Source: Acetobacteraceae bacterium (lineage in GTDB: Bacteria; Pseudomonadota; Alphaproteobacteria; Acetobacterales; Acetobacteraceae). From it: DNA of 64,000 nucleotides. The stretch lies in the NCBI GenBank assembly GCA_947455205.1, contig CANGNF010000009.1, forward strand, positions 13,659-77,658, written 5' to 3'. The notes under the pieces are model-generated. The model was given only the letters and a program-made list of their open reading frames with translations, had not been told where the DNA came from and did no database searches. The position numbers and the translations under genes are program-made. Shown here in pieces: positions 1-64,000 of this stretch (its first letter is position 1; each line of letters starts with the position of its first letter).

Positions 1-1323
1 ATTCAGCACCCAGCCGGTGGTGGCGACGCCGGCCGCCGTCAGCAGGCCGCTGATGGTGGCGATGCCGCTGCTGTCCCAGCGCACCGCCTGGCCGGTGGCG
101 GTGCTGTCCATGGCGGTGCCGACCACCACGCTGCCATCGGGTGACAGCGCATAGGCCAGCGAGATGACCGGCGGCAGGCTGAGGAAGGACAGCAGGAGGT
201 TGCCGCCATAGGGGCCGGAGAAGCCGGTAGGGCTGTCCGGCCGCAGGCCGGTAGGGAAGCCGCCGGGCCAGATGGCGCTGGCAGCCGCCGCAACGCCGCC
301 GGGCAGGCCGGGCAGCCCAACCATACCGCCGCCCGCGGTCCAGCGGAAGGCCTGCAGCTCGCCGGCGGCATTGCTGCTGCCGCCGACCGCCACGCCGCCA
401 TTGGCGCTGAGCGCCAGCACCGAGGAATAGCCCGGGAAGCCGGGGGCGAGGAAGCCGATCGGGGTGACGCTGGCAAAGCCCGCACCGGACCACAGCACCG
501 CCTGCAGCTCGCCATTGGTCGTGTCGGAGGAGAAGCCGCCGATGACGCTGCCATCGGCCGAGATGGCATTGGCCTGGCTGAGGGCGAGGCCGGCGGGCAC
601 GCCGGGCAGGTAGGGCAGCGCCTGCATGCCGCCGCCGGCGGTCCACCAGAAGCCCTGGATGTCGTTCTGGTTGCCGTTGTAGCTGCTGCCGACCACGATG
701 CTGCCATCGCCGCTGACGCCCAGCGCCATGGAGGTCAGCGGCAGATTGGCGCCGCCGCCCAGCAGATCCGGGATCGGCGTGGTATCCGCCACCAGGTAGC
801 CGAGCAGCGAGAGCGTGCCGCCGGTGATCATGGTGGCCTGCACCGAGGTGCCCAGGGCCGGGTTGTTGCTGGGCACCTTGGCCCAGCCGACCACCACGCC
901 GCCATTGGCCGAGACCGCCATGTTGCGCGACGCCGCGTCGTAGTCGTCGGCCGGGCTGGGCACGTAGAGCGGCGACGCGATGGGCAGGCCGAGCATGCCG
1001 CCGGCGGCGGTCCAGGTGAAGGCCTGGTCGACCGGGGCGAAGATGGTGCCCGGCGGGATGTTCCGCAGCGAAACGGTGGAGGAATAGCCGATGACCGTGC
1101 CGCCATTGGCGCTGATGCGGGTGGCGATGGAGGCCGCGTTGCCCCCCAGGTTGGGCGTGCCGGGCGGCGCCAGGTAGCCGAGGCCGAGGAAGGATTGCGC
1201 CGCGGCGGGCCCCGGCAGGCTCAGCGCCGTGGCCGCCAGCAGCAGGCCGGCCAAGCCGGAAAGGCGTCGGCTGGGCACGGGCGCGGCAGGTGGGGCGCTT
1301 CGGCCGATGATGCTGGTGGGCAT
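1..1323 (-). CDS. Secreted extracellular repeat protein (HAF-like repeats; possible adhesin or autotransporter passenger). N-terminal 441 codons only; the 3' end lies beyond the window edge.
   Basis: Not in the ORF track because there is no stop inside the window. The reverse strand is open from ATG (1323..1321) to position 1. It encodes MPTSIIGRSAPPAAPVPSRRLSGLAGLLLAATALSLPGPAAAQS (signal-like). Repeated units follow: ISANGGTVIGY, VSANGGVVVGW, VSGDGSIVVGS, ISADGSVIGGF, LSANGGVAVGG, LSPDGSVVVGT. They are interleaved with AFTWTAAGGM, GFWWTAGGGM, AFRWTAGGGM and AVRWD. Third codon positions are GC-rich. Confidence 0.7.
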   Translation of the reverse strand, partial: MPTSIIGRSAPPAAPVPSRRLSGLAGLLLAATALSLPGPAAAQSFLGLGYLAPPGTPNLGGNAASIATRISANGGTVIGYSSTVSLRNIPPGTIFAPVDQAFTWTAAGGMLGLPIASPLYVPSPADDYDAASRNMAVSANGGVVVGWAKVPSNNPALGTSVQATMITGGTLSLLGYLVADTTPIPDLLGGGANLPLTSMALGVSGDGSIVVGSSYNGNQNDIQGFWWTAGGGMQALPYLPGVPAGLALSQANAISADGSVIGGFSSDTTNGELQAVLWSGAGFASVTPIGFLAPGFPGYSSVLALSANGGVAVGGSSNAAGELQAFRWTAGGGMVGLPGLPGGVAAAASAIWPGGFPTGLRPDSPTGFSGPYGGNLLLSFLSLPPVISLAYALSPDGSVVVGTAMDSTATGQAVRWDSSGIATISGLLTAAGVATTGWVLN

Positions 1324-1380
1324 GATGCAACCATGTTGGTTATTTCGGGGCAGTTTGCCGATGACGGTGGAATGATGCAA
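1322..1380. repeat. Pair of identical 9-nt direct repeats ATGATGCAA (1322-1330 and 1372-1380) in the divergent promoter region
   Basis: Read directly from the sequence. The first copy overlaps the start codon of the repeat-protein gene on the opposite strand (TTGCATCAT-G). Both copies are AT-rich in a GC-rich background. Confidence 0.3.
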
Positions 1381-1485
1381 AGGCGCCCTGGTCCATTGCC
1401 CCGATAGACGCAGCCTCTGGCCGCTGCCGCCCCTTGCGGGCGCCCGGTTGGCCGGCTACCGATTCCGCCCCGTCGGAGACCGCCA

Positions 1486-2322
1486 ATGGCCTATCAGCCC
1501 TATTCCAGCTTCTGGCAGGGCGCGACGCCCGCCGCCCGCGACCTGGCCTATGACAACACCCGCGCCGTGGTCGACAGCCCGGCGCTGATCGCCGCGCGCA
1601 ACGAGGAAGCCGCCGTCTTCCGCGCCGCGCATGCCGGCCACCTGGACCTGGCCTATGGCCCCGGCCAGCGCCAGCATTGGGACCTGTTCCCGGGCGCCAA
1701 CCCGAATGCGCCGTGCCTGGTGTTCATCCATGGCGGCTACTGGCAGCGCAACCGGCGCGAGGACTTTTGTGCCTTCATGGCCGGCGCCCTGGCCATGGGC
1801 TGGTCCGCCGCCCTGCCCGGCTACACCCTGGCGCCGACCGCCACCCTGACCGACATCGTGGACGAGGTCAGCGCCAGCCTGGACTGGCTGGCGGCCAATG
1901 GCAGCGCGCACGGCATCAGCGGCCCGGTGGTGCTGAGCGGCTGGTCGGCCGGCGGCCACCTGACCGGCATGGCGGTGAAGCACCCGCGCGTCGCCGCCGG
2001 GCTGGCGATCTCCGGCATCTATGAGCTGGCGCCGATCCGCGACACTTCGCTGAACGACGCCGTGCAGTTGAGCCTGGACGAAGTGGCCGCGCTCTCCCCG
2101 CTCAGGTTGCCGATGGTGGACAAGCCGGTCGCGGTCGCCTTCGGCACCGGGGAGCTGCCGGAGCTGCGCCGCCAGAGCCGGGAATGGCACACCGCGCGCA
2201 GCGAGGCGCATTGCCCCGGCCCGCTGGTGCCGGTGCCGCGGCTGGACCACTTCCGCATCCTGGAGGAGCTGAAGACCCCCGCCGGCGCCCTGATGCGCGC
2301 CGCCGCCGGCCTGCTGGGCTGA
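1486..2322 (+). CDS. Alpha/beta hydrolase, arylformamidase (kynurenine formamidase, Afmid-type)-like esterase
   Basis: 278-aa ORF with the FIHGGYWQRN oxyanion motif and the nucleophile elbow SGWSAGGHL. Confidence 0.8.
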   Translation: MAYQPYSSFWQGATPAARDLAYDNTRAVVDSPALIAARNEEAAVFRAAHAGHLDLAYGPGQRQHWDLFPGANPNAPCLVFIHGGYWQRNRREDFCAFMAGALAMGWSAALPGYTLAPTATLTDIVDEVSASLDWLAANGSAHGISGPVVLSGWSAGGHLTGMAVKHPRVAAGLAISGIYELAPIRDTSLNDAVQLSLDEVAALSPLRLPMVDKPVAVAFGTGELPELRRQSREWHTARSEAHCPGPLVPVPRLDHFRILEELKTPAGALMRAAAGLLG

Positions 2323-2324
2323 GC

Positions 2325-2777
2325 ATGCGGCAGCCCTACATCCTGGACAGCTTCGAGCAGTTGGTGGTCGGCGAGGAGTTCGACTTCGGCCGCCTGGTGA
2401 TGACCGAGGCCGCCATCCTCGACTTCGCCCGGCAGTTCGACCCGCAGCCCTTCCATGTGGACCCGGAGGCGGCCAAGGCCAGCGTCTTCGGCGGGCTGAT
2501 CGCCAGCGGGCTGCATACGCAGAGCGCCTGCTTCGGCCAGGTGCTGCGCAGCCGCATCTTCGAGAAGGTCTCGATGGGCGGCAGCGGCATCGAGGTGGCC
2601 TGGCCCGCGCCGGTGCGGCCGGGCGACGAGATCGCGGTCAGCGCCCGGATCGAGGAGGTGACGCCGAGCCGGAGCAAGCCGGACCGCGGCATTGTCAAGC
2701 ACTGCATCACCGGGCGGCGAGTGCCGGATGGCCAGGTGCTGATCACCATCCGCGGCACCATGTTCATGAAGCGGTAG
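2325..2777 (+). CDS. MaoC-like (R)-specific enoyl-CoA hydratase / hotdog-fold dehydratase
   Basis: Track ORF 2184..2777 trimmed to ATG 2325, which lies 3 nt after the upstream stop. The sequence MRQPYILDSFEQLVVGEEFDFGRLVMTEAAILDFARQFDPQPFHVDPEAA...GGLIASGLH is typical MaoC. Confidence 0.8.
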   Translation: MRQPYILDSFEQLVVGEEFDFGRLVMTEAAILDFARQFDPQPFHVDPEAAKASVFGGLIASGLHTQSACFGQVLRSRIFEKVSMGGSGIEVAWPAPVRPGDEIAVSARIEEVTPSRSKPDRGIVKHCITGRRVPDGQVLITIRGTMFMKR

Positions 2778-2783
2778 CGCCGG

Positions 2784-3800
2784 TCAGGGCGTCACCGCTT
2801 CGAAGCTGAAGAAGGGCGCCACGCCGGGCGTGATCCGGACGCGCACGGCGACCATCTCGTCCTCGCCGGGCACCATGAAGCGGGTGGTGTTGGGGATGAT
2901 GCCACCGCGGCCATTGCCGGGGCTGCGGTCCTCCAGCCAGCGGTGGCTGTCGCCGTGCAGGACCAGCACCTGGCCCTGGAAGCCGGCGGCGTGCTGGCTC
3001 AGCCGCGCCAGGAAGCCGCGATAGTCATAGGCGGCATCGTCGCGGTTGATGCCGTCATGGCGGCCATAGGGTTCCCGCGTGCAGGCCACGCCCTTGGCGC
3101 GGTGCTGCTCCATCTGGCAGGGGTGCCACATATCCGCCTGGAAGCCGAGGACCAGCACCGGCAGCCGGCGTTCCGTGGCCATGGCGAAGGCGGCGTCCAG
3201 CCAGGCCAGGTTGGCGGCGGCGATCTCCGCCAGCACCGCGCGGTCACCGGGGAAGTTCTCCACCCCGGTGAAGACGCCGGGGATGTGCAGCGTGGCGAAC
3301 AGCACCTGGCCCTGCTGCCAGCGGGCATTCTCCACCCCCACGCCCCGGCTGGCCTGGCGGTCCAGCGGCAGCGGCCGGGCGCCCAGGCTGCGGGAACGGC
3401 TGAAGAAGGCCTCGCGCAGCCGCTCCAGCGAGGCGACCGGCGCCACCCCGCCCGGCGCCACGTTGCTGCGGGCGCAGTCGGTCCATTCATTGTCGCCCAG
3501 CGCGTAGAACATCGCGCCGTCGAAGGCGCCGAAGTACTCGGCCGGGCGGGTGACGGTATGGAACAGGTCGCAGGCTTCCTGGCTGGCCTTGGTGTCGCCC
3601 AGGAAGATCGCGGTGGGCACGCCGGTGCGGTTCATGGCGCGGACCAGGCGGGCGGTGGTCGCCTCCCGGGTGTCGCAGGTCGCGGTATCGGCCACGGCGC
3701 GGCAATAGGGCATGTCGCCCCAGACCAGGAATTCCTCGGCCTGGGCGCGGCCGGACAGGCAGGCGGCGGCAAGCATCAGGGCCAGGAGCAGGCGGAGCAT
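2784..3800 (-). CDS. Secreted calcineurin-like metallophosphoesterase
   Basis: Track ORF 2784..3878 trimmed to MLRLLLALMLAAACLSGRAQA (signal peptide). Motifs GDMPY, FLGDT, GDNEW and LHGDSH are present. Confidence 0.75.
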   Translation of the reverse strand: MLRLLLALMLAAACLSGRAQAEEFLVWGDMPYCRAVADTATCDTREATTARLVRAMNRTGVPTAIFLGDTKASQEACDLFHTVTRPAEYFGAFDGAMFYALGDNEWTDCARSNVAPGGVAPVASLERLREAFFSRSRSLGARPLPLDRQASRGVGVENARWQQGQVLFATLHIPGVFTGVENFPGDRAVLAEIAAANLAWLDAAFAMATERRLPVLVLGFQADMWHPCQMEQHRAKGVACTREPYGRHDGINRDDAAYDYRGFLARLSQHAAGFQGQVLVLHGDSHRWLEDRSPGNGRGGIIPNTTRFMVPGEDEMVAVRVRITPGVAPFFSFEAVTP

Positions 3801-3871
3801 CGGCACGTCCTTCAGGGCGGGGCGGGCCCCAAGGGGTAGCGCAGCGGGCGCCGGGGCGCTATCGGGCGCCG

Positions 3872-4933
3872 GTGACAAGCCCCCTCCCCCCGCTCAGCCC
3901 CGCGGATTTCGACTTCGCCCTGCCGGAGGCGCTGGTGGCGCAAGCCCCGGCGCGGCCGCGCGACGCGGCGCGGCTGCTGCATGTGGCGGTGGGCCGGGTG
4001 GCGGACCTGGGGGTGCGCGACCTGCCCCGCCTGCTGCGCCAGGGCGACCTGCTGGTGGCGAACGATACGCGGGTGATCCCGGCCCGGCTGCGGGCCCGGC
4101 GCGGCGCGGCCAGGCTGGAGATCATGCTGAACCGCGACGAGGGCGGCGGCATCTGGCAGGCGCTGGTCCGCAACGCCCGCCGGCTACGGGCGGGCGACAC
4201 GGTGGAGATCGAGGGGGCGCCCGGCCTGGCGGTGCGGGTGGTGGACCGGGCCGAGGACGGCACCGTGCGCTTCGACTTCGGCGCCGACCCCGCCGCGCTT
4301 GCCCAGGCGCTGGAGGCCGCCGGCGAGGTGCCGTTGCCGCCCTACATTGCCCGCCCGGACGGGCCGCTGGCGACCGACCGCGCCGACTACCAGACCCTGT
4401 TCGCCGAGCGCCCCGGCGCGGTGGCGGCGCCGACCGCCAGCCTGCACTTCACGCCCGAGTTGCTGGCGGCGGTGCGGGCGCGGGGGGTGGGCCTGGTGAA
4501 CGTGACCCTGCATGTCGGCGCCGGCACCTTCCTGCCGTTGCGCGGCGACGACATCCGGGCGCAGAAACTGCATGCCGAATGGGGCGAGGTCTCGGCCGAG
4601 GCGGCGGCGGCGATCAACGCCACGCGCGCCGCCGGCGGCCGGGTGGTGGCGCTGGGCACCACGGCGCTGCGGCTGCTGGAAAGCTGCGTGGACGCTGAGG
4701 GCGTGGTGCATGCCTTCCGCGGCACCACCGATATCTTCCTGCTGCCGGGGCATGCGTTTCGGAGTGCGGATTTGCTGCTGACCAACTTCCACCTGCCGAA
4801 GAGCACGCTGTTCATGCTGGTTTCCGCCTTTGCCGGGGTGGAGCGCATGCGCGCCGCCTATGCCCATGCCATCGCCGGGGGGTACCGGTTCTATTCGTTT
4901 GGCGATGCGTCGCTGCTGGAGCGGGCCCCATGA
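3872..4933 (+). CDS. queA: S-adenosylmethionine:tRNA ribosyltransferase-isomerase
   Basis: GTG start. The sequence runs [28 protein letters not shown]...[12 protein letters not shown]...LPPYI...[17 protein letters not shown]...[13 protein letters not shown]. It matches QueA full length. Confidence 0.93.
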
Positions 4934-6048
4934 CGTTGCATTGGACCCCTGCCGCGACCGATGGCGCGGCCCGCGCCGGCACGCTGCACACCGCGCATGG
5001 TGAGGTGGAGACGCCGGTCTTCATGCCCGTCGGCACCGCCGGCACGGTGAAGGCGATGACGGCGGACGCAGTGCGCTCCACCGGCGCGCGGATGGTGCTG
5101 GGCAACACCTACCACCTGATGCTGCGGCCGACCGCCGAGCGCATCGCCCGGCTGGGCGGCCTGCACAAATTCATGGACTGGCACGGCCCGATCCTGACCG
5201 ATTCCGGCGGTTACCAGGTGATGAGCCTGAACGAACTCCGCAAGCTGGACGAGGACGGCGTCACCTTCCGCAGCCATGTGGATGGCAGCAAGCACCGGCT
5301 GACGCCGGAACGCAGCATCGAGATCCAGCACCTGCTGGGCGCCGACGTGACCATGTGCTTCGACGAATGCACGCCCTTCCCGGCCACCGAGGAGGTGGCG
5401 GCGGCGAGCATGCGGCTTTCCATGCGCTGGGCCGCGCGCAGCCGCGCCGCCTTCCAGCCGCGCGCGGGCCATGGGCTGTTCGGCATCGTGCAGGGCAGCG
5501 TCTACCCGAGCCTGCGGGCGGAGAGCGTGGCGGCGCTGACCGCGATTGGGTTCGAGGGCTATGCCGTCGGCGGGCTGGCGGTGGGCGAGGGCCAGGAGGT
5601 GATGTTCGCCTGCCTGGACGTGACCACGCCGCTGCTGCCGCAGGACCGCCCGCGCTACCTGATGGGGGTCGGCACCCCGGCCGATATCGTCGGCGCCGTG
5701 GCGCGCGGCATCGACATGTTCGACTGCGTGATCCCCACGCGCAGCGGCCGCACCGCGCGGGCCTATACCAGCCGCGGCCAGCTGAACCTGCGCAATGCCC
5801 GCCATGCCGATGACGGGTCCGCGCTGGACCCCAACTGCGGCTGCGTCACTTGCACCAGGCATTCCCGCGCCTACCTGAACCACCTGTTCAAGGCCGAGGA
5901 AATGCTCGGGCCGATGCTGCTGACCTGGCACAACATCCACTACTACCAGACGCTGACGCGGCGGCTGCGCGGCGCGATCCTGGACGGCCGCTTCGCCCAG
6001 GTTGCCGCCGAGATGGCCGCCGAATGGGCGCCGGAGGACACGCCATGA
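4930..6048 (+). CDS. tgt: tRNA-guanine(34) transglycosylase
   Basis: ATGA overlap with the queA stop. Contains [38 protein letters not shown] and the Zn site [17 protein letters not shown]. Confidence 0.95.
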
Positions 6049-6492
6049 CCACCGATGTTTCCGGCCTGACCCTGCTGGGCCACGCGACCCAGCAGCCGAC
6101 GACGCCCGAGGCCGCGACGCTGGAGACGGTGCCGAACCCGCAGCCGGGCGTGGCCTATTGCGTGCGCTTCACCGCGCCGGAGTTCACCTCGCTCTGCCCG
6201 ATGACGGGGCAGCCGGACTTCGCCCACCTGGTCATCGACTACGTGCCCGATGCGCTGCTGGTGGAGAGCAAGTCGCTCAAGCTGTTCCTGACCAGCTTCC
6301 GCAACCACGGCGCCTTCCATGAGGATTGCACGGTCGGCATCGGCCGGCGCGTGGCGGCGGCGACCAGGCCGGTGTGGCTGCGGATCGGCGGCTATTGGTA
6401 TCCGCGCGGCGGCATCCCCATCGACGTGTTCTGGCAGACCGGTGCGGCGCCGGAGGGGGTCTGGATTCCGCCGCAGGAGGTGCCGGGGTATC

Positions 6493-6506
<14 letters not shown>
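6045..6506 (+). CDS. queF: NADPH-dependent 7-cyano-7-deazaguanine (preQ0) reductase, type I
   Basis: Track ORF 5850..6506 trimmed to ATG 6045 (ATGA overlap with the tgt stop). Catalytic Cys context [14 protein letters not shown] and the QueF motif ESKSLKLFL are present. Confidence 0.93.
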
Positions 6507-7520
<1,014 letters not shown>

Positions 7521-7524
<4 letters not shown>

Positions 7525-8222
7525 ACGAGGGCGCATTGGTGCTGTTCAGCGGCGGGCAGGACAGCGCGACCTGCCTGGCCTGGGCGCTGGACCGCTTCGG
7601 CAGCGTGGAAACGCTAGGCTTCGACTACGGCCAGCGCCATGTGGTGGAACTGGCCTGCCGCGACACGCTGCGGGCGCGGCTGCTACGGGACTTCCCCACC
7701 TGGGCGCCGCGGCTTGGCGCCGACCACACGCTGGAACTGGCGGCGCTGGGCGCGCTTTCGGAGACCTCGCTGACGCGGGAGACCGAGATCGCCATGCAGG
7801 CGGATGGGCTGCCGAATACCTTCGTGCCCGGGCGCAATCTTTTGTTTGTTACCTTCGCGGCTGCCTTGGCGTATCGGCGCGGGCTGAAGCACATCGTGCT
7901 GGGCGTGTGTGAGACCGACTACTCCGGCTATCCGGATTGCCGCGACGACACCATCAAAGCCATGCAGGTGGCGCTTAACCTGGGCATGGAGCGGCGCTTC
8001 GTGCTGCACACCCCGCTGATGTGGCTGGACAAGGCGGCGACCTGGCGGCTTGCGGAACAGCTGGGCGGCGCCTCGCTGGTGGAGCTGGTGCGGGCGGAAA
8101 GCCACAGCTGCTACCGCGGCGACCGGGCGCATGAGCACCCCTGGGGCTTCGGCTGCGGCACCTGCCCGGCCTGCGAGTTGCGCGCCAAGGGCTGGCAGGG
8201 CTACACGGCCACGCATGTTTAG
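7521..8222 (+). CDS. queC: 7-cyano-7-deazaguanine synthase
   Basis: Trimmed to ATG 7521 (ATGA overlap with the queG stop). Begins [23 protein letters not shown] and contains FDYGQRH. The C-terminal Zn cysteines are CYRG...[10 protein letters not shown]. Confidence 0.95.
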
Positions 8223-8733
8223 CCTGGTCTTCTCCCGCCGCTTCGCCATGGCGCATCGGCTGCTGGCCGACGCCTCGGCGAAATGCGCCATCCCGCATGG
8301 CCATAACGAGGTGGTGACGGTGCGCCTGATGGCGACCCGGCCGCTGCCGCTGGATGGCCGGGCGAACATGGTCGAGAGCTTCGAGCGCGCCAAGCGCGCC
8401 TGGCACGCCTGGGTGGATGACAGCCTGGACCACGCCCTGCACCTGGCCGAGACGGACCCGCTGCTGGGGTGGTTCCGCACCCATGAACCGCAGCGTCTGG
8501 GCCGCATTCTGCTGACGCCGGGCGACCCGACGACCGAGGCACTGGCCTGCTGCCTGATGAGCAAGTGCAACGCCTTTTTGGCCGCCGATGGCGGGCGGCT
8601 GCGCTGCGCCGAGATTTCGGTGGAGGAGACGCCGACCAATACGGTGAGCTTCGACGGCGACCCGGATGAATGGCTGCCGGTGGCCGGTGACCGTTGGTGG
8701 CGGCGCGCCGATGCCAGCGTGAACGACCTGTGA
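8215..8733 (+). CDS. queD: 6-carboxy-5,6,7,8-tetrahydropterin synthase (long QueD/PTPS-type)
   Basis: Trimmed to ATG 8215 (8-nt overlap with queC). Contains [12 protein letters not shown] and the CxxxHGH motif (CAIPHGHNE). At 172 aa it is longer than the roughly 120-aa enterobacterial QueD. Confidence 0.85.
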
Positions 8734-9353
8734 CCTACGCGGTGAAGGAGATCTTCGCCACGCTGCAGGGCGAAGGCGCGCAGGCCGGGCGGGCCGCGGT
8801 GTTCTGCCGCTTTGCCGGCTGCAACCTCTGGAGCGGGCGCGAGGAAGACCGCGCCACGGCGGTTTGCCAGTTCTGCGATACCGACTTCGTGGGTGCCGAT
8901 GCCGGTAAGTTCGAGACCGCCGACGCCCTGGCCGACGCGGTGCTGGCCGAGTGGCCGGCCGGCGCGGCGCATCGCTTCGTGGTGGTGACGGGCGGCGAGC
9001 CGCTGCTGCAGCTGGACGCGGCATTGATCGCGGCGCTGCATGCGCGCGGCTTCGAGATTGCGGTGGAAACCAACGGCACGCTGGCGGCGCCGGAAGGGTT
9101 GGACTGGATCTGCGTTTCGCCCAAGGCCGGCGCGGCCCTGGTGCAGCGTTCAGGCCATGAGTTGAAGCTGGTGTACCCGCAGCCGACGCTGCTGCCGGAT
9201 GCCGTGGCCGACCTCGCCTTCCGACACTTCCTGCTGCAACCGATGGACGGGCCGCGGCAGCGGGAGAATACCGCCGCCGCGATTGCCTATTGCCAGGCGC
9301 ACCCGCAGTGGCGGCTTTCGGTGCAGACCCACAAGGCGGTGGGGATCAGGTAG
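8730..9353 (+). CDS. queE: 7-carboxy-7-deazaguanine synthase (radical SAM)
   Basis: GTG 8730 (GTGA overlap with the queD stop). Contains EIFATLQGEG. The cluster motif CNLWSGREEDRATAVCQFC fits the C-X14-C-X2-C variant. GGEPLLQ is also present. Confidence 0.9.
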   Translation: MTYAVKEIFATLQGEGAQAGRAAVFCRFAGCNLWSGREEDRATAVCQFCDTDFVGADAGKFETADALADAVLAEWPAGAAHRFVVVTGGEPLLQLDAALIAALHARGFEIAVETNGTLAAPEGLDWICVSPKAGAALVQRSGHELKLVYPQPTLLPDAVADLAFRHFLLQPMDGPRQRENTAAAIAYCQAHPQWRLSVQTHKAVGIR

Positions 9354-9383
9354 CGCGGGCCTGCCGCGCCACCTGGACCACGC

Positions 9384-10343
9384 TCAGTCCGCCTTCACGT
9401 TGTTGTCGCGCACCACCTTGCTCCAGGTCTCGATCTGGCGGTCCAGGAAGGGGCGCAGCACGGTGGCGTCGCCCAGGTCCAGCTTGGCCTGCTGGGTGTT
9501 CTCCATCTGCTCGCGGATGCGCGGTTCGTTGAAGGTCTCGCGCAGCGCCGCGTACATCCGCGCCACCACGTCGGCCGGCGTGCCGTGCGGCGCGAAGACG
9601 CCCCACCAGGCCACCGCGTCCAGTTTGCCGAAGCCGGCTTCCTCCACCGTCTGCGTCTGCGCCAGCGCAGGCAGGCGGGCCGTGCCGAATTGCAGCAGCG
9701 GGCGCAGCAGGCCACCGGCGATGTGCGGCGCCACCAGCGCGGCGCTGCCGATCATGCAGTCGGTATGGCCGGCCACCGCGTCGTTCACCGCCAGGCCGCC
9801 GCTGCGATACGGCAGGTGCGTCATGCTCACGCCCTGGCGTCCCGTCAGCAGGATCATCGCCAGGTGCCCGACGGTGCCGTTGCCGGTGCTGCCATAGCTG
9901 ACGCCATCCGGCTTGGCCTTGGCCGCGGCGATCAGGTCCGCCGCCGTGCGATAGGGCTTGTCGGCCTTGCAGGCGATGACATAGGGCGCGCCGCCGATCA
10001 GCATGACCGGGTCCAGGTCGCCGGTCAGGTTGAACGGCAGGCGGCCGAGCAGCGCCGGCATGGTGGCGTGGCTGTCGAAGGTCAGCAGCCAGGTCTGGCC
10101 ATCCGGCTTGGCCTTGGCCACCAGGTCGGCACCGAGGGAACCCGCCGCGCCGGACTTGTTCTCCACCACCACGGGCACGCCGAGCCGCGCGGTCATGCCG
10201 GAAGAGGCCAACCGCGCGACCGCATCGGTGGAGCCACCCGGCCCGAAGGGCACCACGATGCGGACCGGGCCGTTGGGCCAGGCGGTCTGCGCCCGCGCAA
10301 TGGCGGGCAGCGCGAGGGAGGCCAGCAGCGTGCGACGAAGCAT
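9384..10343 (-). CDS. Bug-family (TctC) tripartite tricarboxylate transporter substrate-binding protein
   Basis: 319 aa. Signal MLRRTLLASLALPAIARAQ, followed by WPNGPVRIVVPFGPGGSTD, the Bug hallmark. Confidence 0.9.
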   Translation of the reverse strand: MLRRTLLASLALPAIARAQTAWPNGPVRIVVPFGPGGSTDAVARLASSGMTARLGVPVVVENKSGAAGSLGADLVAKAKPDGQTWLLTFDSHATMPALLGRLPFNLTGDLDPVMLIGGAPYVIACKADKPYRTAADLIAAAKAKPDGVSYGSTGNGTVGHLAMILLTGRQGVSMTHLPYRSGGLAVNDAVAGHTDCMIGSAALVAPHIAGGLLRPLLQFGTARLPALAQTQTVEEAGFGKLDAVAWWGVFAPHGTPADVVARMYAALRETFNEPRIREQMENTQQAKLDLGDATVLRPFLDRQIETWSKVVRDNNVKAD

Positions 10344-11302
10344 CAGGCGACTTCCTGGTAGACGGAGGGATGAAACAGGTCTTCGGGCTGGATCGGGTTG
10401 GTCACCAGGCCATCGGCCAGGGCATAGCGGATCATCGCCGCGACTTCATCGCGGTTGCGCTGGAACCCGTAGGGCCAGGGGTCGCCGCCCATCAGCTTCG
10501 CTTGTTCCTCGGCTGCCACCGCAATCCACGGCAGCGCCACGCGCAGGAAGTTGACCTGCTTTAGGTCGTGCAGCGCGAGGTCGCGCGCCTGCGTGAAGGC
10601 GCGGAACAGCGCCAGCGGGACTTCCGGATGCTGCTCGGCCACGTCCTTGCGGATGGCGACGCAGTGCATGATGGGGAAGAAGCCGCTGGCCTGGTGCCAG
10701 GAAATCTCCTCCCGCATGTAGTCCGGGTACAGCCGGTCCACTGAGGCGCTGCGGTTCAGGTAGCAGGCGGGCGGGCGCGGGCCGATGAAGGCGTCAATCT
10801 CGCCGGCTTCCAGCGCCGCTTCCAGCGGCTTGCCCAGCGGCTGCACGTTGTGGCCGGGCGGCAGCGTGATGGCGATGCGTTCCTGCCCGGTGCGCCAGGC
10901 GATGCCGCGCGTGTCCACGCCGTAGTGCTCGCGCAGGAAGCCGCGCACCCACAGCGCCGCGGTCTGCTGGTATTCCGGAATGCCGATGGTGCGGCCGGCC
11001 AGGTCCGCCGCGGTGCGAATGCCGCGGTCGGTGCGGATGTAGATGGCGCTGTGGCGGAAGGCGCGGGAGAGAAAGACGGGGATGGCGGTGTAGGCCGCGT
11101 CGCCGCGCGCCGTGGTGGTGATGTGCGAGCCCATCGAGAGCTCCGTCACCTGGAAGTCCTTCTCGTTCAGCGCGCGGCGGAACATGTCCTCCGGCTCGCA
11201 GGGCACCTGGTTCAGCTCGATGCCCGGGATAGTGACGCGCCCTTCCAGGATCGGCCGCGTGCGGTCGGACATGGTGCAGGCCAGCGAAAGGCGAAGCGTC
11301 AT
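10343..11302 (-). CDS. 4,5-dihydroxyphthalate decarboxylase-like protein (PhtD family, binding-protein-like fold)
   Basis: 319 aa. MTLRLSLACTMSDRTRPILEGRVTIPGIELNQVP...FQVTELSMGSHI resembles PhtD-family N-termini as I remember them. ATGA overlap with the upstream gene and 1-nt overlap with the downstream Bug gene. Confidence 0.7.
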   Translation of the reverse strand: MTLRLSLACTMSDRTRPILEGRVTIPGIELNQVPCEPEDMFRRALNEKDFQVTELSMGSHITTTARGDAAYTAIPVFLSRAFRHSAIYIRTDRGIRTAADLAGRTIGIPEYQQTAALWVRGFLREHYGVDTRGIAWRTGQERIAITLPPGHNVQPLGKPLEAALEAGEIDAFIGPRPPACYLNRSASVDRLYPDYMREEISWHQASGFFPIMHCVAIRKDVAEQHPEVPLALFRAFTQARDLALHDLKQVNFLRVALPWIAVAAEEQAKLMGGDPWPYGFQRNRDEVAAMIRYALADGLVTNPIQPEDLFHPSVYQEVA

Positions 11303-13437
11303 GCCAGGTTCTCCGGCGTGAAGGGCAGTGCGTGCGGGCGGATGCCCAGCGCGTCGTGGATGGCGGCGGCGATGGCGGCGATGGTGGGCGCCATGCTGGC
11401 CTCGCCCGAGCCGAGGAAGGGCGCTTCCGGGTGGTTCAGCATGGCGGTTTCCACGGCGGGCACTTCGGTGAAGCGCAGCACGCGGTAGCCGTCCCAGTTG
11501 TCGCTGGTGATGTTGCGGCGGTCGAAGGTGACCTGCTCCAGCAGCGCGACGCTGGCGCCGTGGATGGCGCCACCCTCGAACTGGTTCACCACGCCATCGG
11601 GGTTGACGATCTCGCCGGCGTCACCGGCGACCCAGAGGCGGCGGCAGAACACCCGCTCCTTCGCCTCGATCTCGGCGGCAATGGCGGCGTAGGCGCCGGT
11701 GTTCTTGTAGCGGGCGAAGGCGATGCCGAGGCCCCAGCCCTCGCGCTTGGTGCGCGTGGCCCAGCCGCACATGTCCGCGGCCTTCTGCAGCACGGCGCGG
11801 GCGCGCGGGTCTTCCAGGTGGCGCAGGCGGTAGGCCACCGGGTCCTCGCCGGCGGCCTCGGCCAACTCGTCCAGGACGCTCTCGATGCTCCACACGTTCA
11901 GCGTGGCGCCCAGGCCGCGCAACGCACTGCTGCGGATGGGCATTTCCAGCAGGCGCGTGGTCTGCACGTCCAGCTTGGGGATGCGGTAGTAGGGGATGCC
12001 GTTGCGTGGGGCGCCGCCACCGCCGGCCATCGGCGGGTTGATGCTGGGCACCACCGGGAAGGCGTCTTCAAGCTGCGAAGCCGCCAGCAGCGTCGGGATC
12101 GGCGAGCGGCCGGGGCGGCCTGAATGGCCGTTGCTGATGATGTTGCTGCGCCACGCGACGAGGGTGCCGTCGGCGGCGACATCGGCTTCCACATCCACCA
12201 GCATGGCGCTGCTGAACGGGCCCCAGCCGAGTTCCTCGGCGCGGCTCCAAAGCAGGCGGACAGGCGTGCCGGGCACGGCGCGGGCGATCAGCGCGGCTTC
12301 CAGCGCCACGTCGTCGGCGCCGTTATGGCCGTAGCAGCCGGCGCCTTCCATGTGGTGGATCAGCACCTTGTCCTCGGTGGTCCGCAGCGTGCGGGAGACA
12401 TCGGCGCGCAGGTTGTACGGCCCCTGGGTGTGCGACCAGATCGTGACCGCGTCGCCGTTCCACTGCGCCACCGCGCAGCTGGTGCCGATGGAGGCGTGGG
12501 CCAGGAAAGGGCGGAAGAAGCTGCGCTTTTCCGTGCGGGCCACGGATGGCGCGGCGTCGTCGCGCGCCAGCACGCCGGTGCGTTCGCCGCGGGCGCCGGC
12601 CTCGCGCAGGTATTCGGCGTGCTGGGCCTGCTCGGGCAGCGTGTCGCGGACGCTCCACATTGCACGGGCGGTGACGCGGGCGGCGACGGCCTCGGCCTGC
12701 CATTCCGTCGGCGCCAGCACGGCGAGGAAGTTGCCGTCGCGCACCACTTGCGCGCCTTCGGGGGCGTCGGGCGTCGCCATCAGCGTGGCGGCGCGGGCGA
12801 CGGGGCGGATGACGCGTGCGTGCAGCATGCCCGGCAGGCGCATGTCGTGCACGTAGCGGCCGGTGCCGAAGACCTTTTCCGGCAGGTCGATGCGGGGCGT
12901 GGAGACGCCAACCTGGCGGCGCGCCTCGATGGCCTTCGGCTTCGCCTCGGGCGAAGCTTCGACCTCCAGCAGGTCCGCATTGGCAAGTTGCCAGTAGCTG
13001 CCGACCTCGCCCTGCGGCCCGATGAAGGCGCCGTCCCGCACGACCAGGCTCTCAATCGGCACGCCCGTGCGCTGCGAGGTGACGCTGAGAAAAATGCGGC
13101 GCGCATCGGCGGCGGCGTGGCGGATCGCGGTGCCGCTGTCCTGCGTCGACAGGCTGCCGCTGGTCACGCCTTCATCCGGGCTGGCCGGCGTGCTGGCGGC
13201 GACCATGCGGATGCGCGCGAAGTCCACGTCCAGTTCATCGGCGGCGATCTGGCCCAGCGTGGTCAGGATGCCCTGGCCGATCTCCACCTTGCCGGGGTGG
13301 ACCTCCACCGTGCCATCCGCGCTGAAGCGCAGCCATTGCGAGAGCCGGCGGTTGACGTTGAGGCTGCCCGGCAGCTTCGGCTTGTTGGGGTCCACCGGGG
13401 TGGTGTGGGCGAAGCCGGAGGAGGAGGTCGCGCTCAT
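11299..13437 (-). CDS. Molybdopterin-binding large subunit of an Ior/aldehyde-oxidase-type hydroxylase (xanthine dehydrogenase family)
   Basis: Track ORF 11299..13770 trimmed to ATG 13437 (ATGA overlap with the small-subunit stop). 712 aa. Contains GKVEIGQGILTTLGQIAADEL and GGAIHGASVALLEQV. Confidence 0.9.
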   Translation of the reverse strand: MSATSSSGFAHTTPVDPNKPKLPGSLNVNRRLSQWLRFSADGTVEVHPGKVEIGQGILTTLGQIAADELDVDFARIRMVAASTPASPDEGVTSGSLSTQDSGTAIRHAAADARRIFLSVTSQRTGVPIESLVVRDGAFIGPQGEVGSYWQLANADLLEVEASPEAKPKAIEARRQVGVSTPRIDLPEKVFGTGRYVHDMRLPGMLHARVIRPVARAATLMATPDAPEGAQVVRDGNFLAVLAPTEWQAEAVAARVTARAMWSVRDTLPEQAQHAEYLREAGARGERTGVLARDDAAPSVARTEKRSFFRPFLAHASIGTSCAVAQWNGDAVTIWSHTQGPYNLRADVSRTLRTTEDKVLIHHMEGAGCYGHNGADDVALEAALIARAVPGTPVRLLWSRAEELGWGPFSSAMLVDVEADVAADGTLVAWRSNIISNGHSGRPGRSPIPTLLAASQLEDAFPVVPSINPPMAGGGGAPRNGIPYYRIPKLDVQTTRLLEMPIRSSALRGLGATLNVWSIESVLDELAEAAGEDPVAYRLRHLEDPRARAVLQKAADMCGWATRTKREGWGLGIAFARYKNTGAYAAIAAEIEAKERVFCRRLWVAGDAGEIVNPDGVVNQFEGGAIHGASVALLEQVTFDRRNITSDNWDGYRVLRFTEVPAVETAMLNHPEAPFLGSGEASMAPTIAAIAAAIHDALGIRPHALPFTPENLA

Positions 13438-13895
13438 GCCCGCATCTCCTGCGCCGCGCGGCGCACCGCGCGGATGATCCGGTTGTGGCTGCCGCAGCGG
13501 CAGAGATGCGGGTCCAGCGCCACGCGGATCTCGTCCTCGCTGGGGTCCGGGTTGGCGGCCAGCAGCGCGCTGGCGCTGACCAGGATGCCGGAGAGACACC
13601 AGCCGCATTGCCCCGCCTGTTCCGCCAGAAAGGCCGCCTGCAGCGGATGCGGCGCGGCCATGTCGCCGAGGCCTTCCGAGGTGGTCACGCACTTGCCGCC
13701 CGCGGCCTCCACACCCAGCGTGCAGGCGAAGGTCGGCACGCCATCCAGCAGCACCATGCAGCTGCCGCACTTCTCGTCGCCACAGCCGTAGCGCGGGCCG
13801 GAGAGCCCCAGCGGGCCGCGCAGCGCGTGCAGCAGGCTGGTGCCATCAGGAACGTCCACGCTGACCGCAGCGCCGTTCAAGGTAAAGTTCGTCAT
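13434..13895 (-). CDS. (2Fe-2S)-binding small subunit of the molybdenum hydroxylase
   Basis: This is the C-terminal 153 aa of track ORF 13434..15035, starting MTNFTLNGAAVSVDV. Cys motifs are GCGDEKCGSCMV and QCGWC...CRCG. Confidence 0.9.
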   Translation of the reverse strand: MTNFTLNGAAVSVDVPDGTSLLHALRGPLGLSGPRYGCGDEKCGSCMVLLDGVPTFACTLGVEAAGGKCVTTSEGLGDMAAPHPLQAAFLAEQAGQCGWCLSGILVSASALLAANPDPSEDEIRVALDPHLCRCGSHNRIIRAVRRAAQEMRA

Positions 13896-14851
13896 TCCGC
13901 CGTGATCCCCGCTTCCCGTACCAGCTTGCCCAGCATCTCGACATCGCGGGCCAGCAGCGCGTCGTATTCCGCCAGCGTCATCACCATGCTCTCGGCGCCC
14001 ATGCGGCGCATGGCGGCACGCCCGGTCTCGCTGGCCATGGCCTTCGTCACCTCGGCGTGCAACCGCTCCACGATCGGGCGCGGCGTCGCCGCCGGCATCA
14101 TCAGTCCGACCCAGATCGGGTATTCGAAGCCCGGCACCGTCTCCGCCACCGTCGGCAGGTCGGGCAGGAAGCTGTCGCGCCTTGCCCCCGTGGTGGCCAG
14201 GCCGCGCACCCGCCCGCCGGCGATCTGCGGCGCCATGCTGGGGATACCGTCGAACATGATCGGCACCTGTCCGCTGATGACCGCGGTGCGCGCCTCGTTG
14301 GAGCCGCGGAAGCTGACGGCGACCATGTCCACGCCGGCCATGTGCTTCAGCATCTCGCCGGCCAGGTGGTAGGGCGTGCCGGGGCCGGAATGCGCGTAGT
14401 TCCACTTGCCCGGCTCGCGCTTCAGCAGCGCGATGAACTCCGGCAGCGTCGTCGCCGGCACGCTGGGGTGCAGCGCCAGCACGTTGTTGGCCAGGTTGAT
14501 CGGCGCCACGCCGGTCAGGTCGCGCAGCAGCACGTAGCCGCGCTGCGGTTGCAGCGTCTCGTTCGCCGCGGCGGTGTTGCCCAGCGTCACCAGCGTGTAG
14601 CCATCCGGCGCCGCCTTGGCCACCAGGTCGGTGCCGATGCGGCCCCCGGCGCCGGGCTTGTTGTCGATGATGACGGGCACGCCCAGCGCCTGGGACAGCG
14701 GTTCCGCCACGTAGCGCGCGGCCACGTCGGCGGCGCCGCCCAGGCCGAAGGGCACCACGATGCGGATGGGCCGCGACGGCCAGGGCGCCTGTTGCGCGTG
14801 GACCGCGGGCGTTGCCAACAAGCCGGCCAGCAAGGGGCGACGGGCGATCAT
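13892..14851 (-). CDS. Bug-family (TctC) substrate-binding protein
   Basis: 319 aa. Contains MIARRPLLAGLLATPAVHAQQ and WPSRPIRIVVPFGLGGAAD. ATGA overlaps at both ends. Confidence 0.9.
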   Translation of the reverse strand: MIARRPLLAGLLATPAVHAQQAPWPSRPIRIVVPFGLGGAADVAARYVAEPLSQALGVPVIIDNKPGAGGRIGTDLVAKAAPDGYTLVTLGNTAAANETLQPQRGYVLLRDLTGVAPINLANNVLALHPSVPATTLPEFIALLKREPGKWNYAHSGPGTPYHLAGEMLKHMAGVDMVAVSFRGSNEARTAVISGQVPIMFDGIPSMAPQIAGGRVRGLATTGARRDSFLPDLPTVAETVPGFEYPIWVGLMMPAATPRPIVERLHAEVTKAMASETGRAAMRRMGAESMVMTLAEYDALLARDVEMLGKLVREAGITAE

Positions 14852-15804
14852 TGGGCCAAAATCCGCGCCATGCGGATATACTCGCGCTGGCGGGCGATAT
14901 CCTGCTCCACGTAGCCGCCGAACTCGGCCACGCCCATGGGCATGGGCTGCGCGCCGGAGCGGGCCTGGGCCTGCTGCGTCGCCGGCAGCGCCAGGATGCG
15001 GTTGACCTCGGCATGCAGCCGCTCCACCGCATCATCCGGCATCGCCCTCGGCGCCATCAGGCCAAGCCAGATGTTGGCCTCGTAGCCCGGCACCGTGTCG
15101 GCCACCGTCGGCAGTTCCGGCATCAGCGGGTTGCGCGCGGGGCCGGTGGTGGCCAGGCCCAGCACGCGGCCGCCGGTGATCTGCTCGCGCATCGTGGGAA
15201 TGGCGTCGAACATCATCGGCACCTGGCCGGAGATCAACGCGGTCCGCGCCTCGTTGGAGCCACGGAAGGGGATGTGGTTCAGCTGGATGCCCGCCATGCC
15301 GGCGAAGACCTCGCCGGCGATGTGATAGGGCGTGCCCGGGCCGGAGCTGGCGAAGTCGATGGCGCCAGGCGCCGCCTTGGCCTTGGCGATCAGCTCCGCC
15401 ACGCTCTTCACCCCCAGCGAGGGATGCACCGCCAGCACGTGGTAGGCGACATTCACCGCCGCCACCGGCCGCAGGTCGCGCAGCAGCACATAGGGGCGGC
15501 TGGGCAGCAGCGTCTCGTTGGCGGTGTGGGTGTTGCTCATCAGCAAAATCGTGTGGGCGTCGGTCGCCTTGGTTACCGCCTCGGTGCCGATGACGGCGCC
15601 GGCACCGGGCCGGTTCTCCACCACCACCGGCTGGCCGAGCGCGTTGGACAGCGGTTCCGCCAGGAAGCGCGCGGCGACATCGGCGCTGCCGCCCAGGCCG
15701 AAGGGCACGATGATGCGCAGCGGTCGGCTGGGCCAGGTGGCCTGGGCGCGGGCCACGAGGGGCGCGAGCAATGCCGCCCGAACCAGACTTCTGCGCTGCA
15801 GCAT
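14848..15804 (-). CDS. Bug-family (TctC) substrate-binding protein, tandem paralog of 13892..14851
   Basis: Track ORF 14848..15843 trimmed to MLQRRSLVRAALLAPLVARAQ. Contains WPSRPLRIIVPFGLGGSAD. Long colinear identity to the neighbouring Bug protein is visible by eye. Confidence 0.85.
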   Translation of the reverse strand: MLQRRSLVRAALLAPLVARAQATWPSRPLRIIVPFGLGGSADVAARFLAEPLSNALGQPVVVENRPGAGAVIGTEAVTKATDAHTILLMSNTHTANETLLPSRPYVLLRDLRPVAAVNVAYHVLAVHPSLGVKSVAELIAKAKAAPGAIDFASSGPGTPYHIAGEVFAGMAGIQLNHIPFRGSNEARTALISGQVPMMFDAIPTMREQITGGRVLGLATTGPARNPLMPELPTVADTVPGYEANIWLGLMAPRAMPDDAVERLHAEVNRILALPATQQAQARSGAQPMPMGVAEFGGYVEQDIARQREYIRMARILAQ

Positions 15805-15870
15805 GCCTTGCGTCCCCGCCCTGTTATCGGCGGGAATATGCACCGCTTCGGGCGGAAGCCAAGGGGCGCG

Positions 15871-16809
15871 TCAGTGCCGGATGTAGAAGGCCTCGATCTC
15901 GGTGCCCAACCGGCCGGTATGCTCGATCAATTCCGTCAGGAAGCCGTGCAGCCCGCCGGCCAGGATGCTGTCGATGCGGCCGAAATTCAGCTTGGCCTGC
16001 ATCTCCCCGGCCAGGCGGTGGCATTCCCCGGTGCGGCCGCCCTGCCCCTTGGCGATGGCGTCCAGCGTCTTCGCCACCTCGGAATGGCAGGCCATCAGGC
16101 TGCGCGGCAGCTCCGGCCGCAGGATCAGCAACTCCGCGATCTTCCGCGGCTGCAGCCGGTCCCGGTACACCCATTGGTAGGCACGGCCGGCCGAGACCGA
16201 GCGCAGCAGCGCCTGCCACTGGGCATGGGCCACGGCGCCATCGGTCTCCGGCGCCAGGATCTCGTGCCGCACGTCCAGCAGGCGCGCGGTGCAGTCGGCG
16301 CGTTCCAGCATGGTGCCCAGGTGGACGAAGCGCCAGGCCTCGTCCCGCAGCATGGTGTCGTGCGCGGCGCCGTTGAACAGCAGCACCCGCTCCCGCACCC
16401 ACTCCAGGAAGCCGGGCAGCTTCTCGCCTTCCACCTTGTCCACCGACATGGCGCGCAGCTCGTTCCAGCTGTCGTTCAGGCTGGACCACATGGCCACCGT
16501 CAGCGCCGTGCGGACGCTGCGGGCATTGCTGCGCGCGGCGGCCAGGCAGGACGCGATGGCCGAATGGTTGTCCTCGTCGAAGACCAGCCAATGCACCACC
16601 TTGTCCTGGGTGGCGCGGTCATGCTTGCCGAAGAAGCCCTCGTCGCAGCCAGCGGCAACCAGCAGGCTGCGCCAGACCTCTTCCTCACCGGCCTCGTCGC
16701 CGGCCACGCTGGCCATGCGCGCGGCCACTTCCAGGCCGCGGGCGATGTTGCCGGCACGCTCCATGTAGCGGGAAAGCCAGAACAGGCAGTCGGCGGTACG
16801 GCTGAGCAT
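15871..16809 (-). CDS. Alpha-E domain protein (partner of circularly permuted ATP-grasp enzymes)
   Basis: This is the C-terminal 312 aa of track ORF 15871..17250, starting MLSRTADCLFWLSRYMERAGNIARGLEV, the classic alpha-E N-terminus. 1-nt TGATG overlap with the upstream gene. Confidence 0.85.
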   Translation of the reverse strand: MLSRTADCLFWLSRYMERAGNIARGLEVAARMASVAGDEAGEEEVWRSLLVAAGCDEGFFGKHDRATQDKVVHWLVFDEDNHSAIASCLAAARSNARSVRTALTVAMWSSLNDSWNELRAMSVDKVEGEKLPGFLEWVRERVLLFNGAAHDTMLRDEAWRFVHLGTMLERADCTARLLDVRHEILAPETDGAVAHAQWQALLRSVSAGRAYQWVYRDRLQPRKIAELLILRPELPRSLMACHSEVAKTLDAIAKGQGGRTGECHRLAGEMQAKLNFGRIDSILAGGLHGFLTELIEHTGRLGTEIEAFYIRH

Positions 16810-18299
16810 CAGCGCTGCTCCTGCGACTGGCTTTGGCCGGGGGCGTCGGTCTGCGCTTCCAGCGGGCCTTCCCCTTCCAGCACCCAGGTATCCTTGGTGC
16901 CGCCGCCCTGGCTGCTGTTGACCACCAGGCTGCCCTCGCGCAGGGCCACGCGCGTCAGCCCGCCGGGCACGATGCGGACTTCCTTGCCGCTCAGCACGAA
17001 GGGGCGGAGATCCACATGGCGTGGCGCCACGCCCTTGTCCCCCAGCGTCGGGCAGGTGGACAGCGCCAGCGTCGGCTGGGCGATGTAGTCGGCCGGCTTG
17101 GCCTTGATGCGCGCGGCGAAGTCGGCACGCTCGGCCGCCGTGGCGTGCGGGCCGACCAGCATGCCGTAGCCGCCGCTGCCCTTGCACAGCTTCACCACCA
17201 GCTCGTCCAGATGCTCCAGCACGTATTTCCGGTCGTCGTCGCGCTCGCACAGATAGGTTGGCACGTTGGCGATCAGCGGCTCCTCGCCCAGGTAGAACCG
17301 CACCATGTCCGGCACATAAGGGTAGATCGCCTTGTCGTCGGCGATGCCGCCGCCCGGCGCATTGGCCAGCGCGACATTGCCGGCCAGGTAGGCGCCCATC
17401 AGCCCGGGCACGCCGACCAGGCTGTCCTCGCGGAACACCTCGGGGTCGAGGAACTCGTCATCGATGCGGCGGTAGATCACGTCCACGCGTTTCGGCCCGG
17501 CGGTGGTGCGCATGAAGACCCGCTTGTCCTGCACCACCAGGTCGCCGCCCTCGACCACCTCGATGCCCATCTCGTCGGCCAGGAAGCAGTGTTCGTAGTA
17601 GGCACTGTTGAAGGGCCCTGGGGTCAGCAGCACCACGTTCGGGTCGCCCGGGCAGTTCGGCGGGGCGGCCTCCTTCAGCGTGGTCAGCAACTCCTCGGGG
17701 TAGCGCGACACGGGCGCGATGCGGTGGCGGTGGCAGAGCCGGGGGAACAGCCGCAGCATCGCCTCGCGGTTTTCCAGCATGTAGGAAACGCCGGAGGGCG
17801 TGCGGCAATTGTCCTCCAGCACGTAGAATTTGTCCGGCCCGGTACGCACCAGGTCGATGCCGGAGATATGCGTGTAGATCCCGCCGGGCGGGGTGAAGCC
17901 GGCCATGACCGGGCGCAACGCCTCGTTCTCCACCACCAGGGCCCTGGGCATCTTGCCGGCGCGGATGATCTCCTGCTTGCCGTAGACATCCGCCAGGAAG
18001 GCGTTGAGCGCTTTGACCCGCTGGGTCAGCCCGGCGGCCAGGCGCTGCCATTCGGACTGCGCCATGATGCGGGGGATGATGTCGAAGGGGATCAGCCGCT
18101 CGGGGTCGCCGCCCTCGCCATACACCGCGAAGGTGATGCCGATGCGGCGGAACAGGTGCTCCGCCTCGCCCCGCTTGCGCGCCAGGTCCTCCGGCGGCGT
18201 GGCGGCGAGCCAGCGCTGGATTTCGGCATAGGCCGGGCTGGCGGCGATCTGGCCGGCCAGGCCATTCATTTCATCGTAGGCGGCAGGCGGTGGGGCCAC
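16809..18299 (-). CDS. Circularly permuted type-2 ATP-grasp protein (COG2308-like amidoligase)
   Basis: 496 aa with a GTG start. Contains RIGITFAVYGE...ERLIPFDIIPRI, FYVLEDNCRTPSGVSYMLENR and VNSSQGGGTKDTWVL. Confidence 0.85.
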   Translation of the reverse strand: MAPPPAAYDEMNGLAGQIAASPAYAEIQRWLAATPPEDLARKRGEAEHLFRRIGITFAVYGEGGDPERLIPFDIIPRIMAQSEWQRLAAGLTQRVKALNAFLADVYGKQEIIRAGKMPRALVVENEALRPVMAGFTPPGGIYTHISGIDLVRTGPDKFYVLEDNCRTPSGVSYMLENREAMLRLFPRLCHRHRIAPVSRYPEELLTTLKEAAPPNCPGDPNVVLLTPGPFNSAYYEHCFLADEMGIEVVEGGDLVVQDKRVFMRTTAGPKRVDVIYRRIDDEFLDPEVFREDSLVGVPGLMGAYLAGNVALANAPGGGIADDKAIYPYVPDMVRFYLGEEPLIANVPTYLCERDDDRKYVLEHLDELVVKLCKGSGGYGMLVGPHATAAERADFAARIKAKPADYIAQPTLALSTCPTLGDKGVAPRHVDLRPFVLSGKEVRIVPGGLTRVALREGSLVVNSSQGGGTKDTWVLEGEGPLEAQTDAPGQSQSQEQR

Positions 18300-18360
18300 T
18301 TTAGATCGGTCTTCCCTTGGCCCCCTGGGGAGCGTTGACGGAGCGGTGACGGCGCGGTCG

Positions 18361-18447
18361 GCAATGGATTCCTGGCGCTTGGTGCCACCGGTAAGGCATC
18401 ACGGCAGCGGCCTGGAAGGCAAGCCGGGAAGCAGTGGATTCGGTGCC
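18361..18447. repeat. Direct repeat GCA[A/G]TGGATTC (18361-18371 and 18431-18441), each followed by GGTGCC, in the 267-nt divergent intergenic region
   Basis: Read directly from the sequence. 10 of 11 positions are identical and the copies are 70 bp apart. GGTGCC lies at 18381-18386 and 18442-18447. Confidence 0.3.
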
Positions 18448-18462
18448 GGGAAGCACCGAGGA

Positions 18463-18491
18463 TGCACAATTCCGGGGCTGTTGCGTAGAAT
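18463..18491 (+). promoter_or_regulatory. Candidate sigma70-type promoter for the TPP-enzyme gene (TGCACA-N17-TAGAAT)
   Basis: TAGAAT lies at 18486-18491 and TGCACA at 18463-18468, with 17-nt spacing, about 75 nt upstream of ATG 18567. The -35 element is weak (4 of 6). Confidence 0.2.
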
Positions 18492-18566
18492 CTGCACAAG
18501 CCATCCCCATGGACGCGGCGTCGCCGCCGCCTATGCTGGCCGTGGAATGGGGTTGATGGGGCAGAG

Positions 18567-20186
18567 ATGACGGAGAAACTGACCGGCGCGGGCGCTGTGG
18601 CGCGGGCGATGCGGATGGCCGGGGTGACGCGCGCCTACGGCGTGCCGGGCGGCGGCAGCAGCCTGGACCTGATGGCCGCCTGCAAGGTGGAAGGCATTCC
18701 CTTCATCCTGGCCCGGCAGGAAACCGCGGCGGTGGTGATGGCCGCCGCCGAGGCCGAGGCCAGCGGCCGGCCCACCGCGGTGGTGGTCACCCGCGGCCCC
18801 GGCGTGGCCAATGCGGTGAACGGCATGGCCATCGCCAGCCTGGAGCGCAACCCGGTGCTGCTGCTGGCCGATGGCTTCGGCGCCACCGAACGCGCCTATG
18901 CCAACCACCAATACGTGGACCACGCCGCGCTGCTGCGCCCGGTGGTCAAGGCCAGCGCCGCCGCGCTGGAGCCGGAAGCCGCCGCCGGCGCGATGACGGC
19001 GATGCTGCTGGCGACCGCGATGGCGGAGCCGCGCGGCCCGGTGCTGCTGGAGCTGAGCGGCAGGGCGGCCAAGGCGCCGGCCCTGCCGCTGCCGGCGGTG
19101 ACCACGCCCGGTGCCCCCGCCCTGCCCGAGCTGGCCGCGGCCCGCGCGCTGCTGGCCGGTGCCAGGCGCCCGGTGCTGGTGGCGGGGCTGGAGGTGCGCG
19201 GCGCCGAGGCCCCCGCCTTCCGCGCCCTGGCGGAGGCGCTGGGGTGCCCGGCGCTGGTGACCTACAAGGCCAAGGGCGCGATCCCCGACGCGCACCCGCT
19301 GTTCGGCGGCGTCTTCACCGCCAGCCATGCCGAGGCGGCGCTGCTGCGCCAGGCCGACCTGATCGTGCTGGCCGGCGCCGACCCGGTGGAGTTCTTCGCC
19401 CAGCCCTGGCGCTACAGTGTGCCGGTGCTGGAACTGGGCACCGCGCCCCGCCCGGTGCACTACCGCACGCCCGCCGTTGCGGTGTACGGCCCGCTGGCCC
19501 CTGCCCTGGCCGCGCTGGCCGCAGGTGCCGGGCGCAGCGCCTGGGAGCCGACCGAGATCGCCGCCGCCCGCGGCGCCTGGGCGGAAAGCCTGCGCAACCG
19601 CGCCGGCGGCAATGCCGGGCTTTCCCCCACCGAGGTGGTGGAGCAGGCCCAGGCCGCCTGCCGCCGCACCGGGCGCCACCCGCGCATCGCGGTGGATGCC
19701 GGCGCGCACATGTTCCCCTGCACCAGCTTCTGGCAGGCGGAGGGACCGGGCGACCTGCTGATCAGCAACGGCCTGGCCAGCATGGGCTACGCGCTGCCGG
19801 CCGCCATCGGCGCAGCGCTGCATGAGCCTGGTCGCGGTGCCGTCGCCTTCACCGGGGATGGCGGGCTGCTGATGTGCCTGGGCGAGTTGGCCACCGCCTG
19901 CGCCGTGGGCGCCAAGGTGACGGTGGTGGTGTTCAACGACGCGACCCTCAGCCTGATCGACATCAAGAAGGAGGAGCGCGACATGCCCGCGGGCTCGCTC
20001 GGCTGGCCGCAGGTGGACTTCGCCGCGGTCATGCAGGGCTGCGGCGGGCTGGGGCTGCGGGCGCGCGACGCCGCCGAATACGCCGCCGCGCTGGACCAGG
20101 CGCTGGCGCATGACGGGCCGGCGCTGGTGGATGTGCTGGTGGACCCCGGCAGCTACCCGGCGCAGATCAAGGCGCTTCGGGGCTAA
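18567..20186 (+). CDS. Thiamine pyrophosphate-dependent enzyme (acetolactate synthase large-subunit-like)
   Basis: 539 aa. Contains GVPGGGSSLDLM and GPGVANAVNGMA. The TPP motif is FTGDGGLLMCLGELATA...VVVFNDATL. Confidence 0.85.
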   Translation: MTEKLTGAGAVARAMRMAGVTRAYGVPGGGSSLDLMAACKVEGIPFILARQETAAVVMAAAEAEASGRPTAVVVTRGPGVANAVNGMAIASLERNPVLLLADGFGATERAYANHQYVDHAALLRPVVKASAAALEPEAAAGAMTAMLLATAMAEPRGPVLLELSGRAAKAPALPLPAVTTPGAPALPELAAARALLAGARRPVLVAGLEVRGAEAPAFRALAEALGCPALVTYKAKGAIPDAHPLFGGVFTASHAEAALLRQADLIVLAGADPVEFFAQPWRYSVPVLELGTAPRPVHYRTPAVAVYGPLAPALAALAAGAGRSAWEPTEIAAARGAWAESLRNRAGGNAGLSPTEVVEQAQAACRRTGRHPRIAVDAGAHMFPCTSFWQAEGPGDLLISNGLASMGYALPAAIGAALHEPGRGAVAFTGDGGLLMCLGELATACAVGAKVTVVVFNDATLSLIDIKKEERDMPAGSLGWPQVDFAAVMQGCGGLGLRARDAAEYAAALDQALAHDGPALVDVLVDPGSYPAQIKALRG

Positions 20187-20194
20187 GGTGAGTA

Positions 20195-20222
20195 CGCCGG
20201 GCGGGTTGCGGCCCGCCCGGCG
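20195..20222. terminator. Bidirectional intrinsic-terminator-like hairpin between convergent genes
   Basis: A perfect 11-bp GC stem, CGCCGGGCGGG (20195-20205) with CCCGCCCGGCG (20212-20222), and a 6-nt loop. It starts 9 nt after the TAA stop. There is no U-tract. Confidence 0.6.
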
Positions 20223-20229
20223 CCCTGCC

Positions 20230-21639
20230 TCACAGCTTGGGCGAGGCCTTGTGCCAGTCGGTCACCTGCTGGAAGGCATCGGCCACCTTCAGCACCGTGC
20301 CCTCGGCAAAGGGCCGTCCCGCGAGTTGCAGCCCCACCGGCAGGCCCCGGTCGTCGAAGCCGCAGGGGATGCTGATGGTCGGCAGCCCCAGGTAGTTGAA
20401 CGGCCTGGTATTGGCCGACACCGCCATGAAGCGCGACCAGTTCGCCGGGTTTTCGTCGATGTCGGTCTCGGCCAGGGTCGGCACCCGGGTCTTCACGGTG
20501 GGCGTCGCCACCAGGTCGTAGCCGGTCAGCGTCTCGGCCACGAACTGCTTCAACAGCGGCCCACGCCGGGCCAGCGCCTCCACGTAGTAGTGCCCCGGCA
20601 CGGAATAGCCGCCGAACAGCCGCGCATTCAGGTGGATGGCGTAGTCCTGCGGATACTCGCGCATCCAGTTGGCGTGGATCGCCGCGCCCTCCACCCGGCT
20701 GATGATGGAGACGTAGGTGGCAATCGCCGCCATGCTCGGCGCCGCGACATGCTCCACGATGGCGCCACGGTCGCGCAGCGCCTGCATCGCGGCCTCGAAG
20801 GCGGCGACGACGGGGGCATCGGCGCCGTCGAAGTAGTAGGTGTCGCAGACCGCGATCCGCATGCCGCGGATGTCGCCGGTCAGCGCCGCCTCGTAGTCCT
20901 CCACCGGCTCCGGCGCGCTGGTGGCGTCGTTGGGGTCCTGGCCCGCGGTGATGGCGAGGAAGCGCGCCGCGTCCCGCGCGGTGCGGGTCAGCGGCCCGAC
21001 ATTGTCGCAGCTGAACGACAGCGGCATGACGGCGTAGCGGGAGACGCGGGTCTGCGTCGCCTTCAGCCCGGTGATACCGCAGATGCTGGCCGGCAGCCGG
21101 ATGGAGCCGCCGGTATCGCTGCCCAGCGCGGCGTAGAACAGCCGGCCGGCCACGCCCGAACCGGAGCCGGAAGACGACCCGCCGGTGCAGTAGTCCAGGT
21201 TCCACGGGTTGTGGCAGTGGCCGTAATGCGCGTTGTGCCCGGTGGGGTTCTGCGCGAACTCCGCCATGTTCAGCGTGCCCATGTCGATGGCACCCGCCGC
21301 ATCCAGCTTCAGCAGCACCGTCGCGGTCTTGTCGGCCACGAAGTCCTTCCGGATCTTGCTGCCGCAGGTGCTGACCTGGCCCTTACGGTAGTACATGTCC
21401 TTGTGCATCATCGGCACGCCGGCCAGCGGCCCGGCGGTGATGCCGATGGCGCGGGCATGGTCCGCGGCGGAAGCGGCATCCAGCGCCGCCTCGCGGTCCA
21501 GGCGGATGGTCACGTTCAGCTTGGCGTTGTGCGCGTCTATCCGCGCCAGGCAGGATCGCACCAGGACTTCCGCCTTCACCTCGCCACGGGCGAAGGCATC
21601 GGCGGCCTCGGTCATCGAGAGTTCGGCCAGGTCGCTCAC
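20230..21639 (-). CDS. Amidase-signature family amidase
   Basis: Track ORF 20230..21783 trimmed to GTG 21639 (AAGGAG 8 nt upstream; GTGA overlap with the small upstream ORF). Contains GVPMMHKD and the signature GGSSSGSGSGVA...GSDTGGSIRLPAS. Confidence 0.85.
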   Translation of the reverse strand: MSDLAELSMTEAADAFARGEVKAEVLVRSCLARIDAHNAKLNVTIRLDREAALDAASAADHARAIGITAGPLAGVPMMHKDMYYRKGQVSTCGSKIRKDFVADKTATVLLKLDAAGAIDMGTLNMAEFAQNPTGHNAHYGHCHNPWNLDYCTGGSSSGSGSGVAGRLFYAALGSDTGGSIRLPASICGITGLKATQTRVSRYAVMPLSFSCDNVGPLTRTARDAARFLAITAGQDPNDATSAPEPVEDYEAALTGDIRGMRIAVCDTYYFDGADAPVVAAFEAAMQALRDRGAIVEHVAAPSMAAIATYVSIISRVEGAAIHANWMREYPQDYAIHLNARLFGGYSVPGHYYVEALARRGPLLKQFVAETLTGYDLVATPTVKTRVPTLAETDIDENPANWSRFMAVSANTRPFNYLGLPTISIPCGFDDRGLPVGLQLAGRPFAEGTVLKVADAFQQVTDWHKASPKL

Positions 21640-21842
21640 TTGCCCGGCTCCTTGCACTGGCGCAGCGCCAGCTCGAAGGAGGAGGGCTCGTCCTCGAACA
21701 CCATGGTGCCGCGCAGTTTCTTCATGTCGGCAATCAGCCCTGCCATGTCGGCAAGGCCCTGGCGTGCCGCCGTGTTCGGGCAATCGACGCCGCTCCAGCG
21801 GCGGATCGCCTCCATGGTCGGCGGGACGAGTTCGGGTTCCAT
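21636..21842 (-). CDS. 68-aa small protein, AtzG/DUF4089-like putative amidase partner subunit
   Basis: Hidden in the tail of shadow ORF 21636..22472. Sequence: MEPELVPPTMEAIRRWSGVDCPNTAARQGLADMAGLIADMKKLRGTMVFEDEPSSFELALRQCKEPGK. GGGGG lies about 9 nt upstream. Codons are GC3-rich. The stop overlaps the amidase GTG. Confidence 0.5.
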   Translation of the reverse strand: MEPELVPPTMEAIRRWSGVDCPNTAARQGLADMAGLIADMKKLRGTMVFEDEPSSFELALRQCKEPGK

Positions 21843-22008
21843 CGGCTTTGCCCCCTGGCTGTGCATCGGCGCGGCATGCGCGGCTGATTCACGGCCTGCG
21901 GCGCTACCGCCTTGGCCGATCAGACGCTGGTATCCTGTGCCGCGCCCCGGGGCTTCGCAAGCCGCGTGCCGCGTGGCAGCCTGACCGTAAAATGACGGGG
22001 AATGTTCG

Positions 22009-23004
22009 ATGCGCGTGGCCTTGACCGAGCCGGTGGAACCCATCGGCATGCAGGTGCTGCAACAGGCGGGGCTGGAGATCGTGGTCGGCCGCGGCGGCTC
22101 GCAGAGCCCGGACGAGCTGCGCGCGCTGTGCCGCGACGCCGATGCGGTGGTGGTGCGCCAACTGCTGCCGCCGGACCTGGCAAGCTGCTGCCCCCGGCTG
22201 CTGATCGCCTCCCGCCATGGCGTCGGCGTGGACCTGATCCCGGTGGAGGACTGCACCGCCAATGGTGTGGTCGTCAGCAACGTGCCCGGCGCCAATGCGG
22301 ATGCGGTGGCGGAGTTCGTCGTGGCGCAGATGCTGGCGGCCTCCCGCAATGCCCAGGCGATGAGTGCGAAGCTGCTCGGCGAGGGCTGGCTGCCGGCGCG
22401 GGCGATGAGTGCGCGCGCCTTCGAGCTGCGCGGGCGGACGGTCGGCATCGTCGGCGTCGGCGCCATCGGCACGCGCCTGGCGGAGATCGCGCATCACGGC
22501 TTCCGCATGAAGGTGCTGGGGCATCAGCGCCGGCCGGAAGCGCTGCCGGGTTTCGTGGACTATGCCACGCTGGAACGGCTGTTCAGCGAGAGCGACTTCG
22601 TCGTGCTGGCCTGCCCATTGACGCCGGAGACGCGCGGCCTGGCCTCCGCGGCGCTGATCGCGCGGATGAAGCCGGGGGCCTGGCTGTGCAACGTCTCCCG
22701 TGGCGGCACGGTGGATGAGCCGGCGCTGGTGGCGGCGTTGCAGCAGGGGCGCATCGGCGGCGCCGCGCTGGATGTGTTCGCGGCGCAACCGCTGGCCGAG
22801 GGCCATCCGCTGCGGGCGCTGCCGAACGTGGTGCTCTCGCCGCATTGCGCCGGCATTTCCGGCGAGAGTGCGACGCGGATGAGCCAGGTGAGCGCGGAGG
22901 AAGTGGTGCGCGTGCTGCGCGGGGAGAAGCCGATGAACTTCATCAATCCGGAAGCCTGGGAACGCCATTTGGCACGCCGCGCGAGCCTGGGGCTGCGGCC
23001 ATGA
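22009..23004 (+). CDS. D-isomer-specific 2-hydroxyacid dehydrogenase (phosphoglycerate dehydrogenase-like)
   Basis: 331 aa. Contains GRTVGIVGVGAIGTRLAEIA (Rossmann fold), SRGGTVDEPALVAAL and SPHCAG. Confidence 0.85.
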   Translation: MRVALTEPVEPIGMQVLQQAGLEIVVGRGGSQSPDELRALCRDADAVVVRQLLPPDLASCCPRLLIASRHGVGVDLIPVEDCTANGVVVSNVPGANADAVAEFVVAQMLAASRNAQAMSAKLLGEGWLPARAMSARAFELRGRTVGIVGVGAIGTRLAEIAHHGFRMKVLGHQRRPEALPGFVDYATLERLFSESDFVVLACPLTPETRGLASAALIARMKPGAWLCNVSRGGTVDEPALVAALQQGRIGGAALDVFAAQPLAEGHPLRALPNVVLSPHCAGISGESATRMSQVSAEEVVRVLRGEKPMNFINPEAWERHLARRASLGLRP

Positions 23005-24164
23005 GGATCACCGCCGTCCACGGCACCTGGGTGCATGTGCCGATTCCGCCGGAACGCCAGCACCTCAGCGACTTCGGCAGGCAGCCCAGCTTCGACAGTG
23101 TCATCGTGCGGATCGACACCGATGCCGGCATCACCGGCTGGGGCGAGGCCAAGGCCGGCGTCGCCAGCACCGCTTCCTGCGCGGGCCTTGCCGCCATCAT
23201 CAACCAGGACTTCGCGCCGCTGCTGCTGGGGCAGGACCCGCGCGACGTCAGCCGGTTGTGGGACGTGATGTACAACTTCCCCCGCCAGGGCTTCGCCATC
23301 GCGGAGGGCCATGTCTTCCCGGCGCTCGGCCGGCGCGGGCTGTCGGTTTCCGCCATCGCTGGCGTGGACATCGCGCTGTGGGACATCCTCGGCAAGTCGC
23401 TGAATGCACCGGTGTGGCGGCTGCTGGGCGGGCGGCGCGCCACACGCATGCCCGCCTATGCCAGCGGCGGCTGGGCCGATGCGGCGGGCATCGGCGCGCA
23501 GTTGCAGGGCTATATCGACAAGGGCGGCTTCGGCGCGGTGAAGATGCGTGTCGGCATCATGGATGGCTCGCCCGCCGCCTCCGCCGCCCGGGTGCGCGCT
23601 GCGCGCGCCGCGCTTGGGCCGAATGTGAAGCTGATGGCCGACGCGCACGGCACCTGGACCGTGGCCGAGGCAAAGGCGTTCTGCCGCATGGTCGAGGATT
23701 GCGACCTGTTCTGGTTCGAGGAACCGGTCTCGGCCGACGACAAGCAGGGCCAGGCGGAGGTACGCCGCAGCAGCAGCGTGCCGATCAGCAGCGGCGAAAG
23801 CGAGTTCACCCGGCACGACTTCCGCGAGCTGTGCGAGCTGCGCGCACTGGATGTATTGCAGCCGGACTTGGCCATTGCCGGCGGCCTCACCGAGGGGGTG
23901 CGGATCGGTGCCCTGGCCAGCGCCTTCAACCTGCGCCTGGCGCCGCATCTGTGGTCCGGCGCGCCGGCCTTCGCCGCCGGGCTGCACCTAGCCGCGAGTT
24001 CCAGCGCCGGCTTCATCCTGGAATACTCGCTGGGCCACAACCCCATGCTGCACGAGCTGATCGAGGAGGAATTCCCGGTCAGCGGCGGCTTCGTCGAGGT
24101 ACCGGAGCGGCCCGGCCTCGGCATCACCGTGCGCGAGGACTTCGTCGCGCGCTACGGGCGCTGA
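23001..24164 (+). CDS. Enolase-superfamily enzyme (mandelate racemase/muconate lactonizing family)
   Basis: Trimmed to ATG 23001 (ATGA overlap). Begins MRITAVHGTWVHVPI. Metal and acid-base motifs are AVKMRVG, ADAHGTW, FEEPV and SGESEF. Confidence 0.85.
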   Translation: MRITAVHGTWVHVPIPPERQHLSDFGRQPSFDSVIVRIDTDAGITGWGEAKAGVASTASCAGLAAIINQDFAPLLLGQDPRDVSRLWDVMYNFPRQGFAIAEGHVFPALGRRGLSVSAIAGVDIALWDILGKSLNAPVWRLLGGRRATRMPAYASGGWADAAGIGAQLQGYIDKGGFGAVKMRVGIMDGSPAASAARVRAARAALGPNVKLMADAHGTWTVAEAKAFCRMVEDCDLFWFEEPVSADDKQGQAEVRRSSSVPISSGESEFTRHDFRELCELRALDVLQPDLAIAGGLTEGVRIGALASAFNLRLAPHLWSGAPAFAAGLHLAASSSAGFILEYSLGHNPMLHELIEEEFPVSGGFVEVPERPGLGITVREDFVARYGR

Positions 24165-24182
24165 CGCCGTTCAAGGCGTCAG
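24161..24182. terminator. Hairpin between convergent genes (possible terminator)
   Basis: 8-bp stem CTGACGCC (24161-24168) with GGCGTCAG (24175-24182) and a 6-nt loop. It overlaps the TGA stop. Confidence 0.4.
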
Positions 24183-24200
24183 CGTGGGGATCGGTCCCGG

Positions 24201-25154
24201 CTACTTCGCCAGCCCGATGGCGCGGGCGACCTCGCCCAGCGCCTGGTATTCGGCGCGGGTGGCGGCCGCCATGTCGGCGCCCAGCTGCAGCCGGTAGGTG
24301 GCGCCCTGGCTTTCCACCAGCTGGCGGAAGGCGTCGGTGCGGGCGGCCTGGACGAAGGCCGTCTCCAGCCGCTGCATGCGGTCGGCGGGAATGCCGTTGG
24401 GCGCGATCAAACCCCACCAGATGGTGATGGCGTGGTCGGCCAGGCCCAGGCTGCCCAGGCCCTGGGCGTTGCGCAGCTCCGGGTGGTCCTCGGCCGTGGT
24501 CAGCATCAGGCACTTGGCGGTGCCGGCGCGGGCCGCGGTGATGACGCCGACGACGGAGCCGCCATAGAAGGTGATGTGGCGGCCGAGGAAGGCCGGCAGC
24601 GTCTGCCCGGCGCCCTGGAACGGCACCGTCGTCATTTGCATGTTCAGCCGGCGCAGGATGCGCTCCACGCCCAGGTGCATGGCGCCGCCCAGCCCCTCAT
24701 TGCCCCAGGTGTACTGGCCGGGGTGGGCGCGCACCACGTCCACCATCTCGCGCAGGCTGTTGGCGGGGAAATCCGGCTGAGCGCACAGCGCATAGGCCGA
24801 GTAGCCGACCGCGAGCATGCTGGTGAAGCTCTCGCTGGTGTAGCGGGCGCCGAGCGTATGCGGCGCCGAGGTCAGCGGCGTGTTCCAGATGAAGCCCAGC
24901 GTGTAGCCGTCCGGCCGCGCCTCCACCAGTTGCTGCACGCCGATGGTGCCGCTGGCGCCGGGGCGATTCTCGGTGATGACGTTCTGGCCCAGGATCGGGC
25001 CGGCCAGCTCCGCCAGCTTGCGGGCGAAGATGTCCGTGCCGCCGCCCGGGTTGATCGGCACGATGATGCGGAGCGGCCGTTCCGGGAAGGTCTGCGCCTT
25101 GGCCGGTGGCGCGAAGGCGAGCAGCAGGGGCAGCAACAGCAGGCTCAGGCGCAT
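24201..25154 (-). CDS. Bug-family (TctC) substrate-binding protein
   Basis: Track ORF 24201..25358 trimmed to MRLSLLLLPLLLAFAPPAKAQ. Contains FPERPLRIIVPINPGGGTD. Confidence 0.88.
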   Translation of the reverse strand: MRLSLLLLPLLLAFAPPAKAQTFPERPLRIIVPINPGGGTDIFARKLAELAGPILGQNVITENRPGASGTIGVQQLVEARPDGYTLGFIWNTPLTSAPHTLGARYTSESFTSMLAVGYSAYALCAQPDFPANSLREMVDVVRAHPGQYTWGNEGLGGAMHLGVERILRRLNMQMTTVPFQGAGQTLPAFLGRHITFYGGSVVGVITAARAGTAKCLMLTTAEDHPELRNAQGLGSLGLADHAITIWWGLIAPNGIPADRMQRLETAFVQAARTDAFRQLVESQGATYRLQLGADMAAATRAEYQALGEVARAIGLAK

Positions 25155-25272
25155 GGGGCGGGCTCCGGCGATGGTTTTGCCCCAGCATGAAGCAAGTGCG
25201 GGGCCAACGGTAGGATTTGCGCGCCGGCGCTTCCCGGCCATACTTCCCCCAACCCCTGCCGGAGAACCTGCC

Positions 25273-25965
25273 ATGAAGCTGATCGACCTGAGCCGCACGC
25301 TGTACCACAAGGCGCCGCGGCTGCCGAACCACCCGATGATCAACATCACCCAGTTCACCGACCACAGCGAGAAGCGCGTGGTGGATGGCTATGAGTTCTC
25401 CTCGGCCGTGCTGACGCTGAACATCGGCGACCATTCCGGCACCCATGTGGATGCGCCCTGCCACTTCGACGAGAAGCCGGGCGCGAAGGGCATCGACGAG
25501 ATGCCGCTGGAGAACTTCTTCACCGAGGCGGTCTGCCTCGACCTCTCTCACAAGGAGCTGAAGAGCGACATCAGCATCGAGGACCTGCAGGCCGCCGAGA
25601 AGGCCGCGGGCGTGGAGATCAAGGCTGGCGACACCGTGTTGCTGCACATGAATTTCTTCAACCGCACCTACGGCACGCCCGCCTTCATCGACGACTTCCC
25701 CGGCCTGACCAAGGAAAGCGCGACCTGGCTGGGCAAGAAGGGCATCATGATGTTCGGCGTGGAAGCCGCCAGCCCGGGCCGCCCGGGGCGCAGCAACTTC
25801 GAGGTGCACCATGTCTGCCGCGACCTCGGCTTCACCCACATGGAAGGCCTGGTGAACCTGGAGAAGCTGGTCGGCAAGGGCCGCTTCCGCTTCATCGGCT
25901 TCCCGCTGAAGATCAAGGGCGGCACCGGCAGCCCGATCCGCGCCGTGGCGATGCTGGACGAGTAG
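25273..25965 (+). CDS. Cyclase-family protein (bacterial kynurenine formamidase KynB-like metal hydrolase)
   Basis: Trimmed to ATG 25273. Begins MKLIDLSRTLY. The HxGTHxDxPxH motif appears as DHSGTHVDAPCH. Confidence 0.85.
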   Translation: MKLIDLSRTLYHKAPRLPNHPMINITQFTDHSEKRVVDGYEFSSAVLTLNIGDHSGTHVDAPCHFDEKPGAKGIDEMPLENFFTEAVCLDLSHKELKSDISIEDLQAAEKAAGVEIKAGDTVLLHMNFFNRTYGTPAFIDDFPGLTKESATWLGKKGIMMFGVEAASPGRPGRSNFEVHHVCRDLGFTHMEGLVNLEKLVGKGRFRFIGFPLKIKGGTGSPIRAVAMLDE

Positions 25966-25998
25966 CGGCGCCGGCGCGGCGGGTGGTCGCGGCCTGGG

Positions 25999-26595
25999 TC
26001 AGGTCGCCACCATCCGCACCGGCAACCCCGCGTAGTCCAGCCCGGCCAGCCAGGCCGGGCCGTCATGCGCCACGAAGCAGGCGGCGGCCAGCGCGGCGAA
26101 GGCCTGCTGCGCCGCCAGGTCCGCTTCCCCAAAGGTGCCGCGCGCCGCATTGGCGGTGATCAGCACGCCGAGATACTCGCCGCGCCACAGCAGCGGGGAG
26201 AACATCGAGGAGCCCGCGCGGAAGCTCTGCAATATCTTGACGAAGCTGTGGTGCAGCGCGGTGTCGTGCAGCAGCAGCGGGCGGCGGTGCTTCGCCACGT
26301 CGCCGGGGTGGCCAAGTTCGATGCCGACCAGCTCATGGTACTGCGCCGGCGCGAAGTTGACGGGCGCGCTGACCATGTGGTGCGCGCCATCCGGCGTGCG
26401 CAGGAAGACCGCGCAGGCGCTGCCCACGGTGGGCGGCGGGTTCTCGCGGAACGCGTTGGGCCGCAGCGCCGCACCGGGGTCGCCCAGCACCGCCGGCAGC
26501 GTATGGGTCACGCACCACAGCGCTTCCTCGGGGCCGGCGGCGGCACCGGCATCGGCGGCAACGCGCGCGAGCGCAAGCACCAGGTCACTGGTCAT
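25999..26595 (-). CDS. Stand-alone GAF-domain protein
   Basis: 198 aa. The core ACAVFLRTPDG...HPGDVAKHRRPLLLHD...SMFSPLLWRGEYLGVLITANAARGTFGEADL is GAF-like. No output domain is present. Confidence 0.6.
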   Translation of the reverse strand: MTSDLVLALARVAADAGAAAGPEEALWCVTHTLPAVLGDPGAALRPNAFRENPPPTVGSACAVFLRTPDGAHHMVSAPVNFAPAQYHELVGIELGHPGDVAKHRRPLLLHDTALHHSFVKILQSFRAGSSMFSPLLWRGEYLGVLITANAARGTFGEADLAAQQAFAALAAACFVAHDGPAWLAGLDYAGLPVRMVAT

Positions 26596-27719
26596 CAGGC
26601 ATCCTTCCAGGTGAAGCGGGCGAGGCGCGCGGCGCAGGGCACGAAGCCATGGCCGGGGCCGGTCGGCACGGCGGCCATGCCGCGCAGCACCGGCAGCGGG
26701 GCCGCCACCACGTCCTCGGCCAAATAGGGGTGGGTGACGCTGACGCCCCAGGACACATCCGCCACCACCGCCGCCAGGTGCAGCGTGGCCGCGGCCCCCA
26801 CCGAGGTCTCGGCGATCTTGCAGGCCAGGGTGGTCTGCAAGCCATGCGCCCTGGCGCGACGGTCCGCCGCCAGCGTCGGCAGCAAGCCGGCCAGCTTGAT
26901 CGCCTTCAGCCCGAAGCCGGCGACGGCGCCACGGGCGGCGTAGCGGTCGATCTCATCCGCGTCGTGCAGGCCTTCATCCAGGCAGAGCGGGCAGCCCATG
27001 GCTGCCAGTTCCGCCATGCCGTCCAGGTCGTCATCGGCGACGGGCTGTTCCAGGTAGTCCAGCGTGCCCGGCCGCAGTGCGCGCAGGAAGCGGCGGGCCG
27101 CCTCCAGGCTCCAGGCCATGTTCACGTCACCGGACAAGTGAGCCGCCGGCCCCAGCAGGGCGCGGGCGCGCTGCACCAGCGCGACATCGGCTTCCGGCGT
27201 GGCAGCCATGCCCAGCTTCAGCTTCACATGGCTGAAGCCCGCGTCGCGCGCGGCCTGCACGCCGGCCAGCGTGGCCTCCGGGTCAGCCTCCCCAACCATC
27301 CGGATGGCGGGCACCTCGGCCCGCAGCGAATCCCCCAGCAGCGACGAGAGCGGCAGGCCGGCGCGGCGGGCCAGCAGGTCCAGCACCGCCACCTCGGCCG
27401 CCGCCTTGGCGCCGGTATTGCCGCGGATGGCGCGGTCCAGCCGATGCGTCAGGTCGGCGGCGGTCAGCGGCGCCGCCAGCAGCGCCGGCGCCAGGAAGCG
27501 CCTGATGGCGCTGACCATGCCCGGCAACAACTCCCCGGTCATGGTCGGCGCGATCGAGGCCTCGCCCCAGCCCTCGCGGCCCTCCGCGTCCACCACGCGC
27601 ACCAGCAGCGTCTCGGCCACGCGGATGGTCTCGCTGGCCAGGCGCATCGGGTGAACAAGCGGCAGGGCCAGCGGCCAGGCTTCCACGGCAACCAGGCGCA
27701 ACGAGGGATCAAAGCTCAT
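26595..27719 (-). CDS. Enolase-superfamily enzyme (muconate cycloisomerase / dipeptide epimerase-like, KxK subgroup)
   Basis: Track ORF 26595..28559 trimmed to MSFDPSLRLVAVEAWPL (an alternative ATG lies at 27734). Contains HVKLKLG, GDVNMAW, YLEQPV and LDEGL. 1-nt overlap with the GAF gene start. Confidence 0.8.
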   Translation of the reverse strand: MSFDPSLRLVAVEAWPLALPLVHPMRLASETIRVAETLLVRVVDAEGREGWGEASIAPTMTGELLPGMVSAIRRFLAPALLAAPLTAADLTHRLDRAIRGNTGAKAAAEVAVLDLLARRAGLPLSSLLGDSLRAEVPAIRMVGEADPEATLAGVQAARDAGFSHVKLKLGMAATPEADVALVQRARALLGPAAHLSGDVNMAWSLEAARRFLRALRPGTLDYLEQPVADDDLDGMAELAAMGCPLCLDEGLHDADEIDRYAARGAVAGFGLKAIKLAGLLPTLAADRRARAHGLQTTLACKIAETSVGAAATLHLAAVVADVSWGVSVTHPYLAEDVVAAPLPVLRGMAAVPTGPGHGFVPCAARLARFTWKDA

Positions 27720-27821
27720 GCGCGACAGCACCATGGCCCGCCGCGCCAGGCAAGCGGGGCAGATTGGCCAAGCTGGCACGGTTGTGCCTAATGCGTGCAC
27801 TCGAACGCCCCGGAGGGACGC

Positions 27822-28502
27822 ATGATCAAGTTCTACTACAACCTGGCCCCCAACCCCACCAAGGTTGCGCTGGCGCTGGAGGAGATGGGCCTGGCCTACG
27901 AGCTGCATCCGGTTGACACCCGCAAGGGCGAGCAGCACGCGCCGGCCTTCCTGGCCATCAACCCCAACGCCAAGGTGCCGGCCATTGTCGATGGCGACAC
28001 CACGGTGTTCGACAGCAACGCCATCCTGCTCTACCTGGCCGAGAAGAGCGGCAAGTTCCTGCCGACGGCGGCGCAGCGCGGGCAGTCGCTGTCCTGGCTG
28101 ATGTTCATCGCCAGCGGCATCGGGCCGTATTCCGGCCAGTGCGTCCACTTCCGCAACGTGGCGCCGGCGCCGAAGGACTACGCGGTCAACCGCTACGTCT
28201 TCGAGGCGCGTCGCCACTGGGGCATCGTCGAGGCGCAGCTGGGCAAGCACGCCTATCTGCTGGGCGACGACTACACCTATGTGGACATGGCGCTGTGGGG
28301 CTGGGCGCGGCTGCTGCCCTTCGTGCTGGGGCTGGACGGCTATGGCGAGTTCCCCAACATCGGCCGCTTCGTCGCCGCGGTGAATGCCCGTCCGGCCGCG
28401 GTGGCCGCGCTGGCACTGAAGGACAAGCACAGCTTCAAGGCCGACATGGACGAGGCCGCCAAGCTGGCGATGTTCCCGCATTTGGGCGTCAAGGTCGCCT
28501 GA
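27822..28502 (+). CDS. Glutathione S-transferase (Nu-class/YfcG-like)
   Basis: Trimmed to MIKFYYNLAPNPTKVALALEE. Contains INPNAKVPAIVD and FDSNAILLYLAEKSG. Confidence 0.85.
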   Translation: MIKFYYNLAPNPTKVALALEEMGLAYELHPVDTRKGEQHAPAFLAINPNAKVPAIVDGDTTVFDSNAILLYLAEKSGKFLPTAAQRGQSLSWLMFIASGIGPYSGQCVHFRNVAPAPKDYAVNRYVFEARRHWGIVEAQLGKHAYLLGDDYTYVDMALWGWARLLPFVLGLDGYGEFPNIGRFVAAVNARPAAVAALALKDKHSFKADMDEAAKLAMFPHLGVKVA

Positions 28503-28514
28503 GGCTGCCGGCGG

Positions 28515-28532
28515 GGCCGCCTTCGGGTGGCC
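28515..28532 (+). terminator. Small hairpin with a TTCG loop after the GST gene (weak terminator candidate)
   Basis: GGCCGCC-TTCG-GGTGGCC, a 7-bp stem including one G-T (G-U) pair, 13 nt after the stop. There is no U-tract. Confidence 0.3.
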
Positions 28533-28705
28533 TCGCCACGGCTGCCCGGCCTGTGCCATGGTCAGCGAAGCGGCATCTGCCGCGCCGCCTGCCCCGGCTT
28601 CGGGCTATCCCGGCCGCCGACCAGGCGTTTGCGTGACGACAACGGTTTACCCGGCAGGTGCGGCGTCGCAGCATCCTGCCCCCAGTTGAGGCAGGAGTTC
28701 CCCGC

Positions 28706-29776
28706 GTGCAGATCGGCGTCTTCATCCCCATCGGCAACAATGGCTGGCTGATCTCGACCACCTCGCCGCAATACATGCCGAGCTTCGACCTCAACCGCGA
28801 GATCACGCAGAAGGCCGAGCGCTACGGCTTCGAGTTCGCGCTGTCGATGATCAAGCTGCGCGGGTTCGGCGGGCCCAGCCAGTACTGGGACCACAACCTG
28901 GAAAGCTTCACGCTGATGGCGGGGCTTGGGGCGGTGACGACGAAGATCAAGCTCTTCGCCTCGGTCGCGGTGCTGACCATTCCGCCGGCGCTGATCGCCC
29001 GCATGGCGGTGACGAATGACAGCATCAGCCATGGCCGGTTCGGCGTGAACATCGTCTCCGGCTGGCAGAAGGCCGAATACACCCAGATGGGGATGTGGCC
29101 GGGCGAGGCGCATTTCAGCCGCCGCTACGAATACTGCGGCGAATACGTGCAGGTGATGCGCGACCTGTGGGCCAGCGGCGTCAGCAACCTGAAGGGCGAG
29201 TACTTCCAGATGGAGGATTGCCGCGTCAGCCCGACGCCGACGGCGCCGATCGAGGTGATCGCCGCCGGGCAGTCCAACCGGGGCATGCAGTTCGCGGCCG
29301 AATACGCCGACTACAACTTCATCTCCGGCGGCGGCATGAACACGCCGCAGTCGCTGGCGCCCTTCGTCGCCCGGCTGCGCGAGGCCACGGCGCTGAGCGG
29401 GCGGAAATGCGGCGCGCTGGCGCTGACCATGATCATTGCCGACGAGACCGACGAGGCGGCGATGGCCAAGTGGAACCACTACTGCGCCGGTACCGACCTG
29501 GAAGCCCTGGCCTGGCGCGACGGCCAGGCGGCGCAGGACACCGCGGCGGAAGCGCATTCCACCGTGGGCCGCATGGTCCGCAGCGAACGCCTGCCGACCA
29601 ACATGCTGCGCCTCGTCGGCTCCTACGCCACGGTGGCCAGGCTGCTGGACGAATGCGCTGAAATCGACGGGTTGCAGGGCGTGATGCTGACCTTCGACGA
29701 CTACCTGATCGGCATCGAGCAGTTCGGCACGCGCATCCAGCCGCTGATGAAGTGCCGCCAGGGCATTGCCGCATGA
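28706..29776 (+). CDS. rutA: Pyrimidine monooxygenase RutA (FMN-dependent luciferase-like monooxygenase)
   Basis: GTG 28706 with AGGAG 8 nt upstream. [25 protein letters not shown]...[13 protein letters not shown]...[14 protein letters not shown]...[13 protein letters not shown]...RRYEY...[11 protein letters not shown]...[14 protein letters not shown]...RIQPLMKCR is colinear with E. coli RutA as I remember it. Confidence 0.85.
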
Positions 29777-30432
29777 TCGAGGAAGGCAAGACCGCGAAGC
29801 AACTGTGGGCGGAGTTGAAGGCCGGCCCGCCGCGGCCGCGCTTCGGCTTCGGCCGCCGTGCCGCGCTGGTGAATGTGGACGTGCAATGCGGCTACACCCA
29901 GCCCGCGGTGTACCCCACGGCCTATGAGACCGATCCGCGGCAGATCGAATACATCAACCTGCTGGCGCGGGCGTTCCGTGCCAAGGCGCTGCCGGTGGTT
30001 TGGACCTATGTCGCCTACCTGCCCTCGGGCGAGGATTGCGGCGTCTGGGGCACCCGCACCAACACGCCGGACAGCCTGCAGAACACCAAGGTCGGCTCGC
30101 CGAAGGCCGAGCTGGACCCGCGCACAGACCGCGCGCCGAGCGACATCGTCTTCAACAAGCGCATGGCCTCGGCCTTCTTCGAGACGCATCTCCGCTCCCT
30201 GCTCACCTTCCATGGCATCGACACCGTGGTGGTGACGGGCGGCAGCACCTCCGGCTGCGTCCGCGCCACGGTCGTGGAAGGATTGTCGTGCGGCTTCCGC
30301 ATGATCGTGCCCGAGGAATGCACGTCCGACAGGCATGAAGGGCCGCACTTCGCCAACCTCTATGACATGGCGATGAAGTATGCCGACGTGCTGCCGGTAG
30401 CTGCCGTGGCGGAAGCCATCGCGGCTGGCTGA
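29773..30432 (+). CDS. Isochorismatase-family cysteine hydrolase (in the RutB position; N-carbamoylsarcosine amidase-like)
   Basis: ATG 29773 (ATGA overlap with the rutA stop). The Asp-Lys-Cys triad contexts are [19 protein letters not shown] and [15 protein letters not shown]. Confidence 0.8.
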
Positions 30433-30490
30433 GTTCGCCGCGTTGGCGCGGTAGTTGCATCGCGTTGCTCCGACCTCTCGGAGCATCGCC

Positions 30491-32110
30491 ATGTCCGGTA
30501 TCCCCACGCCGCATCTCAGCCGCCGCGCCCTGCTGCTGGCCAGCGCCGCCACCGCCATTGCCGCGCCACCGGCGGCGGAGGCGCAGACGCCGCGCCCGGG
30601 CGGCACCATGGTGATGATCGTGAACCCGGAGCCGGCGACGCTGGCGACCTATGCGGTCTCGGCCGGCAACATCCCGCCGATCACCACGCAGATCTATGAA
30701 GGCCTGCTGACCTACGACTGGGACCTGAAGCCGCAGCCGCTGCTGGCGAAGAGCTGGACCGTCAGCGCGGATGGCAAGACCATCACCTTCAAGCTGCAGG
30801 AAGGCGTGACCTTCCATAACGGCGCCGCCTTCACCAGCGCGGACGTAGCCTACTCCTTCATGGAGATCGCCAAGAAGGTGAACCCGAACGGCCCCGTCAT
30901 CCTGCGCGAGTTGGAAGCGGTGGAAACGCCGGACGCGATGACGGCGGTGTTCAAGCTGGCGAACCCGGCGCCCTACCTGATGATGTCGCTGTCGTCGAAC
31001 AACATCCCCATCATCTGCAAGTCGGTGTTCGAGGGCACCGTGCCGATGCAGAACCCCAGCGCCAACCGTCCGATCGGCACCGGCCCGTTCAAGTTCGCGG
31101 CCTGGGAGCGTGGGCAGTTCGTTCGGCTGGACAAGAACGACAAGTACTGGAAGCCGGGCCTGCCGCTGCTGAACCGCATCATCGCCCGCTTCATCCCGGA
31201 TGCCGCCACCCGCAGCGCGGCGCTGGAGACCGGCGAGGCGCACTACGCCGCCTACAGCGCGGTCAATGCCGCCGACATCAAGCGCATGCAGGCCAACCCG
31301 ATCCTGGACAGCACCACGCGCGGCTACGGCACCACGGCCGCGACCAGCGTGCTGGAGTTCAACATGCGCCGGCCGCACCTGGCGAAGAAGGAAGTGCGCC
31401 AGGCCATCTGCTACGCCATCGACCGCCAGTTCATCGTGGACAACATCCTCTACGGCTTCGGCAAGCCGGCGGTTGGGCCGCTCTCCTCGGTGTTCAGCAC
31501 CAGCGGCTGGTTCACCGCGGATGTGCGTCGCTTCGACGTGGCAAACCGGCTGGAGATCGCCAACAAGCTGCTGGACGATGCAGGCTATCCGCGCGGCGCC
31601 AACGGCGTGCGCTTCGGCCTGCACCTGGAGATCAACAGCTTCGGCGAGCAATGGCTGCGGCAGGGCGAATACCTGAAGCAGGCGCTGGCGCAGATCGGCA
31701 TCAACCTGACGCTGCGCAGCGAGGACACCGCCACTTGGCTGCGGCGCTGCTACACCGACTACGACTTCGACATCAACGAGCCGTTCTACTCCGCCGGCGC
31801 CGACCCCGTCATCGGCGTGCACCGGCACTATGTGTCGTCGGCAATCCGCCAGGGCACCACCTTCGTCAACAACAAGGACTACCGCAGCCCGGTCGTGGAC
31901 AAGCTGATGGACGACGCGACGCGCGAGCTGGACCCGAAGAAGCGCGCCGACCTGTACCACGCCGCGCAGAAGCAGATGGTCGAGGACAGCCCTGGCGCCT
32001 GGCTGGCCGAGGTGCAGTACGTGACCATCTTCAACAAGAAGCTGCACGACCACACCATGGGCCCGCTCGGCACCTATGAGGCCTTCAGCCGGGCCTGGCT
32101 GGAGCGCTGA
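30491..32110 (+). CDS. ABC transporter substrate-binding protein, family 5 (peptide/nickel/opine type)
   Basis: Trimmed to MSGIPTPHLSRRALLLASAATAIAAPPAAEAQ (Tat-like signal). Contains GLLTYDWDLKPQPLLAKSWTVSADGKTITFKL. Confidence 0.88.
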   Translation: MSGIPTPHLSRRALLLASAATAIAAPPAAEAQTPRPGGTMVMIVNPEPATLATYAVSAGNIPPITTQIYEGLLTYDWDLKPQPLLAKSWTVSADGKTITFKLQEGVTFHNGAAFTSADVAYSFMEIAKKVNPNGPVILRELEAVETPDAMTAVFKLANPAPYLMMSLSSNNIPIICKSVFEGTVPMQNPSANRPIGTGPFKFAAWERGQFVRLDKNDKYWKPGLPLLNRIIARFIPDAATRSAALETGEAHYAAYSAVNAADIKRMQANPILDSTTRGYGTTAATSVLEFNMRRPHLAKKEVRQAICYAIDRQFIVDNILYGFGKPAVGPLSSVFSTSGWFTADVRRFDVANRLEIANKLLDDAGYPRGANGVRFGLHLEINSFGEQWLRQGEYLKQALAQIGINLTLRSEDTATWLRRCYTDYDFDINEPFYSAGADPVIGVHRHYVSSAIRQGTTFVNNKDYRSPVVDKLMDDATRELDPKKRADLYHAAQKQMVEDSPGAWLAEVQYVTIFNKKLHDHTMGPLGTYEAFSRAWLER

Positions 32111-32114
32111 TCCC

Positions 32115-33086
32115 ATGCGGCGCTGGCGCTACTTCGGCTATCGCCTGGCCTTCGCGCTGCCGGTGGTGTTCGGCATCCTCGTGCTGAACTTCTTCCTGAT
32201 CCAGCTGGCACCGGGCGACGCCGCCTCGGTGCTGGCGGGCGAGAGTGGCGCCGCCTCGCCGGAATACACCGCCATGCTGCGGGAGAAGTTCGGCCTGGAC
32301 CGGCCACTGCTGGAGCAGTTCTGGGCCTATATCGGCAACGCGCTGCAGTTCAACCTGGGATATTCCTTCCGCAACGACAGCCCGGTGTTCGAGCTGATCC
32401 TGGCGCGGCTCGGCCCGACCTTGCTGCTGATGTTGACCGCCTTCGGCGCCGCGCTGACGCTGGGCACCGCGCTGGGCGTGCTGGCGGCGGTGGCGCGGAA
32501 TTCCTGGCGGGATGCGCTGATCTCCGTCGTCACGCTGATCTGCTACGCCACGCCGGTATTCTGGCTCGGGCTGATGCTGATCGTAGTGTTCTCTGTCAAC
32601 CTGAACTGGTTGCCGACCAGCGGCTTCGAGAACATCGCGGAGGGCTATGAGGGCTGGGAGCGCTGGGTGGATATCGGCCGGCATCTCATCATGCCCGGCA
32701 CCGCGCTCGGGCTGTTCTACCTGGCGCTGTACACGCGGGTCATGCGCGCCTCCATGCTGGAACAGACCGGCATGGACTACGTCACCACCGCCCGCGCCAA
32801 GGGCCAGACCGAGCGGAAGATCGTGTTCGGCCACATGCTGCGCAACGCCTTCCTGCCGGTGCTGACCATGGCGGGCGTGCAGGCCGGCAACCTGATCGGC
32901 GGCTCCGTGGTGGTGGAGACGGTATTCGGCTGGCCCGGCCTCGGCACGCTGGCCTTCAACGCGCTGCAATCCCGCGACCTCAACCTGCTGCTCGGCATCT
33001 TCTTCATCTCGGCCAGCCTGGTCGTCATCATCAACCTGGTGGTGGAACTGCTGACCATCACGCTCGACCCGCGGATCCAGGCCTGA
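32115..33086 (+). CDS. ABC transporter permease (DppB/GsiC-like)
   Basis: Trimmed to MRRWRYFGYRLAFALPVVFGILVLNFFLIQLAPGD. Contains the EAA-loop region YVTTARAKGQTERKIVFGHMLRNA. Confidence 0.9.
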   Translation: MRRWRYFGYRLAFALPVVFGILVLNFFLIQLAPGDAASVLAGESGAASPEYTAMLREKFGLDRPLLEQFWAYIGNALQFNLGYSFRNDSPVFELILARLGPTLLLMLTAFGAALTLGTALGVLAAVARNSWRDALISVVTLICYATPVFWLGLMLIVVFSVNLNWLPTSGFENIAEGYEGWERWVDIGRHLIMPGTALGLFYLALYTRVMRASMLEQTGMDYVTTARAKGQTERKIVFGHMLRNAFLPVLTMAGVQAGNLIGGSVVVETVFGWPGLGTLAFNALQSRDLNLLLGIFFISASLVVIINLVVELLTITLDPRIQA

Positions 33087-33909
33087 TGCGCGCCGCGCTG
33101 AAGCGCTTCGCGCGCAATCGCATGGCGGTGCTGGGCGCCTGCGTCATCGGCGTGGTGGCGCTGCTGACGGCGCTGTCGCCACTGCTCTACCCCGCTGGCG
33201 CCTTCACCCTGGCCGGGCCGCCGCTGCAACCGCCGGGCATGCGCTACCTGCTGGGGACCGACGCGCTGGGCCGCGACGTTGCCGCCGGCGTGGTCGCGGG
33301 CGCGCGCACCTCGCTGCTGATCGGGCTGTCGGCGGCGCTCTCGGCGGTGCTGTTCGGCTCCCTCATCGGGGCGCTGGCCGGCTACTACCGCGGTGCCACC
33401 GATATCGTGCTGATGCGCCTCACCGAGTTCTTCCAGACCATCCCGGCCTTCCTGCTGGCCATGCTGCTGGTGGTGATCCTGTCGCCCTCGGTGCTCAGCG
33501 TCATCATCGCCATCTCGGCCGTTTCCTGGCCCGGCATTGCCCGGTTGGTGCGTGGTGAGTTCGTGGCGTTGGGCGGGCGGGAATTCGTGCTGGCCAGCAT
33601 TGGGCTCGGCGCCAGCGGGCCGCGCATCATCTTCCGCCACCTGCTGCCCAACTGCGTCTCCGCCATCATCGCGGTCGGCTCGCTGCTGGTGGCCAGCGCG
33701 ATCCTGCTGGAAAGCGGGCTGGCCTTCCTGGGCCTGGGCGATCCCAACGTGATGAGCTGGGGGCTGCTGATCAGCGCCGGGCGCGTCACGCTGCGTTCCG
33801 CCTGGTGGGTCTGCACCTTCCCGGGCATCGCCATTTTGCTGACGGTGCTGTCGATCAACCTGATCGGCGACGGCCTGAACGAAGCATTGAACCCGAGGCT
33901 GCGCGAGCG

Positions 33910-33913
<4 letters not shown>
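33086..33913 (+). CDS. ABC transporter permease (DppC/GsiD-like)
   Basis: 275 aa with a TGATG overlap. Contains LLGTDALGRDV and VLASIGLGASGPRIIFRHLLPN. Confidence 0.9.
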
Positions 33914-35524
<1,611 letters not shown>

Positions 35525-35538
<14 letters not shown>

Positions 35539-36694
35539 AACCGGCTTCCTGCCCGGCCCGCGCCACACCTTGCCGGGGGCGCCAGGCGGTCCGCTGGCCG
35601 GCCTGACCTTCGCAGCGAAGGACCTGTTCGACGTCGCCGGCGTGCCGACCATCGGCGGCAATCCGGATTGGGGGCGGACGCATCCGGTGCCGTCAGCGCA
35701 TTCATGGGCCGTGCAGCGGCTGCTGGAAGGCGGCGCCGACATGGTCGGCAAGACCATCACCTGCGAAATCTCGCTGGGCATCCTCGGCTACAACCAGTTC
35801 TACGGCACGCCGCCCAACCCGGCGGCGCCGGGCTGCCTCCCCGGTGGGTCGTCCTCCGGCTCGGCCTCGGTCGTCGCCGCCGGGCTGGCCGATGTGGCCT
35901 TGGGCACGGACAGTGGCGGTTCCGTGCGCGTGCCGGCCAGCCTGTGCGGGCTCTACGGGCTGCGGCCGACACATGGGCGCATCTCGGTCGCCGGGCTGCT
36001 GGCCCAGGCGCCGACCTTCGACACGGTGGGCTGGTTTGCCCGCGACGCCGAAACCTTCGGCCGCGTGGCCGCCGTGATGTTCGGCGAGGCGCTGCCCGCC
36101 GCCGAGGCCGCCGGCGTACTGCTGGCCGAGGACGCCTTCGCCCTGGCCGACCCCGAGGTCGCCGCCGCGCTGCAACCTGCCGCCGAGCGGCTGGGCGCGC
36201 AATTTGGCGGGCTGACGCGCATGACGCTGGGCGAACCGGGCGAGTTGGAGACCTGGGCGGGGCAGCGCAACATCCTGCAGCGCGCGGAGTCCTGGGCCAC
36301 CTTCCGGCCCTGGATCGAGAAGGAAAACCCGACCTTCGCCTACAACATCGCCCGCAACCTGGCCGGTGGCTCCGCCATTACCGCGGAGCAGGTGGCGGTG
36401 GCCAAGGTGGTGCGGCGGCAGGTGGTGGACCAGGCGCGGCGGCTGCTGAAAGGCGGCGCCATCCTCTGCCTGCCGACCACGCCCTTCCCGGCGCCGCCGC
36501 TGGGCCTGCCGCTGCCGGAGATCGATGCGCTGCAGGCGCGGATCGGCATCACCACGTCCTTCGCCGGGCTGTGCGGGCTGCCGCAGCTGAACCTGCCGCT
36601 GGGCAAGGTGGGCGGCAAGCCGGTGGGGCTTTCCATCATCGGCTGGCGCGGCAGCGATACGCGGCTGGCCGCGATAGCCCGCGCCCTGGGCTAG
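35525..36694 (+). CDS. Amidase-signature family amidase (short, roughly 390-aa type)
   Basis: Trimmed to ATG 35525 (14-nt overlap with the ATPase gene). Contains FAAKDLFDVAGVPT and GGSSSGSASVVA...GTDSGGSVRVPAS. Confidence 0.85.
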
Positions 36695-36699
36695 CACGC

Positions 36700-36719
36700 C
36701 GCCGGTGAGTCCACCGGCG
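36700..36719. terminator. Bidirectional terminator-like hairpin between convergent genes
   Basis: 8-bp stem CGCCGGTG (36700-36707) with CACCGGCG (36712-36719) and a 4-nt loop, 6 nt after the TAG stop. Confidence 0.5.
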
Positions 36720-36730
36720 ACGACCAGGCG

Positions 36731-37357
36731 CTAGCCTACCGCCCCATAGGCGCGGCAGAAGGTCCGCACCGCCGCCGCGGCGCTGGCGGCAATCGCCGCC
36801 TCGTCCGGCATCGGGCCGATGCCCAGGGTGGCCTGCAGGAACATCTCGCTGCGCAGCAGGGCCAGGCATTGGTCGGCGGCCAGCGCCGGGTCCGGCGCCT
36901 GCAGCAGCCCGCGCGCCGCCTGCGCCGCCAACCAGCCGGTCAGCCATTGCCGTGTCGCGCGCGGGCCGTTCTCATGGAAGGCGCGGGCGAGCTCGGGGAA
37001 GCGCGACCCCTCCGCCACCACCACGCGGAACATGCCCAGCGAGCGTTCGCGCAGCAGGAAGCCGAGCCAGCGGATCGCCATGGGCAGCATGGCGTCGTAG
37101 AGGCTGGCGCCGGCCGGCCCCATCTCCGGCGTCTCGCCCCGCATCTCCAGGCAGGCGCCCTGGATGATGGCGGCGAACAGCCGGTCCTTGGCGCCAAAAT
37201 GGGCGTAAAGCGTGGCCTTGGAAACGCCGGCGCGCTTTGCCACCGCATCCATGGAAACCGCACCATAACCCTGGGTGATGAACAACTCCGCTGCCGCTTC
37301 CAGGATGGCGCGGGCCTTGGCGGAAGCGGGGGCGGCGGTTTCGGCGCTGGCGCTCAT
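36731..37357 (-). CDS. TetR/AcrR-family transcriptional regulator
   Basis: Trimmed to MSASAETAAPASAKARAILEAAAELFITQGYGAVSMDAVAKRAGVSKATLYAHFGAKDRLF (TetR HTH). Divergent from the efflux operon. Confidence 0.85.
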   Translation of the reverse strand: MSASAETAAPASAKARAILEAAAELFITQGYGAVSMDAVAKRAGVSKATLYAHFGAKDRLFAAIIQGACLEMRGETPEMGPAGASLYDAMLPMAIRWLGFLLRERSLGMFRVVVAEGSRFPELARAFHENGPRATRQWLTGWLAAQAARGLLQAPDPALAADQCLALLRSEMFLQATLGIGPMPDEAAIAASAAAAVRTFCRAYGAVG

Positions 37358-37363
37358 ATCAGG

Positions 37364-37383
37364 TGAACCGGACCGTTCAGTTT
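37364..37383. promoter_or_regulatory. Candidate TetR operator 1 (TGAAC-N6-GTTCA plus AGTTT)
   Basis: TGAACCGGACCGTTCAGTTT lies 7 nt upstream of the tetR start. Its 12-mer ACCGTTCAGTTT recurs as ACGGTTCAGTTT at 37438-37449. Confidence 0.4.
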
Positions 37384-37425
37384 GGTTGACACACCTTCCG
37401 TTTAGCGGCAAACAGCCGCGGACGC

Positions 37426-37449
37426 AAACTGGACTGTACGGTTCAGTTT
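37426..37449. promoter_or_regulatory. Candidate TetR operator 2, a 24-bp imperfect palindrome
   Basis: AAACTGGACTGTACGGTTCAGTTT. 20 of 24 positions are self-complementary. It ends 22 nt upstream of the efflux-gene ATG at 37471. Confidence 0.45.
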
Positions 37450-37470
37450 ACCCACCAGCGAGCACCCCCG

Positions 37471-38652
37471 ATGAACGCGATGGCCCCAGCCGCCCCCGTC
37501 ACCACTGCCGCCCCTGCCCGCGTGCCGCGCAACCTGCGCCGCACGGCGGTGAAGCTCGGCCTGGCCGGCCTGCTGCTGGCGGGCGCGGCGCTGGGTGGCA
37601 GCTGGTGGTTCAGCGTCGGCCGCTACATGCAGCAGACCGAGAACGCCTATGTGCAGGGCGACGTCGCCAGCCTGGCCTTCCGGGTGGATGGCAACGTCGC
37701 GGCCATCCGCGTGGCGGACAACCAGCGCGTGGCCCGCGGCGACGTGCTGGTGGAGCTGGACCCCGCGCTGTACCAGGCCCGCGTTGCCCAGGCCGAGGCC
37801 AGCCTGGCCGACGCCACCGGCGCCATCGCCACGCTGGGCGAGCAGCTGGGCCTGCAGCAGGCGCAGGTGGCGGTCAGCCAGGCGCTGCTGGCCCAGGCCA
37901 TCGCCGAGCAGGCCCGCGCCAGCAGCGATGCCCGCCGCTACCAGGGCCTGGCGGCGCAGGGCATCAGCAGCCGGCAGACCGAGGAACGCAGCCGCGCCGA
38001 CTCGCTGAAGGCCGCCGCCGCCATCGGCTCCGCCGAGGCGCAGCTGGCCGCCGCCCGCCAGCAACTCGTTGTCCTGCAAGCCCAGGCCCGCCAAGCCGAG
38101 GCCCGCCGCGACCAGGCTGCCGCCACGCTGCGCCTGGCCCAGCTGGACCTGGCGCAGACCGTGCTGCGCGCGCCGTTCGACGGCATTGTCGGCAACCGCG
38201 CGGCGCAGCTGGGGCAATATGTGCGGCCGGGGCAGAACCTCATCGCCGTGGCGCCGCCGCCGGAGCGGCAATGGGTCGTCGCCAACTTCAAGGAAACCCA
38301 ACTGGCGCGGTTCCGCCCGGGCATGCCGGTGCGCATCACCGTGGATGCGCTGGGCGGGCTGGAACTGCATGGCCGCATCGACAGCCTGGCGCCGGCCACC
38401 GGTTCCCTGTTCAGCCTGCTGCCGCCGGAGAACGCCACCGGCAACTTCACCAAGATCGTCCAGCGCGTGCCGGTGCGCGTGGCGCTGAATGCGGAGGACG
38501 CGGCGAAGCTGGCGCTGCTGCGGCCTGGCCTTTCGGTGGAGGCGGAAGCGGACACGCGCGACGACCCGACCGCGTCGCGCAGCAGCTTCGGCGCGCTGGG
38601 CACAATTTTGTCCGGCCTGTTCGGCAACCGGGCGGCCGCGGCACACCCATGA
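37471..38652 (+). CDS. HlyD-family membrane-fusion/adaptor protein (EmrA-like)
   Basis: 393 aa. Has an N-terminal TM segment (LGLAGLLLAGAALGG). Contains TENAYVQGDV and GDVLVELDP, coiled-coil Ala/Gln-rich segments, and NFTKIVQRVPVRV. Confidence 0.88.
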   Translation: MNAMAPAAPVTTAAPARVPRNLRRTAVKLGLAGLLLAGAALGGSWWFSVGRYMQQTENAYVQGDVASLAFRVDGNVAAIRVADNQRVARGDVLVELDPALYQARVAQAEASLADATGAIATLGEQLGLQQAQVAVSQALLAQAIAEQARASSDARRYQGLAAQGISSRQTEERSRADSLKAAAAIGSAEAQLAAARQQLVVLQAQARQAEARRDQAAATLRLAQLDLAQTVLRAPFDGIVGNRAAQLGQYVRPGQNLIAVAPPPERQWVVANFKETQLARFRPGMPVRITVDALGGLELHGRIDSLAPATGSLFSLLPPENATGNFTKIVQRVPVRVALNAEDAAKLALLRPGLSVEAEADTRDDPTASRSSFGALGTILSGLFGNRAAAAHP

Positions 38653-40229
38653 GCGACGCGGCGACCCGCGACTGGGACGCGCCGGCCTCCCCGGCCGCGG
38701 TGCGCCGGCGCTTCATCGGCTTCATGGCCATGGTCGTCGGCATGTTCATGGCGATCCTGGACATCCAGATCGTCAGCGCCTCGATCGCCGAGGTGCAGGC
38801 CGGCCTGGCTGCCGGGGCGGACGAGGCCAGCTGGGTGCAGACCAGCTACCTGATCGCCGAGATCGTGATGATCCCGCTCTCGGGCTTCCTGTCGCGCATG
38901 CTGTCCACCCGCGTGCTGTTCGTCATCTCCGCCGGTGGCTTCACCGTGTTCTCGCTGGCCTGCGCCATGGCCAGCAACCTGCAGGCCATGATCATCTTCC
39001 GGGCGTGCCAGGGCTTCCTGGGCGGGGCGATGATCCCGACCGTCTTCGCCAGCGCCTTCCTGATGTTCGCCGGGCAGCAGCGGCTGAAGATGAGCGTGCT
39101 GATCGGCCTGACCGCCACCATGGCGCCGACCATCGGCCCGACGCTTGGCGGCTGGCTGACCGAGGCGCTGTCCTGGCACTGGCTGTTCCTGATCAACGTG
39201 CCGATCGGCGCCGCCGTGGCGCTGACCGTGTGGCTCTGCATCGACATCGACAAGCCGGAGCCGGGGCTGTTCGCGCGGTTCGACTGGGTCGGGCTGGGGC
39301 TGCTGGCCGGCTTCCTCGGCGGGCTGGAATACGTCATGGAGGAAGGCCCGCGCTGGGAATGGTTGGCGGATGCCTCCATCCGCAACGGCGCCATCCTGTC
39401 AGCCGTGTGCTGCGTCGGCTTCTTCTGGCGCAGCCTGACCAGGGCCAACCCGCTGGTGGAGCTGCGTGCCTTCGGCAACCGCAACTTCGCCATCGGCAGC
39501 CTGTTCAGCTTCTGCGTCGGCATCGGCCTGTATGGCTCGGTCTACCTGGTGCCGCTCTTCCTCGGCCGGGTGCGCGGCTACAACTCGCTGCAGATCGGCG
39601 AGACCATGTTCATCACCGGCGCTGTCATGTTCGTGGTCTCCCCCGTCATCGCCCGCGTGGCGCAGAAGGTGGACCTGCGGCTGATGATGCTGGTGGGCTT
39701 CCTGACCATGGCGCTGGCGGTGTGGCTGACGGCCTCGCTGACCAACCTGTCCGGCTTCTGGGAAATGGCGCTGCCGCTGGGGCTGCGCGGCGCCGGCACC
39801 ATGTGCGCCATGCTGGCGGTCAACCAGGTGGCGCTGGGCACGCTGCCGCCCAGCATGCTGAAGGGCGCATCGGGCCTGTACAACCTGACGCGCAACCTGG
39901 GCGGCGCGGTGGCGCTGGCGGCGATCAACACGCTGGTGCAGGACCGCAGCTACCTGCACCGCGCACAGCTGAACGAGGCGGTCACCTGGGGCCGCACCGG
40001 CGCCACCCAGTTCATCGAGACGCTGACCCTGGCGCTGACGCCCCGCTTCCAGGGCGATGTGGACCTGGCGGCGCTGCGCCGCGTGGCGGCGATGGTGCAG
40101 CGGGAAGCGCTGGTGCTGGCGTACAACGATGTGCTGGTGCTGATGGCGCTGCTGTTCCTGCTGGTGGCGCCGCTGGCCTTCCTGGTGCGGCGGCCACGTA
40201 TCGCGCCGGGGGGCGGGGACGCGCACTGA
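38649..40229 (+). CDS. DHA2-family MFS drug efflux transporter (EmrB/QacA-like, 14-TMS type)
   Basis: This is the C-terminal 526 aa of track ORF 37275..40229, from ATG 38649 (ATGA overlap). Contains FMAILDIQIVSASI, WVQTSYLIAEIVMIPLSG and RACQGFLGGAMIP. Confidence 0.9.
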   Translation: MSDAATRDWDAPASPAAVRRRFIGFMAMVVGMFMAILDIQIVSASIAEVQAGLAAGADEASWVQTSYLIAEIVMIPLSGFLSRMLSTRVLFVISAGGFTVFSLACAMASNLQAMIIFRACQGFLGGAMIPTVFASAFLMFAGQQRLKMSVLIGLTATMAPTIGPTLGGWLTEALSWHWLFLINVPIGAAVALTVWLCIDIDKPEPGLFARFDWVGLGLLAGFLGGLEYVMEEGPRWEWLADASIRNGAILSAVCCVGFFWRSLTRANPLVELRAFGNRNFAIGSLFSFCVGIGLYGSVYLVPLFLGRVRGYNSLQIGETMFITGAVMFVVSPVIARVAQKVDLRLMMLVGFLTMALAVWLTASLTNLSGFWEMALPLGLRGAGTMCAMLAVNQVALGTLPPSMLKGASGLYNLTRNLGGAVALAAINTLVQDRSYLHRAQLNEAVTWGRTGATQFIETLTLALTPRFQGDVDLAALRRVAAMVQREALVLAYNDVLVLMALLFLLVAPLAFLVRRPRIAPGGGDAH

Positions 40230-40286
40230 CGCTGCCGCCCGGCATGTGGTTTGCTGGTTCCAACCAAACCGCGAAAGGCAGCGCCC

Positions 40287-41570
40287 ATGGAACCCTGGCA
40301 ACTCACCGCATCGGCCGCGACGCCGATGCTGCGCGACGGCACGCTGACGGCGGAAGCGCTGGTGCGCTCCTGCCTGGAACGCATCGCCGAGCGCGAGCCG
40401 GTGACCAAGGCCTGGAACTTCCTGGACCCGCAACTGGCGCTGGCCAGCGCGCGCGAGGCCGACAAGGCCTATACCCGCGGCGTGCTGCACGGCCTGCCGT
40501 TGGGCGTGAAGGACATGATCGACACGGCGGACATGCCGACCACGCACAACAGCCCGATCTACCAGGGCCTCCGCCAGGGCCGCGATGCCGCCTGCGTCGG
40601 CGTGGTGCGCGGCGAGGGTGCCGTGATCCTGGGCAAGACGGATACGGTGGAGTTCGCCGCCGGTGGCCGCCGCGCGCTGACCCGCAACCCGCATGACCCC
40701 ACGCGCACGCCGGGCGGTTCGTCCTCCGGCTCGGCCGCGGCGGTGGCGGATGGCATGGTGCCGCTGGCCTTCGGCACGCAGACCGGCGGCAGCCTCGTAC
40801 GCCCGGCCTCCTTCTGCGGCGTCTATGGCATGAAGCCGACGCATGGCGTGGTAAACAGCGAGGGCGCCAAGCGCTACTCCCACACGCTGGATACCATCGG
40901 CTGGTATGGCCGCTGCCCCGGCGACCTGCGGCTGGTGGCGCAAGCCTTCCGGCTGTTCGGGCTGGAGGTGCCGCTCGGCAAGACGCTCGGCCAGTTGCGC
41001 GTGGCGCTGTGCCGTGGGCCGAACTGGCACCTGGCCGGGCCTGAATCGCAGGAAGCGGTGCTGCTGGCCGGCCGCCGCCTGGCCGCCGCCGGCGTGGCGG
41101 TGGAGGAAGTGGACCTCCCCGCCGGCTTCGACGAGGTGACGGAAGCGCAGCGCGTGGTGCTGATGGCCGAGGGACGCGGCGCCTTCCTGCAGGAATACGT
41201 CAACGCCCACGCCCAGTTGCACCAGGACTTCCGCGACCGGGTCGAGAATGTGAGCGGCATCACCGCGCCGCAGCTGCGCGCCGCCTATGACCTGGCAGCC
41301 GATTGCCGCCGCCGCTTCGACGCGCTGTTCCCGGGCTACGACGCGGTGCTGTCGCCGGCCTCCACCGGGGAAGCGCCGGTGGGGCGGGAGGATACCGGCA
41401 ACCCCGTGTTCAACAGCATGTGGACGCTACTGCACGTGCCCTGCATCGCCATTCCCTGCACCAAGGGGCCGCACGGGCTGCCGGTGGGCGTGCAGATCAT
41501 CGGCCCGCGACTGGGCGATGCCGCGCTGCTGGACGTGGCCGCGCTGGTGGCGCCGGTGATCGACGCCTGA
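40287..41570 (+). CDS. Amidase-signature family amidase
   Basis: Trimmed to MEPWQLTASAATPMLRDGTLTAEALV. Contains GLPLGVKDMIDT and GGSSSGSAAAVA...GTQTGGSLVRPAS. Confidence 0.88.
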   Translation: MEPWQLTASAATPMLRDGTLTAEALVRSCLERIAEREPVTKAWNFLDPQLALASAREADKAYTRGVLHGLPLGVKDMIDTADMPTTHNSPIYQGLRQGRDAACVGVVRGEGAVILGKTDTVEFAAGGRRALTRNPHDPTRTPGGSSSGSAAAVADGMVPLAFGTQTGGSLVRPASFCGVYGMKPTHGVVNSEGAKRYSHTLDTIGWYGRCPGDLRLVAQAFRLFGLEVPLGKTLGQLRVALCRGPNWHLAGPESQEAVLLAGRRLAAAGVAVEEVDLPAGFDEVTEAQRVVLMAEGRGAFLQEYVNAHAQLHQDFRDRVENVSGITAPQLRAAYDLAADCRRRFDALFPGYDAVLSPASTGEAPVGREDTGNPVFNSMWTLLHVPCIAIPCTKGPHGLPVGVQIIGPRLGDAALLDVAALVAPVIDA

Positions 41571-41663
41571 GCGCAGCCTGATCCGCGACGGGCGCCACAC
41601 CGTAGCGGTGAATCAGCCTGTCAGCCGATGGACTGGGCTTGGTCCACCCGCGTGGATCATGCC

Positions 41664-42506
41664 TCAGCCCCGGTCGAGGAAGCCCTCGAACAGCGCCACG
41701 GTTTCCGCCAACGCCGTGGCGGAACCGCTGCCCGGTGTCAGCAGCGGCTCGGCGCCGGGCATCAGCGCCTGCACTTCATCGAAGTACTGCACCAGCATGT
41801 CGGTGCGGGCGCAGGCCAGCAGCGTCGGCACCGCCACCAGCGGCAGGCGCGGCGCCTTGTCGTAGCGAATGGCGGCGTTGTAGCTCAGGTGGTAACTGCG
41901 GATCGCCTTCAGCACCTCCACCGCCTTGTCGTGCAGGTCACCCGCGCTGGGCAGGCCGATGGCGCGCCGGTTGGGCGCGCCGCGCCGATACCATGGCCAG
42001 TACAGGAAGGCGTCGCGCACGAAGTGCCAGACCCAGTTGAACTGGCTGCCATTCTGGTCCAGCGGCACCGGCGGCGCGTAGTTGGCCAGCATGTCGGCGC
42101 GTTCCTCGGCGCTGTACAGCGAGACACCGTCCAGGATCAGCCGGCGCACGCGGTGTGGGGCGGCGATGGCCATCTCGCAGGCGATGTTGGCGCCGGTATG
42201 CGCGCCGTAGAGGTCGAACCGCTCGATCCCCAGGGCTGCCAGCGCGCGCAGATGCGCGTCGGCGAAATAGGCCATCTCCGGCGCCTCGCCCAGCGGTGGC
42301 GAGGAATCGCCATTGCCCAGCGTGTCCGTCGCCACCACGCGGCGCTGCCGGCCGAACAGCGCGATCATCGGCTCCAGCATTTTCGCCGAACCGGGGGAGG
42401 CATGCAGCATGACCAGCGCCACGCCGCCATGTCGCGCGCCGGCGTGGCGGTAATGCACCTGGCCTTCCGCCACCTCGGCGAAGCCGCGCAGGACCGGCTC
42501 ACTCAA
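41664..42506 (-). CDS. Alpha/beta-fold hydrolase
   Basis: 280 aa. Contains VMLHASPGS (HG-like oxyanion region) and the nucleophile elbow YGAHTGANIA. Confidence 0.75.
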   Translation of the reverse strand: MSEPVLRGFAEVAEGQVHYRHAGARHGGVALVMLHASPGSAKMLEPMIALFGRQRRVVATDTLGNGDSSPPLGEAPEMAYFADAHLRALAALGIERFDLYGAHTGANIACEMAIAAPHRVRRLILDGVSLYSAEERADMLANYAPPVPLDQNGSQFNWVWHFVRDAFLYWPWYRRGAPNRRAIGLPSAGDLHDKAVEVLKAIRSYHLSYNAAIRYDKAPRLPLVAVPTLLACARTDMLVQYFDEVQALMPGAEPLLTPGSGSATALAETVALFEGFLDRG

Positions 42507-43470
42507 CGCGAATGCCCGTGGCCTGGGCCAGCGCCCGCCAGCGCGCTAGGTCCTCATGGATCTTCGCGGCATATTGCGCGGGCGTGGTGCCCTCAGGGTC
42601 CAGCCCGTTGTCGATGAAGACGCGGCTGACCTCCGGCCGCTTCAGCGCCTCGGTGAACTCGTGGTGGAAGCGGTCCACCAGCCAGCGCGGCGTGCCCGCC
42701 GGCAGCATGATGCCGTACCAGGAATTCACCTCGAAGCCCGGATGGCTCTCCGCCACCGCCGGCAGGTTGGGCAGGCGCCCGCTGCGCTTCAGCGTGGAAA
42801 CTGCCAGCGGCTTCAGCCGCCCGGCCTCCACATGCGCCATGACCGCGCCGATGTTGAAGAAGCCGAAGTCGATGCGCCCGGCCATCATGTCCGTGATCGG
42901 CTGCGTGCTGCCGGTATAGGGCACGTGCAGCAGCGTGGCGCCGGACATGCGCGCCAGCATCTCCCCAGCCAGATGCGTGGTGCTGGCCGGCCCGACCGAG
43001 CCATAGCTGAGCGGTTGCGCCGCCGCCTTGGCCTTCGCCACCAGCCCCGGCACGTCATCCGCGCCTAAGTCGGTGCGCGTCACCAGCACCAGCGGCGAGG
43101 AGACCAGCTGCGTCACCGGCAGCAGGTCCTTTTCCGGGTCGTAGGGAATGTTGGACTGGAAGCAGGGCGCGATCGTCATCGGACCGGCATGGCTGAACAG
43201 CACGCTGTAGCCATCCGGCGCCGCGCGCGCGGCCATGCCCGTGGCGATGGTGCCATTGGCGCCCGGCCGGTTCTCCATCACCATCGGCTTGCCCAGCGTC
43301 TCGCTGAGCCGCTGGATCAAGGGCCGCGCCACCAGGTCGGCCGGGCCGCCTGGCGGCCAGGGGTTGATCAGGCGCACCGGCCGGTCCGGCCAGCCCTGCT
43401 GCGCCCGGGCCAGGCCGGGCAGCAGCAGCGGCGCGGCCAACAGCGCGCGTCGGGTTGGCGTGGCGGTCAC
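42499..43470 (-). CDS. Bug-family (TctC) substrate-binding protein
   Basis: Track ORF 42499..43665 trimmed to GTG 43470 (GGGGA upstream). Begins VTATPTRRALLAAPLLLPGLARAQ. Contains WPDRPVRLINPWPPGGPAD. Confidence 0.85.
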   Translation of the reverse strand: MTATPTRRALLAAPLLLPGLARAQQGWPDRPVRLINPWPPGGPADLVARPLIQRLSETLGKPMVMENRPGANGTIATGMAARAAPDGYSVLFSHAGPMTIAPCFQSNIPYDPEKDLLPVTQLVSSPLVLVTRTDLGADDVPGLVAKAKAAAQPLSYGSVGPASTTHLAGEMLARMSGATLLHVPYTGSTQPITDMMAGRIDFGFFNIGAVMAHVEAGRLKPLAVSTLKRSGRLPNLPAVAESHPGFEVNSWYGIMLPAGTPRWLVDRFHHEFTEALKRPEVSRVFIDNGLDPEGTTPAQYAAKIHEDLARWRALAQATGIRVE

Positions 43471-43484
43471 GGCGCTTTTCCCCT

Positions 43485-45062
43485 TCAAGCCTGCTTCACG
43501 TTCCAGAACACCGGCAGCCCCGGGATGCGCCCGGTCAGCGACTTCTTGATCGCGGTCTTCGACGTATAGGCGCCGAGCGGAATGAAGATGACTTCCTCCA
43601 GCGCCACGCGCTGCATCTCGGCGGCGATGCGGTGCTCGGCGGCTTCGTCCGGCGCCTGGAACCACTCCTCGCGCAGCGCTTCCAGCCGTGGCGAGGTCGG
43701 CCAGCCATTGGCGCCGGCCAGGCCGTTGCCGCGCAGCACCAGGTGGGCGCCGGGGTCAATGAACTCCAGGCCGGGGAAGAAGGTGCAGTAGGCGGACCAG
43801 CCGCCCTTATCCAGCGGCTCCCGGTTGGCGGTGCGGCCCAGCAGCGTGCCCCAGTCGGTGGCGACGAAATCCAGGTTCATGCCCAGGCGGCGGAACAGGT
43901 CGGCGCCCACCTGCGCCAGCGCCGCCTGCGCCGGCACGTCCATGGCGCCCAGCAGCCGCACCGGGGCATCGGTGTAGCCGGCTTCCCGCAGCATGCGCTT
44001 GGCCAGGTCCAGGTTGCGCGGGCCCAGCCAGGGATCCAGCCCGGCGCGGGACGCATAGGGCGAGCCGGGCGTATAGACGCCGAGGTCGGCGTTGTAGCGG
44101 GTGGGTTCGGGCCCCACCAGCGCGGCCATGAAATCCGCCTGGTTCACCGCCGGCAGCAGGGCGCGGCGCACCCTGATATCGCTGATCGGTGCATGCAGTT
44201 GGTTCAGCCGCATCAGCGCCGGGCGCGGCAGCGTCTCCGCAGCTTCCACGGAGATCGCGCGGTTGCGCGCCAGCAGCCCTTCCAACTCGGTCGGCGGTGC
44301 CTCGAACCAATCCACCTCGCCGGCCAGCAGCGCGTTGGCGGCGGTCTGCGCGTCCGGGATGATGTGCCATTCCACGCGGTCGAAATGCGCGACCTTGGGG
44401 CCCGCCACCAGGCTGGGGGTGCCGCTGGCCACAGGCACATAGCCGGCGAAGCGCTCATAGGCCATGCGGCTGCCGGGGTTGTACTCGCCGGGCAGGAAGC
44501 GGAACGGGCCGGAGCCCACGGCCTCCCGCACCTGCTGGAACGGGTCCGTCTTCGCCAGGCGTTCCGGCATGATGAAGGGCACGGGTACCGAGACCTGGCC
44601 CAGCGCGCGGATCAGCTGCGGAAAGCGACGCTTGAGGCGGAAGCGCAGGCGCTTGTCGTCCAGCGCCACCAGTTCCTCGGTCAACTCGGCCAGCTTCTGG
44701 CCCACCGAGGCGCGACGCATCCAGCGTTGCAGGCTGGCCACCGCGTCCTGGGCGCGCACCTTCTCGCCGTCATGGAACAGCAGGCCGTCGCGCAGCGTGA
44801 TGGTGCAGACGCGCTCGTCATTCTCGAACACATGCCCCGCCGCCATCTGCGGCTGCGGGCGATAGCGGTCGTCCACGCCATACAGCGTGTCCCACACCAT
44901 GTAGCCGTGGTTGCGGACAATCGCCGCCGGCGTCCAGATCGGGTCCAGGCTGATCAGGTTGCTGTGCGGGATCACCTTCAGCACGCGGGCCGGCTGCGCC
45001 TGGGCGCGCGGCGCAGCCAGCGCGGCGGCAGCGGTGGCAAGGGCGGTGCGGCGGGTCAGCAT
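43485..45062 (-). CDS. ABC-type substrate-binding protein, family 5 (orphan: no adjacent permease or ATPase)
   Basis: Trimmed to MLTRRTALATAAAALAAPRAQAQ (GAGGAGG upstream). Contains LISLDPIWT...VWDTLYGVD...PQMAAGHVFENDERVCTITLR. Confidence 0.85.
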   Translation of the reverse strand: MLTRRTALATAAAALAAPRAQAQPARVLKVIPHSNLISLDPIWTPAAIVRNHGYMVWDTLYGVDDRYRPQPQMAAGHVFENDERVCTITLRDGLLFHDGEKVRAQDAVASLQRWMRRASVGQKLAELTEELVALDDKRLRFRLKRRFPQLIRALGQVSVPVPFIMPERLAKTDPFQQVREAVGSGPFRFLPGEYNPGSRMAYERFAGYVPVASGTPSLVAGPKVAHFDRVEWHIIPDAQTAANALLAGEVDWFEAPPTELEGLLARNRAISVEAAETLPRPALMRLNQLHAPISDIRVRRALLPAVNQADFMAALVGPEPTRYNADLGVYTPGSPYASRAGLDPWLGPRNLDLAKRMLREAGYTDAPVRLLGAMDVPAQAALAQVGADLFRRLGMNLDFVATDWGTLLGRTANREPLDKGGWSAYCTFFPGLEFIDPGAHLVLRGNGLAGANGWPTSPRLEALREEWFQAPDEAAEHRIAAEMQRVALEEVIFIPLGAYTSKTAIKKSLTGRIPGLPVFWNVKQA

Positions 45063-45073
45063 CGGCGGCCTCC

Positions 45074-45913
45074 TCAGCTTGCCACGCGGGCGGCGATGGC
45101 GTCCGCCATGGCGACGCATTGCGCTTCCAGGCTGCGCTGACCCATCTCCAGGTTGGCGGCGGCGGGGTCGCCGAGGTAGCCCAGCGGCGTCTTGCGCCTG
45201 GCATGCTCCAGCCCGCGGCGCCACTCCATCAGGTCCTCCAGCACGAAGTTGGTCGGCTGCAGGCTGGGCAGCACCGGCTGCCGCACCAGGGGCGCGTGCG
45301 TCGCCAGCATGGCGGAGGTCTCGAACTCGCCGGCGTGGACATCCATGTACGGCCTGGGCGGGCCGATCGGCGCCGGCTGGAACGGCGTCACCAAGGCATC
45401 ATCGGCCGCGAAGCCCAGCCGCTTCACCATGCCCATGTCGGCCAGGAAGCTGGCGCGGATCGGCCGGCCGGCGCTGCCGCGGCGGATGCCCTCATGGATC
45501 GTGCGGTTATGCTCGGCATCGCCATGGCCGGTGACGCAGAACAGGTGTTGGAAGCCGTCGTCGGAAATGCTGCCGATCACGTCGCTCATCAGCTCCGCCA
45601 TCACCTCCGGCCGCACGCGGGGCGAGGCCGGGAAGGCGCCGGAGACGTGGTTCACGCCCCAGTAGTAGGGCGGCACGACGATGGCGGTGATGCCACGTTC
45701 CGCCAGCAGCGCGCGGGTGCGCCGCAGCTTGGCCGCGGGCAGGTAGATGTCGGTGCCGGTGGGCAGGTGCGGACCATGCTGCTCGATGACGCCGAAGGCC
45801 CAGAGCGCGACGGCGCCGGCCTTGGCGGCGCTGGCCACCTCGTCGGCGGTCATTTCCGCCATGGTGCCCGCCAGGATGGAGATGCCGCCATCCGGTCCCG
45901 AAATGCCGCTCAT
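45074..45913 (-). CDS. Creatininase-family amidohydrolase
   Basis: 279 aa. Contains FGVIEQHGPHLPTGTD, CVTGHGDAEHN and VHAGEFETS, the creatininase-type metal ligands. Confidence 0.8.
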   Translation of the reverse strand: MSGISGPDGGISILAGTMAEMTADEVASAAKAGAVALWAFGVIEQHGPHLPTGTDIYLPAAKLRRTRALLAERGITAIVVPPYYWGVNHVSGAFPASPRVRPEVMAELMSDVIGSISDDGFQHLFCVTGHGDAEHNRTIHEGIRRGSAGRPIRASFLADMGMVKRLGFAADDALVTPFQPAPIGPPRPYMDVHAGEFETSAMLATHAPLVRQPVLPSLQPTNFVLEDLMEWRRGLEHARRKTPLGYLGDPAAANLEMGQRSLEAQCVAMADAIAARVAS

Positions 45914-46054
45914 GCCAAGGCTCCCGCTGCGGCAACATCGGAGGACGCGGCCGGCACAGTGTCAATGGGCGCTTGCGTGGCCAGGTGCCGTGACGCCGCC
46001 TTGCGCGGCTGCGCGTCGCGGCGGAAGATCGCCGCCGGGGCCAGGAGGGCGTGC

Positions 46055-46936
46055 ATGACGGCGGCGGTGGACCATTCGATCTGGAGCTTCTGCTTCGCCA
46101 AGGGCACGCTGCCGCGCGACTTCACGCAGGGGTCGCCGGTGGCGAGCAATGCCGGCACGCACGAGATCCCGATGATGATCTCGGCGATCGTTCCGGCCGG
46201 GCCGCAGCGCCGCGTCTTCCTGGTGGATACCGGTTTCGCCGGCGGTGATTCGATGACCGGCCGCCGCTTCGCCGATGTCGAGACGCCCCAGGAGATCCTG
46301 GCCAAGGTCGGCCTGGCGCCGGAGGATGTGGACACCATCCTGCTGACCCACCTGCACTTCGACCACGCCGGCAACCTGGACGCCTTCCCGCGCGCCGAGA
46401 TCATCCTGCAACGCAGCGAATACGAGTCCTGGCGCACCGCGCTGGCAGCGCTGCCGGATACCTCGGCGGGCAAGTCCTCCTGGGCGTTGTCCTCGCTCAA
46501 CCTCGACGACATCGCCACCTTCGAGCGCGCCATCGCCGCCGGCCGCGTCCGATTCGTGGAGGGCGATACGGAAGTGGCGCCCGGCATCACGCTGCGGCTG
46601 GAGGCCGAGAGCCACACCTTCGGCTCGCAATGGGTCGAAGTGGCGACGCCCGACGGCGCCTTCATCCTGGCCGGCGACGTGCTGGCCAGCTACCCGAACA
46701 TCGAGCGCATGTGGCCGCCCGGCTACCACCAGGGCAATGGCTGGAACCTGCTGCGCGGCTACAACCGCCTGCGCGCCACGGTAGGGGAGGACAAGCTGCA
46801 CCGGATCGTCCCCGGCCACGACATGCAGGTGTTCAGCCGCAACCCCAGCTGGGTCGCCGGCCGCAACCCGGTGGCCGAAATGCATGTGGCGCAGGGCGCC
46901 CGATCCTTCATTCCCTCGGCAGGAGCTTCCGCATGA
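46055..46936 (+). CDS. MBL-fold metallo-hydrolase (N-acyl-homoserine-lactonase-like)
   Basis: Track ORF 45119..46936 trimmed to ATG 46055 (AGGAGG 7 nt upstream). The HxHxDH motif appears as LLTHLHFDHAGN. Confidence 0.8.
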   Translation: MTAAVDHSIWSFCFAKGTLPRDFTQGSPVASNAGTHEIPMMISAIVPAGPQRRVFLVDTGFAGGDSMTGRRFADVETPQEILAKVGLAPEDVDTILLTHLHFDHAGNLDAFPRAEIILQRSEYESWRTALAALPDTSAGKSSWALSSLNLDDIATFERAIAAGRVRFVEGDTEVAPGITLRLEAESHTFGSQWVEVATPDGAFILAGDVLASYPNIERMWPPGYHQGNGWNLLRGYNRLRATVGEDKLHRIVPGHDMQVFSRNPSWVAGRNPVAEMHVAQGARSFIPSAGASA

Positions 46937-48132
46937 GCAACCTCACCAGGCGTACCCTGCTGGGCGCCAGCCTCGCTGCCCCGGCACTGGCCCGCGCGCA
47001 GTCGGGTCCGATCAAGATCGGCGACATCAACAGCTATACCGGCCAGGCTGCCTTCACCACGCCGTATCGCCACGGGCTGCAGCTGGCGCTGGCCGAGATC
47101 AACGCCGGCGGCGGTGTGCTGGGCCGGCCGCTGGAGCTGCTGCTGCGCGATGATGGCGGCAAGCCGGACGACGCGGTGCGCCACGCGGCCGAGTTGCATT
47201 CGTCGGAGAAGGTGGTGGCGCTGACCGGCACCTTCGCCTCCAACATCGGGCTCGCCGTGGGCGATTTCGCCAAGCGCAACAAGCTGCCCTTCCTGGCCGC
47301 CGAGGCGCTGTCGGACGCGCTGACCTGGCGCCAAGGCAACCGCTACACCTTCCGCACCCGCACCAGCACCTACATGCAGGCGGCGATGCTGGCGGAACAG
47401 GCGGCCAAGCTGCCGGCCAAGCGCTGGGCCGTGGTGGCGCCGAATTACGAGTTCGGCCTCTCCGCCACCGAGAGCTTCAAGAAACTGCTGAGCGCGGCGC
47501 GGCCGGATGTGGAATGGGTGGGCGAGCAGTTCCCCGCCTTCATGCGGCTGGAAGGCGGGCCGGTGGCGCAGGCGCTGCTGGCGCTGCGGCCGGACGCCAT
47601 GTTCAACGCCACCTTCGGGCCCGACCTGGCCCGCCTGGTGCGCGCCGGCAACGACATCGGCCTGTTCGAGCGCCGCAGCGTGTGCAGCGTGCTGACCGGG
47701 CAGCCGGAGTTCCTCGATCCGCTGGGCGACGAGGCTCCGGCCGGCTGGATCGTCACCGGCTATCCGTGGGAGCAGATCACCACGCCGGCGCACCAGGCTT
47801 TTGTCAGCGCGTATCGCGCGGCGGCGAAGGATACGCCGCGCGCGGGGTCGCTTAGCGGCTATGTCACGCTGCACGCCGTGGCGGCCGCGCTGAAGAAGGC
47901 CGGCGGCACCGGCGCCGAACAGTTCGTCGGTGCGCTGGAAGGCATGACCCTGCCAACGCCGCTGGGCCAGATCACCTTCCGCGCCAGCGACCACCAATCC
48001 ACGCTGGGCATGTATGTCGGCAAGATCGCGCTGCGCGGTGGCAAGGGCGTCATGGTGGATGCGACCTATGCCGATGGCGTGCGCTACCTGCCCAGCGACG
48101 CCGAGGTCCGCGCGATGCGGCCGCAGGATTGA
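46933..48132 (+). CDS. ABC substrate-binding protein, LivK/branched-chain-amino-acid type (orphan)
   Basis: Trimmed to ATG 46933 (ATGA overlap). Signal is MSNLTRRTLLGASLAAPALARAQ. Contains IKIGDINSYTGQAA...LALAEINAGGGVLGRPLELLLRDDG. Confidence 0.85.
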   Translation: MSNLTRRTLLGASLAAPALARAQSGPIKIGDINSYTGQAAFTTPYRHGLQLALAEINAGGGVLGRPLELLLRDDGGKPDDAVRHAAELHSSEKVVALTGTFASNIGLAVGDFAKRNKLPFLAAEALSDALTWRQGNRYTFRTRTSTYMQAAMLAEQAAKLPAKRWAVVAPNYEFGLSATESFKKLLSAARPDVEWVGEQFPAFMRLEGGPVAQALLALRPDAMFNATFGPDLARLVRAGNDIGLFERRSVCSVLTGQPEFLDPLGDEAPAGWIVTGYPWEQITTPAHQAFVSAYRAAAKDTPRAGSLSGYVTLHAVAAALKKAGGTGAEQFVGALEGMTLPTPLGQITFRASDHQSTLGMYVGKIALRGGKGVMVDATYADGVRYLPSDAEVRAMRPQD

Positions 48133-48142
48133 GGAGGACAGC

Positions 48143-49003
48143 ATGGCCGAGATCGTCTTCGCCGCCGGCATTCCGCATGCGCCCGCGGTTGTCGGCCTGT
48201 TCGACAAGGCACCGGATGAAGCGCGCGCCGTCGTCGCCGCCACCTTCGGCGCCGTGGGTCGCGCGCTGCGGGCGGCCAGGCCCGACGTGGTGCTGGTCTT
48301 CGCCAATGACCACCTGACCAATAGCCGCATCACCGCCTATCCGGACTTCATCATCGGCCATGCCGCCGCGCATGCCGGCCCGCATGAATGGTTCAAGGAA
48401 TGGATCGGCTGCCGCGACTGGGCGCTGCCGGGCGACCCCGAGGTGGCGCGCACGTTGTTCAAGGGCCTGACGAAGCGCGGCTTCCGCATGAATGCCGAAG
48501 CCGGGCCACTGAAGTTCGACGACAACCTCTCGGTGCCCACCGTGATGACGGAGTTGGACAGCACGACCATCCGCGTGGTGCCGATCCTGCAGAACTGCAC
48601 CGTACCGCCCTTCCCCGACGGCGCCCGCTGCTACGCGTTGGGCCAGGCGGTAGCGCGCTGCATCGCCGAGGATATGCCGGCCGGCCTGCGCGTGGCGCTG
48701 ATCGGCTCCGGCGGGTTGAGCCATGAGCCCGGCGGCGCGCGCTACTACAAGATCGACGAGGAATTCGACCAACTGTTCCTGAAGCTGGCGAGCGAGCCGG
48801 ACCACGCGGCCTTCATGCGCGAGATCACCATTCCCCGCATGGAGCAGGCCGGCCTCGGCGGCACCGCGGAGGTGCTGTCCTGGTTTATCGTCATGGGCGC
48901 CATCGGTCAGCGGCGTGGCGAGAGCTTCGGCTATACCGGCTGGCCCAGCTTTCGCTGCGGCATCGGCGGCGTGGTGTGGGATATGGCGAAGGAGGCCGCG
49001 TGA
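48143..49003 (+). CDS. Class III extradiol ring-cleavage dioxygenase, LigB-type catalytic subunit
   Basis: Trimmed to ATG 48143 (GAGGAGG upstream). Begins MAEIVFAAGIPHAPAV. Contains VFANDHL and GSGGLSHEPGG. Confidence 0.85.
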   Translation: MAEIVFAAGIPHAPAVVGLFDKAPDEARAVVAATFGAVGRALRAARPDVVLVFANDHLTNSRITAYPDFIIGHAAAHAGPHEWFKEWIGCRDWALPGDPEVARTLFKGLTKRGFRMNAEAGPLKFDDNLSVPTVMTELDSTTIRVVPILQNCTVPPFPDGARCYALGQAVARCIAEDMPAGLRVALIGSGGLSHEPGGARYYKIDEEFDQLFLKLASEPDHAAFMREITIPRMEQAGLGGTAEVLSWFIVMGAIGQRRGESFGYTGWPSFRCGIGGVVWDMAKEAA

Positions 49004-49326
49004 TGTCCTGGGAAGCCTACGACCCCAGCCTGGCCGCCCACGACCTGGTCCAGGACCTAAAGTGGGACCCGGCCTTGCGTGCGCTGTTCAAGCAGAACGA
49101 AGCCGCCGTGCTGGACCGCTACCCAACCATGCTGCCGGCCGAGCGCCGCGCCATTGAGCAGCGCGACTTCCGCGCGCTGTACGACCTGGGCATGCACCCC
49201 TATCTCGGCGGGCAGCTCTCCCGCTTCATCTGGGGCAACGACGCCGGCGGCGGCGCCATCGAGGCCTCCAACCGCCTGGTCGCCTCGCTGACCGGCAGCA
49301 CCGCCAGCATTCCGGAGAAGCCTTGA
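49003..49326 (+). CDS. LigA-like small subunit of the extradiol dioxygenase
   Basis: Trimmed to MSWEAYD (TGATG overlap). AERRAIEQRDFRALYDLGMHPYLGGQL fits the LigA pattern. Confidence 0.7.
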   Translation: MSWEAYDPSLAAHDLVQDLKWDPALRALFKQNEAAVLDRYPTMLPAERRAIEQRDFRALYDLGMHPYLGGQLSRFIWGNDAGGGAIEASNRLVASLTGSTASIPEKP

Positions 49327-50279
49327 TGGCCGCGCATCGCATCGACATCCAGCACCACATCCTGCCGCCGGACTATGTCCGCATCGCCGGGGAAGAGCGG
49401 ATCGGCCCGCTGATGGTCTCCGGCAAGACGCCGCCCTGGAGCCCGGAGCTTTCCTTGGAGGCGATGGAGCGCAACGGGATCGCCACCGCCGTCGTCTCCA
49501 TCTCGGCACCCGGCGTCTGGTTCGGCGATGCCGGCCAGGCGCGGGAGTTGGCGCGCGCGACCAACGAATACGCCGCCGACCTGCGCCGCCGCTTCCCCGG
49601 CAAGTTCGGCTTCTTCGCCAGCCTGCCGCTGCCGGATGTCGCCGCCAGCCTGGATGAGATCGCCTACGCGCTAGACGTGCTGCACGCCGATGGCACCTGC
49701 CTGATGACCAATTACGGCGGCCGTTACCCCGGCAGCGCCGAGTTCGCGCCGATCTACGCCGAGTTGAACCGCCGCGGTGCGTTGGCCTTCTTCCACCCCT
49801 GCGTCGGCCCGGCGCCGATGATGCCGCCCGGCCTGCCCGCGGCCACACTGGAATTCCCGTTCGACACCACGCGCGCCATTGCGGATCTGCTCTTCTCCGG
49901 CGTGCTGGCGAAGCACCGCAACATGCGCAGCATCTTCTCCCATGCCGGCGGCGCCGTGCCCTTCCTGGCGCAGCGCATCGCCCGGCTGGAACGCCGGCCG
50001 GAGTTCCGCGAGCAGGTGCCGGATGGCGTGATGGCAGAATTGGGCCGGCTGTACTTCGACGTCGCGCTCTCGGCCAATCCGCTGGCCTTCGGGCCGATGC
50101 TGCAGGTGATCCCGCCGGAGCAGGTGCTTTTCGCCAGCGACTATCCCTTCGCGCCGGAGGACACCATGACCGCGACGGTGAAGGGCCTCGGCGCACTTGG
50201 GCTGGATGCGGCGACGCTGGCGAAGATTGAACGCGAGAACGCGCTGCGGCTGATGCCGAACCTGATGGCGGGTGGCTGA
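49326..50279 (+). CDS. Amidohydrolase-2 family enzyme (ACMSD/LigI/LigJ-like decarboxylase, hydratase or lactonase)
   Basis: ATG 49326 (TGATG overlap; TTG 49323 is also possible). Contains IDIQHHILPPDY (metal HxH), FSHAGGAVP and ASDYPF. Confidence 0.85.
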   Translation: MAAHRIDIQHHILPPDYVRIAGEERIGPLMVSGKTPPWSPELSLEAMERNGIATAVVSISAPGVWFGDAGQARELARATNEYAADLRRRFPGKFGFFASLPLPDVAASLDEIAYALDVLHADGTCLMTNYGGRYPGSAEFAPIYAELNRRGALAFFHPCVGPAPMMPPGLPAATLEFPFDTTRAIADLLFSGVLAKHRNMRSIFSHAGGAVPFLAQRIARLERRPEFREQVPDGVMAELGRLYFDVALSANPLAFGPMLQVIPPEQVLFASDYPFAPEDTMTATVKGLGALGLDAATLAKIERENALRLMPNLMAGG

Positions 50280-50283
50280 CGCC

Positions 50284-51075
50284 ATGGACCTGCAGATCGC
50301 CGGCAAGGTCGCTGTTATCACCGGACCGGCCAAGGGCATGGGCGCCGCCATCACCCTCGCCTTTGCGCGGGAAGGCTGCGACCTGGTGCTGGCCGGGCGC
50401 GACATCGCCGCCATCGAGCCCGTCGCCGAGGAAGCCCGCGCGCTCGGCCGCCGCGTGCGCGTCAGCGCCTGCGACCTGATGGACACGGCGCAGTGCCAAG
50501 CGGTGGTGGACGAAGCCATCAAGGCCCTCGGCGGCATCGACATCCTGGTCAACGTCGCCGGTGGCGCCGGGCCGATGGGCAAGACCGGCTGGGAAACCAC
50601 GCGCGACGAGTTCGACGAGATCGTCACGCTGAACATGGCCGGCTGCTTCAACACCATGCGCGCGGTGCTGCCGCACATGATCGCGCGTGGCGAGGGCCGC
50701 ATCGTCAATGTCGGCGGCACCTTCGGCATGCGCGGCCGCGCCGGGCGCATGGCCTATTCCGCCAGCAAATGGGGTCTGCGCGGCATCACCAAGTCCATGG
50801 CGCTGGAAGCCGGGCCCCATGGCATCAACGTCAACCTGGTGGCGCCGGGCATGGTCGATGGCGAGCGCTTCCGCACCAAGGTGGTGCCAACGCTGATGGC
50901 GAAGCACGGCATCACCGAGGACGAAGCCATCCGGCGCCACGCCGAGGAATACGCGCTGCGCCGCATCACCGTGGACGCGGACGTGGCCAATGCCTGCCTG
51001 TTCCTCGCCTCCCCCGTCTCCCGCCAGATCACCGGCACCGACCTGCCGGTCGATGGCGGCTGGGCCATGCTGTGA
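50284..51075 (+). CDS. Short-chain dehydrogenase/reductase (SDR)
   Basis: Begins MDLQIAGKVAVITGPAKGMGAA. Contains NVAG and the catalytic YSASK. GTG 50272 is an alternative start. Confidence 0.88.
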   Translation: MDLQIAGKVAVITGPAKGMGAAITLAFAREGCDLVLAGRDIAAIEPVAEEARALGRRVRVSACDLMDTAQCQAVVDEAIKALGGIDILVNVAGGAGPMGKTGWETTRDEFDEIVTLNMAGCFNTMRAVLPHMIARGEGRIVNVGGTFGMRGRAGRMAYSASKWGLRGITKSMALEAGPHGINVNLVAPGMVDGERFRTKVVPTLMAKHGITEDEAIRRHAEEYALRRITVDADVANACLFLASPVSRQITGTDLPVDGGWAML

Positions 51076-51089
51076 ACAAGGACGCCGCC

Positions 51090-52508
51090 ATGCTTGCCGA
51101 CCTGGTCATCCATAACGGCCGCATCGTCCACCCCGATGGCATCGTGGACGCCAGCCTGACCATCGCCGGCGGCCGCATCCTGGCCATCGGCGCGCCGGAA
51201 GCCATGCCGGCCGCGAAGGAAACGCTGGACGCCAGCGGCCTGCACATCCTGCCCGGCGCCATCGATGTGCACGTGCATTTCCGCGACCCCGGCTATACGC
51301 ACAAGGAGGACTGGGACACCGGCACCACCTCCGCGGCCTTCGGCGGCGTCACCACCGTCTTCGACATGCCGAACACCGTGCCCGCCACCGCCAACGCCCA
51401 GGCGCTGGCCGAGAAACACGCCATCGCCAGCAGCCGCGCCCGCATCGACTACGGCCTCTACGCCTATCTCGGCGAAAGCAGCATCGAGCAGGTGCCCGAG
51501 ATGGTCGCCGGCGGCATCATCGGCTTCAAGCTCTATATGGGGGAGACCTTCGGCAAGCTGGCCACGCCCTCCACCGGCGCCATGCTGGAAGCCTTCGAGG
51601 TCGTGGCGCCCACCGGCAAGCGCATCTCCCTGCATGCCGAGACCGCCAGCATCATGGCGCGGCGGGAAGCGCGGATGCGCGCCGCCGGCCGCACCGACGC
51701 GCTGGCCCACCTGGCCGCCCGCCCCGCCGTGGTCGCGACGGAAGCCGTCAGCCGCGCCGCCGTGCTGGCGGAATGGACCGGCGCGCGCATCCACATCCTG
51801 CACATCTCCTCCGCTGCCGAGTTACGCCCGCTGGCGGAAGCCAAGGCCCGCGGCGTCGACATCACCGGGGAGACCTGTCCGCACTACCTGTTCCTCTCGG
51901 CCGACGACTACGCCCGCTGCGGTGGCGTCATCCGCGTCAACCCGCCGGTGCGGGAAGCCGACAACCAGGCGCCGCTGTGGAACGCGCTGATGGACGGCAC
52001 GGTGGACATGATCGCCACCGACCACGCGCCGCACGCCCCGCCGGAGAAGACCCGCAACGACATCTGGAGCGTGGATTGCGGCTTCCCGGGCGTGGAGACG
52101 CAGATGTCGCTGATGCTGAGCCAGGTCAGTGCCGGCCGCGCCACCATCTGCGACTATGTCCGCTGGAGCGCCTACAACCCCGCGCGCAACTGGGGCCTGT
52201 TCCCGCGCAAGGGCACCATCCAGCCCGGCGCCGATGCCGACCTGGCGCTTGTGGACCTGGGCCAGGACATGGTGCTGGATGACGCGGCGCTGCATTCGCG
52301 CTCCAAGATCTCGCCCTGGCATGGCCGCCGGGTGAAGGGCCTGCCGATCCACACCATCGTGCGTGGCCGCTTCATCCTGCGCAATCGCGCGCTGGTGGAG
52401 GGCACCGAGGGCTGGGGCCAATCGGTCCATGCCATCCAGCAGATGCCGCCGGCGCAGCCGCGCAACACCGACAAGACCATGCAGGCCATCGTCCAACTGC
52501 CCGGCTGA
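51090..52508 (+). CDS. Dihydroorotase/allantoinase/hydantoinase-type cyclic amidohydrolase
   Basis: Begins MLADLVIHNGRIV. Contains PGAIDVHVHFRDPG...GGVTTVFDMPNT and ATDHAPH. An alternative GTG at 51072 overlaps the SDR stop. Confidence 0.85.
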   Translation: MLADLVIHNGRIVHPDGIVDASLTIAGGRILAIGAPEAMPAAKETLDASGLHILPGAIDVHVHFRDPGYTHKEDWDTGTTSAAFGGVTTVFDMPNTVPATANAQALAEKHAIASSRARIDYGLYAYLGESSIEQVPEMVAGGIIGFKLYMGETFGKLATPSTGAMLEAFEVVAPTGKRISLHAETASIMARREARMRAAGRTDALAHLAARPAVVATEAVSRAAVLAEWTGARIHILHISSAAELRPLAEAKARGVDITGETCPHYLFLSADDYARCGGVIRVNPPVREADNQAPLWNALMDGTVDMIATDHAPHAPPEKTRNDIWSVDCGFPGVETQMSLMLSQVSAGRATICDYVRWSAYNPARNWGLFPRKGTIQPGADADLALVDLGQDMVLDDAALHSRSKISPWHGRRVKGLPIHTIVRGRFILRNRALVEGTEGWGQSVHAIQQMPPAQPRNTDKTMQAIVQLPG

Positions 52509-52574
52509 ACGCGGCGGCTTGTGGCGGCGCCGCTCCGGCCCGATCCTGTGCCCCTGCGCAGGAAAGGGCATGGC

Positions 52575-53456
52575 ATGGCAATCCGCACGGTGGGCGTGGT
52601 CGGGCTCGGCAACATGGGTCTCGGCATGGCGGCAACGCTGGTGCGCGCGGGCTTCACGGTGCTGGGCACCGATATCAGCGCCGCGCGCCGCGCCCCGGCG
52701 GAGGACGCCGGCATCGGCTTTCTGGACAGCCTGGTGGACCTGCAGCAGCAGGCCGATGCACTGGTCTTCTCGCTGCCCTATGCGCGGGATGTCGAGGCCG
52801 TGGTCACCGCGCCCGGCGGCCTGCTGGCGCGGCGCGACCGCAAGGTGGTTGTGATCGACACCTCCACCTCGGACCCCGGCACCTCTCGCCGCCTGGCCGC
52901 GCTGCTGGCGGAGGCGGGGCACGCGCTGCTGGACGCGCCGGTCAGCGGCGGCCCGGCCGGCGCCGCCACGGGCAGCCTGACCATGATGATCGGCGGCGAG
53001 GCCGCTGACCTGGCGCTGGTGCAGCCGGTGGTCGCCGCGCTCTCCGCCACCGCTCTTCATGTCGGGCCTTCCGGCGCCGGCAACATCGCCAAGCTGGTCA
53101 ACAACATGCTCGTCGCCGCCCACCTGATCACCACCGGGGAAGCGATGCGCCTTTCGGAAGCCGCCGGCCTGCCCGCCGAGGCGGTGCTGAAGGTGGTCAA
53201 CGCCGCCACCGGCCGCAGCGCGGTCAGCGAGGCGATGCTGCCGCGCTGGGTGCTGCCCGGCAGCTTCGACAGCGGCTTCTCCGCCGGTCTGATGCGGAAG
53301 GATGTCCGCCTGGCCGCCGAACTGGCGCAGCAGACCGGCACCAACCTGCCGCTTTCGGCCGAGGTCGCGCGCATCTGGGACAGCACCCGCGGGCGCATCG
53401 CCGATACCGAGGACTTCACCCACATGGCCGACCACCGCACCGACCGGGACTACTGA
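52575..53456 (+). CDS. NAD(P)-dependent 3-hydroxyisobutyrate/tartronate-semialdehyde reductase-family dehydrogenase
   Basis: Begins MAIRTVGVVGLGNMGLGMAATL. Contains LDAPVSGG and GAGNIAKLVNNML. Confidence 0.88.
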   Translation: MAIRTVGVVGLGNMGLGMAATLVRAGFTVLGTDISAARRAPAEDAGIGFLDSLVDLQQQADALVFSLPYARDVEAVVTAPGGLLARRDRKVVVIDTSTSDPGTSRRLAALLAEAGHALLDAPVSGGPAGAATGSLTMMIGGEAADLALVQPVVAALSATALHVGPSGAGNIAKLVNNMLVAAHLITTGEAMRLSEAAGLPAEAVLKVVNAATGRSAVSEAMLPRWVLPGSFDSGFSAGLMRKDVRLAAELAQQTGTNLPLSAEVARIWDSTRGRIADTEDFTHMADHRTDRDY

Positions 53457-53457
53457 C

Positions 53458-54984
53458 ATGCCAAGCGCAACCGCCGCCCGCGTCCGCGATCTCCTCGCTG
53501 CCCTGCTGCCCGGCGGCGTCGTCGGCAGCTTCGTCGCCGGGGAGATCCTGCCCGGCACCGGCGCGCCGTTGGACATCACCAACCCCGCCGATGGCCAGGT
53601 GCTGCTGACCTACGCCGATGCCGGCGCCCCGGTGGTCGACGCCGCCATGGCCGCGGCACGCCAGGGCCAGCGGGCCTGGTGGGCGATGACCGCCTCCGCC
53701 CGCGGCCGGGCGATGTGGGAGGTGGCGCGCCTGGTCCGCGCCCAGGCCGCCGCGCTGGCGGAGCTGGAGACGCTCTCGGCCGGCAAGCCGATCCGCGACA
53801 CCGTCGGGGAGGTCGCCCGCGTCGCCGAGATGTTCGAATACTACGCCGGCTGGTGCGACAAGCTGCATGGCGAGGTCATTCCCGTCCCGAGCAGCCACCT
53901 GAACTACACAAGGCCGGAGCCGCTCGGCACCGTGGTGCAGATCACCCCCTGGAACGCGCCGCTATTCACCGCGGGCTGGCAGATCGCCCCGGCCATCTGC
54001 GCCGGCAATGCGGCGGTGCTGAAGCCGTCGGAACTCACGCCGCTCACCTCGGTGGCGCTGGGCGCGCTCTGCCACCAGGCCGGGCTGCCGAGGGGCCTCG
54101 TCTCCGTGCTGGCGGGCGCCGGGCCCAGCACCGGTGCCGCCGCGGTGGGCCATGCCGAAACCCGGCTGGTGGTCTTCGTCGGCTCCGCCGCCACCGGGGC
54201 CAACATCGCGGCGCAGGCGGCGCGCAACATCGTGCCCTGCATCCTGGAACTCGGCGGCAAGTCGGCCAACATCGTGTTCGAGGATGCCGACCTCGACCGC
54301 GCGCTGCTCGGCGCCCAGGCGGCGGTGTTCGGCGGCGCCGGGCAGAGCTGCGTCGCCGGCTCCCGCCTGCTGGTGCAGCGCGGCGTGCGCGACCGCTTCC
54401 TGCAGCGGCTGGCGGAGGCCAGTGCCCGCATCCCCGTTGGCGCCCCCAGCGACCCTGCGACGCAGATCGGCCCGATCAACAACCGCCGCCAGTTGGACCG
54501 CATCACCGCCATGGTCGGCGCGGCGCAGGCGGCGGGCGCGCGCCTGACCACCGGCGGCGGCTGCCCCGCCCCGCTGCGGGCGACCGGCGGCTTCTACTAC
54601 GCACCGACCATCCTGGACGGTGTCTCCCCCGCCGCCGAGATCGCCCGCGAGGAGGTGTTCGGCCCGGTCCTGGCCGCCCTGCCCTTCGACACCGAGGAGG
54701 AGGCGATCGAGCTGGCCAACGCCACGCCCTACGGCCTGGCCGGCGCGGTCTGGACCCGCGATGTCGGGCGCGCCCACCGCGTGGCGGCCGGGGTGCGCGC
54801 CGGCACCTTCTGGATCAACGGCTACAAGACAATCAGCGTCATGTCGCCCTTCGGCGGCTTCGGGCGCAGCGGCTTCGGCCGTTCCTCGGGGAAGGAAGCG
54901 CTGCTGGCCTATACCCAGGCCAAGAGCGTCTGGGTGGAGACCGCGGCCGAGCCGGTGGCGAATTTCGGCTACGCCGACCGCTGA
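53458..54984 (+). CDS. NAD(P)+-dependent aldehyde dehydrogenase
   Basis: Trimmed to ATG 53458, 2 nt after the upstream stop. Contains ITPWNAPL, LELGGKSANIVF, the catalytic Cys context GAGQSCVAGSRL, and EEVFGPV. Confidence 0.92.
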   Translation: MPSATAARVRDLLAALLPGGVVGSFVAGEILPGTGAPLDITNPADGQVLLTYADAGAPVVDAAMAAARQGQRAWWAMTASARGRAMWEVARLVRAQAAALAELETLSAGKPIRDTVGEVARVAEMFEYYAGWCDKLHGEVIPVPSSHLNYTRPEPLGTVVQITPWNAPLFTAGWQIAPAICAGNAAVLKPSELTPLTSVALGALCHQAGLPRGLVSVLAGAGPSTGAAAVGHAETRLVVFVGSAATGANIAAQAARNIVPCILELGGKSANIVFEDADLDRALLGAQAAVFGGAGQSCVAGSRLLVQRGVRDRFLQRLAEASARIPVGAPSDPATQIGPINNRRQLDRITAMVGAAQAAGARLTTGGGCPAPLRATGGFYYAPTILDGVSPAAEIAREEVFGPVLAALPFDTEEEAIELANATPYGLAGAVWTRDVGRAHRVAAGVRAGTFWINGYKTISVMSPFGGFGRSGFGRSSGKEALLAYTQAKSVWVETAAEPVANFGYADR

Positions 54985-55054
54985 ACGCGGCGTCCCGACA
55001 GCGCTTGTCGCTGGCCACGGGCGATGCCTAAGCTTGACCCAGCCGGGGGTGGTC

Positions 55055-56191
55055 ATGACGCGCATTCGCAGCATTGAGGTGGTGCCGGTCGAGGCACCGG
55101 TCGCCGTTCCCTATGGCTCCTCGCGCGGGCTGGTGCCCAAGCGCCAGGCCGGCATCATCCGGCTGCGGACCGAGGACGGCATCGAAGGCATCGGCGAGGC
55201 CTGGGGCCCGCCCGGCGTCACCCGCGCCTACCTGGAGACGGTGCAGGCCCGCTTCATCGGCGCGGAGTTGTCGGCGCAGCGCGGCGTGGCGCAGCAGGTG
55301 CTGGCCAGCCACTACCACTTCGGCACCGCCAACGGCCTCATCGCGCTGCTGGGCGGCATCGACATCGCGGCACATGACGCGCTGGGCAAGCGCTACGGCG
55401 TCAGCGTGGCGGAACTCATCGGCGGGCGGCTGCGCGAGCAGATACCGGTCTACGGCAGCGGCGGCTACTTCACGGCGGATGACGACCAGGACGCCGCGCT
55501 GGCCCGCCAGCTGGAACGCGCCGTCGCCGCCGGCCATACCGCGCACAAGATCAAGATCGGTCGCAACACCCGGCAGGATGCGGCGCGCTGCGCGCTGGCG
55601 CGGCGCATCATCGGCCCGGATGCGCTGCTGACCGTGGACGGCAACGGCAACATGACCGCCGAGGGCGCGCTGGCCAGCATGCGCGCCATCGCGGACAGCG
55701 ACATCCACTGGTACGAGGAACCGGTCGCGCCGCAGGACTGGGCCGGCTACGCGCAGCTGCGGGACCGCGCGCCCATCCCGATCGCGGCCGGGGAGGCGCA
55801 TTACGCGCTGTTCGAGCATCGCCGGCTGATCGACGGCAGACTGGCCGCCGTGCTGCAACCGGACCTGACGCTGTGCGGCGGCTTCGCCGTGGCACAGACC
55901 ATCGGCGCGCTGGTGAATGCGGAGCATCTGCGCCTGTCGCCGCATTGCTGGGGCAGCGGCGTCGGGCTGGCCGCGGCGTTGCAGCTGATGGCGGCGCAGC
56001 CCGCCTACCCCGCCGGCGACCACGTGCCGCTGCCGGCGCTGCTGGAATACGATACCGGCGACAACCAGCTGCGCGACGGCGTGCTGGCGGAACCGCTGCG
56101 CTACCACGCGGGCATGCTGCAGGTGCCGCGCGGCCCCGGCCTCGGCATCACCCTGGACGAGGCCGCGCTGCGCCGCTTCGCGCCGGCATGA
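55055..56191 (+). CDS. Enolase-superfamily enzyme (mandelate racemase/muconate lactonizing family, KxK subgroup)
   Basis: Trimmed to ATG 55055. Begins MTRIRSIEVVPVEAPV. Contains AHKIKIG, VDGNGNM, YEEPV and AAGEA. Confidence 0.85.
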   Translation: MTRIRSIEVVPVEAPVAVPYGSSRGLVPKRQAGIIRLRTEDGIEGIGEAWGPPGVTRAYLETVQARFIGAELSAQRGVAQQVLASHYHFGTANGLIALLGGIDIAAHDALGKRYGVSVAELIGGRLREQIPVYGSGGYFTADDDQDAALARQLERAVAAGHTAHKIKIGRNTRQDAARCALARRIIGPDALLTVDGNGNMTAEGALASMRAIADSDIHWYEEPVAPQDWAGYAQLRDRAPIPIAAGEAHYALFEHRRLIDGRLAAVLQPDLTLCGGFAVAQTIGALVNAEHLRLSPHCWGSGVGLAAALQLMAAQPAYPAGDHVPLPALLEYDTGDNQLRDGVLAEPLRYHAGMLQVPRGPGLGITLDEAALRRFAPA

Positions 56192-57137
56192 GCGAGGCGC
56201 TGCTGCGGGTGGAGGGACTGTCCGTCGCCTTCCGCGGCGGCGCGATCCAGGCGGTGGACGGCGTGGACCTGGCGCTGCACGCCGGCGAGACCCTGGCCGT
56301 GGTGGGTGAAAGCGGCAGCGGCAAGAGCGTGACCGCGCTGGCGACGCTGCGCCTCTTCGCGCGGGAGGACGACGTCCGCACCGCCGGGCGCATCCTGTTC
56401 CAGGGCGAGGACCTGCTGGGCCTGCCGGAAGCCGAACTACGCAAGCGGCGCGGGCGCGACATCGGCATCATCTTCCAGGACCCCGGCGCCAGCCTGAACC
56501 CGGTCTTCAACATCGGTCGCCAGATCACCGAGGTGCTGCGCCGCCACAAGCACCTGCCGCGCGCGGAAGCCGAGGCGGAGGCGCTGCGGCTGCTGCGCGA
56601 GGTCGGCATCAGCGACCCCGAAGGCCGGCTGCGCAGCTACCCGCACCAGCTTTCCGGCGGCATGCGGCAGCGGGTGATGATCGCCATCGCGCTGGCCTGC
56701 GGGCCGCGGGTGCTGATCGCGGACGAGCCGACCACGGCGCTGGACGTGACCATCCAGGCGCAGATCCTCGGCCTGCTGAAGGCGCTGCAGGCGGCGCATG
56801 GCATGGCGCTGCTGTTCATCACGCATGACCTGGAACTGGTTGGCGACATCGCCGACCGCATCGCGGTGATGTATGCCGGCCAAGTGGTGGAAAGCGGCCC
56901 GGCCGCCGAGGTGCTGGCCGACCCGCGCCACCCCTATACCCGCGCCCTGCTGGACTGCCGGCCGCATCGCGGTGCCGATGGCGAGGTCCACTTCGCCGCC
57001 ATTCCCGGCACGCCGCCGCGTGGCGTCTTCCCCGGCGGCTGCCGCTTCGCCGCGCGCTGCGCCAGGCGCGCGGCTGGATGCGAGCAGCCGCAACCGCTGC
57101 TGACGGAGGGCGCGCGCGCGGTGCGCTGCTGCCGGGC

Positions 57138-57141
<4 letters not shown>
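56188..57141 (+). CDS. ABC transporter ATP-binding protein (DppD/OppD-like)
   Basis: ATG 56188 (ATGA overlap). Contains [16 protein letters not shown] and [11 protein letters not shown]. Confidence 0.9.
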
Positions 57142-58068
<927 letters not shown>

Positions 58069-58088
<20 letters not shown>

Positions 58089-58953
58089 CCTGCTCGTCGT
58101 CGGCGCCGGCGGCTTCGTCGGCGCCGCCTGCACCCGCGCCCTGCTGGCGGCGGGGCACCGTGTGTTCGCGCTGGAACCCGTGCGGCCGCAGGCGGTGCCG
58201 GGGGGGGCCACGCTGCTGCCTGGCGGCCTGGCCGATGCCGACGCGGCGCTGGCGGAAGCGCGGCCGGATTGCGTGCTGAACTTCGCCGCTTTCTCGGCCG
58301 GCCCCGTTGGCCTGGCCCGTTCCGGCGAGGCGTCACCGGACCGCGCGCTGGAAGTGAATGCGCTGGGCTTCCACGCCCTGCTGCGCGCCGCGCACCAGGC
58401 CGGCGTGAAGCGCGTGCTGTGGTCCTCCTCCACCGTCGCCATCGGCCCCGCCACGCGGGAGATGCGCGAGGACGAGGACGTCCCCTGCGCCCCCGTCACC
58501 AGCTACGGCCTTTCCAAGCTGGTGGCCGAACAGGTGGCCGCATTCTTCCGTCGCACCGCGGGCATGGACATCACCGGCATCCGCCTACCGCTGATCCTGG
58601 GCCCCGGGCTGTGGTACGACGGCGCGGCGGCGGCGGTGAAGCGGCTGGCCGCGGGGCAGCCGGCAGCGGTCGGCGCGCCGGACCTGCCCTTCGACGCCGC
58701 CGATGTGCGCGATGTCGCCCGGCTCTTCGCCTTGCTGGTGGCGCGGCCCGGCTTGGCGCCGCTGTACCACTTGGCTGGCACCACCACGACCTGGCGGCAG
58801 ATCGCCACGCTCTGCGGCGCCGAATTGCAGCCGGCGCCGGCGGGCATCGCCTGGCCCCTCGTCAGCCAGGCGCGGCTGGAACAGGATACCGGCTTCACCT
58901 GCACCCACGACCTGGGCGCCACGCTGCGCGCCCTCCGGGAGGATCGCGCATGA
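58069..58953 (+). CDS. NAD-dependent epimerase/dehydratase-family protein (extended SDR)
   Basis: GTG start overlapping the upstream gene by 20 nt. Contains LLVVGAGGFVGAACTRALLAAGHRV. The catalytic YxxxK appears as SYGLSK. Confidence 0.75.
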
Positions 58954-59411
58954 GCATCGAGCAACGCCTGGCCGAGTTGGGCATCACCCTGCCGCCGCCA
59001 CGCGCGCCGGTCTTCGGCTATGTGCCGGTGGCGGTGGAGGGCGGCCTTGCCTGGGTCTCCGGGCAACTGCCCTGGGCCGGCGACGGGCTGCTGGCCAAGG
59101 GGCGCCTGGGCGCCGAGGTGGATGTGGAGACCGGCCGCGCCGTGGCCCGCTGCTGCCTGCTGAACGGGCTTGCCGTGCTGAAGGAAGCGCTGGGTTCGCT
59201 GGACCGCGTGCAGCGCATCGTCAAGGTCGTCGGCTTCGTCAGCTCCGCCCCAGGCTTCTACGACCAGCCGGCGGTGGTGGACGGTGCCTCGCACCTGCTG
59301 ACCGAGCTGTTCGGCGAGGCAGGGCGCCATGCGCGCTCGGCCGTCGGCGTCGCCGCGCTGCCGCGCGATGTGCCGGTGGAAGTTGAATTCGTCGCCGCCA
59401 TCCGCGGCTGA
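58950..59411 (+). CDS. RidA/YjgF-family enamine/imine deaminase
   Basis: ATG 58950 (ATGA overlap). Begins MSIEQRLAELGITLPPP. Contains ARSAVGVAALPRDVPVEVEF. Confidence 0.85.
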   Translation: MSIEQRLAELGITLPPPRAPVFGYVPVAVEGGLAWVSGQLPWAGDGLLAKGRLGAEVDVETGRAVARCCLLNGLAVLKEALGSLDRVQRIVKVVGFVSSAPGFYDQPAVVDGASHLLTELFGEAGRHARSAVGVAALPRDVPVEVEFVAAIRG

Positions 59412-59424
59412 AGGAGGAACTGGG

Positions 59425-61020
59425 ATGACCGAGTTCGACATCTCGCGCCGCGCGGCGCTCTCGCTGGCATTGGCAGGCCTTGCGCTGCCGGCTTCGGCAC
59501 AGCCGGCGGCCGGCGGCATCGACCCGCTGCTGTATGGCCCGACCGACCCCAAGGCCAAGCGCGGCGGCAAGATCACTGTCGGCAACCTGGTGGAACCGCC
59601 GGCGATGGACCCCTTCCGCCAGGCCGCGGATGCGCGGGTGCGCGTCTCGGTGCTGATGTACCAGGGCCTGTTCTTCGAGGACCAGGCCGGCGTCGCCCGG
59701 CCGCTGCTGGCCGAGAGCGCCACGCCCGCCACCGATGGCAAGAGCTGGACCTTCAGGCTGCGCCGCGGCGTCAAGTTCCATACCGGCGCGGCGATGACCT
59801 CGGCCGATGTGAAGTACAGCTACGACTTCATGCGCAACCCGGCCAATGGCTCGCCCGGCGCCGGCGACCTGTCCTCGGTGGCGAGTATCGAGGCGCCGGA
59901 CGACCACACCGTGGTGTTCCACCTGGCCAAGCCGAATTCGGCGCTGCCGATGACGCTGACCAACAAGTACGGCGCGGTGGTGCCCAAGGGCTTCCTGGAC
60001 GACGCCAATTCCGGGCCGCGGATGAACGAGATCTCGGTCGGCACCGGGCCGTTCAAGCTGAAGCAGTTCCGCCCCAACAGCGTCATCGTCATGGAACGCT
60101 TCGCCGACTACTGGCAGCCGGGCGTGCCCTACCTGGACGAGATCACCTTCGCCGCCATGCCCAACAGCGCGGCCATGGTGGTGGGACTGCAGTCCCGCCG
60201 CATCGACCTCGGCGTCTTTTCCCGCCCGCAGGACACGCAGGCGCTGGCCAATGCGCCGGGGGTGGAGGTGCATCGCTGGCCATCGCTGGACCAGAAGTCG
60301 CTCGACCTCGACTGCAACTACGCGCCGATCAAGGATGTGCGGGTGCGCCAGGCGCTGGCCCTGGCGATCGACAAGAAGCAGGTGATGGACGCCTCCATCG
60401 CCGGCTACGGCAAGGTCATCGGCACCATGGTCGCGGGCATGGAATCCGCCTGGGGCGTGCCGCAGGACCAGCTGGCCTTCCAGCACCCGGACCTGGAGAA
60501 GGCGCGCGGCCTGCTGCGCGCCGCCGGCCACCCGGATGGCCTGGATATCGAGCTGACGACCATCATCGGCTATGACTGGATGGACGCGGCGGCGGTGACC
60601 ATCAGCGAACAGCTGAAGCGGATCGGCGTACGGATCAGCATCCGCAAGCTGGACCTGGGCGTCTGGGTCCGCAACCTGCGGGCGCGAGAGCTGGGCTTCA
60701 CCTTCAACGACTGGGGCACCATCCCAGACCCGGCGCTGCTGTTCTTCCGCCACTTCCATTCGGTGCCGGCGGGCGCCGACTTCCGCAACTGGAACAACGC
60801 CCGCGCCGACGCGCTGCTGGACCGCGGCCAGGAAACCGCCGACCCCGCACAGCGCCGCGCGATCTACACCGAGTTCCAGAAGCTGCTGGCGGAGGAGGTG
60901 CCGACCATCATGCTGTTCTCGGCCGACAAGCTGACCGCCAACCGCACCCGGCTGAAGAACTACCAGCAGCACGGCACCGGCTGGTATTTCGGTCTCGCGA
61001 AAGCATGGGTGGAGGGCTGA
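59425..61020 (+). CDS. ABC transporter substrate-binding protein, family 5
   Basis: ATG 59425 (AAGGAGG upstream). Signal is MTEFDISRRAALSLALAGLALPASAQ. Contains LMYQGLFFEDQ...LLAESATPATDGKSWTFRLR. Confidence 0.88.
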   Translation: MTEFDISRRAALSLALAGLALPASAQPAAGGIDPLLYGPTDPKAKRGGKITVGNLVEPPAMDPFRQAADARVRVSVLMYQGLFFEDQAGVARPLLAESATPATDGKSWTFRLRRGVKFHTGAAMTSADVKYSYDFMRNPANGSPGAGDLSSVASIEAPDDHTVVFHLAKPNSALPMTLTNKYGAVVPKGFLDDANSGPRMNEISVGTGPFKLKQFRPNSVIVMERFADYWQPGVPYLDEITFAAMPNSAAMVVGLQSRRIDLGVFSRPQDTQALANAPGVEVHRWPSLDQKSLDLDCNYAPIKDVRVRQALALAIDKKQVMDASIAGYGKVIGTMVAGMESAWGVPQDQLAFQHPDLEKARGLLRAAGHPDGLDIELTTIIGYDWMDAAAVTISEQLKRIGVRISIRKLDLGVWVRNLRARELGFTFNDWGTIPDPALLFFRHFHSVPAGADFRNWNNARADALLDRGQETADPAQRRAIYTEFQKLLAEEVPTIMLFSADKLTANRTRLKNYQQHGTGWYFGLAKAWVEG

Positions 61021-61024
61021 CGCC

Positions 61025-61969
61025 CTGGCGCTCTTCCTGGCGCGCAGGCTGGGCGCGGCGCTGATCGCGGCGCTGCTGTCCAGCCTGGCGGTCTTTCTGC
61101 TGCTGCGCGCGGTGCCCGGCGACATCGTCGGGCAGATGCTGGGCCAGACCGGCACCGACCGCGCGGCCGAGCAGGCGCTGCGCGGCTTCTTCGGGCTGGA
61201 CCGCCCGCTGTGGCGGCAGTTCGGCGACTGGGTCGGCGCCACGCTGACCGGCGACCTGGGCCGCAGCTGGTACCAGGGCCGCGCGGTGTGGACCATGGTG
61301 TGGGAAGCCTTCCTGGTCACCGCCGAGCTCGCCTCCGCAACCCTGGTACTGGCTACGCTGGTCGGCGTGCCGCTGGGCGTGGTCGCGGGCATCGTGCATG
61401 GCTCCCGGTTGGATGCGGCGATCCAGGGCTTCAACCTGGTCGGGCTATCCGCGCCGGTGTTCTGGCTGGGGCTGATGCTGCTGGTCGGCGCCAGCGCGGT
61501 GCTGGACTGGTCGCCGCCCTTCGCCTGGTCCGGTCCGACCGAGGACCTGGAGGACAACATCAGCATCCTGGTGCTGCCGGTGCTGTCGCTGGCGGTGCTG
61601 CAGGCCGCCGCCTATGGCCAGTTCGTGCGCGGGCTGATGGTGGAGGAGTTGGGCCGCGACTATATCCGCGCCGCCCGCGCCAAGGGCATGACGCCCTTCG
61701 ACATCCATTTCCGCCACGCCCTGGCCAATGTGATGGTGCCGCTGGTCACCTTCATGGGGCTGGTGCTGATCCAGATCCTCGGCGGCGTGGTGATCATCGA
61801 GAGCCTGTTCTCCCTGCCCGGCCTCGGGCGGCTGATCCTGTCGGGCATCCAGGGGCGCGACTATCCGGTGGTGCAGGGGGCGCTGTTCTTCGTGGTGCTG
61901 ATCGCCACCACGGTGAACCTGGGGGTGGACCTGCTCTATGGCCTGCTGGACCCGAGGCTGAAGCCATGA
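61025..61969 (+). CDS. ABC transporter permease (DppB-like), probably CTG-initiated
   Basis: The track starts at GTG 61112 (MPGDIVGQ...). The same frame is open from 60956 and encodes the expected TM1, LALFLARRLGAALIAALLSSLAVFLLLRAVPGD. There is no ATG, GTG or TTG before 61112. CTG 61025 has GGAGGG 8 nt upstream. Confidence 0.75.
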   Translation: MALFLARRLGAALIAALLSSLAVFLLLRAVPGDIVGQMLGQTGTDRAAEQALRGFFGLDRPLWRQFGDWVGATLTGDLGRSWYQGRAVWTMVWEAFLVTAELASATLVLATLVGVPLGVVAGIVHGSRLDAAIQGFNLVGLSAPVFWLGLMLLVGASAVLDWSPPFAWSGPTEDLEDNISILVLPVLSLAVLQAAAYGQFVRGLMVEELGRDYIRAARAKGMTPFDIHFRHALANVMVPLVTFMGLVLIQILGGVVIIESLFSLPGLGRLILSGIQGRDYPVVQGALFFVVLIATTVNLGVDLLYGLLDPRLKP

Positions 61970-62754
61970 CCGCCTGGCGTCTTGGCCTGGCGCTGGCCTT
62001 GGTCTTCGCCGTGCTGCTGTTGGCGCCGGGGCTGGTGGCGCCGCAATCGCCGCTGGCGCTGGACCCCGCACGGGCGTTGCAGGCGCCCAGCGCGGCGCAT
62101 TGGTTCGGCACCGATGATGTCGGCCGCGACGTCTTTTCCCGCGTGGTGCATGGCACGCGCATCACGCTCGGCCTGGTCACCTTTTCGCTGCTGCTGTCGC
62201 TGCTGATCGGCGGCGGGCTCGGCGTGGTCGCGGGCTTCGCCGGTGGCTGGTTCGACCTTGGCCTCGCCCGGCTGGCAGACATGGTGCAGACCTTCCCGCC
62301 CATCATCGCCGGGGTGATGATCACCGGCGTGCTCGGCCCCGGCGCCGCCAACCTGGTGCTGGCGCTCAGCGTCATCTACCTGCCCAGCTTCTTCCGCATC
62401 GGCCGCTCCGCCGCGCTGGCGGAGGCGCAGCTGACCTATGTGGAGGCCGCCCGCGCCGCTGGCTTCGGCGAGGCCTCGATCCTGCTGCGCCAGGTGCTGC
62501 CCAACACGCTGCCGGTGCTGGTGCTGAACTTCGTCATCATCTTCCCGCTTGCCTTGCAGATCGAGGCGGCGCTCGGCTTCCTCGGCCTGGGCGTGGTGCC
62601 GCCGATGCCGGATTGGGGCGCCATCCTGGAGCAGGGCAAGAACTTCATCCTGGTGGCGTGGTGGGTGTCGCTCTGGCCCGGCGTCTTCGTCCTGGCCTCG
62701 GCGCTGGCCATGACGCTGCTGGGCCACGGCCTGCGCGCCAGGTTGGGCCGCTGA
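61966..62754 (+). CDS. ABC transporter permease (DppC-like)
   Basis: ATG 61966 (ATGA overlap). Contains HWFGTDDVGRDVFSRV and YVEAARAAGFGEASILLRQVLPN. Confidence 0.9.
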   Translation: MTAWRLGLALALVFAVLLLAPGLVAPQSPLALDPARALQAPSAAHWFGTDDVGRDVFSRVVHGTRITLGLVTFSLLLSLLIGGGLGVVAGFAGGWFDLGLARLADMVQTFPPIIAGVMITGVLGPGAANLVLALSVIYLPSFFRIGRSAALAEAQLTYVEAARAAGFGEASILLRQVLPNTLPVLVLNFVIIFPLALQIEAALGFLGLGVVPPMPDWGAILEQGKNFILVAWWVSLWPGVFVLASALAMTLLGHGLRARLGR

Positions 62755-63356
62755 TGCGCCTGGCGCTGCATGACCTGGCCGTGGCCGGCACGGCGACGCT
62801 GCCGGCGGGCGTGCATGGCCTGTACCTGCGGCGCGGCGCGCTGCTGGTGGATGGCGTGCCGCTGGCGGAGGACAACGCCGTGCTGGCGCCGGCCGGGGCG
62901 CGGCTGCAGGGCGAGGCCGAAGCCTGGCGCTTCACCGTGGCCACCGCGCCGGAGGATCGCGCCACGCTGATCCTCTCCCACGCGCTGCCGCGCGACCCTA
63001 CCCAGCCCTTCGTGCTGCGGCTGGACCGGGTGGATTTCAGCGAGAACGGCGTCACGCCGAAGCACGGGCATGCCGGCCCCGGCATCCGCCGCCTGGTCTC
63101 CGGCCTGCTGCTGGCTGAGTTGGGCGAGGAGGCGCGCCGGATCCTGCCCGGCCAGGCCTGGCACGAGACCGGCGCCGAGCCGGTGGTCGGCCGCGTGCTG
63201 GCACCGGGCACCGCCTTCATCCGCGCCATGGTGCTGGACGCCGCGCTGCTGGGGCAGCCGACCTTTCGCGCCTGGACGTCGGAGGAGGCGGCCAAGCCGC
63301 GCGGCGTCGGCTACCGGCTTTTCCTCGACCGCATCTGCCAGTTGGAGACCGCATGA
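62754..63356 (+). CDS. Hypothetical protein with a C-terminal cupin-like domain
   Basis: ATG 62754 (TGATG overlap). The C-terminal half, VDFSENGVTPKHGHAGPGIRRLVSGLLLAELGEEARRILPGQAWHETGAEPV, resembles cupin motifs. The N-terminal half is unassigned. Confidence 0.5.
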   Translation: MRLALHDLAVAGTATLPAGVHGLYLRRGALLVDGVPLAEDNAVLAPAGARLQGEAEAWRFTVATAPEDRATLILSHALPRDPTQPFVLRLDRVDFSENGVTPKHGHAGPGIRRLVSGLLLAELGEEARRILPGQAWHETGAEPVVGRVLAPGTAFIRAMVLDAALLGQPTFRAWTSEEAAKPRGVGYRLFLDRICQLETA

Positions 63357-64000
63357 CCACCAGCGACAGCCTGACACCGGACGAAGCCGAGGTGCAGTTC
63401 AACCCGCAGCGTAGCGTGCCCAACAGCGCCGACTTCGGCGCCCGGCGCGCGCCGCTGAACCAGGCCGCGCTGGCCCACCCGCGCCGCGTGGCCGACCTGG
63501 CCTGGGCGCCGCAGGGGCTGAACAGCCTGGACCTCTACCCGCCCGAGGGCAGCGGCCCCTGGCCGGTGCATGCCTTCATCCATGGCGGCTACTGGCGGGC
63601 GCAGGACAAGCGCAACTTCGCCTTCACCGCCACCGAGCTGAACAAGCGCGGCATTCTGGTGGCGGTGCTGAACTACGACCTCTGCCCGGCGGTGACGCTG
63701 GACGGCACGGTGGCCTCGGCGCTGGGTGGCCTGGAATGGCTGCTGCGGCACGCGCCGGAGCACGGCGGCGACCCTTCGCGCTTCACTTTGTCGGGCCATT
63801 CTGCCGGCGCGCACCTGGTGGCGGCGGCGCTGGCGACGGACTGGGCGGCGCGCGGCCTACCGGCCAACCCATTCAGCGGCGCGCTGCTGACCAGCGGCAT
63901 CTACAACCCCGCCCCGGCCATGCTGACCACCGTGAACGCGGACCTGCACCTGACGCCGGAGATTGCCGCCCGGCACGACTACGAGGCGCTGGCGCCGCGC
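63353..64000 (+). CDS. Alpha/beta hydrolase, arylformamidase (Afmid-type)-like. N-terminal 216 codons only; continues past the window end.
   Basis: Not in the ORF track because there is no stop inside the window. ATG 63353 (ATGA overlap). Contains AFIHGGYWRAQDK and the nucleophile elbow LSGHSAGAHL. It is a paralog of 1486..2322. Confidence 0.8.
   Translation, partial: MTTSDSLTPDEAEVQFNPQRSVPNSADFGARRAPLNQAALAHPRRVADLAWAPQGLNSLDLYPPEGSGPWPVHAFIHGGYWRAQDKRNFAFTATELNKRGILVAVLNYDLCPAVTLDGTVASALGGLEWLLRHAPEHGGDPSRFTLSGHSAGAHLVAAALATDWAARGLPANPFSGALLTSGIYNPAPAMLTTVNADLHLTPEIAARHDYEALAPR

Follow-up and report, generated by a model that had tools for sequence, protein, structure and literature searches.

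Gene content and layout of the array

From position 46055 onwards, the window (the whole 64,000-nucleotide stretch of DNA that was analyzed) contains 19 consecutive genes on the + strand, designated g01 to g19. This array, first described in the initial annotation, was recovered both by a gene call based on codon usage and in the publicly available calls for the source contig. It is the longest same-strand run in the window, with the other runs in the codon-usage call comprising 7-9 genes. The 19th gene, g19, starts at 63353 and runs past the end of the window; its full length in the source contig (L009) is 284 aa, which by arithmetic places its end at about window coordinate 64207. Because a convergent SpoIIE-type gene comes after g19 on that contig, these 19 genes make up the complete array.

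Each of the families named in the initial annotation was reproduced in Pfam: MBL, Peripla_BP_6, LigB, LigA, Amidohydro_2, SDR, DHOase/allantoinase-like Amidohydro_1, HIBADH-like, ALDH and MR_MLE, followed by two Opp/Dpp ATPases, Epimerase-type SDR, YjgF/Rid, SBP_bac_5, two permeases and Abhydrolase_3/BD-FAE. The two largest gaps, of 66 nt (52509-52574) and 64 nt (54985-55048), also lie where that annotation had put them, and a seeming 91-nt gap before the first permease vanishes with the conserved CTG start at 61025. By comparative genomics, the array splits into three units exactly at these two gaps: module A (g01-g07, 46055-52508, + strand), to which two divergent upstream genes for a creatininase-family and an SBP5 protein (u1, u2) belong; module B (g08-g09, + strand), a pair encoding a hydroxyacid dehydrogenase and an aldehyde dehydrogenase (ALDH); and module C (g10-g19, + strand), a 10-gene cassette for uptake and catabolism. 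Within these blocks the junctions are overlaps or gaps of at most 13 nt.

In bacteria, runs of genes on one strand are commonplace and on their own do not demonstrate a single operon. The initial annotation had nevertheless taken all 19 genes for one operon encoding a single new aminoaromatic or N-heterocyclic pathway, with the ring-fission product of LigBA being passed on, as in the amn and nba pathways, to the enzymes encoded by the ALDH, RidA and arylformamidase-like genes. Such a reading is consistent with the common strand and gaps of no more than 66 nt, with the result that no terminator-like or promoter-like signal was recognizable above chance in the array, and with a set of families that on paper approximates dioxygenase, ACMSD, semialdehyde dehydrogenase, deaminase and formamidase; the recruitment of modules is, moreover, a known origin of catabolic operons. 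The comparative evidence reported below makes it very unlikely.

The LigBA dioxygenase and module A

The core of module A has the order LigB-LigA-Amidohydro_2. The gene g03 (48143-49003, + strand) encodes a LigB-type catalytic subunit of a class III extradiol dioxygenase (PF02900) and overlaps by 4 nt with g04 (49000-49326, + strand), which encodes a small LigA-like subunit with a weak match to PF07746 (30.4 bits vs a cutoff of 25.3). The metal ligands of LigB, which the initial annotation had singled out for checking, are present on alignment: g03 residues H12, H57, E243 and H194, aligned to LigB H12/H61/E242/H195, are invariant, so that the whole Fe(II)-binding 2-His-1-Glu site of LigB and its catalytic His are kept across the family. 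The data support the presence of an uncharacterized class III (LigB-type) extradiol dioxygenase cluster in this region. Scoring of 8000 candidates gave 745 proteins homologous to g03 at E values no higher than 1e-10; among those listed, every named one is 'hypothetical' or bears a generic family name.

None of g03, g04 and g05 reached an NCBIfam equivalog cutoff; for g03, the scores were 92.6 vs 837 for protocatechuate (PCA) dioxygenase and 88.3 vs 412 for gallate dioxygenase. The nearest solved relatives of the g03/g04 dioxygenase are the lignin-type LigAB and the gallate dioxygenases (LigB, 81 bits; gallate dioxygenase, 67 bits). The nearest genetically studied relative found for g03 is PydA, a 3,4-dihydroxypyridine dioxygenase and PF02900 protein (PMC7356986). 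The match to PydA is full-length with 109 bits and about 32% identity, the latter figure being approximate, as the PydA sequence had to be pieced together from supplementary text that was read by machine and contains evident errors; as a pairwise score, the 109 bits are not strictly comparable with the 81 bits for LigB, which come from a profile.

Regarding the related loci, a LigA-like ORF follows LigB on the same strand, at a distance of 0-110 nt, in all 80 of them. At least one C-N hydrolase family occurs nearby in 56 of 77 LigBA loci, and within three genes downstream in 36 of the 77. These families are FmdA/AmdA (formamidase), Cyclase (cyclase/KynB-type), isochorismatase, creatininase, Amidohydro_3 and DUF1989, and they are accompanied by a GntR/FCD regulator. 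Arrangements on annotated plasmids include the order IclR-HyuA-HyuB-LigB-LigA-formamidase, and creatininase/isochorismatase/LIV/FCD genes adjoining LigA-LigB-isochorismatase-amidohydrolase. This company would fit the cleavage of a hydroxylated N-heterocycle. The nitrogen-containing ring substrate proposed in the initial annotation for the whole array is thus the best reading for module A, flanked as the LigBA pair habitually is by C-N hydrolases across the 77 related loci, and fits module A only.

Upstream and divergent from the array lie u2 (43485-45062, - strand), encoding an SBP_bac_5 solute-binding protein (Pfam), and u1 (45074-45913, - strand), encoding a creatininase-family metal hydrolase (PF02633, E 3.5e-43). 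Homologs of u2 with 75-93% identity adjoin the creatininase-like gene in L015, L016 and L018-L020, and the u2 family co-occurs with this gene and LigBA in Acetobacteraceae relatives. The u1 protein matches solved creatinine amidohydrolases at about 50 bits, has homologs in 16 of 80 LigBA loci and is a candidate for cyclic-amide hydrolysis or deformylation in module A. The first gene of the array, g01 (46055-46936, + strand), encodes a metallo-beta-lactamase-fold hydrolase (PF00753) whose best match is PDB 8X78, 'Glyoxylase, beta-lactamase superfamily II' (265 bits), with lactonases reaching only about 50 bits; homologs occur in eight LigBA loci. It is followed by g02 (46933-48132, + strand), encoding a LivK-type (Peripla_BP_6) solute-binding protein (PF13458, E 9e-69; PDB 3I45, 457 bits). 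The family of g02 (cluster c33) is common to L015, L016 and L018 only, and beside g02 there are no genes for a LIV permease or ATPase to go with it.

Downstream of the dioxygenase, g05 (49326-50279, + strand) encodes an Amidohydro_2 enzyme (PF04909) of the ACMSD/IDCase/LigW decarboxylase branch, which scored 126 bits with PDB 2F6K, 71 with IDCase, 67 with ACMSD and 21 with LigJ. In 16 of the LigBA loci an Amidohydro_2 gene lies directly downstream of LigA. The HxH motif of g05 reads QHH vs HHH in most relatives; because its first His is replaced by Gln, as throughout the clade of g05, the chemistry may differ from ACMSD-type decarboxylation. The classical SDR oxidoreductase g06 (50284-51075, + strand; Pfam), for which no NCBIfam cutoff was reached, is confined to the window, L015 and L016 and is a lineage-specific addition to module A. 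The same distribution was found for the last gene of the module, g07 (51072-52508, + strand), a cyclic amidohydrolase of the allantoinase/dihydroorotase/hydantoinase type (NCBIfam TIGR03178 allantoinase, 366.7 vs a cutoff of 357.85; PRK06189, 381 vs 631). The window copy of module A is without the GntR regulator, isochorismatase, Amidohydro_3 and LIV permease and ATPase genes typical of its relatives, and its pathway may therefore be incomplete or different.

Aromatic acids are frequent ligands of LivK-type binding proteins, and g05 also scores about 60 bits with LigW and LigW2, which decarboxylate 5-carboxyvanillate. Together with LigB and gallate dioxygenase as the closest solved structures, these points would suit a variant of the lignin-type 4,5-cleavage system for protocatechuate or gallate that acts on a carbocyclic (nitrogen-free) hydroxybenzoate; in it, g05 would be a decarboxylase akin to LigW and g02 would bind an aromatic acid. 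We regard this as unlikely: equivalents of LigC, LigI, LigJ, LigK and LigU are missing, the PCA and gallate dioxygenase cutoffs are far from being reached, the PydA match is, within the limits given above, the higher one, and the formamidases, amidases and cyclic-amide hydrolases that recur beside LigBA have no role in carbocyclic meta-cleavage.

For module A we instead propose that the periplasmic binding proteins would bind a hydroxylated N-heterocycle (a pyridone, pyridinediol or pyrimidine-like compound, possibly carboxylated), which would then be imported. The two-subunit LigB/LigA Fe(II) dioxygenase, around which the module is built, would cut the ring next to vicinal oxygen functions, and the ACMSD-branch enzyme g05 would then decarboxylate or hydrate an N-acyl, N-formyl or ureido ring-fission product. 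The metal hydrolases (creatininase-like u1, MBL g01 and allantoinase/DHOase-like g07) could subsequently dismantle the product of g05, with the SDR g06 as a putative redox step.

No hydroxylase able to make a vicinal diol is encoded nearby, and the neighbor families include cyclic amidohydrolases (creatininase-like, allantoinase/DHOase-like, HyuAB, isochorismatase-like). Both points agree with a cluster that purely hydrolyzes a non-aromatic cyclic amide or ureide, for example a creatinine-, hydantoin- or allantoin-like substrate, with LigBA acting not in ring cleavage but, for instance, as an isomerase or a different metalloenzyme. The invariant iron site and catalytic His, the small LigA partner kept throughout and the precedent of PydA for LigB-type cleavage of a heterocycle (PMC7356986) render this most improbable.

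Modules B and C

Module B consists of g08 (52575-53456, + strand), encoding a HIBADH-type beta-hydroxyacid dehydrogenase (Pfam; TIGR01692, 207 vs a cutoff of 291.6), and g09 (53458-54984, + strand), encoding an NAD(P)-dependent aldehyde dehydrogenase (PF00171). Among its best NCBIfam models, g09 reached no cutoff (BADH, 481/669; HpaE, 427/638; 2-hydroxymuconic semialdehyde dehydrogenase, 357/693). A g08 homolog lies directly upstream of the g09 homolog in 23 or more of the 29 metagenome loci; the usual neighbors of g09 or of the pair are LysR, M20 peptidase and DUF3100. The pair may thus form an oxidative two-step unit (hydroxyacid to aldehyde to acid) that elsewhere would serve LysR/M20-amidohydrolase/DUF3100 systems. 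In a few loci it stands beside Dpp-type transporters or a Rid protein, and there may be a working link between modules B and C.

Module C opens with g10 (55049-56191, + strand), encoding an enolase-superfamily (MR_MLE) enzyme (Pfam; PDB 4GGB/4HPN, 207 bits; galactonate dehydratase 5OLC, 189 bits). The Opp/Dpp-type ABC ATPases g11 and g12 (56188-58088, + strand; Pfam, NCBIfam) are followed by g13 (58069-58953, + strand), encoding an extended, Epimerase-family SDR (PF01370) for which no solved protein scored above 57 bits (uronate dehydrogenase, 31-44 bits), and by g14 (58950-59411, + strand), encoding a Rid/YjgF-family protein and putative imine or enamine deaminase (PF14588; PDB 3D01, 130 bits; PA0814, 126 bits). 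The solved relative closest to the SBP_bac_5 protein g15 (59425-61020, + strand; Pfam) is AgaA (6HLX, 168 bits), with proteins that bind peptides and glutathione coming next. The ABC permeases g16 and g17 (61025-62754, + strand; Pfam) begin with the CTG codon mentioned above, the N-terminus of g16 being conserved with the L095 and L096 permeases. The bicupin-like protein g18 (62754-63356, + strand) gave no match in the Pfam search, while some homologs carry Cupin_2; its AlphaFold model (pLDDT 96.9) yielded remote bicupin matches only in Foldseek (TM 0.5-0.65), and H104, H106 and E138 are invariant. Last in the module and array is g19 (63353-64000 in the window, + strand), encoding an Abhydrolase_3/BD-FAE alpha/beta-hydrolase (Pfam).

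The genes g10-g19 stand alone, in the same order and among unrelated neighbors, in Siccirubricoccus (L095), Falsiroseomonas (L096), L179/L180 and L181, with 90% identity to the window copy in L179/L180. A g10 homolog opens the cassette in all of these, g11 and g12 keep their position and g14 is present in every copy, and a g19 homolog closes each. Module C would accordingly be self-contained, combining an Opp/Dpp-type ABC importer and its AgaA-like binding protein with catabolic genes for the enolase-superfamily enzyme, extended SDR, Rid-family deaminase, bicupin and esterase-type hydrolase. Its substrate is probably a small polar amino-acid or sugar-acid conjugate, opine-like or peptide-like.

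Probable composite structure of the array

In blastn, sister Acetobacteraceae genomes (L015, L016; LigB identity 96%) share about 90% nucleotide identity with the window from a position of about 37.9 kb up to 52506/52508, the g07 stop codon, where it ceases; the genes after g07 in these two genomes differ from the window and from each other. The A/B junction (52509-52574) is hence a synteny breakpoint as well as a gap, with no terminator or promoter consensus and no Rfam match. At the B/C junction (54985-55048), also a breakpoint, about 80% nucleotide identity to the stand-alone L095 cassette begins at 55051, the start of g10. No orthologs of g08-g19 were found in the 80 LigBA loci: g10, g13 and g18 had zero matches, and the remaining genes paralog-level matches of mostly 20-53% identity.

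The array is therefore probably not one pathway but a set of three catabolic modules, each inherited independently, that lie head-to-tail in one Acetobacteraceae lineage. Against a single pathway stand the limitation of the arrangement to one population, the four separate contexts of g10-g19, the independence of the g08-g09 pair, and the missing 4-oxalocrotonate branch. Tight same-strand packing with no recognizable terminators leaves room for co-transcription, and even for functional recruitment of modules B and C by module A in this lineage. Once split, the array leaves ordinary uncharacterized catabolic clusters and a moderately interesting dioxygenase family.

The parallel drawn in the initial annotation with the amn and nba parts lists does not hold: its ALDH comes from module B, far under the cutoffs for ring-fission semialdehyde dehydrogenases, and its RidA and arylformamidase-like esterase are constant components of module C, which in its other contexts carries no dioxygenase. 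As modules B and C never travel with a dioxygenase elsewhere, the resemblance is coincidental. LigAB-type ring cleavage, which had been named as a difference from amn, separates the two less clearly than implied, as AmnB itself is a LigB-superfamily enzyme.

Gene map and composition of the array

Nineteen consecutive genes (g01 to g19) are encoded on the + strand from 46055 to the end of the window, as described in the initial annotation. The map was obtained with a codon-usage model trained on the window and agrees with the gene calls publicly available for the source contig, which is 74 kb long and comes from an ENA metagenome assembly; raw ORF lists are crowded with shadow ORFs because the G+C content of the window is about 70%. 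The array is preceded by four - strand genes, which code for a creatininase-family protein (u1), an SBP_bac_5 binding protein (u2), a TctC protein and an alpha/beta-hydrolase. The last gene, g19, is cut by the window end. On the source contig it encodes 284 aa at full length, and the next gene is convergent and of the SpoIIE type, so that the array comprises exactly 19 genes. The protein families named earlier were all reproduced by Pfam, apart from that of g18. The gap sizes were also as described, with the two largest measuring 66 and 64 nt and all gaps within modules at most 13 nt. A false gap of 91 nt (61021-61111) appears before g16, the first permease gene, in ORF tools limited to ATG, GTG and TTG starts and in some public calls, which begin the gene at 61112. 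The start is a CTG codon at 61025, and the N-terminus of the encoded protein is also conserved in the 314-aa permeases of Siccirubricoccus (L095) and Falsiroseomonas (L096).

The G+C content of the genes is 0.68-0.70 throughout g01-g07 and 0.72-0.75 in most of g08-g19, with 0.68-0.71 in g15-g17, while GC3 is 0.88-0.95 in every gene of the array (46055-64000), so that the compositional difference between the modules is only slight. A scan of 45000-64000 yielded no promoters and a number of terminator-like sites equal to the shuffle expectation; both scans are uninformative for an alphaproteobacterium of 70% GC. No riboswitch or structured RNA scored above threshold in an Rfam scan of 41000-64000. 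A sub-threshold match to the COG3860 RNA motif (24.6 bits versus a gathering cutoff of 42.5, E 0.078) lies at 56514-56559 inside the coding sequence of g11, an ABC ATPase gene, and is most likely due to chance.

Module borders and probable composite origin

Two sister Acetobacteraceae MAGs (L015 and L016) match the window with about 90% DNA identity from roughly 37.9 kb up to the stop codon of g07 (52506/52508), where the match breaks off; the genes after g07 differ among the window, L015 and L016. A Siccirubricoccus locus (L095) matches with about 80% DNA identity from 55051, the start of g10, onwards. As synteny ends and starts at these two points, the gaps of 66 and 64 nt are module borders, which delimit module A (g01-g07, 46055-52508), module B (g08-g09) and module C (g10-g19). 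The array is thus very probably a lineage-specific concatenation of three catabolic modules. A simple insertion of modules B and C into a shared backbone was rejected, because nothing that follows g07 in L015 or L016 matches the DNA downstream of g19 on the source contig. A possible second adjacency of modules A and C, at locus L019, was rejected as well, the g10 homologue being absent there. Upstream of the array, an amidase-signature gene (40326-41570) is present in the window and in L015 and missing from L016; as the DNA is collinear apart from this, the difference is a local indel.

The initial annotation had read the 19 genes as a single, undescribed pathway for an N-containing ring compound with a LigAB-type ring-cleavage enzyme. 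A single pathway of this kind would have been a striking new route for aminoaromatics; according to the evidence, the array is not one: the proteins of the array were compared by tblastn with 80 loci that carry the LigB and LigA-like pair (g03 and g04, hereafter LigBA), and g08-g19 have no orthologue in any of them (g14 and g19 are represented there by weak paralogues only), in addition to the DNA borders at the g07 stop and the g10 start. The reading as an undescribed LigAB-type cluster for such a compound survives for g01-g07 with their upstream partners and fails for the array as a whole. The split stops the cross-assignment of functions among unrelated genes.

Regarding the proposed parallel to the amn (2-aminophenol) and nba/kynurenine (3-hydroxyanthranilate) routes, an extradiol dioxygenase followed by an ACMSD-related Amidohydro_2 protein is common to these systems and the array. 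ALDH, Rid-family and alpha/beta-hydrolase genes also occur in the array, but they belong to modules B and C, which are free of dioxygenases elsewhere. The ALDH, g09, scores below the model for 2-hydroxymuconate semialdehyde dehydrogenase (TIGR03216, 356.7 versus a cutoff of 693.25) and that for HpaE (426.8 versus 638), and g05 carries QHH in place of the HxH motif. The 4-oxalocrotonate branch is absent, as stated earlier. The placement of the three genes, the scores of g09 and the missing branch indicate that the analogy reflects adjacency, not shared function.

What is new is limited to the LigBA subfamily with its C-N hydrolase context and the uncharacterised, portable g10-g19 cassette. Neither would overturn current understanding, and such uncharacterised catabolic clusters are abundant.

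The LigBA dioxygenase and module A

The g03 protein contains a full-length LigB domain (PF02900, E 1.2e-32, residues 7-268 of 286). The metal ligands, whose absence on alignment would have refuted the initial annotation by its own criterion, are present: H12, H57, H194 and E243 are invariant among 13 homologues of 60-84% identity and align with H12, H61, H195 and E242 of LigB (PDB 1B4U), i.e., the Fe(II) triad and the catalytic His. The g04 protein passes the gathering cutoff of PF07746 narrowly (30.4 versus 25.3 bits); a homologue of it is encoded on the same strand at 0-110 nt from the LigB gene in all 80 related loci. Judged from sequence, g03/g04 is a class III LigB-type extradiol dioxygenase with a predicted two-subunit LigAB architecture. 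The NCBIfam equivalog cutoffs for protocatechuate (PCA) 4,5-dioxygenase (PRK13372, 92.6 versus 837) and gallate dioxygenase (PRK13367, 88.3 versus 412) were not reached by g03.

Relatives of g03 with E values of 1e-10 or less numbered 745 among 8000 scored candidates, and every homologue named by its source among the matches listed is called 'hypothetical' or bears a generic family name. In species-representative genomes, 192 places with the subfamily were found, and the carriers include Acetobacteraceae, Reyranella, Bradyrhizobium/Xanthobacteraceae, Rhodopseudomonas and Burkholderiales; it is common in soil Alpha- and Betaproteobacteria. Literature searches found no published description of this cluster, and the LigBA subfamily with its C-N hydrolase context is uncharacterised as far as these searches show.

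The genes called at the LigBA loci were clustered, and the most frequent partners are C-N hydrolases. An FmdA/AmdA formamidase is encoded few genes from LigB in 28 loci, often directly after LigA. Creatininase-like (15 loci), DUF1989 (14 loci) and isochorismatase-like proteins (11 loci) follow, along with Amidohydro_3 and Cyclase/KynB-type hydrolases. At least one C-N hydrolase family is found within a few genes in 56 of 77 loci, and at most three genes downstream of LigB in 36 of 77. Several isochorismatase-like hydrolases act on N-rich compounds (PMC12625717). Another recurrent neighbour, seen in 31 loci, is a divergent GntR/FCD regulator, frequently accompanied by LIV-type ABC transporters. 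Regarding the genes of module A itself, the Amidohydro_2 gene g05 is present in 16 of the 80 loci, always directly after LigA, and the divergent creatininase-family gene u1 likewise in 16; the metallo-beta-lactamase (MBL) gene g01 was found in eight, the binding-protein gene g02 is common to three loci only, and among LigBA loci g06 and g07 are confined to the sister MAGs L015 and L016 (96% LigB identity). The copy in the window lacks the GntR/FCD regulator, isochorismatase, Amidohydro_3 and LIV membrane components typical of its relatives.

More distant relatives on plasmids keep the C-N hydrolase pattern. Plasmid p48A of Corynebacterium glutamicum (L183, 4063-11179) encodes IclR, HyuA, HyuB, LigB (48% identity to g03), a LigA-like protein and formamidase, flanked by recombinase genes, while on a Bosea plasmid creatininase, isochorismatase, LIV and FCD genes adjoin genes for LigA, LigB, isochorismatase and an amidohydrolase. 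With a copy on a plasmid of a Gram-positive host, the LigBA-formamidase unit crosses phyla, and it may be mobile.

Among characterised systems, LigAB of Sphingobium SYK-6 (PDB 1B4U/1BOU) and the gallate dioxygenases DesB and GalA share with g03 the PF02900 subunit, the His/His/Glu Fe(II) triad and the catalytic His, but the similarity is distant (81 bits to the profile). LigAB also resembles the window in having a small LigA-type subunit encoded adjacently and an Amidohydro_2 gene in the cluster, whereas the gene order in the window is LigB followed by LigA. The downstream enzymes LigC, LigI, LigJ, LigK and LigU have no counterpart in the array; the neighbours of g03 are C-N hydrolases instead of the enzymes that process ring-fission products in the LigAB pathway.

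A parallel in logic is offered by PydA, a PF02900 protein that serves the mimosine pathway as the dioxygenase for 3,4-dihydroxypyridine, or 3-hydroxy-4-pyridone (PMC7356986). Cleavage of the pyridine ring by a LigB-family enzyme, followed by a hydrolase, has been assigned to PydA/PydB of Rhizobium sp. TAL1145 (PMC7356986, PMC3637104), and this succession of dioxygenase and deformylase/amidase is that of the LigBA context. PydA and g03 align over their full length with about 32% identity and 109 bits and have a C-terminal Cys-Gly motif in common (the PydA sequence used is approximate, machine-read from the supplementary alignment of PMC3637104). The conserved motifs DDHFENH and EWICGM, which serve as PydA-specific primer sites, are absent from g03, where the corresponding stretches of the alignment read ANDHLTNS and SFRCGIGG. 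Relative to g03, PydA is also longer by an insertion of about 45 residues. Because of the absent motifs and the insertion, g03 was rejected as an orthologue of PydA and is regarded as a relative. PydA is not known to have a LigA-type partner. The same order of dioxygenase, N-formyl deformylase and amidase as around LigBA is seen in NicX-NicD-NicF (nicotinate), in which NicF is an isochorismatase-type amidase, and in KpiC-KpiB (4-hydroxypyridine). The hydrolase KpiB acts on the N-formyl product, and the folds of the aminopeptidase-like NicX and the Amidohydro_1 protein KpiC differ from that of LigB (PMC7356986); no sequence relationship of either to g03 is implied.

Regarding the remaining proteins of module A, g05 falls into the ACMSD/IDCase/LigW decarboxylase branch rather than with LigI or LigJ: it scores 67 bits against human ACMSD and about 21 bits against the LigJ hydratase, with the uncharacterised 2F6K as best match. 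Positions aligned with the ACMSD motifs FVHPW, FAHGGGA, GTDYPF and GRI are kept. The metal-binding HxH motif at its N-terminus (49326-49360) reads QHH in the window and in the related Acetobacteraceae L015-L020 and HHH in most LigBA-linked members (loci L015-L042); to judge from this substitution, metal binding or chemistry may be altered in the g05 clade. The cyclic amidohydrolase g07 passes the allantoinase model TIGR03178 marginally (366.7 versus 357.85) and stays below the cutoffs of PRK06189 (381 versus 631) and the dihydroorotase models (371 versus 482). The best solved relatives of g02 (46933-48132) and g01 (46055-46936) are PDB 3I45 (457 bits) and PDB 8X78 (265 bits), respectively; the names of both entries are uninformative, and ligands in either could directly reveal the substrate class.

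The chance that module A acts on an N-heterocycle is put at slightly below even. A hydroxylated, possibly carboxylated, N-heterocycle would be taken up and cleaved by LigBA; g05 and the metal hydrolases u1, g01 and g07 would process the ring-fission product, and the SDR g06 would provide a redox step. No hydroxylase is encoded in the copy of module A in the window. For the LigB-LigA(-Amidohydro_2) subfamily at large, we propose more tentatively, as a possibility and not as an expectation, that it might be an unrecognised, widespread two-subunit extradiol dioxygenase system for hydroxylated N-heterocycles (pyridone-, pyridinediol- or pyrimidine-like), which would pass N-formyl/amide ring-fission products to formamidase, creatininase-like and isochorismatase-like hydrolases. 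If so, LigBA would be the second LigB-type class, after PydA, among the few dioxygenases that open pyridine or pyrimidine rings, and would represent a new and common way for soil bacteria to mineralise ring nitrogen; the assignment would also aid the annotation of many genomes.

Modules B and C

Module B consists of a HIBADH-type gene (g08) followed by the ALDH gene g09. Of 29 loci at 56-69% identity from a metagenome scan with g09, at least 23 have the two genes side by side in this order, usually in the company of a LysR regulator, an M20 amidohydrolase and DUF3100 membrane proteins. The g09 protein most resembles betaine-aldehyde, aminobutyraldehyde and HpaE-type dehydrogenases and misses all NCBIfam cutoffs. 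Module B is a generic oxidation pair, predicted to convert a hydroxyacid via the aldehyde to the acid.

Module C is found in the same gene order as a self-contained unit in four contexts: Siccirubricoccus sp. KC 17139, a Falsiroseomonas sp., a 90%-identical metagenome lineage and a further MAG. The flanks of these stand-alone copies are unrelated on both sides, and none of the four contexts contains a dioxygenase. Transposition genes are located near two of the copies, Tn7-like TniB/TniQ genes in Siccirubricoccus (L095, 6191-8178) and an IS3-type transposase gene in Falsiroseomonas (L096, 16530-17841), a hint of movement of the cassette from one genomic site to another. At 64% identity, the more distant g10 homologue P0220 lies in an unrelated context, and conservation of the cassette is therefore limited to closer relatives of about 80% identity or more.

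The MR_MLE protein g10 has its best solved relative in 4GGB/4HPN (207 bits), the Agrobacterium D-galactarolactone cycloisomerase; a galactonate dehydratase is also close, all NCBIfam models remain below cutoff, and homologues are named galactarolactone cycloisomerase by JGI. The extended, Epimerase-family SDR g13 has no close solved relative (uronate dehydrogenase, 31-44 bits), and the Rid-family protein g14 is close to PA0814 and 3D01. Module C also encodes an importer of the Opp/Dpp type; the solved structure closest to its binding protein, g15, is AgaA (168 bits), which binds the opine agropinic acid, followed by peptide binders. Module C thus recalls the oxidative uronate pathway of Agrobacterium (Udh, Gci) and AgaA, with g13 being an SDR of the same type as Udh, but these similarities are modest, and those systems lack equivalents of the Rid, bicupin and esterase genes. 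No DHDPS-family (KdgD-type) gene is present in the cassette; given this and the scores of g10 and g13, the Udh-Gci-KdgD-KGSADH oxidative uronate pathway was rejected for module C.

The g18 protein (62754-63356) has no Pfam hit, and some of its homologues have weak matches to Cupin_2 (PF07883). Its AlphaFold model (pLDDT 96.9) is all-beta, and the Foldseek matches, all of them remote, are bicupins or cupins (TM 0.5-0.65). The modelled fold is a double-stranded beta-helix of the cupin superfamily. Its earlier description as cupin-like proved correct, in view of the Cupin_2 matches of homologues, the confident model and the exclusively bicupin or cupin structural neighbours. Its invariant residues include H104, H106, E138, R89, D91 and R92. 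With 117 clusters the family is small, and all members whose context was examined (five cassette copies) are located inside the g10-g19 cassette. With g19, an Abhydrolase_3 esterase-type hydrolase, the gene content suggests that module C serves the uptake and breakdown of a small polar conjugate, for example an opine-like, Amadori-like or peptide-like compound or an amino-sugar acid. Being clean and portable, the cassette with the conserved orphan bicupin lends itself to substrate discovery.

At times the g08-g09 pair is found beside Dpp-type ABC transporters, and in two loci (L120 and L125) the adjoining binding proteins are 57-58% identical to u2. In a further locus (L104) the pair adjoins a Rid protein (46% identity to g14), a likely amidase (signature motif recognised by eye) and a likely amidohydrolase. 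A functional link between modules B and C in this lineage is possible.
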